Below, in pieces: positions 1-64,000 of a stretch of 64,000 bases of DNA. Below the pieces are notes generated by a model. That model was not told where the DNA came from. It worked only from the letters and a program-made list of their open reading frames with translations, and made no database searches. The DNA comes from an archaeon. Lineage in GTDB: Archaea; Nanobdellota; Nanobdellia; Woesearchaeales; UBA9642. The position numbers and the translations under genes were made by a program. Each line of letters begins with the position of its first letter. Positions within the stretch are counted from its first letter, which is position 1. The DNA is taken from positions 29,659-93,658 of the forward strand of contig JAZDHK010000023.1 of NCBI GenBank assembly GCA_043806035.1. Reading direction: 5' to 3'.

Positions 1-542
1 GGTTCTGCGCGGACGTTCTCTCCCCGATAGATGATGGTGACGTGCTTTGCCATAGTGAGTAATAGCTCTGCGGCAGTGACTGCTCCATCATTCCCGCCTA
101 CGACGCCGACGATTTTTCCTTTGTAGAATGCTGCATCGCACGTGGCACAGTACGCAATACCCCTTCCCGTGTATTCTTTCTCGCCAGGAATGTTGAGCTT
201 TCTCTTGGCACTGCCTGCAGCAATGATGATGCTCTTCCCCAAGAATTCCTTCCCGCCTTCTGTCTTGACAGAAAAACCATTCTTTTTCTTGCCCACCTTT
301 GTCACGCGATCAAAGACGATGGGCACGTGCCAATGCTCCACCTGCTCCTTGAACTTTTGCATGAGCTCGATGCCGCTGATGCTCGTGAAGCCAGGATAGT
401 TCTCGACGTTGTGCGCTTCTGTCAACGTCCCCCCATCCATGAAGCCGATGACGAGTGTCTTCAAATTATAGCGTGCGCTGTAGAGCGCCGCAGGATAACC
501 TGCACTGCCCGTCCCGATGATGATGACGTCATACGTGTCCAT
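1..542 (-). CDS. trxB: Thioredoxin reductase (runs off the window start; C-terminus missing)
   Basis: Own translation from ATG 542: MDTYDVIIIGTGSAGYPAALYSAR (FAD-binding), VENYPG, redox motif YCATCD, VVGGNDGA. Confidence 0.93.
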   Translation of the reverse strand, partial: MDTYDVIIIGTGSAGYPAALYSARYNLKTLVIGFMDGGTLTEAHNVENYPGFTSISGIELMQKFKEQVEHWHVPIVFDRVTKVGKKKNGFSVKTEGGKEFLGKSIIIAAGSAKRKLNIPGEKEYTGRGIAYCATCDAAFYKGKIVGVVGGNDGAVTAAELLLTMAKHVTIIYRGENVRAE

Positions 543-595
543 GCTTGGAAACAACCGCCGAGCGTATTTAAATGTTATGGAGTGCTGACGTGAGG

Positions 596-718
596 GGCCT
601 TGTTGAAAAAGTCCACCTAGCGCAGTCATTCGAGCAGACGGCTATTGCGATTGCCCTCGAGACGGGCAGTGGTGAACCGTGCTGTACGGAGCGTGGACTA
701 GAGACGTTCAACAAGGCC
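596..718 (+). mobile_element. 123-bp MITE, copy 1
   Basis: Perfect 12-bp TIRs GGCCTTGTTGAA/TTCAACAAGGCC; 9-bp direct repeat GACGTGAGG at 587-595 and 719-727; second copy at 21734-21856. Confidence 0.93.
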
Positions 719-775
719 GACGTGAGGAACAAACTTTTTAAAGCATCGCGGAAGAGCAGCAGGAGAGGTGTTGCT

Positions 776-3700
776 TTGGGATATGATTTCAAGCACATAG
801 AGGAGCAGGTGGGCAAGCACTGGCAACAGCACCAGAAGGAGATAGATGTACTGCTCAAGTACAATCCCGAGAAAAAACTGTATTCCTGGCTGGAAGGACC
901 ACCAACAGCAAACGCCCCTCCTGCGCTGCATCATGTCGAAGTGAGGGTTTTCAAAGATGTCGTCCTCAGGTTCAAGACCATGCAAGGTTATTCCGTGCCG
1001 AGAAAGGGCGGCTGGGACTGCCACGGACTTCCCGTCGAAGTACAAGTGGAAAAAAAACTCAAGCTCAAGAGCAAGAAAGACGTCATCACATACGGCGTCC
1101 CCAAGTTCATTGAAGCATGCAAGAAGGATGTCTTCACGTTCGTCAAGGACTGGAATGACAACACGAAAAAGCTCGGCTTCTGGGTGGACTTGCCTGATGC
1201 ATACATGACGCTTGCCACGCCGTACATGGAGAGCGTGTGGTGGTCGCTCAAAGAGCTCTTCAACAAAAAACTGCTCTATGAAGGATACAAGGTAGTTCCC
1301 TACTGTCCGAGATGTGAGACTCCGTTGAGCAGCCACGAAGTCGCCTTAGGCTACCAGGACATCGAGGAAAAAACAGTCGTTGTCACGTTCTCCTTGAAGG
1401 ACAAGCTGCCCGGCATGCCAAAAGAGAAGGTGCAGTTGCTCGTCTGGACAACAACACCTTGGACCCTGCCAGCGAATGCAAGCATCGCCGTGCACAAAGA
1501 CATCCCTTACGCACTCATCAGCAGTCACGGTACGTATTATGTACTGGCGGAAGAGCTCGTCAGCAAATACTTCAAGCATGCAGAAACGATACAAGTATTT
1601 CCTGGAGCTGATCTTGTCGGCAAACACTATGAGCCGCTCTTCCCCTACTTCACGCTCAAGAAAGGATTCTTCATCATGGACGCGGACTACGTCACCGTCA
1701 GCGAAGGCACAGGCCTTGTCCATCAAGCGTCGGCGTACGGCGAAGTGGACTATGATGCAAACCAGAAAGCAGGTGTCGGCTTCATCCATCCCGTGCTGAA
1801 GGACGGCACGTTCAGCGACGAAATAACTGACTTCAAAGGCATCTTCGTCAAGGACGCAGACCCGCTCATCATTGCAAAACTCGACAAGGACGGCAAGCTC
1901 TTCAAAATCCTCGAGTATGTGCACAGCTATCCTTTCTGCTGGCGCTGCAAAAGCCCCTTGCTCTATTATGCCATGGACACGTGGTTTGTGAAAGTCAGCG
2001 AGTTCAGGCAGCAGCTCCTCGCAAAAAACCAGGAAATCCATTGGTATCCTGATTCTGTCAAGGATGGCAGGTTCGGGAATTGGCTCGAGGGGGCAAAGGA
2101 TTGGGCATTGTCCAGGAACAAATTCTGGGGGACACCATTGCCCATCTGGATATGCAATGTCTGCAAGCACCAAGAAGCGATAGGCAGCATCAAAGAGCTC
2201 GAGGAAAAGACAGGAGCAAAACACATTACTGATCTGCACATCATGTCTGTCGATACCTTGACCATGCCTTGCCCCGCATGCGAAAAGAAAGGAAAGCACA
2301 CGACGATGCGACGAACTCCCGAAGTCATCGACTGCTGGTATGATTCCGGCTCCGCAGCATTCGCACAATTCCACTATCCTTTCGAGAACAAGGAACTCTT
2401 CGAGAAACGATTCCCCTATGACTTCATCGTCGAAGCAATAGACCAGACGAGAGGATGGTTCTACACGTTGCACGTCCTTGGCGTGCTACTCTTCGACCAG
2501 CCTGCCTATAGGAACGTTGCGGTCGGTGGCCTGCTCTGCGACGACAACGGCGAGAAAATGTCAAAATCGAAAGGGAACATCGTTTCCCCTGAGGAAACGT
2601 TCACCCAGTACGGCGTCGATGCCGTGCGCTTGGCCATGTGCTCCTATCCTTTGGGTAATCAGATACGCTATGGGCCGAGCGTCTTCAAAGATACGCTTAT
2701 GCCCTACTTCAACACGCTCTGGAACTGTTTCATCTTCGTGCAGAACTACTTCAAGAACAACGGGCTGGATGGAAAAATGCAGAGTGACTTGCAGCAGGAG
2801 GATCTGTGGATACTCAGCAAGACAAACACACTTATCTCCACGGTGACGGAAGACCTGGAAAAGCACGAATACAGCCATGCAATCGTAACCATCATGTCCT
2901 TCGTCATTGATGACTTCTCTCGAGGATACATTAAGATGATCAGGGAGCGCACGGCAACAGCGAATAGTGCGGCTGCATTCTCATTGCGATACGTGCTTGA
3001 ACGCGTCATCCTCATAACCGCACCATTCACGCCATACCTTGCAGAATGGCTCTATCAAGACTTCATGAAAGAAGGAGGCATGCCCTGGAGCGTCCACGTC
3101 CTTTCCTGGCCGAGCAAAGAAGACGACCGTATACTGCCAGATATGGAAAGGCACATGCGGCATGTCCAAGTGCTCATAACGGGAATATTAGGAGCGAGAG
3201 AGAAAGCACAGCTCGGCGTGCGCTGGCCCATCAGCAAAGCGATCATCGACCTGCATGACAATGACGTGCCCATCAAGGACGCATACGCGGCATTCACAGA
3301 TATGGTGCACCAGCAGACGAACGTCAAGGAAATACTTTTTGAGAAGTTCACCGAGCTCGACTATGACTTCAAGCCGAACTATGATGCGCTTGGCAGAGCG
3401 CTAGGGGAGCACACGGCAGACGTCCTTACTGCACTTCCCGCTCAGAAGGGACGCATCCTGAGCGAGCTCAGGCAAGGTAAGGAAGAATTCCTCATTGCAG
3501 GCCAACTCATCAAGAAAGAACACTTGCTCATAACAAAGATTCCCCCAACGCACCTCGTCTACGCTGACTTCACGGAATGCAGTACACTCTACCTTGAAAC
3601 GACCACGAATGATGCACTGCTTGCCGAAGGGTATGCGCGTGAACTAACCCGCAGGATTCAGGAGGCGAGAAAGGAACTCGGCCTCAAAAAAACAGACACG

Positions 3701-3871
3701 CTCGCCAGCGTTGCTATCATTGGAGAAGATCTGGGTCTTGCTCCTTTCTTCGAGGAAATCAAGAAAAAAGTTGGTGCAAAGCAAATTTCTGCAACGCCTT
3801 TGCCGCACAAGGACTTTGCAAAAGTGTTCACGATCAAGCAGAAGACCTTCACCATCAACGTCCAGAAATAA
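776..3871 (+). CDS. ileS: Isoleucyl-tRNA synthetase (type 2-like), HIGH motif replaced by ALHH
   Basis: EGPPTANAPPALHH, GWDCHGLP, WTTTPWTL, KMSKS. Start set at TTG 776 after SD-like GGAGAGGTG; the ORF extension to 572 reads through the MITE. Confidence 0.97.
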   Translation: MGYDFKHIEEQVGKHWQQHQKEIDVLLKYNPEKKLYSWLEGPPTANAPPALHHVEVRVFKDVVLRFKTMQGYSVPRKGGWDCHGLPVEVQVEKKLKLKSKKDVITYGVPKFIEACKKDVFTFVKDWNDNTKKLGFWVDLPDAYMTLATPYMESVWWSLKELFNKKLLYEGYKVVPYCPRCETPLSSHEVALGYQDIEEKTVVVTFSLKDKLPGMPKEKVQLLVWTTTPWTLPANASIAVHKDIPYALISSHGTYYVLAEELVSKYFKHAETIQVFPGADLVGKHYEPLFPYFTLKKGFFIMDADYVTVSEGTGLVHQASAYGEVDYDANQKAGVGFIHPVLKDGTFSDEITDFKGIFVKDADPLIIAKLDKDGKLFKILEYVHSYPFCWRCKSPLLYYAMDTWFVKVSEFRQQLLAKNQEIHWYPDSVKDGRFGNWLEGAKDWALSRNKFWGTPLPIWICNVCKHQEAIGSIKELEEKTGAKHITDLHIMSVDTLTMPCPACEKKGKHTTMRRTPEVIDCWYDSGSAAFAQFHYPFENKELFEKRFPYDFIVEAIDQTRGWFYTLHVLGVLLFDQPAYRNVAVGGLLCDDNGEKMSKSKGNIVSPEETFTQYGVDAVRLAMCSYPLGNQIRYGPSVFKDTLMPYFNTLWNCFIFVQNYFKNNGLDGKMQSDLQQEDLWILSKTNTLISTVTEDLEKHEYSHAIVTIMSFVIDDFSRGYIKMIRERTATANSAAAFSLRYVLERVILITAPFTPYLAEWLYQDFMKEGGMPWSVHVLSWPSKEDDRILPDMERHMRHVQVLITGILGAREKAQLGVRWPISKAIIDLHDNDVPIKDAYAAFTDMVHQQTNVKEILFEKFTELDYDFKPNYDALGRALGEHTADVLTALPAQKGRILSELRQGKEEFLIAGQLIKKEHLLITKIPPTHLVYADFTECSTLYLETTTNDALLAEGYARELTRRIQEARKELGLKKTDTLASVAIIGEDLGLAPFFEEIKKKVGAKQISATPLPHKDFAKVFTIKQKTFTINVQK

Positions 3872-3923
3872 TGCAGGATTTCCTGCACTACTTTTATATA
3901 GTACCTTGCCCTCATGCAGGAGT

Positions 3924-4493
3924 ATGACGTATTTTGTCATCGATGTAGAAACCATCCCTCTGGACATGCAATTGCATGCATCGCTGTCGGAGGAGGACAG
4001 GAAAAAGCTGCTCAACCCTATTGATTCTCGCATCATCGCCATAGGACTAAGGACGAAAGGGAAGAACATCATCTTCCAAGGGGAGGATGAACAAGCCCTG
4101 CTTTTCGACTTCTGGAAACTGTGGAAAGAGCTCAAGCCGAACATGCTCGTCAGGGTAGTTGGCTTCAACCTCGTTGATTTTGACATTCCGTTCCTCGTGG
4201 CGAGAAGCTTCATTAATGACGTTGCCATAGTGCCGTTTTCTGTCAAGGAATTGCTCGACCTTCGCGACAAGATAAACGCATACAGGTATGGGCACAGCAG
4301 GGGAAAGCTCAAGGAGTATGCAGTATTGCTCGGCCTGCCGGTCATGGACGTTGATGGCAGCGACGTTGCGCGATTGTGGCAGGATGGCCAGCACGAGCTC
4401 ATCAGGGCGTATTTGGAGAGAGACTTAGAAATTACGGATGCACTCTACCTCAGAGCTGTCCGCCTCGGCATTGCAGACATCTCAAGATTCTAA
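3924..4493 (+). CDS. RNase H-like/DnaQ-PolB-type 3'-5' exonuclease domain protein
   Basis: VIDVET (ExoI), GFNLVDFDIPFL (ExoII), YLERDLEIT (ExoIII). Confidence 0.8.
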   Translation: MTYFVIDVETIPLDMQLHASLSEEDRKKLLNPIDSRIIAIGLRTKGKNIIFQGEDEQALLFDFWKLWKELKPNMLVRVVGFNLVDFDIPFLVARSFINDVAIVPFSVKELLDLRDKINAYRYGHSRGKLKEYAVLLGLPVMDVDGSDVARLWQDGQHELIRAYLERDLEITDALYLRAVRLGIADISRF

Positions 4494-4535
4494 AACTATA
4501 TAAACCACGTCTTCCTGTAAGCGAGGGGTGATACC

Positions 4536-4730
4536 ATGTGTTGTGAGAAATGTTCGAAAATGGGAGGGTTGCTGTTCTTTCTGTTCGGCATCATCTTCCT
4601 GCTGCAAAACCTGAACGTCTGGAATTTTTGGGGAATCCAGTGGTACACGGTGCTGTTCGTGCTCATGGGCTTGGGCATGATATGCATGGCGAGCTGCAAG
4701 GAATGCCAGACGCCAAAGAAAAAGAAGTAA
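4536..4730 (+). CDS. Small two-TM membrane protein with Cys-rich termini
   Basis: Two hydrophobic segments, CxxC at both ends, SD GGGGTGA. Confidence 0.7.
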   Translation: MCCEKCSKMGGLLFFLFGIIFLLQNLNVWNFWGIQWYTVLFVLMGLGMICMASCKECQTPKKKK

Positions 4731-4762
4731 TTTTTTAAACTCTTTTTTTTAGTATAGTCAGC

Positions 4763-5218
4763 GTGGGTACGATATCTAAGGAACAGCCGCTTGCCGAGTT
4801 GACGCTACGCAAGTACGAAAAACCAGGCAACCTTACTGATAGGGAGCTTGTGAAGAAACTCTGCCTTTCCCTCGGGTTATTGCAGGCGGGAGACTCTCGC
4901 GATGTCATCGTCGATGTGTTCATGGTCCTGCTTTCGAGAAAGCAGCTTTCCTCTGAGTCAATCGAACAAAAGGTGGTTGAGCAGCGCACATCTCTCAAGC
5001 TGCCTCTTATCGGTATTGCGGGCTCGAATATCAGACGACAGCTCTTGCGCTTGCGGGAGGCGTTCCTTGTCGAGAAGGTCGCGAACGAATACAGAATTGC
5101 AGAGAACGCCAAACTTGCTGATCTGTTCACGGAGAAGATAGAGCGATACGTACTGCCGTCGATACTCGGCAGAATAAGAGAATATTTAACGGAAGCTGAT
5201 GAGAGGTTCAAAGGATGA
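4763..5218 (+). CDS. Winged-HTH protein, putative regulator
   Basis: SNIRRQLLRLREAFLVEK wHTH-like segment; shares SLGL...D...F..LL with 59920..60318. Confidence 0.65.
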   Translation: MGTISKEQPLAELTLRKYEKPGNLTDRELVKKLCLSLGLLQAGDSRDVIVDVFMVLLSRKQLSSESIEQKVVEQRTSLKLPLIGIAGSNIRRQLLRLREAFLVEKVANEYRIAENAKLADLFTEKIERYVLPSILGRIREYLTEADERFKG

Positions 5219-5730
5219 AATGGTCTGTACTACTAATGCTGCTTTTGTTCACCGCTATTTCTTGCAAACAGCTAAACAAAACGCAGTTATTGGATACAAC
5301 TGCTAAACTTACAGAAGATATTGAACGTTGTAACTCACTTTATGATTCATCTCTGAGTTGGGATGGATCAGAAGCAGATAAGTGCAAACTGGTAGTTAAG
5401 TTGGCATTTGTTACAAAAAAAGACGATCCTGCCTATTGTGAAAACACATCTGATATAGATAATTATTATCAACAAAGATTCTTCAAGAATGAATGTTATC
5501 TTCACTTTGCTATAGCTCAGCGTAATGAAAGTTGGTGTGACAAGATGGTCCTTGCTTACTGGAAAAACGAAACAGTTCGATGTAAGATAACTATTGCCAA
5601 CTTCACCAAAAACTACACCTATTGCGATACATTAGCAGGATTGTATGAAACTGCTCCGGGTGGGGGTTCCCATGCGGGTCCATCATTCTCATTAAAAGAC
5701 ACCTGCTATGAAATTCTCACTAATTCTTAA
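5215..5730 (+). CDS. Cys-rich secreted/lipoprotein, hypothetical
   Basis: Signal peptide ending TAISC; repeated Cys-containing helical units; AT-richer than neighbours. Confidence 0.7.
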   Translation: MKWSVLLMLLLFTAISCKQLNKTQLLDTTAKLTEDIERCNSLYDSSLSWDGSEADKCKLVVKLAFVTKKDDPAYCENTSDIDNYYQQRFFKNECYLHFAIAQRNESWCDKMVLAYWKNETVRCKITIANFTKNYTYCDTLAGLYETAPGGGSHAGPSFSLKDTCYEILTNS

Positions 5731-5777
5731 TGGTTGCAAGTCATGGCCATTTGATGTGAGATTAGCATAAAACTACT

Positions 5778-6302
5778 TTATTTTTCAAGAGATCTCTTGA
5801 GTCTTTTAAACGCCTTCGCCCGGTGACTGAAGGTGTTCTTCTCAACAAGTGTCATCTCCCCGAACGTCTTGCGCGATCCTGCCGGGAGGAAGAGTGGGTC
5901 CCAGTGCCAGCCGTTCTTGCCTCGTGGTTTGACGACTTTTCCGTGAACGCTGTCCTCAAAGAAAGTGAGCGTGTTCTTGTGCCAGTATCCAATGATGGCT
6001 CTGTATGTTATGCGGCTGCCCTTGCATAATTCGTAGATTTTCTGCGTGCCGAGACGGGTAATCATCCATTTTGCCAACGCCCCAGGAAAGCCGTTGAGCG
6101 CTTCCAGCTCGACTGATGCATCCTCGACGATAATGGTGCCTTTGATGTGCTTTCTTGCCTCTGCAATCTTGTGCGTGATGACTTCCCTGCTGTCAACGCT
6201 TTGAATCTCCGGCAGGTCTATGCTTTTCTGCACGAGATGAGGGATGAGCGCTTTCGCTTCTCTGAATTTCTCTTTCTTCGAGGTGATGAAGGTTATTGCC
6301 AT
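5778..6302 (-). CDS. Non-canonical purine NTP pyrophosphatase (Ham1/RdgB family)
   Basis: IVEDASV, LNGFPG, WDPLF, KNTFSHRAKA. Confidence 0.92.
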   Translation of the reverse strand: MAITFITSKKEKFREAKALIPHLVQKSIDLPEIQSVDSREVITHKIAEARKHIKGTIIVEDASVELEALNGFPGALAKWMITRLGTQKIYELCKGSRITYRAIIGYWHKNTLTFFEDSVHGKVVKPRGKNGWHWDPLFLPAGSRKTFGEMTLVEKNTFSHRAKAFKRLKRSLEK

Positions 6303-6373
6303 GCTGTTCCCAAGTTGAGGTCATTTATATGTGTAATGGCAATCCATAAAAAGCAAGGCAGCACTCTTCACGC

Positions 6374-6928
6374 ATGGATCCCGTCTATGACCCGCAGGAG
6401 GACTCCCAGCTAATCAAGTGCTTCATCCCCCTGCTACTTGAAGACACGCCTGGTGCTCTAGTTCTCGATATGGGCACGGGCTCAGGAATTCTCGCCGAGC
6501 ACGCCACGTACTCTGCAGGAAAGATTATCGCTGTCGACATAAACCCTGCAGCAATCGATGCAGTCAGAGACCTCGTCGCTGAAAAACAACTTAAGCAGAT
6601 CGATGCGCGAGTGAGCGATTTCTTCTCGAACGTTCCCGAACAATTTAATCTTATCATCTGCAATCCACCCTACCTGCCAGCAGACCCGTACCTTCCAGAT
6701 CCCGCGCTCGATGGTGGGCGAGAAGGGCATGAATTCATCGTGCGGTTCTTGCACGAGGCGAAACAGCACCTTTTGCCGAAAGGTAAGATATTGCTGCTCT
6801 TCAGCAGCCTCAGCAATAAAGAAAAAATCCTCGCGGCCTGCGACCAGATGCAGTATGCCTATACGGAGCTTGCTGCCGAACCGTACTTCATGGAAACGCT
6901 GTATGTTTACGTCTTGTGGAGGGCATGA
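6374..6928 (+). CDS. HemK2/N6AMT1-type methyltransferase
   Basis: VYDPQEDS, LDMGTGSG, NPPY, DGGREG. Confidence 0.9.
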   Translation: MDPVYDPQEDSQLIKCFIPLLLEDTPGALVLDMGTGSGILAEHATYSAGKIIAVDINPAAIDAVRDLVAEKQLKQIDARVSDFFSNVPEQFNLIICNPPYLPADPYLPDPALDGGREGHEFIVRFLHEAKQHLLPKGKILLLFSSLSNKEKILAACDQMQYAYTELAAEPYFMETLYVYVLWRA

Positions 6929-7509
6929 TGGAATTCTTGGCAAAAGGAAAGCGAGGTGTCGTGCATCGTCTCGTGTGGAAAGGAAAGCAGGCAGTAATCA
7001 AGACGAAACGGGAAAGTTCTGCAGTTGATACATTAGTGCATGAGGCGAACATGCTACAATTAGTGAATACACGCAGTATAGGCCCGCGCTATTTTGCGTT
7101 CGAGAACGGCTTGATCATGGAATATGTCGACGGGCAACGCCTTGACGACTATGTCAGAACGCATCCTGCTCGCACTATATGCACGACACTCAGGACAATC
7201 CTCAGACAGTGCAGGACGCTCGATAAGCTGCGTCTGAACAAGTTTGAACTGCACCATCCGCACAAGCACGTCATCATTACAAAGAAGGGCCCAGTCATGA
7301 TTGATTTTGAGCGATGCCGATTCTCAGAGCATCCGAAGAACGTGACGCAGTTCGTGCAATTCCTCACTTCGACCGCATTCGGCGGATTGCTGCGCAGCAG
7401 AGGCGTACATGTTTCTCCTGATGTGCGCGAGCAGGCGAAGCAGTACAAGAACACATATGCTGAGGCGCCATGCAAACGCATGCTCGATGGTATTCATACA
7501 CGAGCTTAG
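6925..7509 (+). CDS. Atypical Ser/Thr protein kinase (RIO/Bud32-like fold)
   Basis: LAKGKRGVV, VIK, IMEYVDG, MIDFE; ATGA overlap with the methyltransferase gene. Confidence 0.8.
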   Translation: MMEFLAKGKRGVVHRLVWKGKQAVIKTKRESSAVDTLVHEANMLQLVNTRSIGPRYFAFENGLIMEYVDGQRLDDYVRTHPARTICTTLRTILRQCRTLDKLRLNKFELHHPHKHVIITKKGPVMIDFERCRFSEHPKNVTQFVQFLTSTAFGGLLRSRGVHVSPDVREQAKQYKNTYAEAPCKRMLDGIHTRA

Positions 7510-8420
7510 GTGTCTGGTGCGAAGGGCAGGATGTACTGCTGCTTGAGCAGCTTGATCATGAACGTGCACTCAATGACTTCCCGCATGAGCTTGGCAGAGA
7601 GAATGAGCAGTGTCCTGATCTCCCCTTCCATCTTTGCCTGCCGCAGCTTGACGAGCTTCTCGCGTATCTCATAGACGTTCTTGATCTCGGCTTTTCCCAT
7701 GAAGAACAAATACACTTCCTTCAAGAATGCGTTCGTATCCACGAGCATGGCCAGCTCTTCCTTGGACATTTTCTTCTTGAGCGCATACCTCGTCATGCGG
7801 ACGTACGCGTCCCCAATAGCATCGAGCGTGGAGAGCAAGTAGAAATAGCTGTTCGTCTCCTCTAAGCCTCCATGGCCTGACTGGTTCAGGAAGTAGATAC
7901 AGAGATTAGTGTGCCTTCGTAGCGTATAGCGTTGCTCGATGAGTTCCTCGAGGCCTTTGCGATCGTTTGCTTTTGCCAGTCGTGCGAGCTCCTGGCTTTT
8001 GAACAGGAGGATGTGGAATGCCTTGTTGAAAATGCTCTCGAAATCGTGGCTTTCCGCTTCGGCAATGTTCTCGATGACGATCTTGTCGTTTGTCTTTTCG
8101 AGCACGATGAGTCCGAGGCACATGTCCATGCTGCCCTCGACGAGGGGAATTTGCGCTTTCGTGCATTTCAGCGTGAGTCTTCTGAATCCTATCTTGTAGG
8201 CTGAGGCGAGCAGTCGTTTTCTGAGAAATCGGTCGGGGAAGTTCTTGATGTCCAGCGTGAGATTCTTGTCTGTTCTCTCTTGAGGGCGGATGAGCAGGTC
8301 CTTCTCTTTTCTGATGATGTCGACGCTGTCCCCCTTCTTGAGCTTGAGATGCTCCAGCCAGTCGGAGGGAAGGCTCACGACGAGTGTCTTGTTTGCCAGC
8401 CTGATGAGTTTGCGTTCCAT
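7506..8420 (-). CDS. AbrB-domain/PhoU-like regulator
   Basis: RKLIRLANKTLVVSLPSDW AbrB-type N-terminus followed by PhoU-like helical repeats. Confidence 0.85.
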   Translation of the reverse strand: MERKLIRLANKTLVVSLPSDWLEHLKLKKGDSVDIIRKEKDLLIRPQERTDKNLTLDIKNFPDRFLRKRLLASAYKIGFRRLTLKCTKAQIPLVEGSMDMCLGLIVLEKTNDKIVIENIAEAESHDFESIFNKAFHILLFKSQELARLAKANDRKGLEELIEQRYTLRRHTNLCIYFLNQSGHGGLEETNSYFYLLSTLDAIGDAYVRMTRYALKKKMSKEELAMLVDTNAFLKEVYLFFMGKAEIKNVYEIREKLVKLRQAKMEGEIRTLLILSAKLMREVIECTFMIKLLKQQYILPFAPDT

Positions 8421-8536
8421 GGGCAAGGGAAACATTTTCTCTTTTAAAAATATTACTGTTTTATATATTGTTATATACTCGTATAAGATTACGGTGCGAC
8501 GAAACCATTATTAACTCTGTTGCTCTTTTTCAGTTT

Positions 8537-8848
8537 ATGCCGACAAAATTTCAGAAAAGAGTCTATGCCCTCTGCAAAAAGATTCCTCGAGGAAAAGTCT
8601 CGACTTACGGTGCTCTTGCGAAGAAACTGAGAAGCAGCCCAAGGGCTGTAGGCCAGGCACTGGCGTGCAACCCGTATGCACCCGTCGTCCCCTGCCACAG
8701 AGTCGTGAAGAGCGATGGTTCTATTGGGGGATTCAATCATCACACAACAGGAAGAGATATTCAACGGAAGATTGCGCTGCTGAAAAAAGAGGGAGTTGGC
8801 ATCAGTGCATACAGCGTTCTTCAGTTTGACAGGAAGTGTCAGAGATGA
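8537..8848 (+). CDS. ogt: Methylated-DNA--protein-cysteine methyltransferase (MGMT/Ogt, C-terminal domain only)
   Basis: IPRGKVSTYG, RAVGQAL, active site PCHRVV. Confidence 0.9.
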   Translation: MPTKFQKRVYALCKKIPRGKVSTYGALAKKLRSSPRAVGQALACNPYAPVVPCHRVVKSDGSIGGFNHHTTGRDIQRKIALLKKEGVGISAYSVLQFDRKCQR

Positions 8849-9363
8849 AAACTGAAGTGACACTGGAACGATTGGAAGAATTCACTACAGCTCTTGAACG
8901 AGGCAATGTGCCCTATGTGGTTATCGCAGGATTTGGTCTCGATGGAAAAAGAGGGCTGCAAACCAGACCACATCAGGATCTTGATGTACTTTGCTTAAAG
9001 AAAGACAAGGACAAAGTGGATACGATACTTTCTTCTCTCAGATATGCAGGTCCACTCATGAATGATACCTATAAACTGAAACGTTCAGACGGGAGCAAAA
9101 TAGATCTCACCTTTCTTACTGAAGAAGGAGACGACCTTATTTCCTACGGGAAGACACACATAACTCGTTTTCCAAGACAGATGTTTTCTCCACAGAAAGC
9201 ACATATTGGAACGGTATCGTTCAGTATCGCACCAAATGAACTGCTCTATGTGTGGGGAAGAGACTGTCCGAAAGGGGATGATGCGAACTATGCAAAAACG
9301 TTACCCATTGATGAACAAATCGTGAGTCGTATCAGTAGACAAAAGCAAGATCATCCTTTATAG
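8845..9363 (+). CDS. Lincosamide/aminoglycoside nucleotidyltransferase-like protein
   Basis: AGFGLDG..G.QTRPHQDLD resembles the Lnu(A)/ANT(2'') signature GGW.VD...G.QTR.H.D.D. Confidence 0.75.
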   Translation: MKTEVTLERLEEFTTALERGNVPYVVIAGFGLDGKRGLQTRPHQDLDVLCLKKDKDKVDTILSSLRYAGPLMNDTYKLKRSDGSKIDLTFLTEEGDDLISYGKTHITRFPRQMFSPQKAHIGTVSFSIAPNELLYVWGRDCPKGDDANYAKTLPIDEQIVSRISRQKQDHPL

Positions 9364-10469
9364 ATGAACTCCTCCACGTGCTTTCTCGCCCATTCTCTTT
9401 TCTTCTGGTGTTCTGCCAAGAATGCGTTGAGCTTGTCGATGAGGATATTCTTGAGCTCGCCGGAAAGCAATTTTCCCGAGCGATAGTCGTCATGGATTTC
9501 CTTGAGTTTTGCATCATCCTCTTCAAAGAAGCGCAGCCACTGATACGCAACATCAACGTCAGGATCACCGCCATGTTTTCTGTGTTCCTCGATCGTCTCC
9601 TTCCCCCCCGAGAATGCGTACTTGTTGACCTTCTTCTTCACCTGTTCTGGAGAATCTGTAGTCCAGATGGCAGTGTTCGGGTCGGAGGCGGACATCTTGC
9701 CGTCAACCTCCATGCCGCCAAGGCCTGGCAAGAACACACCGTGCAGGATGGCCGGCTTGTAATAGCCCAGCTTGGGGAAGACATCCCTGCTCACTCTGAA
9801 GTGCGCATCCTGGTCAATGCCCAACGGGATGAGGCAGGGGATGTTCTTCTTCTTGATGATGCTTGGCAGGATTGCGGGCACGGCCTGCATCGCCGTATAG
9901 AATATTTGGCCGATGTTCCTCTCGTTCGTGAAGCCGAAACTCGCCTTGACCGTGCTGAACGTTATCTTCTTCGCAATCTCGCATGCAGGCGCATATAGCA
10001 GTCCCGCATGTTTCGTGTCGATGAGGAAATGCGTCTTTTTTGGATTGAAGCCAAGAGCGATGATGTCCAGCATGTTCTCCTGAGTCCACTTTGCCGTATC
10101 CTGCAGCGTCAGCTCTTGCTTGAACAGGAATTTTTCCTCATCAGGGAATTGGAACCATAAGTCTACATCGAACTTGTCCTGCAGCCATTTCGTGAAGAGC
10201 CAAGGCACGAGATGCCCGACGTGAATCGGCCCGGAAGGTGCTCTGCCCGTATAGAGAAAAAACTGCTCTCCTTTGTCATACTGGTCGAGCAGCCAATGCA
10301 TGTCTCGGTGTGAGAAAAAGATGCCCCTTCTCAAGAAAGGATGGAGATCTCCTGCATGCTTCTCTATCCTGTGCAGGAGCTTCTGGTCTATCTTCTGCGT
10401 GCCGAATTCTGTGATGAGCTTGTCATAATCGATGCTGCCCTTGACTTCCCAAGGCGTGATTGTGGTCAT
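9351..10469 (-). CDS. trpS: Tryptophanyl-tRNA synthetase (archaeal/eukaryotic type)
   Basis: YTGRAPSGPIHVGH, GIDQDAHFR, KMSAS. Confidence 0.97.
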   Translation of the reverse strand: MTTITPWEVKGSIDYDKLITEFGTQKIDQKLLHRIEKHAGDLHPFLRRGIFFSHRDMHWLLDQYDKGEQFFLYTGRAPSGPIHVGHLVPWLFTKWLQDKFDVDLWFQFPDEEKFLFKQELTLQDTAKWTQENMLDIIALGFNPKKTHFLIDTKHAGLLYAPACEIAKKITFSTVKASFGFTNERNIGQIFYTAMQAVPAILPSIIKKKNIPCLIPLGIDQDAHFRVSRDVFPKLGYYKPAILHGVFLPGLGGMEVDGKMSASDPNTAIWTTDSPEQVKKKVNKYAFSGGKETIEEHRKHGGDPDVDVAYQWLRFFEEDDAKLKEIHDDYRSGKLLSGELKNILIDKLNAFLAEHQKKREWARKHVEEFIYKG

Positions 10470-10678
10470 GGCGCATCAGCGGAACTTGCGATTAATAAAT
10501 ATTGTGCAAATGCGAAGAAATCACTTGTCTCTCTGTTTTTACCCTTCTACGTGTTTTCTGTAGAACGTGTCATACATGCTGCAGAGGGGAGTCTATTGGT
10601 TCCGTGCGCTAAACCAAAAAATTATTAAACGTGTTATCATTGTTGGGAGAATACTTTTTGGCTGTCGGGGTGGTGGTT

Positions 10679-11653
10679 GTGAAATTGGGTGATTATGCAA
10701 TCCTTGTGTGTTTTGTGCTTTTGTGTTGTGTTCTGTCATTGCCCACGATTGGTGCTCTTGAGCAATCACGGAGTGATGTGTCTACTGACAGGATAACCTC
10801 TCCGCTTGATGACATAACCATTACTTCCTGCAATACACACGTATATGAGAATGGCACACGGATACTTCTTGAACAGGATATCTATTGTCAAGAGAATGAA
10901 GATGGGATTGTTCTCCATGTGGCTTCGTTTCAGATAGATTGTCAGAATCACCGAATTGTCGGCAGAAGCCTGACCGGTGGTAGAACGAATGCAGGCATTC
11001 GCTTGCCTATAGACGGATCATTTATTGATGAGAGCAGGATTGACAACTGTGTAATTGAGGGATTTGTTGGTGGTATATGGAAATCACCAGGACTAGATGA
11101 GTCACCAATGAACGTCATATTGCACAATAACACCTTGTTCAATAATAGTGTTGGCATATATGTTGACAGATACAGGGGAGGCATAACCCTCAGTAATAAT
11201 ACTGTGGTAAATAATATCTATGGGATTAATTGTGCGAACTCAATATTACGTGGAAATCGTATTCAAGGAAACACAGCAATCGGCGTTTTAAACCGTGATG
11301 GAGATAGTACTTTTCAGGACAATAGAATACATGGTAATGGGATCGGAATTGAAAGCTGGCCAGATGTTGCCCTGCAAAATAATTCTGTGCAAGGTAATGG
11401 GATAGGATTATTTGTACATGGTGAACCATCTACCAAAACTCCGCTCTCCATATCGAACAATCTTTTTTGTCACAATAGCGATGTTGACGTGTATTATGCT
11501 CATCCATTATCATTCTCTGGTTTTTTTGAGGATAACTATTGTGATATTCTTCGTTTATCTCTCGATCCGAGAGAGAATGTGATTAGGAAATTTAGTTGTA
11601 TCCCTTGTGAACAAAGGCAGAATACGGAAAGCAAAGGTCACGAGCTGACGTAA
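10679..11653 (+). CDS. Secreted right-handed parallel beta-helix protein (NosD/pectin-lyase-like)
   Basis: Hydrophobic N-terminus and repeated N.I.GN..GI units. Confidence 0.8.
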   Translation: MKLGDYAILVCFVLLCCVLSLPTIGALEQSRSDVSTDRITSPLDDITITSCNTHVYENGTRILLEQDIYCQENEDGIVLHVASFQIDCQNHRIVGRSLTGGRTNAGIRLPIDGSFIDESRIDNCVIEGFVGGIWKSPGLDESPMNVILHNNTLFNNSVGIYVDRYRGGITLSNNTVVNNIYGINCANSILRGNRIQGNTAIGVLNRDGDSTFQDNRIHGNGIGIESWPDVALQNNSVQGNGIGLFVHGEPSTKTPLSISNNLFCHNSDVDVYYAHPLSFSGFFEDNYCDILRLSLDPRENVIRKFSCIPCEQRQNTESKGHELT

Positions 11654-11687
11654 CAACGTTTATAAATGCCTTGTGGTGTTGTGAACT

Positions 11688-12461
11688 GTGTTATCTCGTA
11701 ATCTGGAAAAAGCAAGAGAAGCATTTTTGCATCAGGACAAATTATCTTCCCGCCTTGCGCACGAGCAGAAATCGTCAGAGCCGCACAAGCTGCAAGGCAA
11801 ATATCTCAAGAGCGCAGTGTACGGTGGCATGGATGGCATCATCACTACCTTTGCAGTCGTTGCGGGCGTGGGAGGTGCTGCGCTGTCCTCCAGCATTGTG
11901 CTCATTCTCGGCTTTGTCAATCTTATCGCTGACGGCCTGAGCATGGCCATAGGTGATTATCTCAGTACAAAATCAGAGCGCGAATATCAGAAGGCAGAAC
12001 GCACGCGAGAAGCATGGGAATTAGACAATTATCCTCAAGGAGAACGCAAGGAGATGGTGGAAATCTATATGCGGAAAGGCGTAAGCAAAAAAGATGCAGA
12101 GCTTGCTGTCAAAGCATTGTCCAAGAACAGAGATGCGTTTATCAACATCATGATGGTGGAAGAGCTTGGCATCATCGAAGAGGACACGAGTCCTGTGAAG
12201 AATGCGCTCGTCACCTTCCTGAGCTTTGCCGTCTTCGGATTCGTCCCCTTATTTGCCTTTGTTTTTTCATCCCTCTTCCCCTTGCACGAGTTCCTTGCCG
12301 CAATCATACTGACTGGAGCAACCCTTTTTGCGTTGGGCGCATTGCGGACAAACTTCACGGGAAGAAACTGGCTGCTCTCGGGAACGGAAATGCTCGTCGT
12401 TGGAGGGATAGCTGCTGGAGCTGCCTATCTGATGGGTGTGTTGCTTGGCGGCCTAGTCTAG
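11688..12461 (+). CDS. VIT1/CCC1 family iron/manganese transporter
   Basis: VYGGMDGIITTFA, ADGLSMAIGDYLS, EELG. Confidence 0.93.
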   Translation: MLSRNLEKAREAFLHQDKLSSRLAHEQKSSEPHKLQGKYLKSAVYGGMDGIITTFAVVAGVGGAALSSSIVLILGFVNLIADGLSMAIGDYLSTKSEREYQKAERTREAWELDNYPQGERKEMVEIYMRKGVSKKDAELAVKALSKNRDAFINIMMVEELGIIEEDTSPVKNALVTFLSFAVFGFVPLFAFVFSSLFPLHEFLAAIILTGATLFALGALRTNFTGRNWLLSGTEMLVVGGIAAGAAYLMGVLLGGLV

Positions 12462-12851
12462 CTTGAAGAGTTCGATGCATTCTGTATTCGGCTTGAGCAT
12501 GCTTTCCGGCTGTTTTTCATACTGGACTGCAAGGTATTCGTTGATGAGCGGTCTGATCTCTTCAAGCACTGCTTTCTTGCAATCTTGGAGATTGAACGCT
12601 GGTTTGTTCTTTCCTTTTTTCTTCCTGCCTGGCTCTGCATGAGGGACGGCAATGACTGTGTTGTTTGCAATTGTCACCACGTATCCTGAACGTTCATACC
12701 TTCTGCTGTTCCTGTGCATCAAGTGACAATGGAATCCGAAGCCGTGATTTTCTCTTCGATCAAGATAATATTGTGGTGCGTGATATTCGCCCGAAGGAAC
12801 GCTGCCATGGACGTGTACGATGTCATAGTCATTAAGAATGTTGTCAGCCAT
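12453..12851 (-). CDS. Hypothetical protein (His-rich N-terminal half)
   Basis: Fills the gap between genes; no family recognised. Confidence 0.55.
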   Translation of the reverse strand: MADNILNDYDIVHVHGSVPSGEYHAPQYYLDRRENHGFGFHCHLMHRNSRRYERSGYVVTIANNTVIAVPHAEPGRKKKGKNKPAFNLQDCKKAVLEEIRPLINEYLAVQYEKQPESMLKPNTECIELFKLD

Positions 12852-12889
12852 GTTGGCTTATAGCGGCAAGTCTATATTATTCTTTTGGT

Positions 12890-14353
12890 TTAGATTTCGT
12901 ACTTGACGCCTTTCTTCATGACGATGACCGTCTCTGGAGCATAGCCTGCCTCGATGATGCTGTCTCTAAGAGCGTAGCATGCTTCTTTCTCACCGTGCTT
13001 GATGAAGATTCCCTTGAACTGCTTCCCTTGCCCTGGAGGGTGGATATGCTTGAGATGCGCGATGATTTCATCTTTGTCAGCATGTCCGGAAAGGCCACCC
13101 ATCTTTCGCACTTCTGCGTTGTTCTCGATCATTTCGCCATCGAAATAGATTTCTTTTGCTCCTCTCTTCAATGCATCTGCTCTCGTCCCAGGACTTGCGT
13201 AGCCCGTTAGGAGAACCATGGTTGTCGGATTAGAGATGGTCTTTGCGAGAATAGGAACTACTCTTCCCATCTCGCACATGCCTGAGCTTGCGATGATGGC
13301 ATACGGTGGTTGCGCATTGTCCAGCACTTCATAAGTCTCTGCCATTTTCTTGTGGTGAATGAGCCCGGGGAATTCGAAAGGATTATTGTTCTTTCTTTCG
13401 AATTCTTCGAGTGCACGCTCATCGAGATCTTTTATGTGTTTCAGAATGATCCTGCTGACTGTGTTTGCTGTGGGGCTGCTGCTATAGATGGGCATCTCAG
13501 GTAGTCGTCCTTCCTCGTGCAGCCGGTAGAGAAAATTCCACAGCATGTGTGTTCGCATGATGCTAAATGCGGGGATGATGAGCCTGCCTTTCTGATCGTA
13601 CGTGTCCTGCACTGCTTTCTCCAATGTGGAGATGGACTCCTCAAGGGGTCCGTGCACTCTGTTGCCGTACGTGCTTTCGATGACGATATAATCGATGTCG
13701 CCAGGAAATTCTGTTTCGGGATAGCGAACGAGCGGAATGTCAGCAACAGGATGTCCTAATATCTTGTAGTCCGTCCTGCCAAGATCGAATGAGGTAAGCA
13801 GTTTTTTTGGTCCTTCTTTTGTGTCAATGGTGAAGAGGATCTGTGCGCTGCCCGGGATGTGTCCTGCATCATAGAATGTTGCTGTTGCATTGGGAAGTTG
13901 GAATTGTTCATGGTAGTCGTGTTGGAGCACTTGTGCCATGGTCTTGTTGACATCATCAGTGGTGTATTCTGCCTTTTTGAAAGGAACATATTCTCCTTTT
14001 TTCGGGCCGAATTGTATTCTCTTGCCTCTGATGGACTTGTTGTACATATAGACAGAGCCCACGTCTTGCTTGAGCTGCATTTCGGTGATGTCGTATGTCT
14101 CTGGAGTGGCATGGATGGGACCGTCAAAGGCTCTGTTGAGATTCATGAGCTCTCCTATGTGGTCTAAATGGCCGTGCGTTAAGACTACTGCGTCGATGCT
14201 TTTCGGGTTGAATGGCAGCATCTTTGTTTCGTGAGAATAATCCTTGCCCATATCGATCAGAATGTTCTTTCCGTCAACACAAAGCAGCAGTTTGCTGCCG
14301 GGAACGGTCTCTGCCGCGCCGTATTCCGCTATAGTGACTTCCGGGCCTTTCAT
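12890..14353 (-). CDS. MBL-fold/beta-CASP ribonuclease
   Basis: THGHLDH, AGHIPGS, ESTYG, SSGMCEMGR, LSGHAD, KHGE. Confidence 0.92.
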   Translation of the reverse strand: MKGPEVTIAEYGAAETVPGSKLLLCVDGKNILIDMGKDYSHETKMLPFNPKSIDAVVLTHGHLDHIGELMNLNRAFDGPIHATPETYDITEMQLKQDVGSVYMYNKSIRGKRIQFGPKKGEYVPFKKAEYTTDDVNKTMAQVLQHDYHEQFQLPNATATFYDAGHIPGSAQILFTIDTKEGPKKLLTSFDLGRTDYKILGHPVADIPLVRYPETEFPGDIDYIVIESTYGNRVHGPLEESISTLEKAVQDTYDQKGRLIIPAFSIMRTHMLWNFLYRLHEEGRLPEMPIYSSSPTANTVSRIILKHIKDLDERALEEFERKNNNPFEFPGLIHHKKMAETYEVLDNAQPPYAIIASSGMCEMGRVVPILAKTISNPTTMVLLTGYASPGTRADALKRGAKEIYFDGEMIENNAEVRKMGGLSGHADKDEIIAHLKHIHPPGQGKQFKGIFIKHGEKEACYALRDSIIEAGYAPETVIVMKKGVKYEI

Positions 14354-14452
14354 ATGTATAACGAATGCACGTTCCTTTTTAAAGCTTTCTAATTGTAACT
14401 ACTGATTAGTTAATATTTTATCGAGGTGTGTGCTGTGTACACGATATTCTGT

Positions 14453-14477
14453 AAAGAAAAAAGGAGGCTCTTCCTCC
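14453..14477 (-). terminator. Hairpin plus T-tract terminator after tfb and its small downstream ORF
   Basis: Minus strand GGAGG-AAGAG-CCTCC followed by TTTTTTCTTT, right after the stop at 14478. Confidence 0.65.
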
Positions 14478-14657
14478 TCACCTCTTTTCTCGGAAGGTAT
14501 TTTGCTCTTGCTGATACCAGCCAGCATAATATTCCTCATAGCCAAAATCAAAGCCAGTAAATTCTTTGGTAGCTTGTGGCTGAGGTAGGTAGTCTAGTGT
14601 GTGTTCTTCTTTCTCAGATGACTGTCGTTCGGGAGGTTGTTGTGCTGTGTTGTCCAT
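14478..14657 (-). CDS. 59-aa acidic/aromatic microprotein downstream of tfb
   Basis: Own translation MDNTAQQPPERQSSEKEEHTLDYLPQPQATKEFTGFDFGYEEYYAGWYQQEQNTFREKR; starts 4 nt after the tfb stop. Confidence 0.5.
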   Translation of the reverse strand: MDNTAQQPPERQSSEKEEHTLDYLPQPQATKEFTGFDFGYEEYYAGWYQQEQNTFREKR

Positions 14658-14661
14658 GTGA

Positions 14662-15585
14662 TCACTTCTTCTTCTTTTTCGCTTTCTTGATTTCTTTTTC
14701 CAAGTTCAGCTTGTCCAGAAGTTCTTTGTACCTGTTTCTGATCGTGACTTCAGTAACGCCGGCGACATCAGCGACCTCTCGTTGCGTTCGTTTCTCGCCG
14801 TTGATCAGAGCGGCGACGTACAGGCCTGCTGCGGCAATGCCTGTAGGCCCTCTGCCTGATGTCAGCTCGATCTTCTGTGCTGTTTCGATGATCTCCACAG
14901 ACTTCGATTGTGTCTCAGCGCTCAAGTTCAGCGCAGAAGCGAATCGTGCTATATAGTCGCTCGGATTGCTCGGAAGGATGGTGATACCTAGCTCTCTAGT
15001 AATAAATCGGTACGTCCTGCCTATCTCTTTCTTCTCGATGCCTGATGCTTCGTTGAACTCATCAAGCGTTCGGGGCACTTCATGACGCCTGCACGCAGCA
15101 TACAATGCCCCTGCGACGACACTTTCCATGCTCCTGCCACGAACGAGCCCTTTCTGCACGGCAAGCGTGTAGATGCGCGAGGCTTCTTCCTCGACACTAG
15201 AAGGTAATTTGAGATAAGAGGAGACTCTCTTGAGCTCAGCCAAGGCCAATTTGAGGTTCCTTTCGATGGCAGTGTTGATTCGGTGCTGCCACTTCCTGAG
15301 CCTGAAGAATTTGCTCTTGTTCGCTCCACCTAATTGGTAGAGGTCTGACTTCTTGCCAACGTCTGTACCTAGTCCTTGGTCGAACTGCGTGTACGTCATG
15401 GGCGCGCCGGTCCTTCGCTTCCGGGCAGCAGCTTCTGAGTCGAATTCTCGCCATTCCTGGTCGAAATCGACCATTTTCTCTTCAACGACGAGTCCGCACT
15501 CTCTGCAGGTGATTTCTCCTCTATCTTTGTTCCAAAGCAGATTGATACTTCCGCATTCTGGGCATTTCTTGACAAATTGTGCCAT
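14662..15585 (-). CDS. tfb: Transcription initiation factor IIB
   Basis: CPECG...CRECG Zn ribbon, EWREF, two cyclin repeats, GVTEVTIRNRYKEL. Confidence 0.98.
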   Translation of the reverse strand: MAQFVKKCPECGSINLLWNKDRGEITCRECGLVVEEKMVDFDQEWREFDSEAAARKRRTGAPMTYTQFDQGLGTDVGKKSDLYQLGGANKSKFFRLRKWQHRINTAIERNLKLALAELKRVSSYLKLPSSVEEEASRIYTLAVQKGLVRGRSMESVVAGALYAACRRHEVPRTLDEFNEASGIEKKEIGRTYRFITRELGITILPSNPSDYIARFASALNLSAETQSKSVEIIETAQKIELTSGRGPTGIAAAGLYVAALINGEKRTQREVADVAGVTEVTIRNRYKELLDKLNLEKEIKKAKKKKK

Positions 15586-15798
15586 GCTTTTACCCCCAAC
15601 ATGAACAATTATGCTATTAGTTATGTTCCAGCACAACTAATTTTATAAAGGAAATCCGCTTTTACTATATAAACCTTTCGGTTTTTTACAATAGATTTTT
15701 AAAACTTGCGCCTATTTCGTAACCACAACAAAGTGATACTTGTGTTTTGTTTTTTTTGTTTAGGTAGATTTTTATATCAGCTGCATTCCAGCAAAGCT

Positions 15799-16482
15799 AT
15801 GGCAAAACTTGTTTTGGTACGGCACGGCCAAAGCGTATGGAACCTCGCCCCGAACTTTACAGGATGGGTTGATGTACTCTTGACTCCACAAGGAAGAGCA
15901 GAAGCAGAAGCTGCAGGAAAGGCACTCGTCAAAACAAACCTGACTTTTGATGCTATCTTCACCTCGACATTGATACGTGCACATGAGACCTTGCTGCATC
16001 TTCTCTATCAGCTGCACCTAGAGAAGACACTCATCTTTCATTCGGAATATCCTGATCTGGAGCAATGGGCACATCATGCTGCCAAGGAAAGCATCCTTCC
16101 TGTCTTCAAGGCAAAAGCGCTGAATGAACGCTACTATGGCGACCTCCAAGGATTAAACAAGAATGAAACTATCGCAAAATATGGCGCGCAACAAGTACAC
16201 ATCTGGAGAAGAAGCTACAGCACTCCGCCTCCGAATGGAGAAAACCTTAAGGAAACGTGTGCCAGAGCCATTCCCTACTATCAAGAGCGTATCCTGCCAT
16301 TGCTTAACCAGGACAAGAACGTCCTCGTCGTAGCGCATGGTAATTCCTTGCGGGGCATCATCATGTATCTCGAGAACATTTCCGAGACAGATGTTTCCAA
16401 CCTAGAAATTCCGTTAGGCGTTCCTATCGTTTATGAGATAGTTCAGGGAAAGATACTAAATAAAAGTATATTGGAAACGTGA
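15799..16482 (+). CDS. gpmA: 2,3-bisphosphoglycerate-dependent phosphoglycerate mutase
   Basis: LVRHGQS, FTGWVDV, LNERYYGDLQGLNK, AHGNSLR. Confidence 0.95.
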   Translation: MAKLVLVRHGQSVWNLAPNFTGWVDVLLTPQGRAEAEAAGKALVKTNLTFDAIFTSTLIRAHETLLHLLYQLHLEKTLIFHSEYPDLEQWAHHAAKESILPVFKAKALNERYYGDLQGLNKNETIAKYGAQQVHIWRRSYSTPPPNGENLKETCARAIPYYQERILPLLNQDKNVLVVAHGNSLRGIIMYLENISETDVSNLEIPLGVPIVYEIVQGKILNKSILET

Positions 16483-16504
16483 TGCTTTTCAGTGATTCTG
16501 CTCC

Positions 16505-17167
16505 TCAAATTCTCTTGTACTTGAAATAATTATCGACGTCGTCTTTGCTTAATTCTATGGTTTTGGGAGCTGTTCGCGCACGTTTTGTGCTTGCGGGCTT
16601 TCTTTTTGTATAGCCGCTTTTTCGTAGCTGCATGAGCAGGAAGTAGCCGTAGCCAAGACCTATCGCAAGCCCTGCAAGATGCGCGATGTTCGCAATGCCT
16701 GAAGGAACGAAGATGCCGAAGATGTCGATTGCGGCAAAGATGATCCCTGCAATCCTGAGCGACATGGGGATGAAGAACAAGAAGAGAACGGGGAGGTCGG
16801 GCATGAGGATGATGGTTATGCCAAGGATGCCCATGATGGCGCCGCTCGCTCCCAACACTGCGTTGTAGAAGAAGACGCTAACAATGGACGCAAAAAGCCC
16901 TGCGGCAAAATAGCCGACTAGGAATCTCCTCGTGCCTATCCTGCGCTCCACTAATGATCCGAACATGAGCAGCGCATACATGTTGAAGAGCAAATGCATA
17001 AGGTCGGCGTGCAGGAACATGCTCGTCACGAGAATCCACGGCCGGGCAAGGACGTCTGAAGAGACGAGCACGAACGTTTGCGTGAAGCCTTTGAACAGCT
17101 GCTGGATGATGAACACGAGTATGTTGATAAGCAGTAGCGGCACGACGGCATTTCTCAATAATCTCAT
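16505..17167 (-). CDS. Rhomboid intramembrane serine protease
   Basis: HLLFNM, GASG, AHLAG. Start 17167 supported by GAAACGCTTTTAAG (BRE/TATA) about 24 nt upstream. Confidence 0.92.
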   Translation of the reverse strand: MRLLRNAVVPLLLINILVFIIQQLFKGFTQTFVLVSSDVLARPWILVTSMFLHADLMHLLFNMYALLMFGSLVERRIGTRRFLVGYFAAGLFASIVSVFFYNAVLGASGAIMGILGITIILMPDLPVLFLFFIPMSLRIAGIIFAAIDIFGIFVPSGIANIAHLAGLAIGLGYGYFLLMQLRKSGYTKRKPASTKRARTAPKTIELSKDDVDNYFKYKRI

Positions 17168-17395
17168 GTCTGCGAGAGCGGGGTGATGGCTTAAAAGCGT
17201 TTCGGTCATCATGGGCTCCGTACTCAATCTCTTTTGCATCCCGCTCCGCACAGAAGAGCATGCAGATGCACGCATACGAGTCGGCACGTAACGGAATTGT
17301 TTGTTGATTGCTTCGCTCGGGGATGCACGAGACTCTGAGGATGGAGCAGGTCATCGTGACGAAACATAACGCTTATAAAAGCGTACGTTCAAGAA

Positions 17396-17959
17396 GTGGT
17401 CGTGTTCAACCTCAAGAACCTCGATGAGCATCTGGACAGCAACGAAAAGGTGCTGCTCTTTTTTAGGCCGTCACGAAGAGCGTACCTGCTGCAGTATGCG
17501 CTCATCATTCTGCTGATACTGCTCTGTCTTTTCTTGCTCTCTTCCTCTTTCTTCTTGAGACTGAGCATGCTGCTGCGCTACGCATCCTTCGTCATTTTCA
17601 TCGTCTGCATCGTCCTGCTCGTACGAGTTGAGTACCGTATCTGGTCGAGACGCTACGCATTGAGCTCTGATCGTTTGCTCTACAGCAGAGGCATTTTTTC
17701 CGAGACGTTCATGAGCGCGAGCTATGCGTTCATCACGGACATTCGTTTCCGTCAGAGCTTTTGGGACAAGCTCATGAATACGGGAACTATTGCGGTAGAT
17801 ACTGCGGGGACGGACAGGATAGAGATACGCTACAGAAAAGTCAACAACCCGCTGGAAGTCAAGCGGATGATCAATGACTTGCAGGGACAAAACATAAAAA
17901 CAGCTTCTCCCTTACAAAAGCGTGCACAAGGCAATTCTCTACGAAAAGAAAGAGCATGA
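17396..17959 (+). CDS. Membrane protein with bacterial PH (bPH_2) domain
   Basis: Two TMs, then RYALSSDRL..SRGIF, QSFWDKLMNTGTI.V.TAG. Confidence 0.8.
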   Translation: MVVFNLKNLDEHLDSNEKVLLFFRPSRRAYLLQYALIILLILLCLFLLSSSFFLRLSMLLRYASFVIFIVCIVLLVRVEYRIWSRRYALSSDRLLYSRGIFSETFMSASYAFITDIRFRQSFWDKLMNTGTIAVDTAGTDRIEIRYRKVNNPLEVKRMINDLQGQNIKTASPLQKRAQGNSLRKERA

Positions 17960-18956
17960 TCTCGTCCGCTGCACGGCCTGCCAGAATTACTGCGTTATTG
18001 CGAAGGACACGAGCGGCGTTTGCGGCGTGCGGAGGAACATTGATGGTGATCTCTGCTTGCTCGTGTATGGGCAAGCAAGCGCTGCAAATGTTGATCCTAT
18101 TGAGAAAAAGCCGCTCTACCACGTCCTGCCTGGAGAATCTGTCTTTACGATAGGGACTGTTGGCTGTAATTTCTCCTGCCAGTTCTGCCAGAATTGGGAT
18201 ATTAGCCAGGTGACAAAAGGATTACGGAAAAAGCCACTCGAGCACACTAAAGAGCTACTCGCTTACGGTTACAAGCTCTCCCCTCAGGACATCATTGACA
18301 TCTGCAAAAAACAGCGCATCCCTGCAGTCGCTTTCAGCTACAATGAGCCTGCAATCTTTTTCGAGTACGCGTATGACACGATGCTGCTTGCCAAGAAGGA
18401 GGGCATCAAGACCGTTTTTGTCAGTAATGGGTATGCGAGCAATGAGTCCTTGGACAAGCTTGCAGGACTTCTCGATGCAATCAATATAGACCTGAAGAGT
18501 TTCAAAGACGAATTCTACAGGAAGCATTCGCAGGCACGCCTGCAACCCGTGCTGGACACGATCAAACGATGCCACGACCTCGGCATCTGGGTAGAAGTGA
18601 CGACGCTCTTCATTCCCGGAGAGAATGATGCTGGTCAAGAGATGCGTGACATCATAACGTTCATTGCAGGCATCGATGTCAACATCCCTTGGCACATCTC
18701 CGCGTTCCACCCTTCGTACAAGATGCTTGACAAGCAACCGACACCTCACGAAACCCTGAAGAGAGCGTATCATTTGGGCAGGGAGAAGCTGCATTTCGTC
18801 TATGTGGGAAATGTGCACGATCCAGAACGGAGTGCCACGTATTGTCCACATTGCGAGAAGAAGGTCATTGAGCGGCACGGCAGTGCAGTGCACAATAGTT
18901 TGAGTAAGCAGGCATGCCCGTTCTGCAACACGGCCATTCCCGGAATTTTCAAATAG
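17922..18956 (+). CDS. amrS: AmmeMemoRadiSam system radical SAM enzyme
   Basis: DPIEKKPLYH, GCNFSCQFCQNWDISQ, NIDLKSF; neighbours amrB and amrA. Confidence 0.93.
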   Translation: MHKAILYEKKEHDLVRCTACQNYCVIAKDTSGVCGVRRNIDGDLCLLVYGQASAANVDPIEKKPLYHVLPGESVFTIGTVGCNFSCQFCQNWDISQVTKGLRKKPLEHTKELLAYGYKLSPQDIIDICKKQRIPAVAFSYNEPAIFFEYAYDTMLLAKKEGIKTVFVSNGYASNESLDKLAGLLDAINIDLKSFKDEFYRKHSQARLQPVLDTIKRCHDLGIWVEVTTLFIPGENDAGQEMRDIITFIAGIDVNIPWHISAFHPSYKMLDKQPTPHETLKRAYHLGREKLHFVYVGNVHDPERSATYCPHCEKKVIERHGSAVHNSLSKQACPFCNTAIPGIFK

Positions 18957-19008
18957 AATCACTTTTAAGTAGTAAAATTTATAAATTGGGTGTGTTTTGT
19001 TCTGCAGC

Positions 19009-19359
19009 ATGGACCCAATAGCACGTTTTGAACTGGGCATACGGCATGTCGCTAGACGATATGCCAACCGAGAAGGATATGGCAATCAGCGCAAAGGACC
19101 CAATATTGATATTGGTGAAAAAACTATCCTGCAGGAAATCTATGACCTTCCTCGTTCACACTCCAGCTTCCTCCTTCCCATCTACATCGACAGAGCTGCC
19201 AAGACGATAACGCTTCCCGGCCCTCTCGACAATACTGGAAAACGGGGCAAGCCTCGCGTCTATAAGAACCCCGAAGCGGCAGTGAGAGTATATGAGTGGC
19301 TCTGGCTCGAGACGCACAGGCACTGTGCGCTTGAGGAATTATCCCTTCTCCCTCAGTAG
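19009..19359 (+). CDS. Hypothetical protein between amrS and amrB
   Basis: ORF with its own TTTATAAA box upstream; no family recognised. Confidence 0.5.
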   Translation: MDPIARFELGIRHVARRYANREGYGNQRKGPNIDIGEKTILQEIYDLPRSHSSFLLPIYIDRAAKTITLPGPLDNTGKRGKPRVYKNPEAAVRVYEWLWLETHRHCALEELSLLPQ

Positions 19360-19400
19360 AAACGGAAACACATAAGTACTTGCTCATCTCAAGACAATGC

Positions 19401-20144
19401 ATGGGCGTGCGCAAGCCTGCAGTCGCTGGCACCTTCTATCCTGGCAGTGAAGAGCTTCTGCGCAGCATGATACATGAGTTTATGCAGGCCTGCAAGAAAA
19501 TGAAATTCTCGCCAAAAGCGCTCATTGTTCCACATGCGGGATATGTGTATTCTGGAATAGTGGCAGCGGCAGGCTATCACCTCCTCCAGGGAAAAACCTA
19601 CGAACGAGTCATCCTGCTCGGTCCCAGCCACCGACTCCCTTTCTACGGAGCAGCATTCGACAGCAGCCAAAGTTGGGAGACCCCTCTCGGCAACGTCCCC
19701 GTCAGCAACTTTTACGCGGAACACATCAAGATCCTTCCCCAGGCGCATGTGAAAGAGCACAGCATCGAGGTACAGCTGCCCTTCCTCCAGTACGTGCTCA
19801 AAGACTTCAGCATAGCTCCCATCGCCATGGGCAGCTCAGCACCGATACAGGACGACTTGCAGAATGCACTCTCCGACAAGACCTTGTTCGTCGTGAGTTC
19901 AGACCTGAGCCATTACCATGACTATGACACGGCAAAAAGCATGGATGGGCAGACCATAGACAAAATACGCAAGCTCACCTGTGTGAATTACGAAGAGGCA
20001 TGCGGCGCGGATGGCATCAACGCACTCATAGCCCTCGCTAAAAAAAACAAGTGGACTCCTGCACTGGTCGAGTACAAGAACTCAGGAGACACTGCAGGAG
20101 ACAAGAAACAGGTGGTGGGCTATGCCTGCATCGCATTCTCGTGA
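19401..20144 (+). CDS. amrB: AmmeMemoRadiSam protein B (MEMO1 family)
   Basis: RKPAVAGTFYP, VPHAGYVYSG, EHSIEVQLPFLQ, SSDLSHY. Confidence 0.95.
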   Translation: MGVRKPAVAGTFYPGSEELLRSMIHEFMQACKKMKFSPKALIVPHAGYVYSGIVAAAGYHLLQGKTYERVILLGPSHRLPFYGAAFDSSQSWETPLGNVPVSNFYAEHIKILPQAHVKEHSIEVQLPFLQYVLKDFSIAPIAMGSSAPIQDDLQNALSDKTLFVVSSDLSHYHDYDTAKSMDGQTIDKIRKLTCVNYEEACGADGINALIALAKKNKWTPALVEYKNSGDTAGDKKQVVGYACIAFS

Positions 20145-20679
20145 ACACCAGAAAAGCATGCTTGACCTTGCACGAAGAGCAATCATGGCCTATCCGAATA
20201 ATGAACAGTTGAGGCTGCTCTATCAGGAACGGCACGATTTCGGCAGAGGTGGCGTGTTCGTGAGTGTCTACGTCGACAACGACTTGCGCGGATGCATCGG
20301 CAATCTCGAGCCTCTATCGTTGCAGGAAGGCATCATAGAAAACGCTATTCACGCAGCATACCACGACACAAGATTTTCACCCATAACAAAAAAAGAATTG
20401 CCCAGCATGAATGTGCACATCAATCTGCTCACCGAGCCAAAACCATACGCGTACAAGACGACGAAAGAGCTCCTGGAACGGATCAAGGGGGAAGGCGTCA
20501 TCATCGAACGTAGAGGCAGGCGAGCGACCTTCCTGCCGAGTGTCTGGGAACAACTCCCTCTTTCTGAAGAATTCTTGAGTCATTTGTGCATGAAAGCAGG
20601 GCTGCCTGCACAGGATTGGAAGGAAAAAGGGTTGAGCGTCATGCTCTACCAGAGCGAGGAGTTCAGCGAACGTCCTTGA
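20122..20679 (+). CDS. amrA: AmmeMemoRadiSam protein A (AMMECR1 family)
   Basis: LRGCIG, D.RF.P, RATFLPSVW, LCMKAGL. Confidence 0.95.
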   Translation: MPASHSREHQKSMLDLARRAIMAYPNNEQLRLLYQERHDFGRGGVFVSVYVDNDLRGCIGNLEPLSLQEGIIENAIHAAYHDTRFSPITKKELPSMNVHINLLTEPKPYAYKTTKELLERIKGEGVIIERRGRRATFLPSVWEQLPLSEEFLSHLCMKAGLPAQDWKEKGLSVMLYQSEEFSERP

Positions 20680-21331
20680 CTATTCGTTCCAACAAAGTTC
20701 GTCCTTGCTCGCCTAAGGGAATTTTCACTCGTCGCTCGTCATAGGGCACTTCTTGCTCTGTGAAAGGAAAGGTGAGCGGAATCTTCCATCGCTGCTGGTA
20801 TTTCTTGTTCACATGCATGCCTATCTGGAATGCCAGAAGATCTGCATAGTTGATGAGGGGAATGCTCTTGTCCCCGCCCGCATGCAGTTCGATGTTCTGC
20901 AGAGGAATCTTGAAGTTCAGGGCGTGCAAGTATTCTTTGATGAGCTGCTTGCTCACATATTCCTTGAGATAGAACATGTCGATGAACAGCACGGTCTTTT
21001 GTGAGTCATAGCCATTGACGGTGACGAGATGTGCTATCGCTGCATGCTCGATGAGCTGTCTGCTGAACCTTCCTTCATTGGCACGCATCCAATGATACGT
21101 TTGCAATCCTTTCATCTCATCGGGCCGAGGGAGCCGCGGAGCAGTCTCCAAAGAGCTGCCTGCACTCATGTGTGCATAAAATTCGGTAAGATGATCCCGC
21201 GCTTTTGGCAAGGCAGCATATCCCTTGCTTTTTGTCAGTGTCTTGTCTTCAGTCACTGCAGCGACGACAGTGAGACTGTTCGTTCCGCTTCTGAGCGTGC
21301 TCTCATCTATGCCGATGTACGTAAACGTCAT
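20663..21331 (-). CDS. RNase H-fold protein (RNase HII/DUF3800-like)
   Basis: YIGIDES, VLFID, GGDKSIPLINYADLLA; ATGA-coupled to the upstream nuclease-like gene. Confidence 0.6.
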   Translation of the reverse strand: MTFTYIGIDESTLRSGTNSLTVVAAVTEDKTLTKSKGYAALPKARDHLTEFYAHMSAGSSLETAPRLPRPDEMKGLQTYHWMRANEGRFSRQLIEHAAIAHLVTVNGYDSQKTVLFIDMFYLKEYVSKQLIKEYLHALNFKIPLQNIELHAGGDKSIPLINYADLLAFQIGMHVNKKYQQRWKIPLTFPFTEQEVPYDERRVKIPLGEQGRTLLERIVKDVR

Positions 21332-21699
21332 GATTTCACGAGCTGGCTGAGGCAATACTGTCCGTACTGTTCTGTTCCCGGTGTGGACTTGTAATGCACG
21401 ATCTTGAGACTGTCTGGCGTGCCGGTAACGTAGAATGCATGCACTTCATCATACGTATTGTGCAAGTATTTGATTGCTTTGTTGAGCTGCTCTTTTGCCT
21501 TCCATCGTTTATGATTGCTGCATTTCACTTCAAATACTAACGCTTTCCGTTCTGTGGTGCCGAGAAGGTCCATCTCTCCAGAAAGAGATGTCGTATTCGG
21601 AGGGTAGTTGAGCTTGTTGAGGATGCTTGTGCACAATCCCGATTGCTCAAGCAGCTGCTCGAGGCTGCTGACGAGGAGATCGTGCATGAACGTGTACAA
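21328..21699 (-). CDS. PD-(D/E)XK nuclease-like protein (start may be 21687)
   Basis: GEMDLL...LVFEVK...KAKEQL. Confidence 0.65.
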   Translation of the reverse strand: MYTFMHDLLVSSLEQLLEQSGLCTSILNKLNYPPNTTSLSGEMDLLGTTERKALVFEVKCSNHKRWKAKEQLNKAIKYLHNTYDEVHAFYVTGTPDSLKIVHYKSTPGTEQYGQYCLSQLVKS

Positions 21700-21733
21700 T
21701 GTGCTTTCTCTTTATAATTGTTGCGCTGCGTTG

Positions 21734-21856
21734 GGCCTTGTTGAACGTCTTCAGTCCACGCTCCGTACCGCAAGGAAAACAGCTGCGCGCCTCGAGGGCA
21801 ATCGCAATAGCCGTCTGCTCGAATGACTGCGCTAGGTGGACTTTTTCAACAAGGCC
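21734..21856 (-). mobile_element. 123-bp MITE, copy 2 (inverted relative to copy 1)
   Basis: Same 12-bp TIRs; TSD GCTGCGTTG at 21725-21733 and 21857-21865. Confidence 0.93.
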
Positions 21857-21909
21857 GCTGCGTTGTGAATCCGCAAGCTTTTTAAACAAATCGTCAGTTC
21901 TTTCGCTTC

Positions 21910-22080
21910 ATGGTAACCATAAAATGCAGCTCAAGCCACGTCCCTATAACAAATGATTCAGGCAGTGCACGATTCCCCTGCCCCAACTGCGGAAAAACAG
22001 AGATCATACGCAGCCGAAGAGCGCGGGAAGTGGTCATGAAGTACACCTGTCCTGAGTGCGGCTTCGAAGGACCAAACTAG
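21910..22080 (+). CDS. Zn-ribbon RNA-binding protein (DUF1610/HVO_2753-like)
   Basis: Own translation ...FPCPNCG...YTCPECGFEGPN; usual position upstream of aEF-1beta. Confidence 0.88.
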   Translation: MVTIKCSSSHVPITNDSGSARFPCPNCGKTEIIRSRRAREVVMKYTCPECGFEGPN

Positions 22081-22095
22081 AATCTCGGTGAATGT

Positions 22096-22374
22096 ATGGC
22101 AAAGGTTATTATCACACTCAAAATCATGCCAGCAAGTCCAGACACTGATCTGGACAAGCTCGAGCATGAAGTGAAAAAGCACATCGAGCACTTTGCCGGT
22201 GAAGGTGATATGAAAGTTGAGATCAATCCCATCGCCTTCGGCTTGAAAGAGCTCAGGATACTCTTCGTCGCTGACGAATCCAAAGGCGGCACGGACTCCT
22301 TGGAAGAGGAAATCGGCAAATTAGAAGATGTCAATTCTGTCGAAGTCGTCGATGTCAGACGGGCAATAGGCTAA
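22096..22374 (+). CDS. ef1b: Elongation factor 1-beta
   Basis: KIMPASPDTDL, PIAFGLK, VEVVDVRR. Confidence 0.95.
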   Translation: MAKVIITLKIMPASPDTDLDKLEHEVKKHIEHFAGEGDMKVEINPIAFGLKELRILFVADESKGGTDSLEEEIGKLEDVNSVEVVDVRRAIG

Positions 22375-22384
22375 TGCGTTGGGA

Positions 22385-22759
22385 TTATTCTGCGTCTGTA
22401 TCAACACCGTCACGGCCAACGATAACTTCAAACTTTGAAGAAGGTGGACGGGCTGCACTTTCAGTAAGTAGGCTGAGTTCTTTGTGTCCTTGCGGGTCGT
22501 TCTCGGCAAGCACGTGTTCTATTCCTTGTCGTAGCTTTCCATAAAATTCGTGAACGGTCAATTTGTCCGTGTCGGTAATCTTGAATGAGCCCAAGTTCAT
22601 AACATGTTCGACAGGGAAGCTGTGTCCGTGATCGAGACTTTTGTACACGGTAATCCAATTCTCGTTATGATGGTGTGGTCTATAATGATTAGACGCGCCA
22701 AAGCAAGATATCTGAATATAGTATCCGCTGGGAATTCGAATGTCTTCTATGGCCACCAT
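22385..22759 (-). CDS. Hypothetical protein
   Basis: Fills the gap between genes; no family recognised. Confidence 0.5.
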   Translation of the reverse strand: MVAIEDIRIPSGYYIQISCFGASNHYRPHHHNENWITVYKSLDHGHSFPVEHVMNLGSFKITDTDKLTVHEFYGKLRQGIEHVLAENDPQGHKELSLLTESAARPPSSKFEVIVGRDGVDTDAE

Positions 22760-22833
22760 TGATGAGGAGAAACACTCTACCTATTTATGTGTTGTGGTGT
22801 ACGAAAATGCAGTGCGGCATTTCTGCTGTTTAG

Positions 22834-23526
22834 CTATCGACGGAGCATGCTAATAAGCTCTTTTGCTTTTTCTCTCGGGTTTTCTGCTTGCGTAATCGTC
22901 CTCCCCACGAACGCATGCCAGTGAGGAAATGCCTGTGCGTAGGCATGGATTTCTCCGCCCTGCACGCCCAGGCCTGGACTGTACAAGACAGGAGAGTACT
23001 CAGTCAGGAGTTCAGCATATGCAACTGCCCGCACCAGTTTCGTTCCAGGAATGACAAAATCCCGAACACCAAGTTTTGCCGCAAGAGAGAATATCTCTTC
23101 AGGTGCGGAATCCTTGATGTAGCCACCCTGGCTGATAAAATATTTCTGTGCAGTCATGTCCCCACCGACTAAGAGGTGGATGTGTCGTTCCTGAGCTGCC
23201 TTCACCCATGCCTCAAGTGTCACCGGTCCGGACAGAGGGAAAAGAATGACGGCATCGACGCCAAGGATGGAATCCATGAACGGCTCCGCCTGGAACGGTG
23301 TGTCCGTCCCTCCTTTTTGGTGATCGTAGATGATGGGCAGTGCTGTTCTTTCACGAATTTTTGGCAAGAGGCGTTCCATGCCATACCTATTGTTCAGTAC
23401 AGCACCTACCTTGTAACCGCCTATGCCGTGCAGATCGGTTGTTTGCTCGATGCAGCGCAGTGCTTCCTCTTCTGTTCGCTGGTCGAGCGCGGGAATGATG
23501 CTTTGCCTATAGTGTATGAGTGTCAT
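22834..23526 (-). CDS. pyrF: Orotidine-5'-phosphate decarboxylase
   Basis: IPALD, YKVG, DHQKGGTD, SPGLGVQGG, VGRTIT. Confidence 0.85.
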   Translation of the reverse strand: MTLIHYRQSIIPALDQRTEEEALRCIEQTTDLHGIGGYKVGAVLNNRYGMERLLPKIRERTALPIIYDHQKGGTDTPFQAEPFMDSILGVDAVILFPLSGPVTLEAWVKAAQERHIHLLVGGDMTAQKYFISQGGYIKDSAPEEIFSLAAKLGVRDFVIPGTKLVRAVAYAELLTEYSPVLYSPGLGVQGGEIHAYAQAFPHWHAFVGRTITQAENPREKAKELISMLRR

Positions 23527-24622
23527 GGATATGCCTCACGAATTCTGCAGGGCTCTTTTTTGTCTTAACTGCACTGTTCGAGAAGTGCGTCCGCAAAATG
23601 TCGGAATTGAAGAGCACGTCCATCCTTGGCAGTTTCGGGATGAGCTTTTTTTCTGCAAGAACGTGCGTCTCGTAGAATCCGACGATATCTGTACAGTCTC
23701 CCTCCATGCTGGCCAAGAATTTCTTGAGCGCAGCATACTCAGTATTCGCCAGCATGTTCTTCACAAGGTTCTCATTGGAAAGAAAACCAGTCCACAATGG
23801 TCCAGCAATGATGTATGCTTTGCCGCAGCGGCAGGTTTCGTTGTTGCTCTTGCTCGTCTTCATGCTGAGACAGGAACTACAATAGAGGAAATGCTGGTGT
23901 TGTTTCAGAACCGTATCCACTTTCGTGTTGCCTTTCTCGCACTGGAGGAAGACGCGAAAATAATGGTCGGAAAAATAGCTGAAGACAGGTGTTAAGGCTT
24001 TCTCGTGATGCGCGCCCAGGAGTTGTATTTTCCTGATGAGCATTCTCAAGCCGAGTTCATGCCGTAGTTCATTGTTGAGCGGCTCTGCCCAGTATTTCCT
24101 TCGTCCTGTGTTGAGCCGCGCTCCGCATAGTGCTGCCGTGTCCGTTGCCGTCACTGCCAGTATTCCTTTTCGTGCGAGCCTGACGATGGCATTGTCCAAG
24201 AACGGATTGGGGCTGCCGTACGGATCGATGTCAATGTAATCAAAGCCGTTGGATTCGAGCAGGGCGAGATTAGCGTCCCTTTCCTGGACGACGATTCTGT
24301 CATCATTTTCAAACCCGTTCTGGCGCAGCGTCTCTCGCATGCGTTCTGCAAAACCTGGAGAAAGATCATTCGCGACGATGCGCCTGATGATGCTGGGCGA
24401 GAGTTCTTTGAGAAAACGAACAGTTCTCACTCCGGACGCTGCCATGAGGTCCATCATCGACATGTTTTTCTTGCCGAGACTGTTGAGCAGCACGACAGAG
24501 AGATCCCTGTTCTTCTTCATGACGGGGTTGTAGAATGATATGTTTTTTGTTGGGATTGATTGCTGCACTATTTTTACTTGTGCCGTGTTCTCTTCGATGA
24601 CATGCAGGTGTTCTTTTTTCAT
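23507..24622 (-). CDS. trm1: tRNA (guanine26-N2)-dimethyltransferase
   Basis: FYNPVMKKNRDLS, DIDPYGSP, VTATDTAALCG, GPLWTG. Confidence 0.95.
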   Translation of the reverse strand: MKKEHLHVIEENTAQVKIVQQSIPTKNISFYNPVMKKNRDLSVVLLNSLGKKNMSMMDLMAASGVRTVRFLKELSPSIIRRIVANDLSPGFAERMRETLRQNGFENDDRIVVQERDANLALLESNGFDYIDIDPYGSPNPFLDNAIVRLARKGILAVTATDTAALCGARLNTGRRKYWAEPLNNELRHELGLRMLIRKIQLLGAHHEKALTPVFSYFSDHYFRVFLQCEKGNTKVDTVLKQHQHFLYCSSCLSMKTSKSNNETCRCGKAYIIAGPLWTGFLSNENLVKNMLANTEYAALKKFLASMEGDCTDIVGFYETHVLAEKKLIPKLPRMDVLFNSDILRTHFSNSAVKTKKSPAEFVRHIHDTHTL

Positions 24623-24690
24623 GGAGTGGAGTGTATGTGCTTGTTTTATATGCGTTGTGGGCACAGTCGAGAACGCACTTGTTTATTGAT

Positions 24691-24745
24691 ACTACTATTT
24701 AGTGGTTAAAATGGAAAGGTTTAAATAGTAGTAAATCTTACTACT
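24691..24745 (+). promoter_or_regulatory. BRE/TATA flanked by two palindromic operators
   Basis: ACTACT-ATTT-AGTGGT (24691-24706), then GGAAAGGTTTAAATA, then perfect AGTAGTAA-ATC-TTACTACT (24727-24745). Confidence 0.75.
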
Positions 24746-24752
24746 TCTTACG

Positions 24753-24917
24753 ATGAAGATAAAAATGTCCATTTCAGTCGAGGAAAGCACGCTTGAGCAA
24801 GTAGAGCACATCGTGCAGAACAATCGATTCAGGAATAAGAGCCATTTCATCGAAATGGCAATCCAAACATATCTTAAGAAAGGGGGTGATGAACGTGTTC
24901 CGGAAAAAACAGACTGA
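24753..24917 (+). CDS. Ribbon-helix-helix (CopG/Arc/MetJ) protein, 54 aa
   Basis: Own translation MKIKMSISVEESTLEQVEHIVQNNRFRNKSHFIEMAIQTYLKKGG...; paralogue at 61712. Confidence 0.85.
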   Translation: MKIKMSISVEESTLEQVEHIVQNNRFRNKSHFIEMAIQTYLKKGGDERVPEKTD

Positions 24918-26463
24918 CTCGAAAAGACATGTTGAAACATCCCTGACCTTAGATTATCGATCGGCTGTGTGGGGTATTGAACGTATCGTCCTCGACACCA
25001 TTGCAAATCATCTTCCTGCTGACAGCAAAGGCACAAAAGCCGCGGTGAAGATAAAACAGCAAGGAACCTATAGAGATATTTCTCAGTCAGATTTTTCTCA
25101 GCCAGCCGAGGAAGTCGTCTTTGAGGATGACGGCCAAGGCTATGACTCTGGTTTATTGACTGTGCTGCAGTCAACGAAAATGAATGAACTGTGTAGCGTT
25201 GGCCAGTTTGGAGAGGGACTGAAAATGGTGGCAGCAGCTGCGCTCCGTAACAATCTCGACTTAGAATACCGTTCAAGAGATTGGTCTGCACGACCATTCA
25301 TTAAAGAAGAAACTATCGCGGGAACAAGGGTCAAGCGGCTCTGTTTCTCTATTGATAAACGACCCGCCATGCAAGGATCACAGACCATCATACGCAAACC
25401 TTCCCCTGAATTGATGACTGAACTCTCAGTGCTAGAAAGGAAGGCACTGCCTTTTGCAGAATATAAAACACTCTACACAGAGCCAAAAGGAGGAAAAACC
25501 TACCCTGCTCGCATTCTTGAGCTGGCAAAACCTGCTCTTTTCGTGAAAGGAATCCGCATACAAGATAGGCACAGTATTTTCAGTTATGATCTTGGCATCG
25601 AAGACATCACTCCAGATAGATATTTCACTAAAATGGATACCTTGCTTGATGAGATACAGCGTCTTCTGAACGCAACTGACAATCCTGAAGTGATAGAGCG
25701 TGTCTTGGCGAAAGCGGAAGATGAGCCATATGGGGGGTATGATGAATTCCGTGCATTTGAGAGTAGAGAACAAGAAAGGTCAGGTTATTTTTGTGGAATG
25801 TTTCTTGATACTATTGACCCCATTGTGTTACTTAAATCAGTCGGGATGAAAAAAACGTTGTTCAATGCATTGAGTGCATACATCAAAGAACCAATACAGA
25901 CTGAGTCTGTATGGAAGAGGTCATTCACTAAACTGTTCGGCGATAACGCAATCCTGGCATCTGATTGTGATGTGACCAACAAGGATGCTGTCGCATTAGG
26001 ATATATTCCTGTCAAGTTGCACAGAGGCATTGCGCACAAGCTTATCAAAGAAGATGTCCAGAGCGCTGACCAGCTTGAGATCACGAAAGACTATAAGTGG
26101 ATAAGCAAGGATGATCTGACTCCTGAAGAGCGAACAATCTATGATTGTGCAAATGAAATTCAACAAGTTGTGCTTGAGCAACCGGTTCCTGTCGATCTTC
26201 GCGTGTATTCAGGCGTTTACGCCAACACTGGCAGAGAACTCGAATCCAACACGGGCATCTATATGCCTGCAAAACCACGGGACATCATAGGCATTAAGCG
26301 CTCCCAGCTTACCGATCTCGTGAGTTTTGCAGATACGTATCTTCACGAACTCGGACACAAAGTGACTGGCGAGGGAGACTACAGTAGAAGACACACTGCT
26401 TTCTTCACCCGCGCTCTTGCAAAACTCGTTTCTGCTCAACTGGGCAAGCATGCCAATCTTTAA
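24886..26463 (+). CDS. GHKL (Hsp90/MutL-like) ATPase fused to a C-terminal HExxH metallopeptidase-like domain (start may be 24895)
   Basis: DTIANH (N-box-like), EDDGQG (G1), GQFGEGLK (G2), LHELGH near the C-terminus. Confidence 0.7.
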   Translation: MMNVFRKKQTDSKRHVETSLTLDYRSAVWGIERIVLDTIANHLPADSKGTKAAVKIKQQGTYRDISQSDFSQPAEEVVFEDDGQGYDSGLLTVLQSTKMNELCSVGQFGEGLKMVAAAALRNNLDLEYRSRDWSARPFIKEETIAGTRVKRLCFSIDKRPAMQGSQTIIRKPSPELMTELSVLERKALPFAEYKTLYTEPKGGKTYPARILELAKPALFVKGIRIQDRHSIFSYDLGIEDITPDRYFTKMDTLLDEIQRLLNATDNPEVIERVLAKAEDEPYGGYDEFRAFESREQERSGYFCGMFLDTIDPIVLLKSVGMKKTLFNALSAYIKEPIQTESVWKRSFTKLFGDNAILASDCDVTNKDAVALGYIPVKLHRGIAHKLIKEDVQSADQLEITKDYKWISKDDLTPEERTIYDCANEIQQVVLEQPVPVDLRVYSGVYANTGRELESNTGIYMPAKPRDIIGIKRSQLTDLVSFADTYLHELGHKVTGEGDYSRRHTAFFTRALAKLVSAQLGKHANL

Positions 26464-26487
26464 AAACTAGCAGATGTCTCTTCACAC

Positions 26488-28245
26488 ATGGTCGACGCAG
26501 CATGCTTTCGTAGCCCTATCGTCTCTGTGCTTGGTCATGTTGATCATGGCAAGTCCAGTGTCCTTGATGCTATCCGCGGGACGAATATCGTCAAGACGGA
26601 AGCAGGACAAATCACGCAGGCGATAGGCGCAAGCATTATCCCGCTTGACGTCATCATGAAACGCTGCAGCAAGCTCCTCAAAGACAAGCCGTCCTTCTCC
26701 ATTCCTGGATTGCTGTTCATCGACACGCCAGGCCACGCGGCATTCATGGGCATGCGCAAGCGTGGAGGCAACCTTGCTGATATCGCCATTCTCATCGTCG
26801 ACATCAATGAAGGGTTCAAGCCGCAGACGATTGAAAGCATAAAGATACTGCGTTCCCAGAAGACTCCCTTCGTCGTTGCCCTCAACAAGATGGACCTCAT
26901 CGCCAATTATCGAAAGCAAGCAGACCTGCTCATGGATGATATTCAGCAGCAGCGAGCGGACGTACAGCAAACGCTGGACAATAAGCTCTACACGATCGTG
27001 GGACAGTTCTATGAACAGTTCGAGCTGCAAGCAGAACGGTATGATCGGTGTGATTTCACCAAACAAGTTGCCCTCGTCCCGTGCAGCGCAAAGCAGGACA
27101 TAGGCATTGCAGAATTGCTCATGGTGCTTATAGGACTAACGCAGAAATACTTGCAAGAGTCTCTCGCCTTCTCCGCACAAGGCCCCGCCAAGGGCAGTGT
27201 CATGGAAGTCAAGGAATCCCCCGGATTGGGCACGTGCATGAACGTCATACTTTACGATGGCAGCCTCGCCGTCAACGACACCATTGTCATAGGCGGGATA
27301 GACAAGCCGACCGTGACAAAAGTCAGGGCATTGTTCGAGCCCTACCCGCTGCACGAGATGCGGGACAAGAAGAGCAAGTACAAGTCCGTCGAGCATGTCT
27401 GTGCAGCTACGGGCGTGCGCATTGCCGCCGCCCAGGATGTCGATGCCGTCATTGCGGGCATGCCCCTCATGAGCTGCGAAGACACGCCTGAAGCGATAGC
27501 TGAGGCAGAGCAGCAACTGCAAGAGACGTTCGAGGAACTGCCATTGGAGAAAGAGGGCATCATCATCAAGGCGGACACGCTCGGCAGCCTCGAAGCGCTC
27601 GCTGTCCTCTTGAAAGAAAATGCCATTCCCGTACGGGCAGCAACTATCGGTGCTGTTTCCAAAAAAGACATCGCTGACGCAGAATCAGAACAAGAACCAA
27701 CGTTCAGGGTCATTCTCGGCTTCAATGTCAAGGACGAGTCAGGCCTGCAGAGCGTCAAGGTCATCACGAACGATGTCATCTACCGGCTTATCGATGATGT
27801 CGAGCAGTGGCAGCAGTCAGTCAAGGAGAAGGAAGAGGAACGTGCACTCGACTTGATGACCAGACCCTGCAAGCTGGAGGTGCTGCAGAACTGCATCTTC
27901 CGCCAGAGCAATCCTGCCGTCGTCGGTGTGGAGGTGCTCGTTGGCGTTCTGCAGAAAGGCATGCCACTTATGAAGAACGGCCAGCGTCTTTGCATCGTAA
28001 AGAGCATGCAGAAAGAAAAAGAGAATATAGACCGGGCGGAGAAGAAAGACCAAATTGCCATTTCTCTGCCGGACGTGGTGTGCGGCAGGCACCTCTTCGA
28101 AGGCGACGTTTTGTACAGTGACATTCCTGAAGAGCAATTCCGAGAACTCAAAAAATTCAAGAAACATCTAGCGAGAGATGAACTCGATCTTATGAAGGAG
28201 ATTGCGGAATTTCATAGAAAAGACAATCCTGTCTGGGGGATATGA
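26488..28245 (+). CDS. infB: Translation initiation factor aIF5B
   Basis: GHVDHGKS, DTPGH, NKMD, DTLGSLEAL. Confidence 0.97.
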   Translation: MVDAACFRSPIVSVLGHVDHGKSSVLDAIRGTNIVKTEAGQITQAIGASIIPLDVIMKRCSKLLKDKPSFSIPGLLFIDTPGHAAFMGMRKRGGNLADIAILIVDINEGFKPQTIESIKILRSQKTPFVVALNKMDLIANYRKQADLLMDDIQQQRADVQQTLDNKLYTIVGQFYEQFELQAERYDRCDFTKQVALVPCSAKQDIGIAELLMVLIGLTQKYLQESLAFSAQGPAKGSVMEVKESPGLGTCMNVILYDGSLAVNDTIVIGGIDKPTVTKVRALFEPYPLHEMRDKKSKYKSVEHVCAATGVRIAAAQDVDAVIAGMPLMSCEDTPEAIAEAEQQLQETFEELPLEKEGIIIKADTLGSLEALAVLLKENAIPVRAATIGAVSKKDIADAESEQEPTFRVILGFNVKDESGLQSVKVITNDVIYRLIDDVEQWQQSVKEKEEERALDLMTRPCKLEVLQNCIFRQSNPAVVGVEVLVGVLQKGMPLMKNGQRLCIVKSMQKEKENIDRAEKKDQIAISLPDVVCGRHLFEGDVLYSDIPEEQFRELKKFKKHLARDELDLMKEIAEFHRKDNPVWGI

Positions 28246-28703
28246 TGCTGGCACTCAAGCCAATGAACAGCAAAGATGTCAAGCACGTCAAGCAGCTGCT
28301 CAAAGAACAGTTCGGCATAGCTGCACTTCCCGACGGCTTCTTTTTTATCAACAAGGAGCACAAGCTCTACTTTATCAACAGGGACGTTGACCGTGTTGAT
28401 TTTGAGCAGCTCAGGATAGACACGCTTGGCATGTATTTTGGCGAGCTCGAGGAGGATGGCATCAGGCTCAGTATGGATGCCTGCCAGCTGCTCGGCCAAA
28501 ACGCAAGCAAGAATGTTCTTTTACTTACTGCTGGGCAGCTTGAGCACTGGGTGAAAGGAGAGACGATGAACTGGGCATCAGACACAAGAGGATTCGTGCT
28601 TGTTCGTTATGGGAATGATTTTCTCGGCTGTGGAAAGTTGGGCAAGGATAAACTCTACAATTATGTCTCAAAATCACGAAAGCTTAAAGTGCTCAATGCC
28701 TGA
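28242..28703 (+). CDS. NIP7/RsmF C-terminal PUA-like protein
   Basis: LGMYFG, IRLSMD, DFLGCGK, LYNYVSK.R. Confidence 0.7.
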   Translation: MMLALKPMNSKDVKHVKQLLKEQFGIAALPDGFFFINKEHKLYFINRDVDRVDFEQLRIDTLGMYFGELEEDGIRLSMDACQLLGQNASKNVLLLTAGQLEHWVKGETMNWASDTRGFVLVRYGNDFLGCGKLGKDKLYNYVSKSRKLKVLNA

Positions 28704-29862
28704 AGAGCAATCCTTGTGCGTACTCTCTCAAGAACGGCGTGCTCATGGTGCCGAATGCTGCATCTCCTAATCGTTCTCCAAATGTATCGCCTTGCAGTTT
28801 GCTCTCATAGAACGTGTCTGCAAACTTGCCGTGCTGCTTGAGGATGTGTCCTTCCCTGAGCAGATGAAAGAGCTTCACCCGCTGCATGTTCATCCTGTCT
28901 CTGCTGACGAGATCTGCTTCGCGTGATTTTCTGATTATTTCATCGACGTCGCTTCTTGTTCTGTCTGCAAGCTGTTGCTGTATCAGGATGTTTTTCTGCT
29001 CGGTGAGGAATAGGTCATGATAGTCTTTAGGGAATTTGAAAGGGTGCCCATAGGCGTGCGTGAACTCTTCCCTGGCAGCACGGCTGGCATGCATGCTCTC
29101 CTTGTATTCAGCAGGCGCATGCAACAGGCCATAGATGTATTCCTGGAGACGTGCGGCGAACGAGCTGACGTAACAGGAGACGTTCGGTTCTTTCGTGAGC
29201 AGCGTATCTATCATGAGAAATCCATCCCGTACATTTTTTGTGTGGAAGGTGCCGCTCTTGTTCAGTGCCTGGTCCATGATGCGTATCTCGTTGAGAATCT
29301 GCTTGCCTCGCTTGATGCGTGCGCGCATGTAGTTGTTCGTCATGCCAAGTTTTGGATTGACGGCATTGATGGCGTCGGCGAGAGAAAAATAGTAGATTGA
29401 CTTCCTTCTCGTATAGTATGCTTTGGTGAGTGCCTCTTCGCCGTCTTCGTATTCGAGAATTTTGTTGGATATGCTCCGTACTGCTCTGGCGAAGAACGGG
29501 ATGCTGATGCGATGCTCGGAAGGAATAGCCAAGGATTTGAGCGATTTGCCGATGCGTTCTTTCGTCTGTGGCGTTCCTTCGATGAATGCCTCAGCGTTCT
29601 GCATAAGCTCTGGTGAGAGAGGGAATTGTTGGACATCCTGGATGTACCGTGCAGTAAATACTGCTGCCGCATCAGGATCGGTGTCGATGAGCTCCCCGTA
29701 TCGTGATAGGAAGATGTTTCTTTGCAGCGACGGAGATACTGATTGTATGCTGTCGATAAGAGGGGTGATACGCGCATCGAGTTGTGCGCGCTGCTCATCC
29801 GTGTAGAGCATGTCCTCTATCCGTCGTGGTTGCACCATATCTTTCATGCGTGTTCGAAGCAT
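28693..29862 (-). CDS. Hypothetical helical protein (start may be 29847)
   Basis: Long ORF with its own BRE/TATA; no family recognised. Confidence 0.7.
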   Translation of the reverse strand: MLRTRMKDMVQPRRIEDMLYTDEQRAQLDARITPLIDSIQSVSPSLQRNIFLSRYGELIDTDPDAAAVFTARYIQDVQQFPLSPELMQNAEAFIEGTPQTKERIGKSLKSLAIPSEHRISIPFFARAVRSISNKILEYEDGEEALTKAYYTRRKSIYYFSLADAINAVNPKLGMTNNYMRARIKRGKQILNEIRIMDQALNKSGTFHTKNVRDGFLMIDTLLTKEPNVSCYVSSFAARLQEYIYGLLHAPAEYKESMHASRAAREEFTHAYGHPFKFPKDYHDLFLTEQKNILIQQQLADRTRSDVDEIIRKSREADLVSRDRMNMQRVKLFHLLREGHILKQHGKFADTFYESKLQGDTFGERLGDAAFGTMSTPFLREYAQGLLFRH

Positions 29863-29904
29863 GCTTGTCGTATATAAATGTTTCTATTTGTAATCACTAT
29901 ATAG

Positions 29905-30603
29905 TTATAACTTTTTTAGTGCGTCTGGCAATGCCATGATGGACAGAATGGTTTTGTCGACGAAGGGATAGTGCACGTCTCGCTGTAATGCTTCCTGTGT
30001 CCAGATGGTTTTCATGCCGAGCTGTTTTGCAGGCAGCAAATCCATCTCCGGATGATCGCCCACCATGGCTATTTCCTGAGGTCGCAGCTGGAGCTGCTTC
30101 ATGATGAGCCGCCAGCCTGCAGGATCAGGTTTGTTCGCGAACACGTCATCGCTCGTCACAATCTTTTTGAAAAATTGGTCAATGCAGAGCTTCTTGATGC
30201 GTTCGAGCTTTATGGGTTTGTAGCCGTCACTGTCGCTGAACATGCAGAGCGTGTACTGCGTTGACAGTTCTTGGAGAATCTCTATTGTTCCAGGAAATAA
30301 CGTGCTGACCTCGAGGATTTTCTTCCAATACGCATCCTCGAGTGATTTCACTTCAGGAATATCATAGTCTGCGTTGAGCGTATGCAATGCTGTGCTGATC
30401 CAGGTCTCCCTGCTCATGTCGATAGGTCGTTTGGTCTTATGCACGTACTTAGCCTTGGCTGCATTGAATGCATCAAGAAACGCTTTTTGCGTGAGTCCGT
30501 ACTGCTTAGCGGCGAGTGAAGCCACCTGTGCATCAGCCTCCGCTTCTGCAGGGCTCCACCGCTCCAACGTATCGTCAAAATCAAAGATGACTGCACTAAT
30601 CAT
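29905..30603 (-). CDS. HAD-superfamily hydrolase
   Basis: FDFDDTL, KPDP, MVGDHPEMD. Confidence 0.92.
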   Translation of the reverse strand: MISAVIFDFDDTLERWSPAEAEADAQVASLAAKQYGLTQKAFLDAFNAAKAKYVHKTKRPIDMSRETWISTALHTLNADYDIPEVKSLEDAYWKKILEVSTLFPGTIEILQELSTQYTLCMFSDSDGYKPIKLERIKKLCIDQFFKKIVTSDDVFANKPDPAGWRLIMKQLQLRPQEIAMVGDHPEMDLLPAKQLGMKTIWTQEALQRDVHYPFVDKTILSIMALPDALKKL

Positions 30604-30839
30604 AGCATCTCATCGATGGGTGGTTTTTTGCCATCCTTCTTCTCGACTGCCTCTTTCTGCAGATCAACGCCTAATTCCTTGAGCGCTGAGACGTGCATGT
30701 GCATGAGCTGCTCGACAATCTGCAGAATCCGTGCCAGCTCCTGCCTCTCCTTTGCCAGTGTTGACAATGCGCCTTTATGAAATCCTATCTGCTCCTCTTT
30801 TGTTTCCTTGCTCGCTTCTGGTTTGTCTTTCTTCGCCAT
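30600..30839 (-). CDS. Small coiled-coil hypothetical protein
   Basis: SD GAGGAGA; overlaps the start of the HAD gene. Confidence 0.7.
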   Translation of the reverse strand: MAKKDKPEASKETKEEQIGFHKGALSTLAKERQELARILQIVEQLMHMHVSALKELGVDLQKEAVEKKDGKKPPIDEML

Positions 30840-30913
30840 AGTCTCTCCTCAATATGCTTTTTGCACAAAGAGTGACGGCAATATTTATAAAGATGCTTTA
30901 TTTTTGGGGATAC

Positions 30914-31444
30914 ATGCTGTTGCAACAGATTTCCCAAACCGTCTTGACGATCATCGTCGCCGTTCTTGTCTTGTTTATGGGGCTTATCCTTGGACTGGTC
31001 TTGCGCAAGTTGATCAAGCGTCTCCTAGGCATTCTCAAGCTGAACGACGTGCTCTATCGTCTTAGCGGTGTTAAGACGAAGATGGACGTAGTGCTTTCTT
31101 GGGCAGTCGCCATGGCAGTGTATGCTATTACTATTTATCTTGTGTTGGGCAAGCTCGGCATTCTTCGCGTTGCGGGAATATTATTTTTTTCCTGCCTTGG
31201 CGTGTTGTTCCTGCTCTGGCTGCTCTTCGGTGCCAAAGATGCAATAACGAATTACTTTGCGGGAAGACCGCTGCGCAAACACCTGCACGTGGGAAGCGCG
31301 GTTTCATTCGGGTCTATCAAAGGCATCGTGCAACGGCTGGGCGCGTGTGAGTGCGTGCTTAGAAGTGGGGACGAGCTGTACGTCGTTCCCTACATCATTG
31401 CAGTTTCTCCAGCAAAGAAGAAACGTGATAAATCTGTGTCCTGA
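30914..31444 (+). CDS. MscS-like mechanosensitive channel protein
   Basis: Three TMs, KDAITNYFAG, VG..V....IKG.V beta domain. Confidence 0.7.
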   Translation: MLLQQISQTVLTIIVAVLVLFMGLILGLVLRKLIKRLLGILKLNDVLYRLSGVKTKMDVVLSWAVAMAVYAITIYLVLGKLGILRVAGILFFSCLGVLFLLWLLFGAKDAITNYFAGRPLRKHLHVGSAVSFGSIKGIVQRLGACECVLRSGDELYVVPYIIAVSPAKKKRDKSVS

Positions 31445-31646
31445 CGAATCCCTGCAGGTTGTTGTCTTCTGCAAGCGAGTCAAGCAGGGTGAGGCTTTTG
31501 TTGACGATGAGTGAGCTGTCTTCCTTCTTGTTTTGCAGGTTTTCTCTGATTTCGCGCATCCGCTCCCGAACGTTACGGGGAAGGTCGTCATCTGTTTCTA
31601 GTTCCTGTAGCGCTTTGAGCAACTCGATAAGGACGTCATGTTTCAT
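31395..31646 (-). CDS. UPF0147 family protein
   Basis: D..LPRNVR, D.NL..FVRTQI...S.LE. Confidence 0.85.
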   Translation of the reverse strand: MKHDVLIELLKALQELETDDDLPRNVRERMREIRENLQNKKEDSSLIVNKSLTLLDSLAEDNNLQGFVRTQIYHVSSLLEKLQ

Positions 31647-31650
31647 GGTT

Positions 31651-31959
31651 TCACTTCATCTTGGCAAGAACAGCAGAACGAATGTCCTCTGATTTTTTCT
31701 TGAGCTTCTCTTCCTGCTTCTCTATGTTTTTTATGCGTATGACCAATAATTCTTTCTTCTCCTGTAATTCCTGACGAAGCTGTGCTGTTGGTGTTTTGAC
31801 CATGAGGTTGCCGATGATCCTGTAGGCGTCATCTTGCTGTGTGAGTTCCTGCAGTGCAGATTCTAGTTCTGCCTGCTGTGCCTGGAACTGCTGACGCTGG
31901 CCTGACAGATGCTGGATGTTCTGTTCAATCACTTGGAGTTGTTGGATGTCTTTTTCCAT
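31651..31959 (-). CDS. pfdB: Prefoldin subunit beta
   Basis: Coiled coils around YRIIGNLMVK; synteny. Confidence 0.9.
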   Translation of the reverse strand: MEKDIQQLQVIEQNIQHLSGQRQQFQAQQAELESALQELTQQDDAYRIIGNLMVKTPTAQLRQELQEKKELLVIRIKNIEKQEEKLKKKSEDIRSAVLAKMK

Positions 31960-32173
31960 GTTCGCTCAGTTGCTCATGCAAGGTGAGGAGCTTCGTTATG
32001 GCGTTGCAGGTCGTGCGCAATGCGACTGAGTCCTGCGCTTGGATGGTGAAGATAGTCTTCGTTGCGTCATGCAGCACGGCATACGTCGCCCTGTTGCCGA
32101 TGTTCTTATCCTCTGCGGCAAAACTTTTTGCAATGCTGCCGTGCGGGTCATCGATGGTGATGGTGGCGTTCAT
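31925..32173 (-). CDS. pcc1: KEOPS subunit Pcc1
   Basis: IQAQDSVALRTTCN; located between rpoP and pfdB. Confidence 0.8.
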   Translation of the reverse strand: MNATITIDDPHGSIAKSFAAEDKNIGNRATYAVLHDATKTIFTIQAQDSVALRTTCNAITKLLTLHEQLSEHGKRHPTTPSD

Positions 32174-32307
32174 CGTGCCTTGAGCTTTGTCGTTGTCGTC
32201 CTTGTCTTGAAGAGAATCCTGCTGCCGCAGTATGGGCAGCGGACGCGCTTCTTGATGTACGTGTCAGCGACGGGTTTGCTGCAGTTGAAGCATTTGTACT
32301 CGACCAT
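32170..32307 (-). CDS. rpoP: RNA polymerase subunit Rpo12 (RpoP)
   Basis: YKCFNC...RCPYCGSRILFK.R. Confidence 0.93.
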   Translation of the reverse strand: MVEYKCFNCSKPVADTYIKKRVRCPYCGSRILFKTRTTTTKLKAR

Positions 32308-32317
32308 GGCCCACCTC

Positions 32318-32542
32318 TTACTGAACCTCGAATTTGACGAGGCTGTATGCTCTGCTCGTGAATTTCGTGTCGCATTTTCTGCAATGCCAAATGCCCGCGG
32401 CAACCCGTTTTACCTGGGTTTTCCTACAGTAGGGGCAGAGATGCTTCTTGCGCTGCTCTGCCTCGATCTTGCCGAACTTCTCTTTGACTGTTCTGCCGTA
32501 TCGTGCGCCAAATCGTTTCATTGCCGGATGTTTTGTTACCAT
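32318..32542 (-). CDS. rpl37ae: 50S ribosomal protein L37Ae (eL43)
   Basis: RFGARYG, CPYC, GIWHCRKC. Confidence 0.96.
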   Translation of the reverse strand: MVTKHPAMKRFGARYGRTVKEKFGKIEAEQRKKHLCPYCRKTQVKRVAAGIWHCRKCDTKFTSRAYSLVKFEVQ

Positions 32543-32557
32543 GCACTCACCGTGAAG

Positions 32558-32662
32558 TGGGGCTGCCCAGACTTTCTGCAGTCCTGCATCGCAGGGTTGC
32601 GTTCGAACTGGGGTCTTCTGGTCCCAAACCAGAAAGGATGGACCAAGCTACCCTACAGCCCC
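32558..32662 (-). tRNA. tRNA-Pro(UGG) with a 30-nt intron at 59/60 (32572-32601); CCA not encoded
   Basis: Acceptor GGGGCTG/CAGCCCC-A; anticodon arm TCTGG-TTTGGGA-CCAGA; T arm CCCAG-TTCGAA[30 nt]T-CTGGG. Confidence 0.93.
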
Positions 32663-32795
32663 TTTTCGTCCCTGAGAACAGCAGTGCTTTTTTAAATGTT
32701 GTGCTTTCCCACTATGTGCATTTTTGAGGAGGGTCATGAAATGCATCGTGACTGAAAAATACTCTTTGCAGAAAGCAAACACCTGCATGTGGCAA

Positions 32796-35003
32796 TCATA
32801 CGATTTTCTCGATGTGCCTGCATTTGGGGAAAGTCGAGCAGCCGTAGAACTGGCCGTAGATGGACTTTCTCAGGAGAAGGTTGCCACCGCACTTCGGGCA
32901 TTTCTTGACGATCTTTCCTGATGCTACGCCATCTGCTTCCTTCTGCGCCTTCTTGTCCTCTGATTTCTTTGCAGGACAGTCAGGATTGATGCATGCTTCT
33001 CTTTTTCTTCTTCCCGAAATGACGAGCACTTGCGGATAAGAGCAATGCGCGCACGGTGTAGGCAGCGACTTGATGATGCCGAAGACGGGGATGTTGAATG
33101 TCGCCTCGCAATCAGGATATTTGTCGCACGCGATGAATCGTTTCTTGAACTTCTTGCTCATCATGATACGTAACGTTCCCTGCTTGCATATCGGGCACGG
33201 TCCAATATAGCTTTCTTTCTCTCGCGTCTCCTGCAATGCTTCCTTCAGCTCTTCGCCTATCGCTTTCTCTTTCTTCTGGAAATTGGTGAGGATCTTGGTG
33301 AGCGTCTGCTTTGCCTCGTCCAGGACTTGCTCTGCGGTCATCTGCTTCCGGCGGATCTTTTCCATCTCCACTTCAAAATGCCTCGTCAGTTTGTCATCGA
33401 CAATCTCGGGCACGTACTTAGTCAGGAGTTCTGCAGTCTTCATGCCGAAGTCAGTAACTTTGATGGACTCGTCCTCGATGTAGCCGCGTTGGTAGAGGCT
33501 CTCGATGACGGCAGCACGGGTGGATTTCGTTCCTAAATTCCTCTTCTCGAGCTCCTTGATGACAGATGCTGGCGTGAACCGTTTCGGCGGCTGGGTCATC
33601 TTGTCCAGTTTGTCTATGCTCTTTGTCTTGAACACATCGCCTTCCTTTGCCGCAGGCAATTCTTGCTCCTCAAGTTTCACATATCCTTGATAGAATGCAT
33701 GCCATCCTTCGATGGTCGTCCTCGTTCCTTTTGCGATGAACGGCTCGCCAGCAATGTCTATGCTTATGCTGACCGTCTCTCGCTCGGCAGGACTGCTAAA
33801 GCAACTCAGGAAACGCTTGACGATAAGATCATATATTTTTCCTTCCCGCTCCCGGAACACGTGTGCATGCCCAGTAGGATAGATTGCAGGATGTGCGGGA
33901 TCGGTCTTCTTGCCCTCGCTCGGCTTCAGTGGACTGTGCTGTTTCAGGAGTTGATCGACGAGCTGCTTGTACTGCGGTTGCTTGGCGAGACTGCTGAGTA
34001 TTTTCTGGTAGCCAATGCTTGCAGGAAGTTGCTGGCTGCTCGTTCTTGGATAGGAAATGAATCCTCCCGTGTAGAGTCCTTGTGCGATGTCAAGCGCATC
34101 TTTTGGAGGAATTCTGAACAGCCGATACGCTTCTGTCTGCAATGAGGTGAGGTCAAAAGGGAAGGGTGGTGCTTGTGTCGACTTCTTCCTATCTATGGCG
34201 GTGACCTTGCCATCCTTGCCGCTTGTTTTTGTCAGCACCGCTTTGCACGTTTTTTCGTCAGTGAATTTATCTGTGGCGTGCTGGGCGATGAGTGCGTGCT
34301 TGTTGAGCGTGCCGCGCGCTTCGAGCTGCCAGAACGGCTCCGCCGTGAACGCCTGTATCTCTTTCTCTTTCACTGTCAGCAATTTCAGCGTTGGGCCTTG
34401 TACCCTTCCGACGCTGAGCGTTCGATAGGTTTTTGCTTTCTTGAGCGCGAGCATGAGTGCCCTGCTGAGATTGATGCCGTAATACCAGTCGAGCACATGC
34501 CGTGTCTCTCCGGCGATGGCCTGCCCCCAATCAAGCGTCTTGCTCTTCTGTGCATAGCTCTCGATGAGGTCTTCTTTGGTGAGCGTCGAGAATTTCATGC
34601 GCTGCGCATCTTTCTGCTTGCACGCATAGCGTATGCAGTTGAGGCCGATGACCTCTCCTTCAATGTCATAGTCCGTTGCTACGGTGAATGCGGATGCATC
34701 CTTGGCGAGCTTCTTGAGCGTGTCCACATATTTTTTCGTAAATGCGGCTTTCTTGTCCACATCTGCGCTGGCCTTCCACGTGATATCATAGACGGGATAG
34801 GTGAATGATTTTTCTTTTTCAGAAACGGTGAAGAGGTGGCCGACGGCGCAGCTCACAACGATGTCCTGCTTGCCATGTGTAATCCGATAAAAGGCAATGC
34901 CTTTGTTGCTTTCCTTGATTGGTTTTCCGTCGGCAAGGCTCTCTGCAATCTTCTTCATTGCATTCGGCTTTTCCGTGATGATGAGCTCGTACGATTCGGG
35001 CAT
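32796..35003 (-). CDS. topA: DNA topoisomerase IA with C-terminal Zn ribbons
   Basis: ITEKP, ATDYDIEGE, GRVQGPTL, ISYPRT, AHPAIYPT. Confidence 0.96.
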   Translation of the reverse strand: MPESYELIITEKPNAMKKIAESLADGKPIKESNKGIAFYRITHGKQDIVVSCAVGHLFTVSEKEKSFTYPVYDITWKASADVDKKAAFTKKYVDTLKKLAKDASAFTVATDYDIEGEVIGLNCIRYACKQKDAQRMKFSTLTKEDLIESYAQKSKTLDWGQAIAGETRHVLDWYYGINLSRALMLALKKAKTYRTLSVGRVQGPTLKLLTVKEKEIQAFTAEPFWQLEARGTLNKHALIAQHATDKFTDEKTCKAVLTKTSGKDGKVTAIDRKKSTQAPPFPFDLTSLQTEAYRLFRIPPKDALDIAQGLYTGGFISYPRTSSQQLPASIGYQKILSSLAKQPQYKQLVDQLLKQHSPLKPSEGKKTDPAHPAIYPTGHAHVFREREGKIYDLIVKRFLSCFSSPAERETVSISIDIAGEPFIAKGTRTTIEGWHAFYQGYVKLEEQELPAAKEGDVFKTKSIDKLDKMTQPPKRFTPASVIKELEKRNLGTKSTRAAVIESLYQRGYIEDESIKVTDFGMKTAELLTKYVPEIVDDKLTRHFEVEMEKIRRKQMTAEQVLDEAKQTLTKILTNFQKKEKAIGEELKEALQETREKESYIGPCPICKQGTLRIMMSKKFKKRFIACDKYPDCEATFNIPVFGIIKSLPTPCAHCSYPQVLVISGRRKREACINPDCPAKKSEDKKAQKEADGVASGKIVKKCPKCGGNLLLRKSIYGQFYGCSTFPKCRHIEKIV

Positions 35004-35064
35004 GCATCGCGTTTGGCACGGCATCATATAAAAACTTAACGACTCGCTTTTGCAAACGACGTTA

Positions 35065-35080
35065 TTTTCCCGTCGAGAAA
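35065..35080. promoter_or_regulatory. Palindromic site upstream of the topA TATA, shared with gyrB
   Basis: TTTTCCCGTCGAGAAA matches TTTTACCGTCGAGAAA at 40313-40328 at 15 of 16 positions. Confidence 0.6.
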
Positions 35081-35363
35081 TCGGCAAAAAAATGTGGCGA
35101 GCAGTACCTGTGCAAAAGAATGGTATGCTGTTCCAGCATCACTCTTCATCCAATTCGTCCAACGTCCAATAATCTTTTACCATATCGCACCAGCGCAGAG
35201 GTGTGCAGGCATATTGCCTTGCCAACACGATATGTAAAGTGTTGTATTGAGTTTATTTTTAATTGCTTTAAAAACACAACACTTTGATAAATAATGCGTG
35301 TTTTTTCGTGCGTGGCGGCAGTGCATGCACAAGTTATTTATATGCCTGCTCGTTCTTGTGCGC

Positions 35364-36206
35364 ATGCTCGATACGAAGCTCATGAAGAAGATCTCTGATT
35401 TCGTCTACGTGAAACCGAGGACGGTGCAGGAAGTGGCGCACCTCATCAACAAGAACTGGCGGACGGCAGACAGCTACCTTGCCAAGATCGCAGCAGAGGA
35501 AGGAACGATAGGTATGCGCACGTTCAGAGGAGGCACGAGAGGTGCATTGAAGATCGTGTTCTGGAATAATATAGAGAAAGTGCATAGTTACGCATTCCAG
35601 GAGCGGCTCATGCAGCGCATCCAGACCTCGAGCACGAAAACGGACTTTAGCCCGTTTGACATCTACCAGTACGTTGATCCTAAGAAACGGCACGCGTTCA
35701 TCGAGGCACAGGCTGATGACGCAAAATCGGTGCAGCAAGACCTTGCGTCGGAGTTGCGTAAGGCACGGCATCAGGTATTACTTTTTTCTGGAAATCTCTC
35801 CTGGGCGAATCTGTCCATGCGAAACAAGCAGATGATCGACGTGTTCGGGGAGCTCGCCAAAGCAAAAATATCCATCAAGATACTGTGTAGGGTGGATATT
35901 GCCAGCAAGAAGAATGTGGAGAAATTCCTTGCCATCAACGAGCAGGTGGGATTTGATGCGGTGGAGATCAGGCATGCCGAACAGCCGCTGCGTGCATTCA
36001 TTATCGACAAAAACATGGTGCGGTTCAAGGAAATAAAGAACGTCCACGATTATGAATTGCGCAAGACGAAGCGAAACTACATCTTCTATGATTTGCTTGA
36101 CGTGGAATGGGTGGAATGGACGCAAAACGTGTTCTGGAACATCTTCCGCGTCGCCATCCCTGCACGAAAACGCATCGAGGACATGGAGAGTATCCAGCAG
36201 CTCTGA
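35364..36206 (+). CDS. Putative regulator: N-terminal HTH plus TrmB/PLD-like effector domain
   Basis: PRTVQEVAHLINKNWRTADSYL (HTH); C-terminal VEIRH...LRAFIID and F...F tail. Confidence 0.6.
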   Translation: MLDTKLMKKISDFVYVKPRTVQEVAHLINKNWRTADSYLAKIAAEEGTIGMRTFRGGTRGALKIVFWNNIEKVHSYAFQERLMQRIQTSSTKTDFSPFDIYQYVDPKKRHAFIEAQADDAKSVQQDLASELRKARHQVLLFSGNLSWANLSMRNKQMIDVFGELAKAKISIKILCRVDIASKKNVEKFLAINEQVGFDAVEIRHAEQPLRAFIIDKNMVRFKEIKNVHDYELRKTKRNYIFYDLLDVEWVEWTQNVFWNIFRVAIPARKRIEDMESIQQL

Positions 36207-36297
36207 ATTGCCTGATTTTGTGTTTTCTTATGCGGCAAAACTGCATCTCCACACTGAAACTTCCTTAAATACAGATGGCTTTGTCTGTGTGTGATTT

Positions 36298-36768
36298 ATG
36301 ATGAGAGCACTCCCCGTAATCGGATTAACAGCACTCTTGCTTGTTGGCTGCTGTGCCAGTAACCAACAGGAAACGCCAGACTACAGGAATGAGTATCTAA
36401 GTACTACACAACAGACTGTAGAATCAATAGCCGAACTTGATGGAACAATCGTTGATGTACAACAAGGACACATCTCCTATTGCGGTAGTTGGGATACTCG
36501 CTGGGATGGTTCACAGATATCTGCAAATCACGAGATAGAATATGTTCTCGTTCAGGGAAATGACAACAGCAGGCATGTCCTGATTTATCCGTTCACGAAG
36601 GCAATCTGGCAAGGCCCCGCAACACTCAAGTACAGAGAACTTCCCTCAGGCCGGATTGATGCGAACACGTTCATCGACAACTATCTTGACAAAAGCTACT
36701 TCACCGATGACAACGTCGTTCTTGAAGCGGATGGCATCATTGTCGGAAATGGCATTATCTATAACTAG
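36298..36768 (+). CDS. Hypothetical lipoprotein
   Basis: Lipobox LLVGC. Confidence 0.7.
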   Translation: MMRALPVIGLTALLLVGCCASNQQETPDYRNEYLSTTQQTVESIAELDGTIVDVQQGHISYCGSWDTRWDGSQISANHEIEYVLVQGNDNSRHVLIYPFTKAIWQGPATLKYRELPSGRIDANTFIDNYLDKSYFTDDNVVLEADGIIVGNGIIYN

Positions 36769-36781
36769 TGGATTTTTGTTC

Positions 36782-37039
36782 TTATTCATACACCCATTCC
36801 GGATGCCCGAAATGAAGCACGAGGTCTACGCCGAGATGCTTGACTTCGAGAGGAAGGTCGCAGCTGCCAAAGTTCGAGCCGCTCCAGATGAGCAGCTCTG
36901 CAGTTGTGTGCTTGCGCAGCGCCTCCTGGATTTCTTTTGCTCGAGGCTTTAGTCCATCAGGCAATTGGATAAGAATGCATGTCGGCTGCGATTTCTTGAT
37001 GGCGGCAATTGCCTTGTCGAGCTCAAGATTGTACGTCAT
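36782..37039 (-). CDS. Dph2 N-terminal domain only (diphthamide synthesis), 85 aa
   Basis: ILIQLPDGLK, FGSCD, HFGH, then stop. Confidence 0.82.
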   Translation of the reverse strand: MTYNLELDKAIAAIKKSQPTCILIQLPDGLKPRAKEIQEALRKHTTAELLIWSGSNFGSCDLPLEVKHLGVDLVLHFGHPEWVYE

Positions 37040-37760
37040 CTTGTGCATCATCTTCAGAATCGTCTTCCTTTTCCTGTCCTTCATCTGTTGGCTGCTCTTC
37101 GGCAGGCTCCTCTGCAAAATCTTCTTCGTCCTTCGGCTTCTCGAAGACAATGTCCGTTCCCTTCTCATCAACAGTTTCTCGCAGGTTCTTTTGCTCGCGA
37201 TGGAACATGTAGATCTCTGCAGTCCGTATGGGATAGAGCTTGGTGAGCTTCTCCCGCAGTTGCTTCTGCAGGTTGCTTTTGATGAGTTCCTGTGTGAGTG
37301 TCTCGAAGGTGTTGGCGTGGCTGAATTCCTTGAAGAACAACCGCACGCCTTTCCGGAGCTTGGTGCTGATTGCCTTGTTAACCAGATTGTTTGTGATAAT
37401 TAACGGTTTGATCCTGACGAAAATGTCATCCTGTGTCTTGACGACAAAGCTGTCGGCTATTTTTGTCCGGCCGCGCTTGACCAATCGCTTGATGTTTGAG
37501 GGCACGAGTTCATATTTTTCCAGGCGTGTCTGCGCCTTGGTTCCTTCTATGCCTATGATTTTGAACTGCAAATACGTACCTTGCTTCTTCATGTCACCCA
37601 AGAGGTTTGCGATGCTGACGCTCACGGTCCGGTCAGCAAGTTCTGTCGGCTCGTATGCAGGCGTCTCTCCGATGACTTTCTCGCCAAGTGATTCGGGAGC
37701 CAGTATGGTGAACCACTTCTTTTTCTTTTTAATAGGTGCTGCTTTCTTTGCTGCTGCCAT
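37023..37760 (-). CDS. rps3ae: 30S ribosomal protein S3Ae (eS1) with acidic tail
   Basis: KKWFTILAP, IKRLVKR..TKI.D, KLYPIR. Confidence 0.93.
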   Translation of the reverse strand: MAAAKKAAPIKKKKKWFTILAPESLGEKVIGETPAYEPTELADRTVSVSIANLLGDMKKQGTYLQFKIIGIEGTKAQTRLEKYELVPSNIKRLVKRGRTKIADSFVVKTQDDIFVRIKPLIITNNLVNKAISTKLRKGVRLFFKEFSHANTFETLTQELIKSNLQKQLREKLTKLYPIRTAEIYMFHREQKNLRETVDEKGTDIVFEKPKDEEDFAEEPAEEQPTDEGQEKEDDSEDDAQDDVQS

Positions 37761-37919
37761 GCGTTGCCGAGAACAATGGGCTATTTAAAAAGCTTACTGT
37801 TTGTCCGAGTGGGATGAAGTCAGGTCTTCCTGTAGGATCCTTGATGCGTTTCGGTAAATGCAAAAACGGGACAAGGTAGATTTATAAGTGATGCTGCATT
37901 CTTGGGCAGCGGTGATATC

Positions 37920-38303
37920 ATGAGAAAAACATTAGGTCTCTTGGTTATGGGTGTGGGATTGGCAGTTGCTGTGCAAGCGCAGGACAAGGCAGTGAGCGAT
38001 ACGATCTATGTCGACCTTGCTGAAATGATGCCTGTTGTCCAGGCAGGAACAACGTTCGGTTTCAACTATTCTGAAGCGTATCTTGACAAAGAGACAGAGT
38101 CAGTCGACTATAGATATGTCCAGCTCATCGGAGAATGTGCGACATCCAATAAGCTGGTTGAAGCGCTTTCGGATATAACCGCATCGCAGGAACTCTATAC
38201 ATCTGGAGAATTCGTTTTTGTGGGTGTAAAAAAAGATGACGGGATCTTTTATGCAAAAAAAATGCTCTCGCCAATCAGTGAAGACTATCTGAACTTGAAG
38301 TAA
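37920..38303 (+). CDS. Hypothetical exported protein
   Basis: Signal peptide ending VQA; SD GGTGA. Confidence 0.65.
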   Translation: MRKTLGLLVMGVGLAVAVQAQDKAVSDTIYVDLAEMMPVVQAGTTFGFNYSEAYLDKETESVDYRYVQLIGECATSNKLVEALSDITASQELYTSGEFVFVGVKKDDGIFYAKKMLSPISEDYLNLK

Positions 38304-40337
<2,034 letters not shown>

Positions 40338-40408
40338 TTAAGAAACCATTTTTGTTTATAAAACTTACGAAATGCCTGGAAAGATTTAAGTAGTTCTGCT
40401 CTCCTCTG

Positions 40409-42031
40409 ATGCGAGGGGGTGGCAGTATAGGACTACTAACCAAGCTCATCAAACACAGAGTGCTTGCAGGAACCATGGTGGGGGTGGGGACGCTTGCGTA
40501 TTATCAGGCAACGGGCCATGAGTTGCACAACACGTTCTTGCCGGCAGTCCCTTCTGAACTGTGGGCGTTCGGCAGGGGATTCATCAGCGTGTACGCGCCG
40601 CTCTTTCTCATGCGCCGCTTCAGGCCAAATGAGTTGAGGAACATGCTGAACAGCATCCCTCTTTTTTTAAAAGGGCTCACGCAAACAAAGCCCGAGCAGC
40701 GACTGACACAGCATCAGCGGTATGGCGCGTACGTGTGCACGTCACATCTTGCCATCAGCCAAGCAAATGCGGCATTGCGGGCAGGCTACCTGGACGAATC
40801 CATCCAGTACGTGCGGAAGTTCATCACACACGCGCACAAGTCCAAGCTTGAACGGGCAGTTAATGATCTCAATCCTGTCTGCCATGCTGCCGTTCTTCTC
40901 GAGAAGCCACTACAACCTATCATGTATCCTGAACGGCAGGACGACAAAGAACTCATTGATGCGCTGACGGTTATTCATCAGTGTTTGGAGGAAGACCTCT
41001 GGGGTTTGGCTGAACGCAGGACGAAAGCGTTGCTCAAGAAAGAGCTCTCGCTGTATTATCGGGCACATTGCACCGAATTGCTCGATGCGCTCAATCCTGC
41101 AGCAGCAACGGCGTCGTGGGAAGACCTTGCCCGGCGAGCCCGCGCTGCACCGCTGGAAAAACGTGTTTCTGGCGACGTTTGGGAGATAACGGAGAAAGGC
41201 ATGCGTGACGTGCTCAAGATACGGAAAGGGAATTTGAACGAGCTCGAGGAGACGCGTACGCTGTCAACGTATCTTACGAGCATCGCGGATAAGGAAACGG
41301 TGGTCATGCGACCTCTTGTCATCATCCAACAAGAAGACAAGGCCATGCTCGTCTATAAGCACCTTGACGGCATGCCTCTCACGTATGCTCCTCCAGAAGA
41401 GATTATGCGTGGGGCGAGGAGCCTCGCTACCATTCTTGCACGAGCAGAACATCCGTTGCTGCATGAGAAGCATGCAGAACACCAACGCATGAGCACGGCA
41501 TCCTATCCGCTTTTCACGCTTGCCAAACGCACAGCATTCCTGCCTGAAGAAGAACGAACAGCTCTTCTCGAAGCAGCGATATTCCTTGCAGAGCGCTATC
41601 CCTCACCCTCGGTGATGAAGCGCGACAGCAGGCGAGACAACATCCTTGCCGGAGAGAAGATTGCCCAGATCGACATCGTGAATGACGGCTATGCGCCGCT
41701 CGCGGACGAGCTTGCAAAATATTTCTATGAAGGTAGCAGCGTCGATGAGAAAACGTTGTCCGATGAAATTTTTTCGATATTCAACGAGAATGTGCAGGAG
41801 AAGATTGCTGATAAAGAATGTCTCCTTTCCAGCATCAGGGCATCAAGCCTGGGCAGGGCATTCTCCTTTTACGGGCATGCGCGCGACAAGCCGTACAAGC
41901 ACGGCCTGGCAAAACAGTTTCTCAGCAACGCGCATGATGCTCTCTCAAAAGTTGCACTCCAGCTTTTCGGCTCGGAAAAAGAACTTGTTGATGATGCGAC
42001 CGCTTTGCTTAGAAGGTATGGGCAGGAGTGA
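40409..42031 (+). CDS. Membrane-anchored protein with C-terminal phosphotransferase (kinase-like) domain
   Basis: Hydrophobic N-terminus; LKIR, LVYKHLDG, KRDSRRDNIL, AQID resemble APH/choline kinase motifs. Confidence 0.55.
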   Translation: MRGGGSIGLLTKLIKHRVLAGTMVGVGTLAYYQATGHELHNTFLPAVPSELWAFGRGFISVYAPLFLMRRFRPNELRNMLNSIPLFLKGLTQTKPEQRLTQHQRYGAYVCTSHLAISQANAALRAGYLDESIQYVRKFITHAHKSKLERAVNDLNPVCHAAVLLEKPLQPIMYPERQDDKELIDALTVIHQCLEEDLWGLAERRTKALLKKELSLYYRAHCTELLDALNPAAATASWEDLARRARAAPLEKRVSGDVWEITEKGMRDVLKIRKGNLNELEETRTLSTYLTSIADKETVVMRPLVIIQQEDKAMLVYKHLDGMPLTYAPPEEIMRGARSLATILARAEHPLLHEKHAEHQRMSTASYPLFTLAKRTAFLPEEERTALLEAAIFLAERYPSPSVMKRDSRRDNILAGEKIAQIDIVNDGYAPLADELAKYFYEGSSVDEKTLSDEIFSIFNENVQEKIADKECLLSSIRASSLGRAFSFYGHARDKPYKHGLAKQFLSNAHDALSKVALQLFGSEKELVDDATALLRRYGQE

Positions 42032-42034
42032 AAC

Positions 42035-42511
42035 ATGAGTTTGCCCTTTCATCCTAACAGGGACAATGAGCGCATCTCCTCAGAGAGGATAAATCAATTC
42101 TTGCATGCAGCGCAGTATTACGTGCCGAAAGCAAGATTGGTGCTGGATATTGGCTGCGGCCATGGCGATCTCGTGCACGCATCCAACGCTGCAGGCATAC
42201 GTATGTTGGGCGTTGACCTGCGCGATGTCTTCTTGTATGATAGGCAGTGGTTTGTTCACGCTGATGCTGCCTATTTACCGTTCAAGAGCAGAAGTGTGGA
42301 TGTCATCTGCGAACATTTCTTCATCGACGACATCATGATGCTCCAGGAAGACGCTCCCCGAAAGATCATTGCCGCACTTGCTGAGATGCAGCGTGTGTTG
42401 AAGAAAGGAGGAGCGGTCATCAGCAGTCCGCAATGGTACAATTTTGCTCCTGAGTTGGGTTGTCTACTAGTTTCTGATGCGTACACGTACAAGGTGTATA
42501 AGAAAAAATGA
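42035..42511 (+). CDS. Class I SAM-dependent methyltransferase
   Basis: VLDIGCGHG, ADAAYLPF, EMQRVLKKGG. Confidence 0.9.
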   Translation: MSLPFHPNRDNERISSERINQFLHAAQYYVPKARLVLDIGCGHGDLVHASNAAGIRMLGVDLRDVFLYDRQWFVHADAAYLPFKSRSVDVICEHFFIDDIMMLQEDAPRKIIAALAEMQRVLKKGGAVISSPQWYNFAPELGCLLVSDAYTYKVYKKK

Positions 42512-42614
42512 ATCGTGGCGGCAGGATGTTCTATTCTCATTTTATAACTATTGTTTGATGGTAAAAAAAGAAAGGTTTATAGTGCGGCTTTGTTTCTTTG
42601 GCTTAGGTGATAAC

Positions 42615-42962
42615 ATGAAGTATCTCGCGACAGGACTGGTCCTCACAGGAATTGCATTGTCGACAACAGGCTGTATATCCGGTGGGCTTGCAGACATTGC
42701 TTTTGGCATCGTCAAAATGAAGGCGAAAGAGACGCAAAGAACACTGGTTGTTGCGCAGTTGCTGGATGCGGGGAATGTGCAAGCGGCACGAGACTCACTC
42801 CACGCATATCTTACTGGTGATGCGAAAGAGTACGCTGAAGTGCAAAAAACTATTGTTGATAAACGTAGCAAAGGGCATTATGCGTCATTAGACAGCGCAC
42901 GTACTCTTGCGGACAGCATGGAAACGGCAATCAATACCTATCTTAATTGTACTATCAAGTAA
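42615..42962 (+). CDS. Hypothetical lipoprotein
   Basis: SD AGGTGA; lipobox-like TTGC. Confidence 0.65.
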   Translation: MKYLATGLVLTGIALSTTGCISGGLADIAFGIVKMKAKETQRTLVVAQLLDAGNVQAARDSLHAYLTGDAKEYAEVQKTIVDKRSKGHYASLDSARTLADSMETAINTYLNCTIK

Positions 42963-42996
42963 TATATTGTGTGTTGTTTACTGATTTCGTTTCTGC

Positions 42997-43752
42997 CTAT
43001 TTTCTTCCTAAGCTCCACAATAATTTAGCATAGATCTTAAATGAATTAGCGACTTCTTGGTTTTGTATGACAATGGAGAATGATTTTCCCTTGTTGATGC
43101 CGATAGTAACTGTGTCCGCATAAATTTCGAGCCAGGCATGGGTTATCATCCCTTCAGGCAAGTAACGGACCTCGCTAAGTGAATACGATGCAGATAGTTG
43201 TCCGTGCGCTTTTCTCGCATTTTCATTATAGAGATAGTTGCAGGTGATTCCTTTTGCATATCTACGCTTGTGATATTCTGCAAAATAGGGTGCTAGCCGA
43301 TCATACGCTGTTGTCGCTATGCCTATAATCCACATCTCGTCTCCTTTCTGCATGATCTGCAATGTTCGCTCTCTTGCCGTCTGAATGCCTTTCAGCCCGT
43401 CATAAATCTGAGCGGTCTCTCCCTTCGTACTTGATTGCTGGCGCAATTCCAACTCAGGAATGAGCACCTTGAGTTTTCCTTCCTGCTGTTTAAGACCGTC
43501 TTGTTTTTCCTGTAAGTAGATGAGCAGCCGTTGCGGGTCTGCTGTCCTGAAATATTTCGTCTTGTTCTTGATGATGTGCGAGACGAGTCCTTTTTTTGCC
43601 AGTCGCTCGAGAATCTCATACACTTTTGAGATGGACACATTGCTTTCTTCCGCTATTGGTCCTGATGTTGTTTCTCCCAGGCTGACTAATGCGATGTAGA
43701 CCTTGATTTCCCCTTCTGTTAACCCTAGCTCTCGTAATGGCTCGATGTCCAC
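42997..43752 (-). CDS. TrmB family transcriptional regulator
   Basis: LRELGLTEGEIKVYIAL, KVYEILERLAKKGLV, F...W tail. Confidence 0.92.
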   Translation of the reverse strand: MDIEPLRELGLTEGEIKVYIALVSLGETTSGPIAEESNVSISKVYEILERLAKKGLVSHIIKNKTKYFRTADPQRLLIYLQEKQDGLKQQEGKLKVLIPELELRQQSSTKGETAQIYDGLKGIQTARERTLQIMQKGDEMWIIGIATTAYDRLAPYFAEYHKRRYAKGITCNYLYNENARKAHGQLSASYSLSEVRYLPEGMITHAWLEIYADTVTIGINKGKSFSIVIQNQEVANSFKIYAKLLWSLGRK

Positions 43753-43819
43753 AATCCTACAAAGGGTGATTTGCTATATAATTCTTTTGATTTTATCCCC
43801 CTCTAGGGTAAATAGCTTA

Positions 43820-43838
43820 TCTTCCCCCAGGGGGAAGA
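43820..43838. promoter_or_regulatory. Perfect palindrome, candidate TrmB operator
   Basis: TCTTCCCCC-A-GGGGGAAGA abutting the TATTTAAG box in the divergent intergenic region. Confidence 0.6.
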
Positions 43839-43892
43839 AATATTTAAGTACTTTTAACACTATAAAATAGTAACAAAAAAGAGGTGAGCATT

Positions 43893-44345
43893 ATGAACAC
43901 ACACAAGACAGGAAAACCAACCATTACAAGGAAACTGGCGATAGGCCTTATAGGACTGCTCTGTGCAGCGACATTGTATGCAGGATGCAATGCATATGAA
44001 CAATCAAGAAAAGAACACGATCTGCATCTGCAGCAGCTCACGAGCACCAACTCTCAGCTTGAAGGTGAAGAGAGAAACCTGCAATCGTTTGCAAGAGAGA
44101 CACTCAGACGCGGGGACGTCATGTACAAGTATGCCAATGCGAGCCCGCGCACCTGGAAGGAATTAGAAGAGAATGACTCCACCTTCCAACGGCTTGCCGC
44201 AGAATACGACGGGGCAAGAATGGCAGAGCAGTGGCTGCGAAATTATGTGCGAGAAGACCGTGCAAAAAGAAACGAGCTATCGGTCGAGCTGACGGGAAAG
44301 AAATATGAGGACAGTCAATTCTCTACCAAATCTCAATCTGAGTAA
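43893..44345 (+). CDS. Hypothetical membrane-anchored coiled-coil protein
   Basis: SD GAGGTGA; one TM followed by helical heptads. Confidence 0.7.
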   Translation: MNTHKTGKPTITRKLAIGLIGLLCAATLYAGCNAYEQSRKEHDLHLQQLTSTNSQLEGEERNLQSFARETLRRGDVMYKYANASPRTWKELEENDSTFQRLAAEYDGARMAEQWLRNYVREDRAKRNELSVELTGKKYEDSQFSTKSQSE

Positions 44346-44377
44346 TCAGCATACAGGTATCGTCAATTTTTTTCAAT

Positions 44378-45244
44378 TTATTTTTGCTGCAGCATCATCG
44401 CCGATCCGTGCATCTCGTGCAGGTGCTCGCTGATCACGAGCAGCTCATGCGTTATGCTGTTTAGCGTTGGATACAGTTTCTTGTGCTCATCTCTTTTGAC
44501 GAGATAGCTTCTCAGATTTTCGTCGCTTTGCTTGAAGAACAGCGATTGTGTCTCTTGCAGAAGAGCGAGTGTGCTCGTGAAGTACTGCATCGTTTCTTTC
44601 GTGAGCGATTTGTGTTCTTTTTTGAAGTCGAGTGTGCAGATTCGGTGCAGCGCGTCACCTATCTTTTCGAGATCACGAACTACTACATACTCATATACGG
44701 AACGTGCATGCTTGTTGATGATGCGCTTGCAGAAGTCCGTGAGCTTGTTGATGGTATCTTCAAGCAGAGAGAGATCATTAAGACGTGCACACTCTTTCTG
44801 CTCAAGCGCGATTTTGCAGTCCTTCGCCAGATTGTTGATGATGTGCCACGTCCGTTCAAAGATGGCATCAAATGCCTCCTCTTTTTCCGAGGATATGTTC
44901 TTGATGACGCAGAGCTTCTCGCCTTGATAGACGATCTCGAATCCCATGAGTTTCTCGACCTTTTCCCGGATGCCTTGGAAGGCGAGGCTGCTGCTGTACT
45001 GCACGGTTATTTCGTCATAGCCTTGCTGGTAGAGGAAACTGATGGTTCTGCTATCGAATCCTTCATCAGCGGTGATGGTCGCTTGCTTGCTTTCTGCTTG
45101 TCCCTTGCCGCTGACGATGATCGTGTCCTTTTCTTCGCTCAGGAACAGATCCTGGCCTTTCTGGATGTGATATTTTTCGACGAACGCACGTGGAAGGCTG
45201 ACGAGCAATGTCTTGCCTGCGAGCTGGATTGCTTTTCTTTTCAC
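44378..45244 (-). CDS. AbrB-domain/PhoU-like regulator (paralogue of 7506..8420)
   Basis: KRKAIQLAGKTLLVSLP, GYDEI, DLEKIGD. Confidence 0.87.
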   Translation of the reverse strand: MKRKAIQLAGKTLLVSLPRAFVEKYHIQKGQDLFLSEEKDTIIVSGKGQAESKQATITADEGFDSRTISFLYQQGYDEITVQYSSSLAFQGIREKVEKLMGFEIVYQGEKLCVIKNISSEKEEAFDAIFERTWHIINNLAKDCKIALEQKECARLNDLSLLEDTINKLTDFCKRIINKHARSVYEYVVVRDLEKIGDALHRICTLDFKKEHKSLTKETMQYFTSTLALLQETQSLFFKQSDENLRSYLVKRDEHKKLYPTLNSITHELLVISEHLHEMHGSAMMLQQK

Positions 45245-45446
45245 GATGCTGCAAGAGTAGAATGAGTATTTAAATCTATTGAAAATATATACTTATTTAA
45301 AATTATAATAGTATATATCTGATTATATATTATATGAAAAAAATATATATCCTTCTTTTTCGGTAAAAATAGAAAATTAATGGTTGATTTGTTGGTTATC
45401 CGTCCTCAACGAAAATAAAATGTTTGAAAACAAGAAGGTGAGATGA

Positions 45447-45944
45447 ATGGATATGAAGGACATACAGTTCATTGCCGAACTGAGAAAGAACGCCAGAAAG
45501 AGCCTGACGACAATCAGCAGGAAAACACAAATACCTATATCGACACTGTTCGACAGACTCAAGCACCACGAGAAGAGCTTCATCATCAAGCACACGACAT
45601 TGCTTGACTTCAACAAGCTCGGCTACGGCTGCGTGGCGATGGTCGTGCTGAAAGTAGACAAGGAACACAGGGATGCAATGAGAAAAGCATTGCTCGCGCA
45701 TGACAGCGTCAACAGTGTCTACAGGATCAACAACGGTTATGATTATCTGCTGGAAGCAGTCTTCCATAACGTCAAGGAACTCGAAGAATTCCTGGAAGAG
45801 CTGGAGAGCAAGTTTCTCATCGTCGAAAAAAAAACGTTCTACATCATCGAGCATCTTGCAAGAGAATTATTCATGAATGCGAGCTGGAAGACGGCAAAGG
45901 ACGATGCAAACGGGCAAGGCACGATTCAGTTACACACGATTTGA
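45447..45944 (+). CDS. Lrp/AsnC family regulator
   Basis: LRKNARKSLT.IS, LDFNKLGY, RINNGYDY. Confidence 0.9.
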   Translation: MDMKDIQFIAELRKNARKSLTTISRKTQIPISTLFDRLKHHEKSFIIKHTTLLDFNKLGYGCVAMVVLKVDKEHRDAMRKALLAHDSVNSVYRINNGYDYLLEAVFHNVKELEEFLEELESKFLIVEKKTFYIIEHLARELFMNASWKTAKDDANGQGTIQLHTI

Positions 45945-45986
45945 ATAAGGAATGATAAAATAACAGACGATACGGCGCTGTACCTA

Positions 45987-46886
45987 TCATTTTTTGTTAT
46001 CTATCTCGAAGAATGAGAACTTGACTTTCGGGAATTGCGCTTTCAGATCACGTTCTATCTGGTTCGTCTGCAGCACTATCTTTCTCACGTCTTTCTCTTC
46101 CTTCATCTTGACTTTCACGGCGACCATGATGTCCGGGCCATAATGCTGCGTTATCATATTGTAGACTTTGTCGACCTCTTTCCTGTTATTGATGAATTTC
46201 AGTATCTCATCCTGCTCCTTCGGCTCTGCGCTCTTGCCAATCAATAACTGTTTTACTTCATAGCCTACCGTGACTGCGACGCACACGAGCACGATGCCGA
46301 TGAAGAGGCTTCCAAGCGCGTCAAAGAGGGGATTGTCAGTGATGACTGTGGCAATGACTGCGAGCAATGCAAAAATCAGTCCTACCAGTGCTGCAACGTC
46401 TTCTGCCAACACAACGATTAACTCGGATTCCCTGCTTGTCACGAAGAATTTCCACAATGGTTCCTTCCGCTGCTTGATAACGCGCACTGCCCCTGCAAGC
46501 GAGAACGACTCTAAGACGATCGCGAGAACAAGCACGCCTATGGCGAAGGCAGCGTTCTTTATGTGCTCAGGATGCTGTATTTTGTGGATGCCCTCATAGA
46601 TGGAGAACATGCCACCTATGCTGAACAAGAGAATGGCGACGATGAACGCCCAAAAGTACGTCTCCCTACCATACCCCATCGGGTGCTCTGCCGTCGGCGC
46701 CTTTTTCGACTGCCGCAAGCCAAGGAACAGCAGCAACTGGTTGGCACAGTCCGCAAACGAATGTATTGCTTCGGCGAGCATTGCCCCTGACTTAGTTATT
46801 ACTGCCGCAACCGTCTTTGCAACAGCAATGCCTAGATTGGCCAGTAGTGCATACACGATGGCTGTTGACGATGAAGCGTTGCTCAT
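45987..46886 (-). CDS. Cation diffusion facilitator transporter
   Basis: AEAIHSFAD, HPMGYGRE.YFW, EDVAAL. Confidence 0.93.
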   Translation of the reverse strand: MSNASSSTAIVYALLANLGIAVAKTVAAVITKSGAMLAEAIHSFADCANQLLLFLGLRQSKKAPTAEHPMGYGRETYFWAFIVAILLFSIGGMFSIYEGIHKIQHPEHIKNAAFAIGVLVLAIVLESFSLAGAVRVIKQRKEPLWKFFVTSRESELIVVLAEDVAALVGLIFALLAVIATVITDNPLFDALGSLFIGIVLVCVAVTVGYEVKQLLIGKSAEPKEQDEILKFINNRKEVDKVYNMITQHYGPDIMVAVKVKMKEEKDVRKIVLQTNQIERDLKAQFPKVKFSFFEIDNKK

Positions 46887-47021
46887 GAGCGTATCTCTTG
46901 CAGTTCTCATATTTAAAAGTAATCCTGTGCGGACTGAAATGACAGGAAAAATTTTTGTCCCGAAGATAAACTGCACATGTGCTTCCTATGATTTTATAAA
47001 ACATGCTGCATTCCTCTTCGT

Positions 47022-47978
47022 ATGCATCGCATGCACGAGTTGGCAGCACTCTACAAAAAGCATCCTGGTTGTGCACGTGCATTTGTGCAGCACGAACAGC
47101 AGGGACTGGAACGCTGCCTCTCCTGGCAGCAGGACTTCTCCACGGCAGGGCTTGATCTGCTTTATACGAGTAAGCATTTGCACAAGCAACGCCTCTTGGC
47201 AAGCGCGATCGTGCACCTCCCCCCTGATGCAGTTCTTTCCACGCTCGGCAAGGATGCTTTGCTCTGGGGCTGGTTTGCTTTCGACGGAGACTGCACCCTG
47301 CCCTATAAGGAAAGGGACGTCTTGCGATGCGCAGATGTGCACGTTCATGCCTGGAGAAAGGCAGCCAATTCCTGGCACTTTATTTCGGGAATACAGAAGA
47401 ACTATTCAAGCTTGCTGGCAACGTATGCACTGTTAGATAGGGCACACAGCACAAACGTGCCATTGCAGCAACGACTCATTGCTGCTGCAAAGAAACCTTT
47501 TCCTATAGAACAGTATTCTCTGACGTGGCTGACAACGGAACACGATGCCGCTCTAGGCTATGCTGATTTTAATGACAAGGAGTACAACATCTACTTAGAT
47601 GCGCCTTTCGCGTTGACGTTGTGCAAGAAACAGCCCGTTGCTCTTGCAGGGCTCATGGCATACAGCAAAAATGTCTTGTTCATCAGGCAATTGCAGGGCC
47701 TCAACAAACTGCGTTATGACGATTTTGGCGGAGCAGACCGTGTGGAGCACAACTGGGCGCTCGAGCCGTTTGATTGGCGGTGTGCGCTCGTTACGTGCGT
47801 ACAGGACGTTGCGGCATCGCTCGGCTTCTCTCAAATAGGCATTTTGAGCGCGCATAACAACAAGTGGGTTCCTCATCAGCTGCCCTTCGAACGTGCCCTG
47901 AAGAACTATGATGCAACAGCGAAACGGCTGCACTTCAGGCAGCGCCGTGACGGGAACTGGTACAAGAAGATGGGATGA
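47022..47978 (+). CDS. Hypothetical protein, possibly VirK/YbjX (DUF535)-like
   Basis: LFIRQLQG, ASLGFSQIG, NYD...W pattern; weak resemblance. Confidence 0.45.
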   Translation: MHRMHELAALYKKHPGCARAFVQHEQQGLERCLSWQQDFSTAGLDLLYTSKHLHKQRLLASAIVHLPPDAVLSTLGKDALLWGWFAFDGDCTLPYKERDVLRCADVHVHAWRKAANSWHFISGIQKNYSSLLATYALLDRAHSTNVPLQQRLIAAAKKPFPIEQYSLTWLTTEHDAALGYADFNDKEYNIYLDAPFALTLCKKQPVALAGLMAYSKNVLFIRQLQGLNKLRYDDFGGADRVEHNWALEPFDWRCALVTCVQDVAASLGFSQIGILSAHNNKWVPHQLPFERALKNYDATAKRLHFRQRRDGNWYKKMG

Positions 47979-48103
47979 AGGATGTTGTTATTCTTTACGT
48001 GTGCTTTAAAAAATCATGGCGATACGTTTAAAAACTTGTAGTGCTTTCTCTTTTTTTAAGAGGTGATGCCTCGACATTTCTCGAGGAGTTTTGGGGGATA
48101 GGC

Positions 48104-48568
48104 ATGGCAAGAATTCATGAAGAGACTATACGCGGCATCACCACACGATACGTGCAGGCGCAGGATGGCATACGCATCTATCTGCTTCCTGGCATTCCCA
48201 CTGATGCGGGTGAGCTCTTTTCAGAAAAAAATTTTGATTTGGAATCTGCCCTGGCAGGATTTCCTGATGGCAAAAAAGAACGAGCACGAGCCATAGGAAA
48301 AAAATATGCGGGAAGACAATTGGATGCGTTGTCTGTTCTGCTCTATGCTGAAGAACAAGGAACATTTGATGAGTATGCAAGAACGTTGGAGTCAAAACAG
48401 GACTTCAGCAGCATTCATCCTGACTTGATGCTGGCCAGAACTGATGTTACCGCGTTCTTCTTGAGACTGTACGCTGATCTGGACATTGCGCCAGTTGCAG
48501 AGGCAGAACGGGCTGAACGGCAATTGAGCGAGTATGGTGTCGGTGTTGTTATTCATCCAAAAAGATAA
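48104..48568 (+). CDS. Hypothetical protein
   Basis: Fills the gap between genes; no family recognised. Confidence 0.55.
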   Translation: MARIHEETIRGITTRYVQAQDGIRIYLLPGIPTDAGELFSEKNFDLESALAGFPDGKKERARAIGKKYAGRQLDALSVLLYAEEQGTFDEYARTLESKQDFSSIHPDLMLARTDVTAFFLRLYADLDIAPVAEAERAERQLSEYGVGVVIHPKR

Positions 48569-48618
48569 GTTGAGGATATAAGGAAAGGTTTATAACGCTC
48601 TGTTCGAGGACAACTTGT

Positions 48619-49245
48619 ATGAATTGGGAATTGCTCAAGACAAACTGGGAAGAAGCATGGACGTTTCCACAGGGTGAGCAGCAGTTCAAAGAGCTCCTGA
48701 ATCTCTACGGGCAGCCGCAACGGCACTACCACACGCTCGAGCACATCGGCGAGATGCTGCTTGATTATGAGCGAGCAAAGCACCTCGTCCAGCATCCACA
48801 GGCACTACTGCTGGCCATCTTCTATCACGATAGCATCTACCGGCCGGGCAGCAAGGACAATGAGGAATGCTCAGCAGATTTAGCGTCCAACGTTCTGCGA
48901 GAGGCGCATGCGGAAGAACAACTGATCAGTAAGGTAGACTCGCTCATTCTGACGACGAAGAAACATCCTGTCGTCGTTTCAGGCGATGCCGCAATACTTT
49001 CTGATTTAGACATTGCTATTCTGGGAATGCCGCCGGATCGTTTTGGGGCATATGATTGTGCCATACGTGAAGAGTTTGCCTTTACCCCTTACGGCAAATA
49101 CGTCGGTGCCCGCATTGCTGTCTTGGAGGGATTCCTTGCGAGGCAACACATCTTCCACCTGCCACTGTTTAGGCAAGCGTATGAGGGTCAGGCACGAGCA
49201 AATGTGCATCGGCTGCTGGGCGAGCTGTATGTGCGTTCAGGATAG
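48619..49245 (+). CDS. HD-domain metal-dependent phosphohydrolase (COG4339-like)
   Basis: RHYHTLEH, FYHDSIY, DNEECSA, DLDIAILG. Confidence 0.88.
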   Translation: MNWELLKTNWEEAWTFPQGEQQFKELLNLYGQPQRHYHTLEHIGEMLLDYERAKHLVQHPQALLLAIFYHDSIYRPGSKDNEECSADLASNVLREAHAEEQLISKVDSLILTTKKHPVVVSGDAAILSDLDIAILGMPPDRFGAYDCAIREEFAFTPYGKYVGARIAVLEGFLARQHIFHLPLFRQAYEGQARANVHRLLGELYVRSG

Positions 49246-49292
49246 TCAGCACATTGCGCAACCCATATAAATCATGCGGGAGTCGCGCATTG

Positions 49293-50438
49293 ATGGCAGT
49301 GGAGAGGACGGCGTATCACAGCTGGTGTTTAGGAGCGTTATGCGAGGGCTGCAAGCGCTGTGTCAAAGGAGAGAAACTCGTCCTGTTCATAACAGGATTA
49401 TGTCCACAGAAGTGTTTCTACTGTCCTGTTGCCGAAAACAAATATGGCAGTGATGTCGTCTATGCGAATGAGTGGCAGATTAATAACCCCGATGACCCAC
49501 AAGAGTTGTTGGAAGAAGCAAGGCTCACGAGGGCGACAGGTGCAGGCATCACTGGAGGGGATCCTTTGGTTAAGACAGAACGCTGCTGTGCATACATTCG
49601 CCTGCTCAAGCAAACATTTGGAAAGAACTTCCACGTACACCTGTATACACCGCTCACCCTTGTGGATGAAGAACGGCTCAAGATGCTGTTCGATGCAGGT
49701 TTAGATGAGATCAGATTCCATCCTGATCTTGACGATGAGCGGCACTGGCATAAGCTGGAGCTCGCAAAAAAATTTTCATGGGCAGTGGGCGTTGAAATTC
49801 CCGCAATTCCCCATTATGGCGAGAAGACGAAAAAACTCATCGATTTCGTGCAGGGCAAGATAGACTTTTTTAATCTGAATGAGCTGGAACTGTCTGACAC
49901 GGCAGCGCCACACTACACACTGCAAGAACGAGGCTATATGCCCAAGGACAGCATAAGCTATGCCGTCAAGGACAGCGAGGACATGGCAAAGACAATGGCT
50001 GCATATGCGGAAAAAAAGGGCATTCCCGTCCATTGCTGCACAGCAAAGCTCAAGGACAGTGTGCAAGTCCGTCAGAGAATACTGAAGCGGCAGGCGAGCA
50101 CGGCATTGCCTTTTGATAAGAAGACTCCTGATGGACTGTTGTCGCGTGGCTGTGCATATCTTCCCGGCTTGGCTCCTGGTCTTGATTACAGGAAAAAACT
50201 CAAGACAGATATGATGGTGCAGATTGCAGAGCTTTACAGAAAGCGAGACCAGATTATAGAGCAGTTCAAGCTTGATCCTGCAGCCATTGTGCTTGACGAG
50301 AACAAGCCTCGCCTGCTCATGAGCCAGGGCATGGTGAAGCGGGAGAGAAAACGCCTGAAAAAGCTAGGCTTGTTTCCTGCTCTTGTCGAGGAATATCCTA
50401 CGAAAGATGCCGTAGAGATGGAAGTGGAGTTTCTCTGA
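49293..50438 (+). CDS. Uncharacterised archaeal radical SAM protein (COG2108-like)
   Basis: GC..C..G.KLVLFITGLCPQKCFYCP, GITGGDP, GLDEIRFHP. Confidence 0.88.
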   Translation: MAVERTAYHSWCLGALCEGCKRCVKGEKLVLFITGLCPQKCFYCPVAENKYGSDVVYANEWQINNPDDPQELLEEARLTRATGAGITGGDPLVKTERCCAYIRLLKQTFGKNFHVHLYTPLTLVDEERLKMLFDAGLDEIRFHPDLDDERHWHKLELAKKFSWAVGVEIPAIPHYGEKTKKLIDFVQGKIDFFNLNELELSDTAAPHYTLQERGYMPKDSISYAVKDSEDMAKTMAAYAEKKGIPVHCCTAKLKDSVQVRQRILKRQASTALPFDKKTPDGLLSRGCAYLPGLAPGLDYRKKLKTDMMVQIAELYRKRDQIIEQFKLDPAAIVLDENKPRLLMSQGMVKRERKRLKKLGLFPALVEEYPTKDAVEMEVEFL

Positions 50439-50528
50439 ATGTGTTCTTCGAGAAAGATATTTCCCCCTTGATATATTTACTATTTATTAGTGGTAAAGAT
50501 GGAAACATTTATAAGGGAGTTGGTGTTC

Positions 50529-52157
50529 ATGCTACCAATGACGCTCGAAAACAAGGCGCTACTAACCCTCAATGGAGAAAACTCGTTCATTTCTCTCAGT
50601 GACCCTGATGTCTTTGAAGGCAGGCCGTGCATTGACCATAAGGCACTCTTCACGGTCTTGCCAAAAAAAGCCATTGACACAGAAAGCCTACTGAACGCGG
50701 ACATGCAACAATTTCATAAGACCATTGACGAAACGACAACGCAGATAGGCTCTGCAACGTTCTACCGTTCCTTATGCAGTCCGCTCACGAATCCCGATGA
50801 CATCATCAAGAAGCAACATGCCGTACAAGAGCTCGAATCCAACAATTTGTTGCGGCAGCGCGTGCAGGAATATCTTGGTGAATTCGTAAAAGTGGAACGT
50901 GACCTTTTTCGATTCCTCATGCAGGATGGAGACCGTCCGCGGGACACGTATACCATCTTCAAAAAAGCGCAGCAGGCGGCAGCTGTCTTTTCTGACTTAA
51001 CGGCCAGCAATGGCGATGGCATCACGTCGGACTATCTGAAAACCCTCTTGCGACGTGTCATGACCGTTGATAATTCAAGACCCTATCGCATGCTCGTCCA
51101 CAATCCTTATCTTACCTTCAATGGCGTCGTTCCTCTAAATGAGTTGAAATGGTATATACCGCGCAGGGAACTAAAACCATCCCCGTGGACGTTGGATGCT
51201 ATTGCGCTTCCTCTTTTCTCGACGCTCGGCACGGGGGGCATACTCGATCTCATGAGCACAGGAATTGGCCAATACATTGCCATAGGAACGGTCTCTGTGG
51301 GTACGGCCATGGGTCTTGCCGGATATTTGTCGTGGAGAAAAAATGCCTTCTACGAGAAGGTCATGCAGCCGATAAAGACGGGCCTCCTCAATGATGCTGC
51401 TTTCAATTATGCTATGGAAGCGACGGGAACGTTGGATGAACTTCTTTCCTTCATCACCTTCAGAAAGCGCTATCCAAACATGACGTGCATGCCTAAAATT
51501 GTCGATGGTCCTGAACAATATATCAAAACGAAGAACCTGAAAAGCCCCGTCATGATTATGCAGTCAGACCATCCCGGTTTTGACATTGACCTGAGCGAGC
51601 AGAACAACATGGTCGTTACCGGCAGGCACAGTACGGGCAAGAGTAAGCTCGGCAGGAGATTGTTCTATGCTGCAGTCCAGGCACAGACAGGCTCGCATGT
51701 CATGGCAGATGCATTTGAGATTGTGCCCGCGGATAAGTTATTCTTCCACATGAGCATGATGGAAAGCGCAGGTGTGCAAGGCGGAGGCGTTGAGCAGGAG
51801 TTTGCCTATCTCAAGTCTATGTGGGATCAGAGCACGCCGAAAACATTTATCATCATGCACGATGTTGGAGGGACGCTTCCTGATTCCGAGGTCATTGCCC
51901 AGGAGAAGCGGCTCATGGGTGGGTATTACCGCATGGGCGGCACGACCATCCTCATTACTTCCTATGGTCCCTTGGCAAAAGACCTGGCAGACAGTGGATT
52001 AGCTGCCTGCATCCATGCAGAACTCAGAGGAAAAGCGCCGACCGGCAGATTCGTACCCGGCATCCATCACGAAAGCAACATTGAGTACTTGCAGCAAACA
52101 AGCGTGCTCTTTACCGATGAAGAGATCAGCTCACGTCTCGCTCAGTTTGGAAGATGA
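50529..52157 (+). CDS. MutS-related protein (domains III and V, TM hairpin, degenerate ATPase; start may be 50538)
   Basis: IDETTTQIGSATFYRSL..PL, VTGRHSTGKS, IIMHD. Confidence 0.72.
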   Translation: MLPMTLENKALLTLNGENSFISLSDPDVFEGRPCIDHKALFTVLPKKAIDTESLLNADMQQFHKTIDETTTQIGSATFYRSLCSPLTNPDDIIKKQHAVQELESNNLLRQRVQEYLGEFVKVERDLFRFLMQDGDRPRDTYTIFKKAQQAAAVFSDLTASNGDGITSDYLKTLLRRVMTVDNSRPYRMLVHNPYLTFNGVVPLNELKWYIPRRELKPSPWTLDAIALPLFSTLGTGGILDLMSTGIGQYIAIGTVSVGTAMGLAGYLSWRKNAFYEKVMQPIKTGLLNDAAFNYAMEATGTLDELLSFITFRKRYPNMTCMPKIVDGPEQYIKTKNLKSPVMIMQSDHPGFDIDLSEQNNMVVTGRHSTGKSKLGRRLFYAAVQAQTGSHVMADAFEIVPADKLFFHMSMMESAGVQGGGVEQEFAYLKSMWDQSTPKTFIIMHDVGGTLPDSEVIAQEKRLMGGYYRMGGTTILITSYGPLAKDLADSGLAACIHAELRGKAPTGRFVPGIHHESNIEYLQQTSVLFTDEEISSRLAQFGR

Positions 52158-52253
52158 TCACGCAGTAACTATTTTTCATTCCGTTTTCATTCTCTTATTC
52201 GTCAATTGATTTCTTGAGTAAACTTTTTAAAAACAGCAATGTATGTGCGGGAT

Positions 52254-53249
52254 ATGGTGTTGAAACCGTTCTTCAGGTATTCTGACGAGAAACTCGTCAT
52301 GACCGGTGTACTGCTGGCGTGCGCCTTATTCCTCACCGGACTTGAGTTCGTGCCTTTGTTCGGCACCCTCAGGCTCCCCCTCCAGTATGCCACAAGCTAT
52401 GCTGTTGCGCTCATGACGCTTGCACCTCCTCTGCTGCTCTACTTTCATGCAGTGTTCTATCTCACTATCCTGCTAACAATCATCGTATCTGTACTCACGG
52501 TAGGCTATGCGTACGTACTGAGCTGCCTCCTCGCACTCGTACAGAAAAAGTGGCTGCGCTACGGTTTATTAGCGATACCTTGCGTGGTAGTCGTGCTGTT
52601 CTTCATCATTTCTCTCCCATGTACTCCTCAGGTTGTCATGCACGAGCAGCCAGGAGCGGATCTGCACATGGAGAATGACGTTTTTCTCTCAATAGGCTGC
52701 ACCATTGATGACCAGCAGATCAGCTGCCCTTCGCTGAGTAAGCTTGGCTGCAGCGCTCTTTCCCTTTCACCTGACGGGTATGCGGGACTGGAAACGCCCA
52801 TGCTCGTCTGCACACCCAACAGAGGGACGGCAAGCCCTGACGCGCTCGTGGGAGAGGGCTGCATGGCACGTCGCCAACGCAGCATCATCGCCTATGCTGA
52901 CGGCATCGTTGTCATGAACACAACAACAGAGGTCAAGGCATTCTTTGCACCCATCACTCGTCCTGAGCAGGCGTTGAGTTATGCTGCACTCGTGACGGAC
53001 AGTTATCCTCTCTATAGTTTAGAGAAAAGAGCAGGTTACAAATACATCGTGCGGCAAGTCGATTTGTCGTACGTGAATGCCACGTCTTCAGGATTCATCG
53101 TGCATCTTTTCAGAGATGATCATTGCGGGTGCGGACCGAAAGGAAGGGCCGCTGTTGATTATTTGGTGAGCGATGAGGGGAAGATAACCCTGCTCAACCA
53201 GCAAGTGATTGAGGAGGATCTTTCATTGCGGCGTGCATGCGTCGATTGA
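52254..53249 (+). CDS. Membrane protein with Cys-rich extracellular domain
   Basis: Several N-terminal TMs; CGC and multiple Cys residues. Confidence 0.65.
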   Translation: MVLKPFFRYSDEKLVMTGVLLACALFLTGLEFVPLFGTLRLPLQYATSYAVALMTLAPPLLLYFHAVFYLTILLTIIVSVLTVGYAYVLSCLLALVQKKWLRYGLLAIPCVVVVLFFIISLPCTPQVVMHEQPGADLHMENDVFLSIGCTIDDQQISCPSLSKLGCSALSLSPDGYAGLETPMLVCTPNRGTASPDALVGEGCMARRQRSIIAYADGIVVMNTTTEVKAFFAPITRPEQALSYAALVTDSYPLYSLEKRAGYKYIVRQVDLSYVNATSSGFIVHLFRDDHCGCGPKGRAAVDYLVSDEGKITLLNQQVIEEDLSLRRACVD

Positions 53250-53329
53250 CTGAGCTCTGCTGCCTTGCCGAATCGAAAGCTTTTTAATTCTCCACCTTGA
53301 TTTTTCCCGCGTGACGTAGGTGAGTGACT

Positions 53330-53749
53330 ATGATTACTGGTGTTATGGCAATAGTTTATGACGACATGGGCGATCCGTTCTACCTCATTTTCAAAAGGAA
53401 CAGCAACTGGAAGGGATGGGAATTCTTGAAAGGCAAGATCAAGGGGGGAGAGACTCCCGAGCAGGCGGTGGAGCGCACTATAAAAGAAGATGCAGGTCTT
53501 GGCAAGTACAAGATGAAGAAGAAGCTCAGCCAGACGAGGAAATATGCAAAGAACGGCACGGAACAGGAACTCGCTGTCTTCCTCATAGAATCAGAAACGT
53601 ACATTCCCGTGAAGAACTACAAGGTGAGCAAGAAGCATGACAGCTACATCTGGGTGAAGGAAGGGGAAGTGCTCCAGAAGCTCAATTGGGACAATGAGAA
53701 GGACATATTCAAGATAGCGACAGACATCATCAAGAAGAAGAGCTTCTGA
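53330..53749 (+). CDS. NUDIX hydrolase (divergent Nudix box)
   Basis: WEFLKGKIKGGETPEQAVERTIKEDAGL. Confidence 0.85.
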   Translation: MITGVMAIVYDDMGDPFYLIFKRNSNWKGWEFLKGKIKGGETPEQAVERTIKEDAGLGKYKMKKKLSQTRKYAKNGTEQELAVFLIESETYIPVKNYKVSKKHDSYIWVKEGEVLQKLNWDNEKDIFKIATDIIKKKSF

Positions 53750-53846
53750 ATGAGACTATGCATGAGACTGTTGTTGAAGAATTTCTAAAGATGCCACTTG
53801 CGCAGAGTTATAATTCTTTATATAGGGTTGTGTTCTAGACTGCACC

Positions 53847-55172
53847 GTGGTTGGCGTATTCAAAACGTATGACATCCGTGGGCTGTACCCTGATGAGTTA
53901 AGTGAGGAAAAGGCATTCTTCATAGGCAGAACCATACAGCGCATCCTGCATCCGAAACGAGTTGTCATCGGGTATGACATGCGGAAAAGCTCCAGGCGAT
54001 ACTTGCACGAGCTCACGCACGCCCTCACGTCAGCGGAAATAACGGTTATCGGCAGGACCAGTTCGCCATTGCTGTACTTCAGCACCATCCACGGCCAATA
54101 CAATCTGGGCATCATGCTCACCGCATCGCACAATCCTGCAGCGTATGGAGGAATAAAATTCATGCTGCCAAACGGCATGCCTGTTGCGAAAGGCAGCGGT
54201 ATGGAATTGCTCGAGAGGCATTATCTTGAAAAGAAAGAACAATTTCCCCGTCGGGCAAAGATACAGCATTGCAGTTACCTCAAGGAATACATTGCACGCA
54301 TCCGCGGAGCAGTCCAGCCAGGAAAGCAGCTCAAAATCGTCGTCGATTACGGTAATGGCATCATGCATGCCGTAGCAAAACATTTTTGGCATCATCTCCC
54401 CTGGGTGAGGGTCATCGAACTCAATGAAAAACCCGATGGCAATTTTCCACATCACATCCCCAATCCTGTAATGCCCGAGAACATGCGAGAGTTACAAGCC
54501 GCCGTAAAAAAACACAAGGCAGATTTGGGCATAGCATTCGATGGTGACGGAGATAGAGTGGGTTTTGTCGATGAGCAAGGACACATTGTCCCGAACGATC
54601 TCGCCTGCCTGGTGTTAGTGCTGAATGAATTCAGGACGACACGTAATGCATGGACAGTATATCATGACTTCCGTTTCAGCCCCGTCTTTGAAGAGGTCAT
54701 CAAGGCGGCAGGAGGAAGGGCAGAGAAGAGCCATGTGGGGACGCTCTATTACAAAAAAAGGCTCATCAGGGAAGGGGGTGTCTTGGGATGCGAGTATTCC
54801 GGGCATATCATGTATAGGGATAACGACAGCATCGATGATGGCCTGTACGCTGCAGCGAAAATGCTGCACTTGCTTGGCGAGAGTTCGAAGAAATGCAGCC
54901 AGCTCATCGCTCCTTTCGACGAGTACCTGCCATTAGCAGAGTCAAACTATCCTCTGCACGACCTTGACCGGGTCATTGTTGCACTGCGAAAAAAGTTTGC
55001 GGGTTGTCACGTTGATTTTTTTGAGGGCGTCTCTGTGCGAGGCAAGGGATTCTGGTTCAACCTGCGCAAGAGCAACACAGAACCAGTACTGCGGGTCAGC
55101 GTGCTCGCCAAGACACGGCGGCAGGCGGCGCATATTGAAAAAACGCTTGCAACCATTATCAAAAGAGCATAA
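53847..55172 (+). CDS. Phosphomannomutase/phosphoglucomutase
   Basis: FKTYDIRG, TASHNP, FDGDGDR, EYSGH, RKSNTEP. Confidence 0.95.
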   Translation: MVGVFKTYDIRGLYPDELSEEKAFFIGRTIQRILHPKRVVIGYDMRKSSRRYLHELTHALTSAEITVIGRTSSPLLYFSTIHGQYNLGIMLTASHNPAAYGGIKFMLPNGMPVAKGSGMELLERHYLEKKEQFPRRAKIQHCSYLKEYIARIRGAVQPGKQLKIVVDYGNGIMHAVAKHFWHHLPWVRVIELNEKPDGNFPHHIPNPVMPENMRELQAAVKKHKADLGIAFDGDGDRVGFVDEQGHIVPNDLACLVLVLNEFRTTRNAWTVYHDFRFSPVFEEVIKAAGGRAEKSHVGTLYYKKRLIREGGVLGCEYSGHIMYRDNDSIDDGLYAAAKMLHLLGESSKKCSQLIAPFDEYLPLAESNYPLHDLDRVIVALRKKFAGCHVDFFEGVSVRGKGFWFNLRKSNTEPVLRVSVLAKTRRQAAHIEKTLATIIKRA

Positions 55173-55260
55173 AGTTTATAAATAAATTGCCTCTTCCTTA
55201 GGAGTGGAGAGAAGAAGAACCTTTGCGAGCGCATGTGCTGCGTTCACTTCTCTAATAACA

Positions 55261-55587
55261 ATGAAAATGAAAGTATTGCTGCCCAGCATGAAAGAACGGG
55301 CAAGATATCTCGTATATGAGATGAACACAGCAGGAAACATCCAGCATGCTCAGGTCATCGAGGCCTGTAAGGCATATCTTGGCGTGTTTGACAGTGCACG
55401 AGCAGGCATCATGCCGGTTGCCACTAGAGCAAATAGAGGCATATTGCGATTGAGTCATGACCTTCTGGATAAAGTACGCGTAAGTCTTCTGCTTATCAGC
55501 ACACTGCATGCAACGCCTGCACGTGTGCATACGGTCTACGTTTCAGGCCTGCTCAACAAGGCAAAAGCATACTTGACAACACAATGA
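55261..55587 (+). CDS. rnp2: RNase P protein Pop5/Rpp14
   Basis: LLPSMKERARYL, VSGLLNKA; directly upstream of psmA. Confidence 0.82.
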   Translation: MKMKVLLPSMKERARYLVYEMNTAGNIQHAQVIEACKAYLGVFDSARAGIMPVATRANRGILRLSHDLLDKVRVSLLLISTLHATPARVHTVYVSGLLNKAKAYLTTQ

Positions 55588-55609
55588 GAACGACGATTGA
55601 GATAATGAG

Positions 55610-56338
55610 GTGGAACTAATGCAACCAGTGCAGCACCAAATGATGGGATACGACCGTGCGATAACCATGTTCTCTCCTGACGGGAGACTCCTCCAGGTGG
55701 AATATGCGAAGAAAACAGTGAAGCAAGGCAGTCCTGCAATAGGCATAACGTGCAAGGACGGCGTCGTGCTCATCGCGGACAAGAGAGTCCTTGAGCCATT
55801 AATCGTGAACGACCAGATAGAGAAGATCTGGCCCATCGAGGAACATATCGTGGCGACGGCTGCAGGCATCCTCAGCGACGCACGTGTCCTCATCGAACGT
55901 GCGCAGGTAAAGGCCCAGCAGCACAAGGTGACATACGGCAGCCCCGTCGACATCTTAACTATTGTCAAAGACATCGCGGACCTGGAGCAGATGTGCACGC
56001 AATCAGGAGGACTCAGGCCATTTGGTGTGAGCATGCTAATTGCAGGCGTCGATGCAAATGGCATCAGGCTGTTCGAGACAAACCCTACAGGCATATTCTT
56101 TCCCTACTACGCTACAGCGATAGGCGAGTTCGACACGGAGATCAAGGAATACTTGGGCAAGAACTACAAGCAGAGCATGAGCATGGATGACGCCATCAAG
56201 CTCGGCATCCAGGCACTCAAGAAAGTCCTGAGCGAGAACTTCAGCGCAGACCGGTTGGAAATTGCCATCATCGATGTGAAGGACAAGAAAGTGAAGAAAC
56301 TGCAAGGGGATAAGATAAGCAAGTATCTTGCGAAATAG
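55610..56338 (+). CDS. psmA: Proteasome subunit alpha
   Basis: GYDRAITMFSPDGRLLQVEYA, RPFGVS. Confidence 0.98.
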   Translation: MELMQPVQHQMMGYDRAITMFSPDGRLLQVEYAKKTVKQGSPAIGITCKDGVVLIADKRVLEPLIVNDQIEKIWPIEEHIVATAAGILSDARVLIERAQVKAQQHKVTYGSPVDILTIVKDIADLEQMCTQSGGLRPFGVSMLIAGVDANGIRLFETNPTGIFFPYYATAIGEFDTEIKEYLGKNYKQSMSMDDAIKLGIQALKKVLSENFSADRLEIAIIDVKDKKVKKLQGDKISKYLAK

Positions 56339-56346
56339 GTGAGAGC

Positions 56347-57072
56347 ATGACGAGAGGACCGGTCATCAAGTACGACAAGGAGCGAGTTTCGTTCAACCTT
56401 GCCAAAGTAAAAAAGAACGGTTTCAACTTCGAAATTGTCATTAATCCTGACGAGGCCATGGGCTTTCGTGCGGGCAAACGCGCTGATGTTCGCGATGCCA
56501 TCCGGAGCGAGCACATTTTCAAAGACGCTTCGCGAGGAGAGTTGGCGAACGAGCACGAGCTGGAACAGGCATTTGGTTCAAGGGATGCACTTGTCGTGGC
56601 TGCATTTCTCATCAAGAATGGCATCATCCAGCTGACGGATGAGCATCGAAGCATGCTGCGTGAGGAAAAAAGAAAGAAGATACTCAGCATCATCCACACC
56701 AACGCTATTGATCCGAAGACAAAGCTTCCCCATCCCATTGCGCGGCTGGAGAATGCGTTCGAGGAGGCGAAAGTGCGGATTGACGAGCACAAGTCTGCGG
56801 AGGACCAGGTGCAGGATATCGTGAGAGCCATCCAGATAATCTTGCCTATCAAGTTTGCCATCGCAGAATTGCAGATTCATCTGTCAGCGAATGTGGCGAG
56901 CAAGCAACACAATGTCATCAAGAAGTATGGCACGATCGTCAGTGAGTCCTGGCTGAAAGATGGCAGCTGGCTGGGAAAGGTCGAGCTGCCCGCAGGGCTG
57001 AAGCTAGATCTCATAGATTACCTTAATGGCGCAACGCATGGCGGTGCGGACATCAAGGTGCTCAAAGAATGA
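56347..57072 (+). CDS. Ribosome maturation factor SBDS/Sdo1
   Basis: IFKDASRG, IQLT.E.R, DPKTKLPHP. Confidence 0.95.
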   Translation: MTRGPVIKYDKERVSFNLAKVKKNGFNFEIVINPDEAMGFRAGKRADVRDAIRSEHIFKDASRGELANEHELEQAFGSRDALVVAAFLIKNGIIQLTDEHRSMLREEKRKKILSIIHTNAIDPKTKLPHPIARLENAFEEAKVRIDEHKSAEDQVQDIVRAIQIILPIKFAIAELQIHLSANVASKQHNVIKKYGTIVSESWLKDGSWLGKVELPAGLKLDLIDYLNGATHGGADIKVLKE

Positions 57073-57088
57073 TTAACAAGGTGAAACA

Positions 57089-57946
57089 ATGAGTTTGTTA
57101 GTACAAGAAAAAACAGTGGTGGTTCCTGGAGAAATCATCGCGGACGGCATGGATTACCTGCCGAGCGAAGGAACCTACAGAAAGAACGACAAGATTTACG
57201 CATCGCGGCTGGGCATACTCAGCCTGAATGGCAAGGTGCTTAAGAACATTCCCCTCTCGGGAAAGTACCTGCCCAAGCGTAACGATCTGGTTATCGGCAG
57301 AGTGTTCGATATTCTCATCTCCGGATGGAGATTGGACATCAACTGCCCGTATTCAGCAGTGTTGAACACGAAAGAGGCGAGCTATGGCTACATCAGCAAG
57401 ATGGAAGACCTTAGCCAAATCTATCAACTCGATGATTATTTGGTGTGCACGATCATCAACGTCACGTCCCAGAATCTTGTCGACATAACGACGAAGGGAC
57501 AGGGCATGGGCAAACTGCAGGGCGGCCGCATCATGAAAGTCAACACGCACAAAATCCCGAGAATCATCGGCAAGAAAGGCAGCATGATCACCATGATCAA
57601 GCAAGCCACGAGCTGCCAAGTGGTCGTCGGCCAGAACGGTGTCGTTTGGCTGAAAGGAGACCCGGAGAATGAGCTCATCGCCAGAAAGGCAATACAGCTC
57701 ATCGAGGACAAGGCACACATTGGCGGCTTGACTGCGCAAGTGAAGAGCTTCCTCGAGAAAGAGACAGGGAAACCTGTCGCGGAAGTGGTCGTCCCCGAAG
57801 GAGAGGACGAATTGCACGAACAAGAGACAAGTGCTGAACAGCCACGAGACGAGTCCAGACAAGAACGACGTCCCGAGCAACGACGAGGACCTTCCCGCTT
57901 CAGGAGCGGTGGCAGTTTCAACAGGTCAAGGTTTAGACGAGAATAA
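57089..57946 (+). CDS. rrp4: Exosome subunit Rrp4
   Basis: VVPGE, S1 plus KH (PRIIGKKGSMI, GQNG); Arg/Glu-rich tail. Confidence 0.95.
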   Translation: MSLLVQEKTVVVPGEIIADGMDYLPSEGTYRKNDKIYASRLGILSLNGKVLKNIPLSGKYLPKRNDLVIGRVFDILISGWRLDINCPYSAVLNTKEASYGYISKMEDLSQIYQLDDYLVCTIINVTSQNLVDITTKGQGMGKLQGGRIMKVNTHKIPRIIGKKGSMITMIKQATSCQVVVGQNGVVWLKGDPENELIARKAIQLIEDKAHIGGLTAQVKSFLEKETGKPVAEVVVPEGEDELHEQETSAEQPRDESRQERRPEQRRGPSRFRSGGSFNRSRFRRE

Positions 57947-57955
57947 TCAGGTGAA

Positions 57956-58687
57956 ATGATGAATACAGATAAAACGTACAAAGAACGGATCAGCAAACGG
58001 GCATTCGACGAGGTCAGGAAGATCGATGCCAAAGCCGGCGTCATCAAGAAAGCGGACGGCTCTGCCTATTTCAAAATAGGAAAAACCGTCGCCTATGCAG
58101 CAGTGTATGGGCCAAGGGATCTCTACCCGAGATTCAAGCAAGACCCTAAGAAGGGAATTCTGCGATGCAATTACAACATGATGCCCTTTTCAGGCGCTGG
58201 CGAACGAGTCAGGCCGGGAAGCAACCGACGGGCGAAAGAGATTAGTCTCGTGACAGAAAAGGCATTGTTGCCTGTCCTCGACTTAAGCGCATACCCTAAC
58301 GCAGTGGTCGATGTCTTCATCGAACTTCCCGAGACGGATGCGGGCAGCAGGTGTGCGGGCATTTGCGCTGCGGCAATTGCGCTGGCAGATGCAGGTCTCA
58401 CCATGAAGGACATGGTCGCGGCAATTTCTGTCGGCCAAGTAAGAGATGCATTGGTCGTCGACCTTGACGGTGACGAGGAGCATCTGGACGAGAATGCCAG
58501 CACGGACATCGCCCTGGCGATGATTCCCGAGACTGAGGAAATAACGTTGATGCAGATGGACGGCATCATCGAGAAGGATAAACTGTTCAAGGCGCTCGAG
58601 ATGGTCAAGCCAGCCATGAAGCATATTGCCCAAGTGCAGCGTGCAGCGCTCAAGCAAAAATACAATTCAGGTGAAAGCAATGAATGA
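57956..58687 (+). CDS. rrp41: Exosome exonuclease Rrp41
   Basis: ADGSA, AAVYGPR, DAGSRC, QMDG. Confidence 0.95.
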   Translation: MMNTDKTYKERISKRAFDEVRKIDAKAGVIKKADGSAYFKIGKTVAYAAVYGPRDLYPRFKQDPKKGILRCNYNMMPFSGAGERVRPGSNRRAKEISLVTEKALLPVLDLSAYPNAVVDVFIELPETDAGSRCAGICAAAIALADAGLTMKDMVAAISVGQVRDALVVDLDGDEEHLDENASTDIALAMIPETEEITLMQMDGIIEKDKLFKALEMVKPAMKHIAQVQRAALKQKYNSGESNE

Positions 58688-59450
58688 AGAGCTCAAACAA
58701 CACATTCTCAAGGCGCTTGAGAAGAACATACGATACGACGGGCGCAAGAAGGACGAGCTGCGAAAAATAACGATCAGCAAGAACTTCACCAGCACGGCGG
58801 AAGGCTCTGCGCAAGTAAAATTCGGGGACACGGAAGTCCTTGTAGGAGTGAAGATGTCCATTGAGAAGCCGTACGCAGACAGACCGGATGACGGCATGCT
58901 CATGGTGAACGCAGAACTGCTGCCCTTGAGCAATCCCGCATTCGAATCAGGACCTCCTGACGTGACATCCATCGAGATTGCACGCGTCATTGACCGGGGC
59001 ATCCGTGAAGGTCACGCCTTCGATACGAAGACGCTATGCCTCACGCCAGGGGAGAAAGTCTGGTCGGTATCTGTGGACATCTGTCCCATCAACAGCGATG
59101 GGAACTTGCTCGATGTCGGTGCGTTCGCTGCCATCATAGCGATCCAGAGCACACGCTACCCGCATTATGAGAATGACAAGATCGACTATGAGAAGAAGAC
59201 GGACAAGCAGCTCGCGTTGGACAAAGTGCCCATTGCGATAACGGTAATCAAGATCGGCAGTCATTTGCTCGTCGATCCTATCGAGGATGAGGAACGCGTC
59301 CTTGACGCCAGGCTCACCATGACCTTCCTCAATGAAGGAGAGTTGTGCAGCCTGCAGAAAGGCGGAGACAGTCCCTTGACCATTGATGAAATCACGCAAA
59401 TGGTCGAGCTGGGCAAGACGAAGAGCCTCGAGCTGCGAAAGCTGCTCTGA
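58680..59450 (+). CDS. rrp42: Exosome subunit Rrp42
   Basis: RYDGR, AEGSA, FESGPP, RVIDRGIRE, QKGG. Confidence 0.95.
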   Translation: MNEELKQHILKALEKNIRYDGRKKDELRKITISKNFTSTAEGSAQVKFGDTEVLVGVKMSIEKPYADRPDDGMLMVNAELLPLSNPAFESGPPDVTSIEIARVIDRGIREGHAFDTKTLCLTPGEKVWSVSVDICPINSDGNLLDVGAFAAIIAIQSTRYPHYENDKIDYEKKTDKQLALDKVPIAITVIKIGSHLLVDPIEDEERVLDARLTMTFLNEGELCSLQKGGDSPLTIDEITQMVELGKTKSLELRKLL

Positions 59451-59517
59451 ACTCTTCCTGAGATTGCGCGTGTAAACAGAATCTTTTTAAATCCTTTATT
59501 TTTTCCAAAGGTGAACC

Positions 59518-59748
59518 ATGATGACCCCTCTTGAAGAAGCAGAATTTACGAAGTACGAACGCGCGCGGATGTTCGGTTCACGAGCATTGCAGCTGAGCAT
59601 GGGCGCTCCTTTTCTGATTAAGATTTCCAAGAAGGACCTCGAGGAGTTGCAGTACAACCCTGTCAGGATTGCCATGAAAGAGTTTGAGGCGGGAGTCCTG
59701 CCCATCGCTGTGCGGAGAGTTCTCCCGCATGAGCGACTGCATAAGTAA
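59518..59748 (+). CDS. rpoK: RNA polymerase subunit Rpo6 (RpoK)
   Basis: TKYERARMFGSRALQLSMGAP. Confidence 0.95.
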   Translation: MMTPLEEAEFTKYERARMFGSRALQLSMGAPFLIKISKKDLEELQYNPVRIAMKEFEAGVLPIAVRRVLPHERLHK

Positions 59749-59749
59749 G

Positions 59750-59877
59750 CCTGGCTCTTAGGCAAATAGTGCTCCCGAGTGGAGTTTTCTTGTTTTGCAG
59801 GAATTGCGTCATGCTCGGTTCGGGGTTCGTGTACACGGCATAACGGAACGGAGCACGACCATTTGCCTAAGTGCAGG
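59750..59877 (-). other. Structured intergenic element (candidate ncRNA or degenerate MITE)
   Basis: Nested stems CTTAGGCAAAT/ATTTGCCTAAG, GTGCTCC/GGAGCAC and CGTCATGC/GCATAACG. Confidence 0.5.
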
Positions 59878-59919
59878 TAAGCCCATAAACTATTTAAAAG
59901 ACGCTTTCTTTCAAGGAGT

Positions 59920-60318
59920 ATGCGCTACTTACGCATTACCATTATCAAGACAGACAGTCCTGGTGGGCACAACATCAATGATGCTTTGCAGTGGCTCGGC
60001 CAGAGCCTCGGCCTCTTCGGTGAGAGGGACAAGGACAAGAGCTGCTTCAGGATTTTTATCGAATTGCTCAAGCATCTCAAGAAGGGTGGCATGAGCAGCG
60101 ATGAGCTTGCCGCGCGTCTAGGGCTGACGAGGGGAACGGTAGTGCATCACCTCAACAGGCTCATGGAGGCAGGTCTTGTCAGCAACAGGAACAGCAAGTA
60201 CTTTCTGAATGTCGAAAATCTTTCTCAGCTCGTCGACGAAGTGGAAGCGAACCTGCAGCAGACCTTCTCTACGCTGCGTAAGGTTGCCAAGAAAATAGAT
60301 GAGCAACTGGAATTATAG
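59920..60318 (+). CDS. Winged-HTH regulator (ArsR/TrmB-like)
   Basis: SSDELAARLGLTRGTVVHHLNRLMEAGLV. Confidence 0.88.
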   Translation: MRYLRITIIKTDSPGGHNINDALQWLGQSLGLFGERDKDKSCFRIFIELLKHLKKGGMSSDELAARLGLTRGTVVHHLNRLMEAGLVSNRNSKYFLNVENLSQLVDEVEANLQQTFSTLRKVAKKIDEQLEL

Positions 60319-60352
60319 ATACTTATCTTGATATCCTTGCAAGAAAAAAGGA

Positions 60353-60874
60353 CTATTGTTCTTTCTTGTTTATGGTTATTATTTTCTCGATAGCTTTTTC
60401 TAAAGTTGCTTTTATGCTATCTGCAGTTTGTACCTTTGAATAATCAACGTTTATACAAGATACTCCTCTGTGTCTTACTGCTTTTGCTGCATCTACTTCC
60501 CTACCTTTTTCTTCCTTAAAGAAGACTCTGCCATCTCTTATGTATGGAGCATATGTATCAAGATGATTCTCAGAGGAACTATCTGCCATGTAATCTAAAT
60601 CTCTTATTACTATCAAAAGTCCTCTCTTTGGATTAATCTCAAGATGACTATATCCGCAGCCAGAGCCTCCTTCTGCAAATTGTATCGGATGTCCATATTC
60701 TCTTATGGCATCAAGTAGTTCTGTGTCCCTTAGAAGTTCTACAAGTGTTGCGTGGATTGCCTTTTGTACCTTTTCTTCAGTTTCATCCTTCAGTTCTCTT
60801 TCTGTTTTACTCTTTCTTAGGTCGTCCAGATACATTTTGTAGTGCGGTTCATCCTTTTTGTCGTGGTTGCTCAT
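60353..60874 (-). CDS. Hypothetical protein, AT-rich
   Basis: Long ORF with visibly different base composition. Confidence 0.6.
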   Translation of the reverse strand: MSNHDKKDEPHYKMYLDDLRKSKTERELKDETEEKVQKAIHATLVELLRDTELLDAIREYGHPIQFAEGGSGCGYSHLEINPKRGLLIVIRDLDYMADSSSENHLDTYAPYIRDGRVFFKEEKGREVDAAKAVRHRGVSCINVDYSKVQTADSIKATLEKAIEKIITINKKEQ

Positions 60875-61047
60875 ATTATGGAAGAGGCTGGCTGACTATA
60901 TGAATATTAGTATATATTTGTTACTCGTGAATGAACATGAACGAGATTTGAATATTGAAACCATTTACGTATGTGCTTTGGTGAGTGACGCTCTTGATCG
61001 TAATCTGTTTTCGATTAGTATTTAAAGATAAGATTCACTCTTGCAGT

Positions 61048-61575
61048 ATGATCATCACTCTCGGTGGCCAGATGGGCAGCGGCAAAAGCACTGTCGCTGA
61101 GATTCTCGCAAAGCAATTGCACTACAAGCGCTATTCCATGGGGGAGTTGCGCAGGAAGATGGCATTGGCGAGAGGCATGACGCTCGAGGAATTCAACAAG
61201 CTGGGAGAGAAAGAGTCGTTCACGGACAAGGACGTTGATGAGTATCAGAAAGAGCTTGGCGAGAAGGAAGATGATTTCATCGTCGACGGCAGGCTGAGCT
61301 TCTTCTTCATTCCCCTATCGTTCAAAGTGTTTCTCACTGTTGATCCGGACGTTGGAGCTGCACGCTTGCTCGGCAGACCTAAAAAAGAAGAGCAGTATGC
61401 TACTGTCGAAGAGGCGAAAGCTGCCCTGGAACGCCGGATGAAATCAGACAAGAAACGCTATTTCATGTATTATGGCGTTGACTGCTATGATCCGAAGCAG
61501 TTCGACCTGGCCATTGACACGACGCACTTGGCTCCTGAACGGGTAGCAAAGGAGATTCTGGATCGGTTGCCCTGA
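61048..61575 (+). CDS. cmk: Cytidylate kinase (archaeal type)
   Basis: GQMGSGKST, DGRLS, D.KRY...YG.D, IDTT. Confidence 0.92.
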   Translation: MIITLGGQMGSGKSTVAEILAKQLHYKRYSMGELRRKMALARGMTLEEFNKLGEKESFTDKDVDEYQKELGEKEDDFIVDGRLSFFFIPLSFKVFLTVDPDVGAARLLGRPKKEEQYATVEEAKAALERRMKSDKKRYFMYYGVDCYDPKQFDLAIDTTHLAPERVAKEILDRLP

Positions 61576-61711
61576 CACAAGCAATTTTGTGTTCACTATG
61601 AAGTAAATACTATATAGGAAGGTTTAAATAACCAGGGGCATTTCTGTAACCATCAGATCATATCATATTATGTGGGCCACGAACAGTGGATCATGGTGTG
61701 CAGGTGATGTA

Positions 61712-61861
61712 ATGAAGAAGCAGACCAGCATCACGGTCGAGGAGAACGTGCTGCTCAAAATCCAGGAAACACTCAAGAAAGGATCATTCCGTAATCAGAG
61801 CCATTTCTTCGAATTCGCAGCACGGAAACTCTTGGAGAAGAATCATGACGCTCATGTATGA
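61712..61861 (+). CDS. Ribbon-helix-helix protein, 49 aa
   Basis: MKKQTSITVEENVL...FRNQSHFFEFAARKLL; SD AGGTGA; paralogue of 24753. Confidence 0.82.
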   Translation: MKKQTSITVEENVLLKIQETLKKGSFRNQSHFFEFAARKLLEKNHDAHV

Positions 61862-63200
61862 AGACATCCAGTTGGGAGAACGACTTACGCAGCAGTATCT
61901 AAAGAAACAACCATTGGATGTCGGGCATCCGACGTATCTCAACACGAGACCGTTCTTTGCCAACCTCAACGTTACTGATGCGGTCATGGCAGCAGTATTG
62001 GGCAAGCTCAACATCCTTCTCGTAGGTGATACGGGCAAAGGAAAGACGCAATTGGCATCGGACATTTACAACTACCTGTTCAACGGCAACATGAAGGAAC
62101 AGGGCAGTGGTGTCTGGATGAAAGGCAGACCCGACCTCGAGGTATACACGGAAATCTTCACCGAAATCAATATTGACAAAGCACGCCGTGACCTAACAGA
62201 GAAAATAGAGGCCATGATCTATGTCGTTGACGAACTCAACAGATGCCCGTCAGCAACGCAGAACCAGTTCTTTGGCATGGGCGACGGTACGATGGACTAC
62301 AACGGCAGAACAATCAGCCTCGGCAGAGACGGCTATGCCATCTGCATTGGAACGGCAAACATCGGCAATGGCGAATTCAAGGGAACGTTCGACACGGACA
62401 AGGCCTTATACGGCAGAATGCACGTCGCTTTTGATTTTGACCATAACAATTTCAAGCCAACGAGGGAAGATAGCATGATCATTGACGCTCTCCACGAGGC
62501 AGATCCCCGCGTCAAACAATCCAAAAAACGAGATCAAACAGCTGATGTGCTGGCTGCGTACGCTGCAATCAAAGAACTCGCTGCTCATCCCTCCCTGGAA
62601 ATGCTTGCGGCCATTAACTACATCCGGTTTGGGCTGGACAACTGCAGGAAAGAGGCAGGCGCAAAGGAGAAGAATTGGCCGGGTGCGTGCCAGGACTGCG
62701 ACCACAATAAGGACGGAAGAGCGCTCTGTTCGTACATCAATACACCGGTCATTAGAACCACAAAAGCCATACGATTGTATTCTGCCGCCCTGCAATTCGT
62801 TGCAGAACTCAAAGACCCCAAAGTAGAAATGGACACTACCGATCTTGTCTTCAAAGTCTTCGAGGTAACGGGAGCATATCAGGAACTGCTCAATCCCCTC
62901 TTGCTGCGACAGAACTTCAACGGCCACAATCCGAAGATGATGAAAGAAGTCGTTGAAAAACTCAAAGTGGACTATATGAGTGTCAAGGACTACATCCTCG
63001 CAGCACTGTACGAGGCGCAGCAAGGCAATCGTGTCACGAGATTCTTCAAAAAAGGGGACACCCTTGGCAGTTACGATGACTTATCCGATGAGAAAAAACC
63101 ATCTTTCACGAAAGAAGAGCCCTTCACTGACGCAACAAAGACAGGCATTGGTATGCAGTGGGTTGTCGACCAGGTCGAGCTTATCATCAAGGCGAGGTGA
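61845..63200 (+). CDS. MoxR-like AAA+ ATPase with Cys-rich insertion
   Basis: GDTGKGKT, VVDELNRCP..TQN, GTAN, DKALYGR; Cys cluster C..CQDC..C. Confidence 0.8.
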   Translation: MTLMYEDIQLGERLTQQYLKKQPLDVGHPTYLNTRPFFANLNVTDAVMAAVLGKLNILLVGDTGKGKTQLASDIYNYLFNGNMKEQGSGVWMKGRPDLEVYTEIFTEINIDKARRDLTEKIEAMIYVVDELNRCPSATQNQFFGMGDGTMDYNGRTISLGRDGYAICIGTANIGNGEFKGTFDTDKALYGRMHVAFDFDHNNFKPTREDSMIIDALHEADPRVKQSKKRDQTADVLAAYAAIKELAAHPSLEMLAAINYIRFGLDNCRKEAGAKEKNWPGACQDCDHNKDGRALCSYINTPVIRTTKAIRLYSAALQFVAELKDPKVEMDTTDLVFKVFEVTGAYQELLNPLLLRQNFNGHNPKMMKEVVEKLKVDYMSVKDYILAALYEAQQGNRVTRFFKKGDTLGSYDDLSDEKKPSFTKEEPFTDATKTGIGMQWVVDQVELIIKAR

Positions 63201-63204
63201 GCAC

Positions 63205-63948
63205 ATGCTAAAGCCAAATAAACTCAAGTACGATCCCAACCTTGCCGAGAAGATCAACGCAACAGGAAAGAAACCAGGGTCGATGCAGACGCTCACTATC
63301 GATGTTGCGCTCGTGCATAACGATGACTGGCAACCCCTCGATTCGGGCATAGTCGTCGGCATAAAGGATGTCGGGAAAAGCCGCTTCACCTACTATCCGA
63401 TAGATGCCAGGAAGAAAAAAATATACGAAGACAAGGTCGACCAGTGGAGCGCCTACAACAATGGCATACTCTTGCGTTCAGGCAGCACGTTCACCTTCTG
63501 TACGGTGTCTGGCGAGCATACGGTGATAACACCAGCGTCAGGAGATGGGTGGAGGGCATACGGCGGGCAGATTTATGTCCGCAGAGGCGATGCGAGCAAA
63601 AGCACATTCCTTCTCAGCGATGAGAATGGTGCTGAGAACGAGATTTGCATTGCCGCATATGATGACTGGAACGCGACCAAGGATGGCATCATCATCCGCA
63701 AGGAAGACAACTTCTCTTTGCACACGCTCGATGGAAAAGTGGCCGAGCTCTATTCAGGCCCTGCACAGCATTGGAACGCCTGCATCCGTGGCATCATCGT
63801 GCAGAACGGCGACGAGAAAGAGAGCACGGTCAGCTACGCTCCTGCTAATGCCGAGATCTACAAAGGACCAGTCCTGCGCTGGTACGCCTCGCCGAGAAAA
63901 CTCTTCGTGCAGTTGACTGAGAAGGACTTCAAGGTGATTACGCTATGA
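63205..63948 (+). CDS. Repeat protein, probable six-bladed beta-propeller
   Basis: Six W.A...G(I/L)-type repeats; N-terminal KYDPNLA. Confidence 0.6.
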   Translation: MLKPNKLKYDPNLAEKINATGKKPGSMQTLTIDVALVHNDDWQPLDSGIVVGIKDVGKSRFTYYPIDARKKKIYEDKVDQWSAYNNGILLRSGSTFTFCTVSGEHTVITPASGDGWRAYGGQIYVRRGDASKSTFLLSDENGAENEICIAAYDDWNATKDGIIIRKEDNFSLHTLDGKVAELYSGPAQHWNACIRGIIVQNGDEKESTVSYAPANAEIYKGPVLRWYASPRKLFVQLTEKDFKVITL

Positions 63949-64000
63949 ACGAGATACACCTCCTGTCCAAGACACCAGGAAAGTATGATCCTGATTTGGC
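63945..64000 (+). CDS. Partial ORF (runs off the window) with N-terminal KYDPDLA
   Basis: ATGA-coupled; translates MNEIHLLSKTPGKYDPDLA. Confidence 0.6.
   Translation, partial: MNEIHLLSKTPGKYDPDL

Follow-up and report, generated by a model that had tools for sequence, protein, structure and literature searches.

A 26-nt palindrome in fixed register with the promoters of a Woesearchaeales genome: a candidate operator of a TrmBL2-like regulator

Passages of two papers on the TrmBL1/Tgr regulon of Thermococcales (PMC4158304, PMC4706686) describe its operator, TGM, as a palindrome with a CAC...GTG core that lies upstream of the BRE/TATA (activation) or downstream of the TATA (repression); a genome has dozens of such sites, and the gene for the regulator itself is under one. 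Seventy motif occurrences are reported there for P. furiosus, and the regulon is one of sugar metabolism. For the TrmB family, the same passages state that upstream binding activates and downstream binding represses, give the known operators as TACT-N3-AGTA, TATCAC-N5-GTGATA and TACT-N7-8-GAGTA, and, for TrmBL1 sites in the upstream position, name Ptr2 of M. jannaschii and TFB-RF1 of P. furiosus as the model. TrmBL2 of Thermococcales is presented in a section of PMC11840125 as a chromatin protein, largely nonspecific and AT-preferring, that coats DNA. Titles of the PDB entries for TrmBL2 likewise indicate low sequence specificity.

Ptr2 and TFB-RF1 bind as dimers directly against the BRE and presumably touch TBP or TFB. 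They belong to other families, Lrp/AsnC and another HTH type, have small regulons, and act on promoters with weak core elements. In bacteria, the xenogeneic silencers H-NS, Lsr2, MvaT and Rok target atypical, poorly conserved, scattered genes; they recognize AT-richness and the shape of the DNA, and spread afterwards.

The window examined here, the whole 64,000-nt stretch of DNA from contig JAZDHK010000023.1, had been the subject of an earlier note that listed seven copies of a palindrome just upstream of BRE/TATA elements and proposed a regulon of about seven genes. All seven were present as written and on the strands given, scoring 18.5-27.5 bits on a 26-nt model, and an eighth had been overlooked. 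The palindromes and the features around them are the following:

14393..14418, minus strand: palindrome, 20.8 bits; BRE/TATA at 14376-14389
12890-14353, minus strand: beta-CASP/RMMBL RNase gene driven by the 14393-14418 module (Pfam Beta-Casp, Lactamase_B, RMMBL)
18953..18978, plus strand: palindrome, 21.3 bits, minor class of spacing (see below); TATA TTTATAAA from 18978
19009-19359, plus strand: gene behind the 18953..18978 site, without Pfam family
24686..24711, plus strand: palindrome, 27.5 bits; BRE/TATA at 24714-24727
24727-24745: second inverted repeat AGTAGTAAATCTTACTACT, covering the expected start site ahead of the RHH gene
24753-24917, plus strand: RHH gene (Pfam RHH_1) behind the 24686..24711 module
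29888..29913, minus strand: palindrome, 24.2 bits; BRE/TATA at 29871-29884
28693-29847, minus strand: gene behind the 29888..29913 site, 384 aa, without Pfam family
42542..42567, plus strand: palindrome, 22.4 bits; BRE/TATA at 42570-42583
42615-42962, plus strand: gene behind the 42542..42567 site, 115 aa, without Pfam family
43851..43876, no strand assigned: the overlooked eighth palindrome, 22.5 bits
42997-43752, minus strand: TrmB-like gene on one side of the 43851..43876 site
43893-44345, plus strand: divergent 150-aa gene on the other side of that site
43839-43850: TATA-like box adjoining the eighth palindrome
43820-43838: paralogue-specific palindrome near the TrmB-like gene
50474..50499, plus strand: palindrome, 24.9 bits; BRE/TATA at 50502-50515
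50529-52157, plus strand: MutS-like gene (Pfam MutS_III, MutS_V) behind the 50474..50499 module
61587..61612, plus strand: palindrome, 18.5 bits; BRE/TATA at 61617-61630
61712-61861 (probable extent), plus strand: second RHH paralogue, behind the 61587..61612 module
61845-63200, plus strand: AAA_5 (MoxR-like) gene after the second RHH paralogue

A "GHKL/peptidase" label that had been attached to 24886-26463 found no support: this segment had no Pfam match. With the TATA-like box at 43839-43850, the eighth palindrome falls, for the divergent gene, between the TATA and the ribosome-binding site.

The symmetric model, TTGTAAYCACT-N4-AGTGRTTACAA, consists of 11-bp arms that flank an unconserved N4 center. 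Frequencies at positions 8-10 were.93 for A,.70 for C and.87 for T, and the mirror positions read AGT, which gives an inverted-repeat ACT...AGT core. Across the genome, 162 motif windows (141 merged sites) reached at least 14 bits, whereas 10 controls shuffled in 60-nt blocks, which retain the local AT content, averaged 16.3; raising the threshold to 18 bits left 99 and 2.0. The enrichment over a composition-matched background extended to held-out contigs: models trained on one half of the contigs and scored on the other gave 45 vs 4.5 and 89 vs 13.6. The loose 16-nt pattern of the earlier note, with one mismatch allowed, was not enriched in the window alone (9 matches vs 10.4 expected). The seven sites are real, but they are part of a much larger set, which comprises about 140 sites in a genome of 1.5 Mb and covers no fewer than 79 transcription units. 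When the spacing of CACT-Nx-AGTR was varied genome-wide, N4 yielded 99 matches, N3 yielded 14, and N2 and N5-N8 yielded 50-59 each, which identifies N4 as the enriched half-site spacing. Our literature search found no publication describing this 26-nt element.

The palindrome was held in register with the core promoter. Thirty-five of the 90 strict GAAANNTTTAWA BRE/TATA boxes carried it, ending 2-4 nt before the GAAA in every case, so the earlier proposal of a common cis element immediately upstream of the BRE/TATA was borne out; about one TATA promoter in five has the palindrome joined to its BRE. Site centers were intergenic in 113/141 cases, while the gene calls, which are crude, span 91.5% of the genome. 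By equally crude rules, a TATA lay 5-12 nt downstream at 84/141 sites, the site lay between a TATA-like box and the gene start at 13 more, and the remaining 44/141 fell into neither class. Spacing, measured as the TATA start relative to the site, fell into a major class at +8..+12 (65 cases) and a minor class at -1..+2 (about 14 sites with 18 matches), which differ by roughly one helical turn. The site at 18953..18978 exemplifies the minor class: its TATA TTTATAAA directly adjoins the 26-mer, and a separate BRE would not fit. The complete module spans about 60 bp, namely the operator, 2-4 nt, the BRE GAAA, TTTAWAWA and, some 30 nt beyond, the start codon (leaderless). The modules were also uniform outside these elements: the fraction of promoters with G at -6 was 0.69 vs 0.27, and that with TT at +18/+19 was 0.61/0.70 vs 0.37/0.42.

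Such uniformity, together with 11-bp arms that could fold, might be expected if no protein bound the palindrome and it acted instead as an RNA hairpin, ended transcription of the gene before it, or belonged to a mobile promoter cassette present in many copies. We regard this as extremely improbable. The variable mirror positions showed no compensatory covariation among copies genome-wide, and pair 6/19 was less symmetric than chance; specific bases were conserved and not only pairing; and the register was set by the TATA box, not by upstream stop codons. The flanks and the N4 center varied among copies and the downstream genes were unrelated singletons in 73/79 cases, which shows that we are not dealing with copies of a single repeat. 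The same lack of covariation fits a single binding specificity, and that part of the earlier proposal of one common factor, perhaps an RHH protein, stands.

It is the position of the site that would suggest an activator. The core promoters of the modules were close to consensus, in contrast to the weak core elements of Ptr2 and TFB-RF1 targets, and this argues against a need for one.

The genes behind the palindrome formed a dispersed, mainly accessory set, as had been proposed. Pfam families above the cut-off were found for 11/40 targets compared with 14/20 controls (Fisher p 0.0024); a wider scan gave 17/51, its last 11 genes having been picked by size and not randomly. GC3 was 0.529 in targets vs 0.596 (p 8e-11), and by GC3 quartile of TATA genes the palindrome was present at 27/64, 13/64, 10/64 and 4/65. 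The reported absence from housekeeping promoters proved to be a tendency and not a strict rule. Low GC3 and scattered positions are features shared with the targets of xenogeneic silencers, which differ in reading no discrete palindrome in a fixed promoter register; repression is, for the present system, only proposed. As for a regulon of sugar uptake, glycolysis or gluconeogenesis, the 51 scanned genes included a single glycolytic gene, a second copy of pyruvate kinase.

Set beside TGM as described in the passages cited above, the palindrome has a CAC...GTG core as well, similar placements relative to the TATA, and dozens of sites, the candidate regulator's own gene among them. It differs in its spacing (CAC-N6-GTG here, CAC-N5-GTG in TGM), in much longer conserved arms (26 bp), in the strict 2-4 nt register to the BRE, in the number of sites (about 140 in 1.5 Mb, against the 70 occurrences reported for P. 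furiosus), and in targets that mostly belong to no known family, whereas those of TrmBL1 serve sugar metabolism. The ACT/AGT and CAC/GTG cores resemble in sequence those of TrmB-family operators.

The motif, its phasing and conservation, the class of its targets, and the presence and fold of the candidate protein are established by these analyses, whereas the identity of the binder and the sign of regulation are inferred. Our preferred interpretation, to which we give about an even chance, is that the palindrome is the operator of one global regulator, for which a TrmBL2-like dimer is the best candidate, and that this regulator switches the dispersed units as a block. PF01978 paralogues with an N-terminal TrmB winged helix occurred above the cut-off at 13 loci in the genome, the TrmBL2-like pair being C33:341-1147 and C16:63754-64626, and Y50 of the recognition helix was nearly invariant in the alignment (A1) of the paralogues; a role for this conserved Tyr50 in the TrmB family is described in a passage of PMC4158304. 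Positions 4-241 of the 242 in the family profile aligned to residues 7-262 of the 264 in TrmBL2 (5bpd, E 5.4e-15), while TrmB (3qph) matched over the N-terminal 135 positions only. For the C33 protein, an AF2 model (pLDDT 81) had TrmBL2 chains as its top 8 Foldseek matches. The candidate shares with TrmBL2 (PF0496/TK0471; PDB 5bpd, 5bpi, 5box, 5bqt) a length of about 260 aa and an architecture of winged helix, coiled coil and PLD-like C-terminal domain, at 27-28% identity in the Foldseek alignment and with a very similar recognition-helix region; unlike the TrmBL1 system, it has no sugar-binding subdomain. Little specificity is reported for TrmBL2, whereas the present data imply a sharply defined 26-bp motif held in register with promoters, and each genome here has two conserved copies plus 0 to >20 extra paralogues.

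Upstream of the C33 gene lies the site that ranks second in the genome by score (29.1 bits). Sites reaching 14 bits were found upstream of 17/20 TrmBL2-like orthologs in close relatives, where the 3' flank controls were noisy (up to 21.7 bits), and upstream of 8/11 orthologs in five distant motif-rich genomes, where these orthologs, from different families of the order, show 54-61% identity. The palindrome was enriched in many genomes of the order, for example in G007 (28 vs 3), G023 (24 vs 2) and G017 (44 vs 15). The TrmB family was present in 121/121 sampled genomes, and the TrmBL2-like pair was the sole tested candidate to occur in every one. Its presence does not suffice for the motif, since G029 (7 vs 6) and G010 (10 vs 8) have the gene and almost no motif excess.

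A site before a regulator's own gene singles out no family, because the palindrome also precedes RHH genes. Both RHH (CopG-like) genes of the window lie directly behind a module, 16/20 RHH homologs (18 from relatives, 2 from this genome) keep the palindrome at about -65..-70, and the inverted repeat of the RHH promoters themselves contains GTAGT/ACTAC, similar to the half-site. We nevertheless consider it very unlikely that the RHH paralogues are the proteins that recognize the common palindrome and control these genes together. Between TATA and ATG, over the start site, their promoters carry an inverted repeat of their own, and this repeat varies with the RHH subgroup while the palindrome stays constant; the unconserved N4 center is unexpected for a single centered RHH dimer; and an RHH homolog (E<=0.001) was not found in 15/31 relatives, including the motif-rich G007, G017 and G023, with a 54-aa query of a length that can miss relatives. 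The RHH genes appear instead as conserved targets with a second operator of their own, and RHH as the likely common binder was unsupported.

Another candidate reader is the lineage-specific, expanded part of the TrmB-like family (11 of the 13 paralogues), whose members would act jointly, as many sensors on one operator. The palindrome lies about 105 nt upstream of 8/13 paralogues, the C33 gene included, and in relatives 25/40 TrmB-like homologs have a site, mostly at -97..-126 (3' flanks, 0/38); the recognition-helix region is conserved among the paralogues, and family size follows motif count in close kin (rho 0.66-0.78; 0.24-0.29 in the wider sample), a correlation that is partly trivial because every paralogue locus brings its own site. 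Seven motif-rich genomes, however, have just 2-3 family members, both of which were C33-type orthologs in the three checked (G078, G037, G144), and genomes with 19-22 paralogues can show little motif (G121, 5 vs 0; G099, 12 vs 2). Each paralogue promoter moreover has a unique second palindrome just before its own BRE/TATA, conserved in orthologs, which suggests private operators. We consider joint reading by the paralogues decidedly unlikely.

A regulator of another family, with the TrmB-like and RHH genes as mere targets, is unlikely. Several kinds of regulator gene stand behind the palindrome (TrmB-like, RHH, AbrB/MazE-like and Sigma54_DBD-like), and the ACT-N4-AGT spacing equals no characterized TrmB-family operator as given in the passages above. 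Against this, the cores are typical of TrmB-family sites, and, of the candidates tested, the TrmBL2-like pair is the one that all sampled genomes share.

If the TrmBL2-like pair is the binder, a dimer would bind the 26-bp palindrome with its recognition helices reading the CACT/AGTG cores, at an operator that keeps a constant helical phase to archaeal promoters of near-consensus sequence. Bound beside the BRE, the protein would contact or obstruct TFB/TBP, and, for example at genes divergent from TrmB-like paralogues, where the site lies between TATA and start codon, repression would be expected. Roughly 80-140 dispersed transcription units would be switched as a block, mainly compositionally atypical genes without known families, plus the TrmB-like paralogues and the RHH operons.

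A further and tentative reading, to which we assign a low probability, is that a TrmBL2-like chromatin protein has turned into a sequence-specific gatekeeper that silences (or licenses) the flexible genome of this DPANN order. Were this true, fast-evolving, unknown-family genes of foreign composition would be silenced or licensed as one block together with their private regulators, and the block might be switched on host contact. The system would then be an archaeal counterpart of xenogeneic silencing that uses a discrete promoter code instead of AT-richness.

The seven sites that the earlier note had listed in the window, which corresponds to contig C23:29659-93658, were confirmed as written when the window was re-read, and they scored 18.5–27.5 bits on a 26-nt symmetric model; an eighth site, absent from that list, was found at 43851-43876 (22.5 bits). 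The 16-nt pattern that had been used to describe them was uninformative because it was too degenerate: allowing one mismatch, it gave 9 matches in the window alone against 10.4 expected, and so no enrichment. When strict promoters of the form GAAANNTTTAWA were listed across the source genome (G000; 1.50 Mb, 42 contigs, 49% G+C; n = 90), a common upstream element was found at many of them, and the palindrome TTGTAAYCACT-N4-AGTGRTTACAA was derived by iterating the symmetric model. Enrichment over AT-preserving shuffles was observed: 162 windows (141 merged sites) reached at least 14 bits, whereas ten shuffles, done in 60-nt blocks so as to keep local AT content, averaged 16.3; with the threshold raised to 18 bits, the counts were 99 vs 2.0. 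Because the model had been trained on G000 itself, training on half of the contigs and scoring on the other half was performed, yielding 45 vs 4.5 and 89 vs 13.6. The N4 spacing of the half-sites is specific (CACT-N4-AGTR, 99 occurrences; N3, 14; N2 and N5–N8, 50–59 each). Site centres were intergenic in 113/141 cases, with crude gene calls covering 91.5% of the sequence, and the sites were unevenly distributed over contigs (chi-square p 5e-5). The regulon of about seven genes first proposed is thus replaced by 141 merged sites of at least 14 bits.

The proposed placement just upstream of the BRE/TATA proved to follow a strict register. The palindrome accompanied 35 of the 90 strict BRE/TATA boxes, and the 26-mer ended 2–4 nt before GAAA in 35/35; at 84 of the 141 sites a TATA-like box begins 5–12 nt past the 26-mer. 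In a minor class of approximately 14 sites (18953 in the window), the TATA abuts the palindrome, with its start at −1 to +2, roughly one helical turn closer. The adjacency to the BRE, the strict register and the second class one helical turn off point to a candidate regulator that would sit beside the BRE and make stereospecific contact with TFB/TBP. A recognisable BRE/TATA was present 20–80 nt upstream of 257 genes, 54 of which carried the palindrome, and the palindrome scores among these 257 were bimodal (57 at least 10 bits, 51 at least 16). The distance from the TATA start to the start codon was 29–30 nt in motif and non-motif promoters alike, and G000 transcripts therefore look leaderless. 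Motif promoters were nearer to consensus than the others (G at −6, 0.69 vs 0.27), and they more often carried TT at +18/+19 after the TATA start (0.61/0.70 vs 0.37/0.42). This TT, about 10 nt past the TATA box and often inside CATTTC, is common in promoters genome-wide, more strongly so in those with the motif, and may represent a promoter-proximal or initiator element of the lineage. No covariation between mirror positions was detected at the variable positions, and the symmetry of position 6/19 was below chance, making both an RNA hairpin and a set of several sub-specificities less likely; sub-motif classes serving different paralogues were rejected for lack of such covariation.

Of the 79 downstream genes, 73 were singletons; the others formed a family of four TrmB-like regulators and the pair of RHH genes in the window. 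A single paralogous gene family with a common promoter was rejected on this basis. Among the 40 best-scoring motif genes, 11 had a Pfam match above the curated cut-off and 13 had one at E<=0.01, compared with 14 and 17 of 20 control genes, drawn at random from genes with a TATA box and without the palindrome (Fisher p 0.0024 and 0.00025, respectively); the matched controls included ArgRS, thymidylate kinase, KsgA, STT3 and an ABC ATPase. Eleven extra motif genes, a size-chosen set not comparable with the controls, added six above the cut-off: a beta-CASP RNase, pyruvate kinase, PmbA/TldD, a DnaJ-kinase, an Ig-like surface protein and an AbrB/MazE-like protein. The GC3 of motif genes was lower (0.529 vs 0.596, p 8e-11), as was their coding score, and the share of motif genes among TATA genes dropped along GC3 quartiles (27/64, 13/64, 10/64 and 4/65). 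Given the Pfam shortfall and the lower GC3, the impression that the sites mark accessory and not housekeeping genes holds as a strong tendency. Membrane or secreted proteins as the targets were excluded, since a hydrophobic segment was predicted in 23% of motif genes vs 31%. Individual genes of interest were as follows.

C1:127747-129129 (−), extra copy of pyruvate kinase (locus L123/L132), operator of 22.3 bits upstream
C28:60571-61956, pyruvate kinase copy common to relatives, 36% identical to the extra copy; −0.1 bits in G000 (no site), weak sites in relatives
C15:4116-5075 (−), 319-aa protein behind a 27.2-bit site, among the best (locus L007), matching Pfam Sigma54_DBD (E 2e-13; 50.8 bits, cut-off 22.8)
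C23:14242-15252, outside the window, 336-aa fusion of a DnaJ domain with a eukaryote-type protein kinase behind a 16-bit site (locus L129)
Window 24886-26463 (+), ORF of 525 aa following the first RHH gene, without a Pfam family at E<=0.01, so that the earlier GHKL/peptidase label is not supported

Phylogenetic footprinting found no orthologous promoters for the motif-bearing pyruvate kinase, because this extra copy has just 36% identity with the shared one. Sigma54_DBD is the DNA-binding domain of bacterial sigma-54, here in an archaeal genome.

Across genomes, the pattern YACTNNNNAGTRRTWA was compared with its reversed control. It was found 53 vs 4 times in G000 and was in excess in close relatives such as G004 (35 vs 1), G007 (28 vs 3), G023 and G026 (24 vs 2 each), with little or no excess in several others (e.g., G010, 10 vs 8; G029, 7 vs 6). 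In a 121-genome sample, the 93 genomes of the same order (including G000) summed to 1183 vs 362, with peaks in G075 (51 vs 1), G078 (50 vs 8) and G039 (42 vs 3), and the 28 from other orders of the class to 151 vs 79. These counts are descriptions and not usable as tests, because kin genomes are not independent.

The RHH proteins had been proposed as the common binder. Of 20 RHH homologues, 18 taken from relatives and 2 from G000, 16 do have the common site upstream. The RHH genes have, over the start site, a separate repeat of their own, GTAGTAA-N-CTTACTAC, which differs by RHH subgroup, and a search with a short query found no RHH homologue in 15 of 31 relatives; the proposal is not supported on these grounds. 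The conserved inverted repeat GTAGTAA-N2-5-CTTACTAC, located between TATA and ATG (window 24727-24745; relatives' loci L153-L172), probably serves as the operator of the RHH protein itself.

A second group of candidates was the TrmB-like family (PF01978), with 13 paralogues in G000 (233–290 aa, approximately 20% mutual identity, one pair at 59%). The family profile aligned with P. furiosus TrmBL2 over its whole length (E 5e-15), whereas its match to TrmB was confined to the N-terminal part. The eight best Foldseek matches of the AF2 model of the C33 protein (C33:341-1147; pLDDT 81) were all TrmBL2 chains, and the C-terminal half of the model was matched by PLD-fold domains. Two papers give the TrmB-family operators as TACT-N3-AGTA, TATCAC-N5-GTGATA and TACT-N7-8-GAGTA, with activation from upstream and repression from downstream binding, and Tyr50 as important for DNA binding (PMC4158304, PMC4706686). 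Compared with the operators described there, the common palindrome has the same cores and its own spacing; the Tyr50 position is nearly invariant among the G000 paralogues.

The paralogues themselves carry the site, at 8/13 with at least 14 bits and 10/13 with at least 13 bits, about 105–139 nt before the winged-helix coding start. In relatives, it was found at 25/40 top-scoring TrmB-like homologues (14 genomes), mostly at −97 to −126, vs 0/38 in 3′ flanks. The intergenic order is conserved: the start codon and ribosome-binding site of a divergent gene, the common palindrome, a TATA with its BRE side toward the divergent gene, a paralogue-specific palindrome and the regulator's BRE/TATA. The private palindrome lies just ahead of each paralogue's BRE/TATA, is unique in the genome and is kept in orthologues from other genomes; several share their outer TTGT...ACAA with the common site.

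Window 43820-43838, private palindrome
Contigs C28, C13, C41 and C8, private palindromes upstream of TrmB-like genes
Loci L079, L083, L088, L085 and L104, private palindromes

From this architecture, the paralogues of the expansion resemble locally acting regulators that each have a private operator and are in turn wired to the common site; the RHH genes show a similar pattern. The copy number of TrmBL2-like genes ranged from 1 to 27 per genome among the relatives and the wider sample, with a spread of 2 to 27 inside a single genus, which indicates that extra paralogues are rapidly gained and lost.

Family size and motif count were strongly correlated across 31 close kin (rho 0.78, or 0.66 when the excess over control was used) and only weakly across the 121 genomes (0.24–0.29), and family size was rejected as a predictor of motif count. 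Seven motif-rich genomes had only two or three family members. Five motif-rich genomes were examined, and in G078, G037 and G144, which belong to this group of seven, the sole two members were orthologues of the C33 protein and of its TrmBL2-like partner (C16:63754-64626). The C33-type orthologues of these five genomes, which span families of the order, were 54–61% identical to C33 and had an upstream site of at least 14 bits in 8/11 cases. In close relatives, 17/20 C33-type orthologues had a site, usually at −131 to −153 with BRE/TATA following, although the 3′-flank controls were noisy; the C33 gene of G000 is preceded by the second-highest-scoring site genome-wide (29.1 bits). The upstream sites, together with the pair's status as only members in those three genomes, make the C33/C16 pair the favoured candidate binder of the common palindrome, at close to an even chance. 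Against it are genomes that have the pair yet lack a motif excess, and the report of Thermococcales TrmBL2 as non-specific.

By analogy with the TrmB family, the upstream site would activate; in one study, two of three upstream TGM templates were activated in vitro (PMC4706686). A look-up of sequencing runs covering window 24000-33000 returned three DNA runs from a single study and none of RNA. Repression or silencing would agree with core promoters near consensus and with compositionally atypical targets, and it is expected where the site sits between TATA and start (13 sites, and a further 18 that belong to class A, ending 2–4 nt before the BRE, on the other strand). Activation or licensing is given about an even probability and repression a substantial but smaller one, with a condition-dependent dual role accounting for the little that remains.

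A search of the literature, covering the articles themselves, turned up no description of this motif and none of a TrmB-family regulon in DPANN archaea. To our knowledge, no regulon has been experimentally defined in small-genome uncultured archaea of this kind. A conserved operator at approximately 140 promoters allows a concrete and cheap binding test of the predicted regulator, and it offers a means of grouping hundreds of functionally uncharacterised genes as a single co-regulated programme. The promoter and operator together form a module that later genetic work on these lineages could take up directly, and the operator may link an archaeal chromatin protein family to sequence-specific control of accessory genes.
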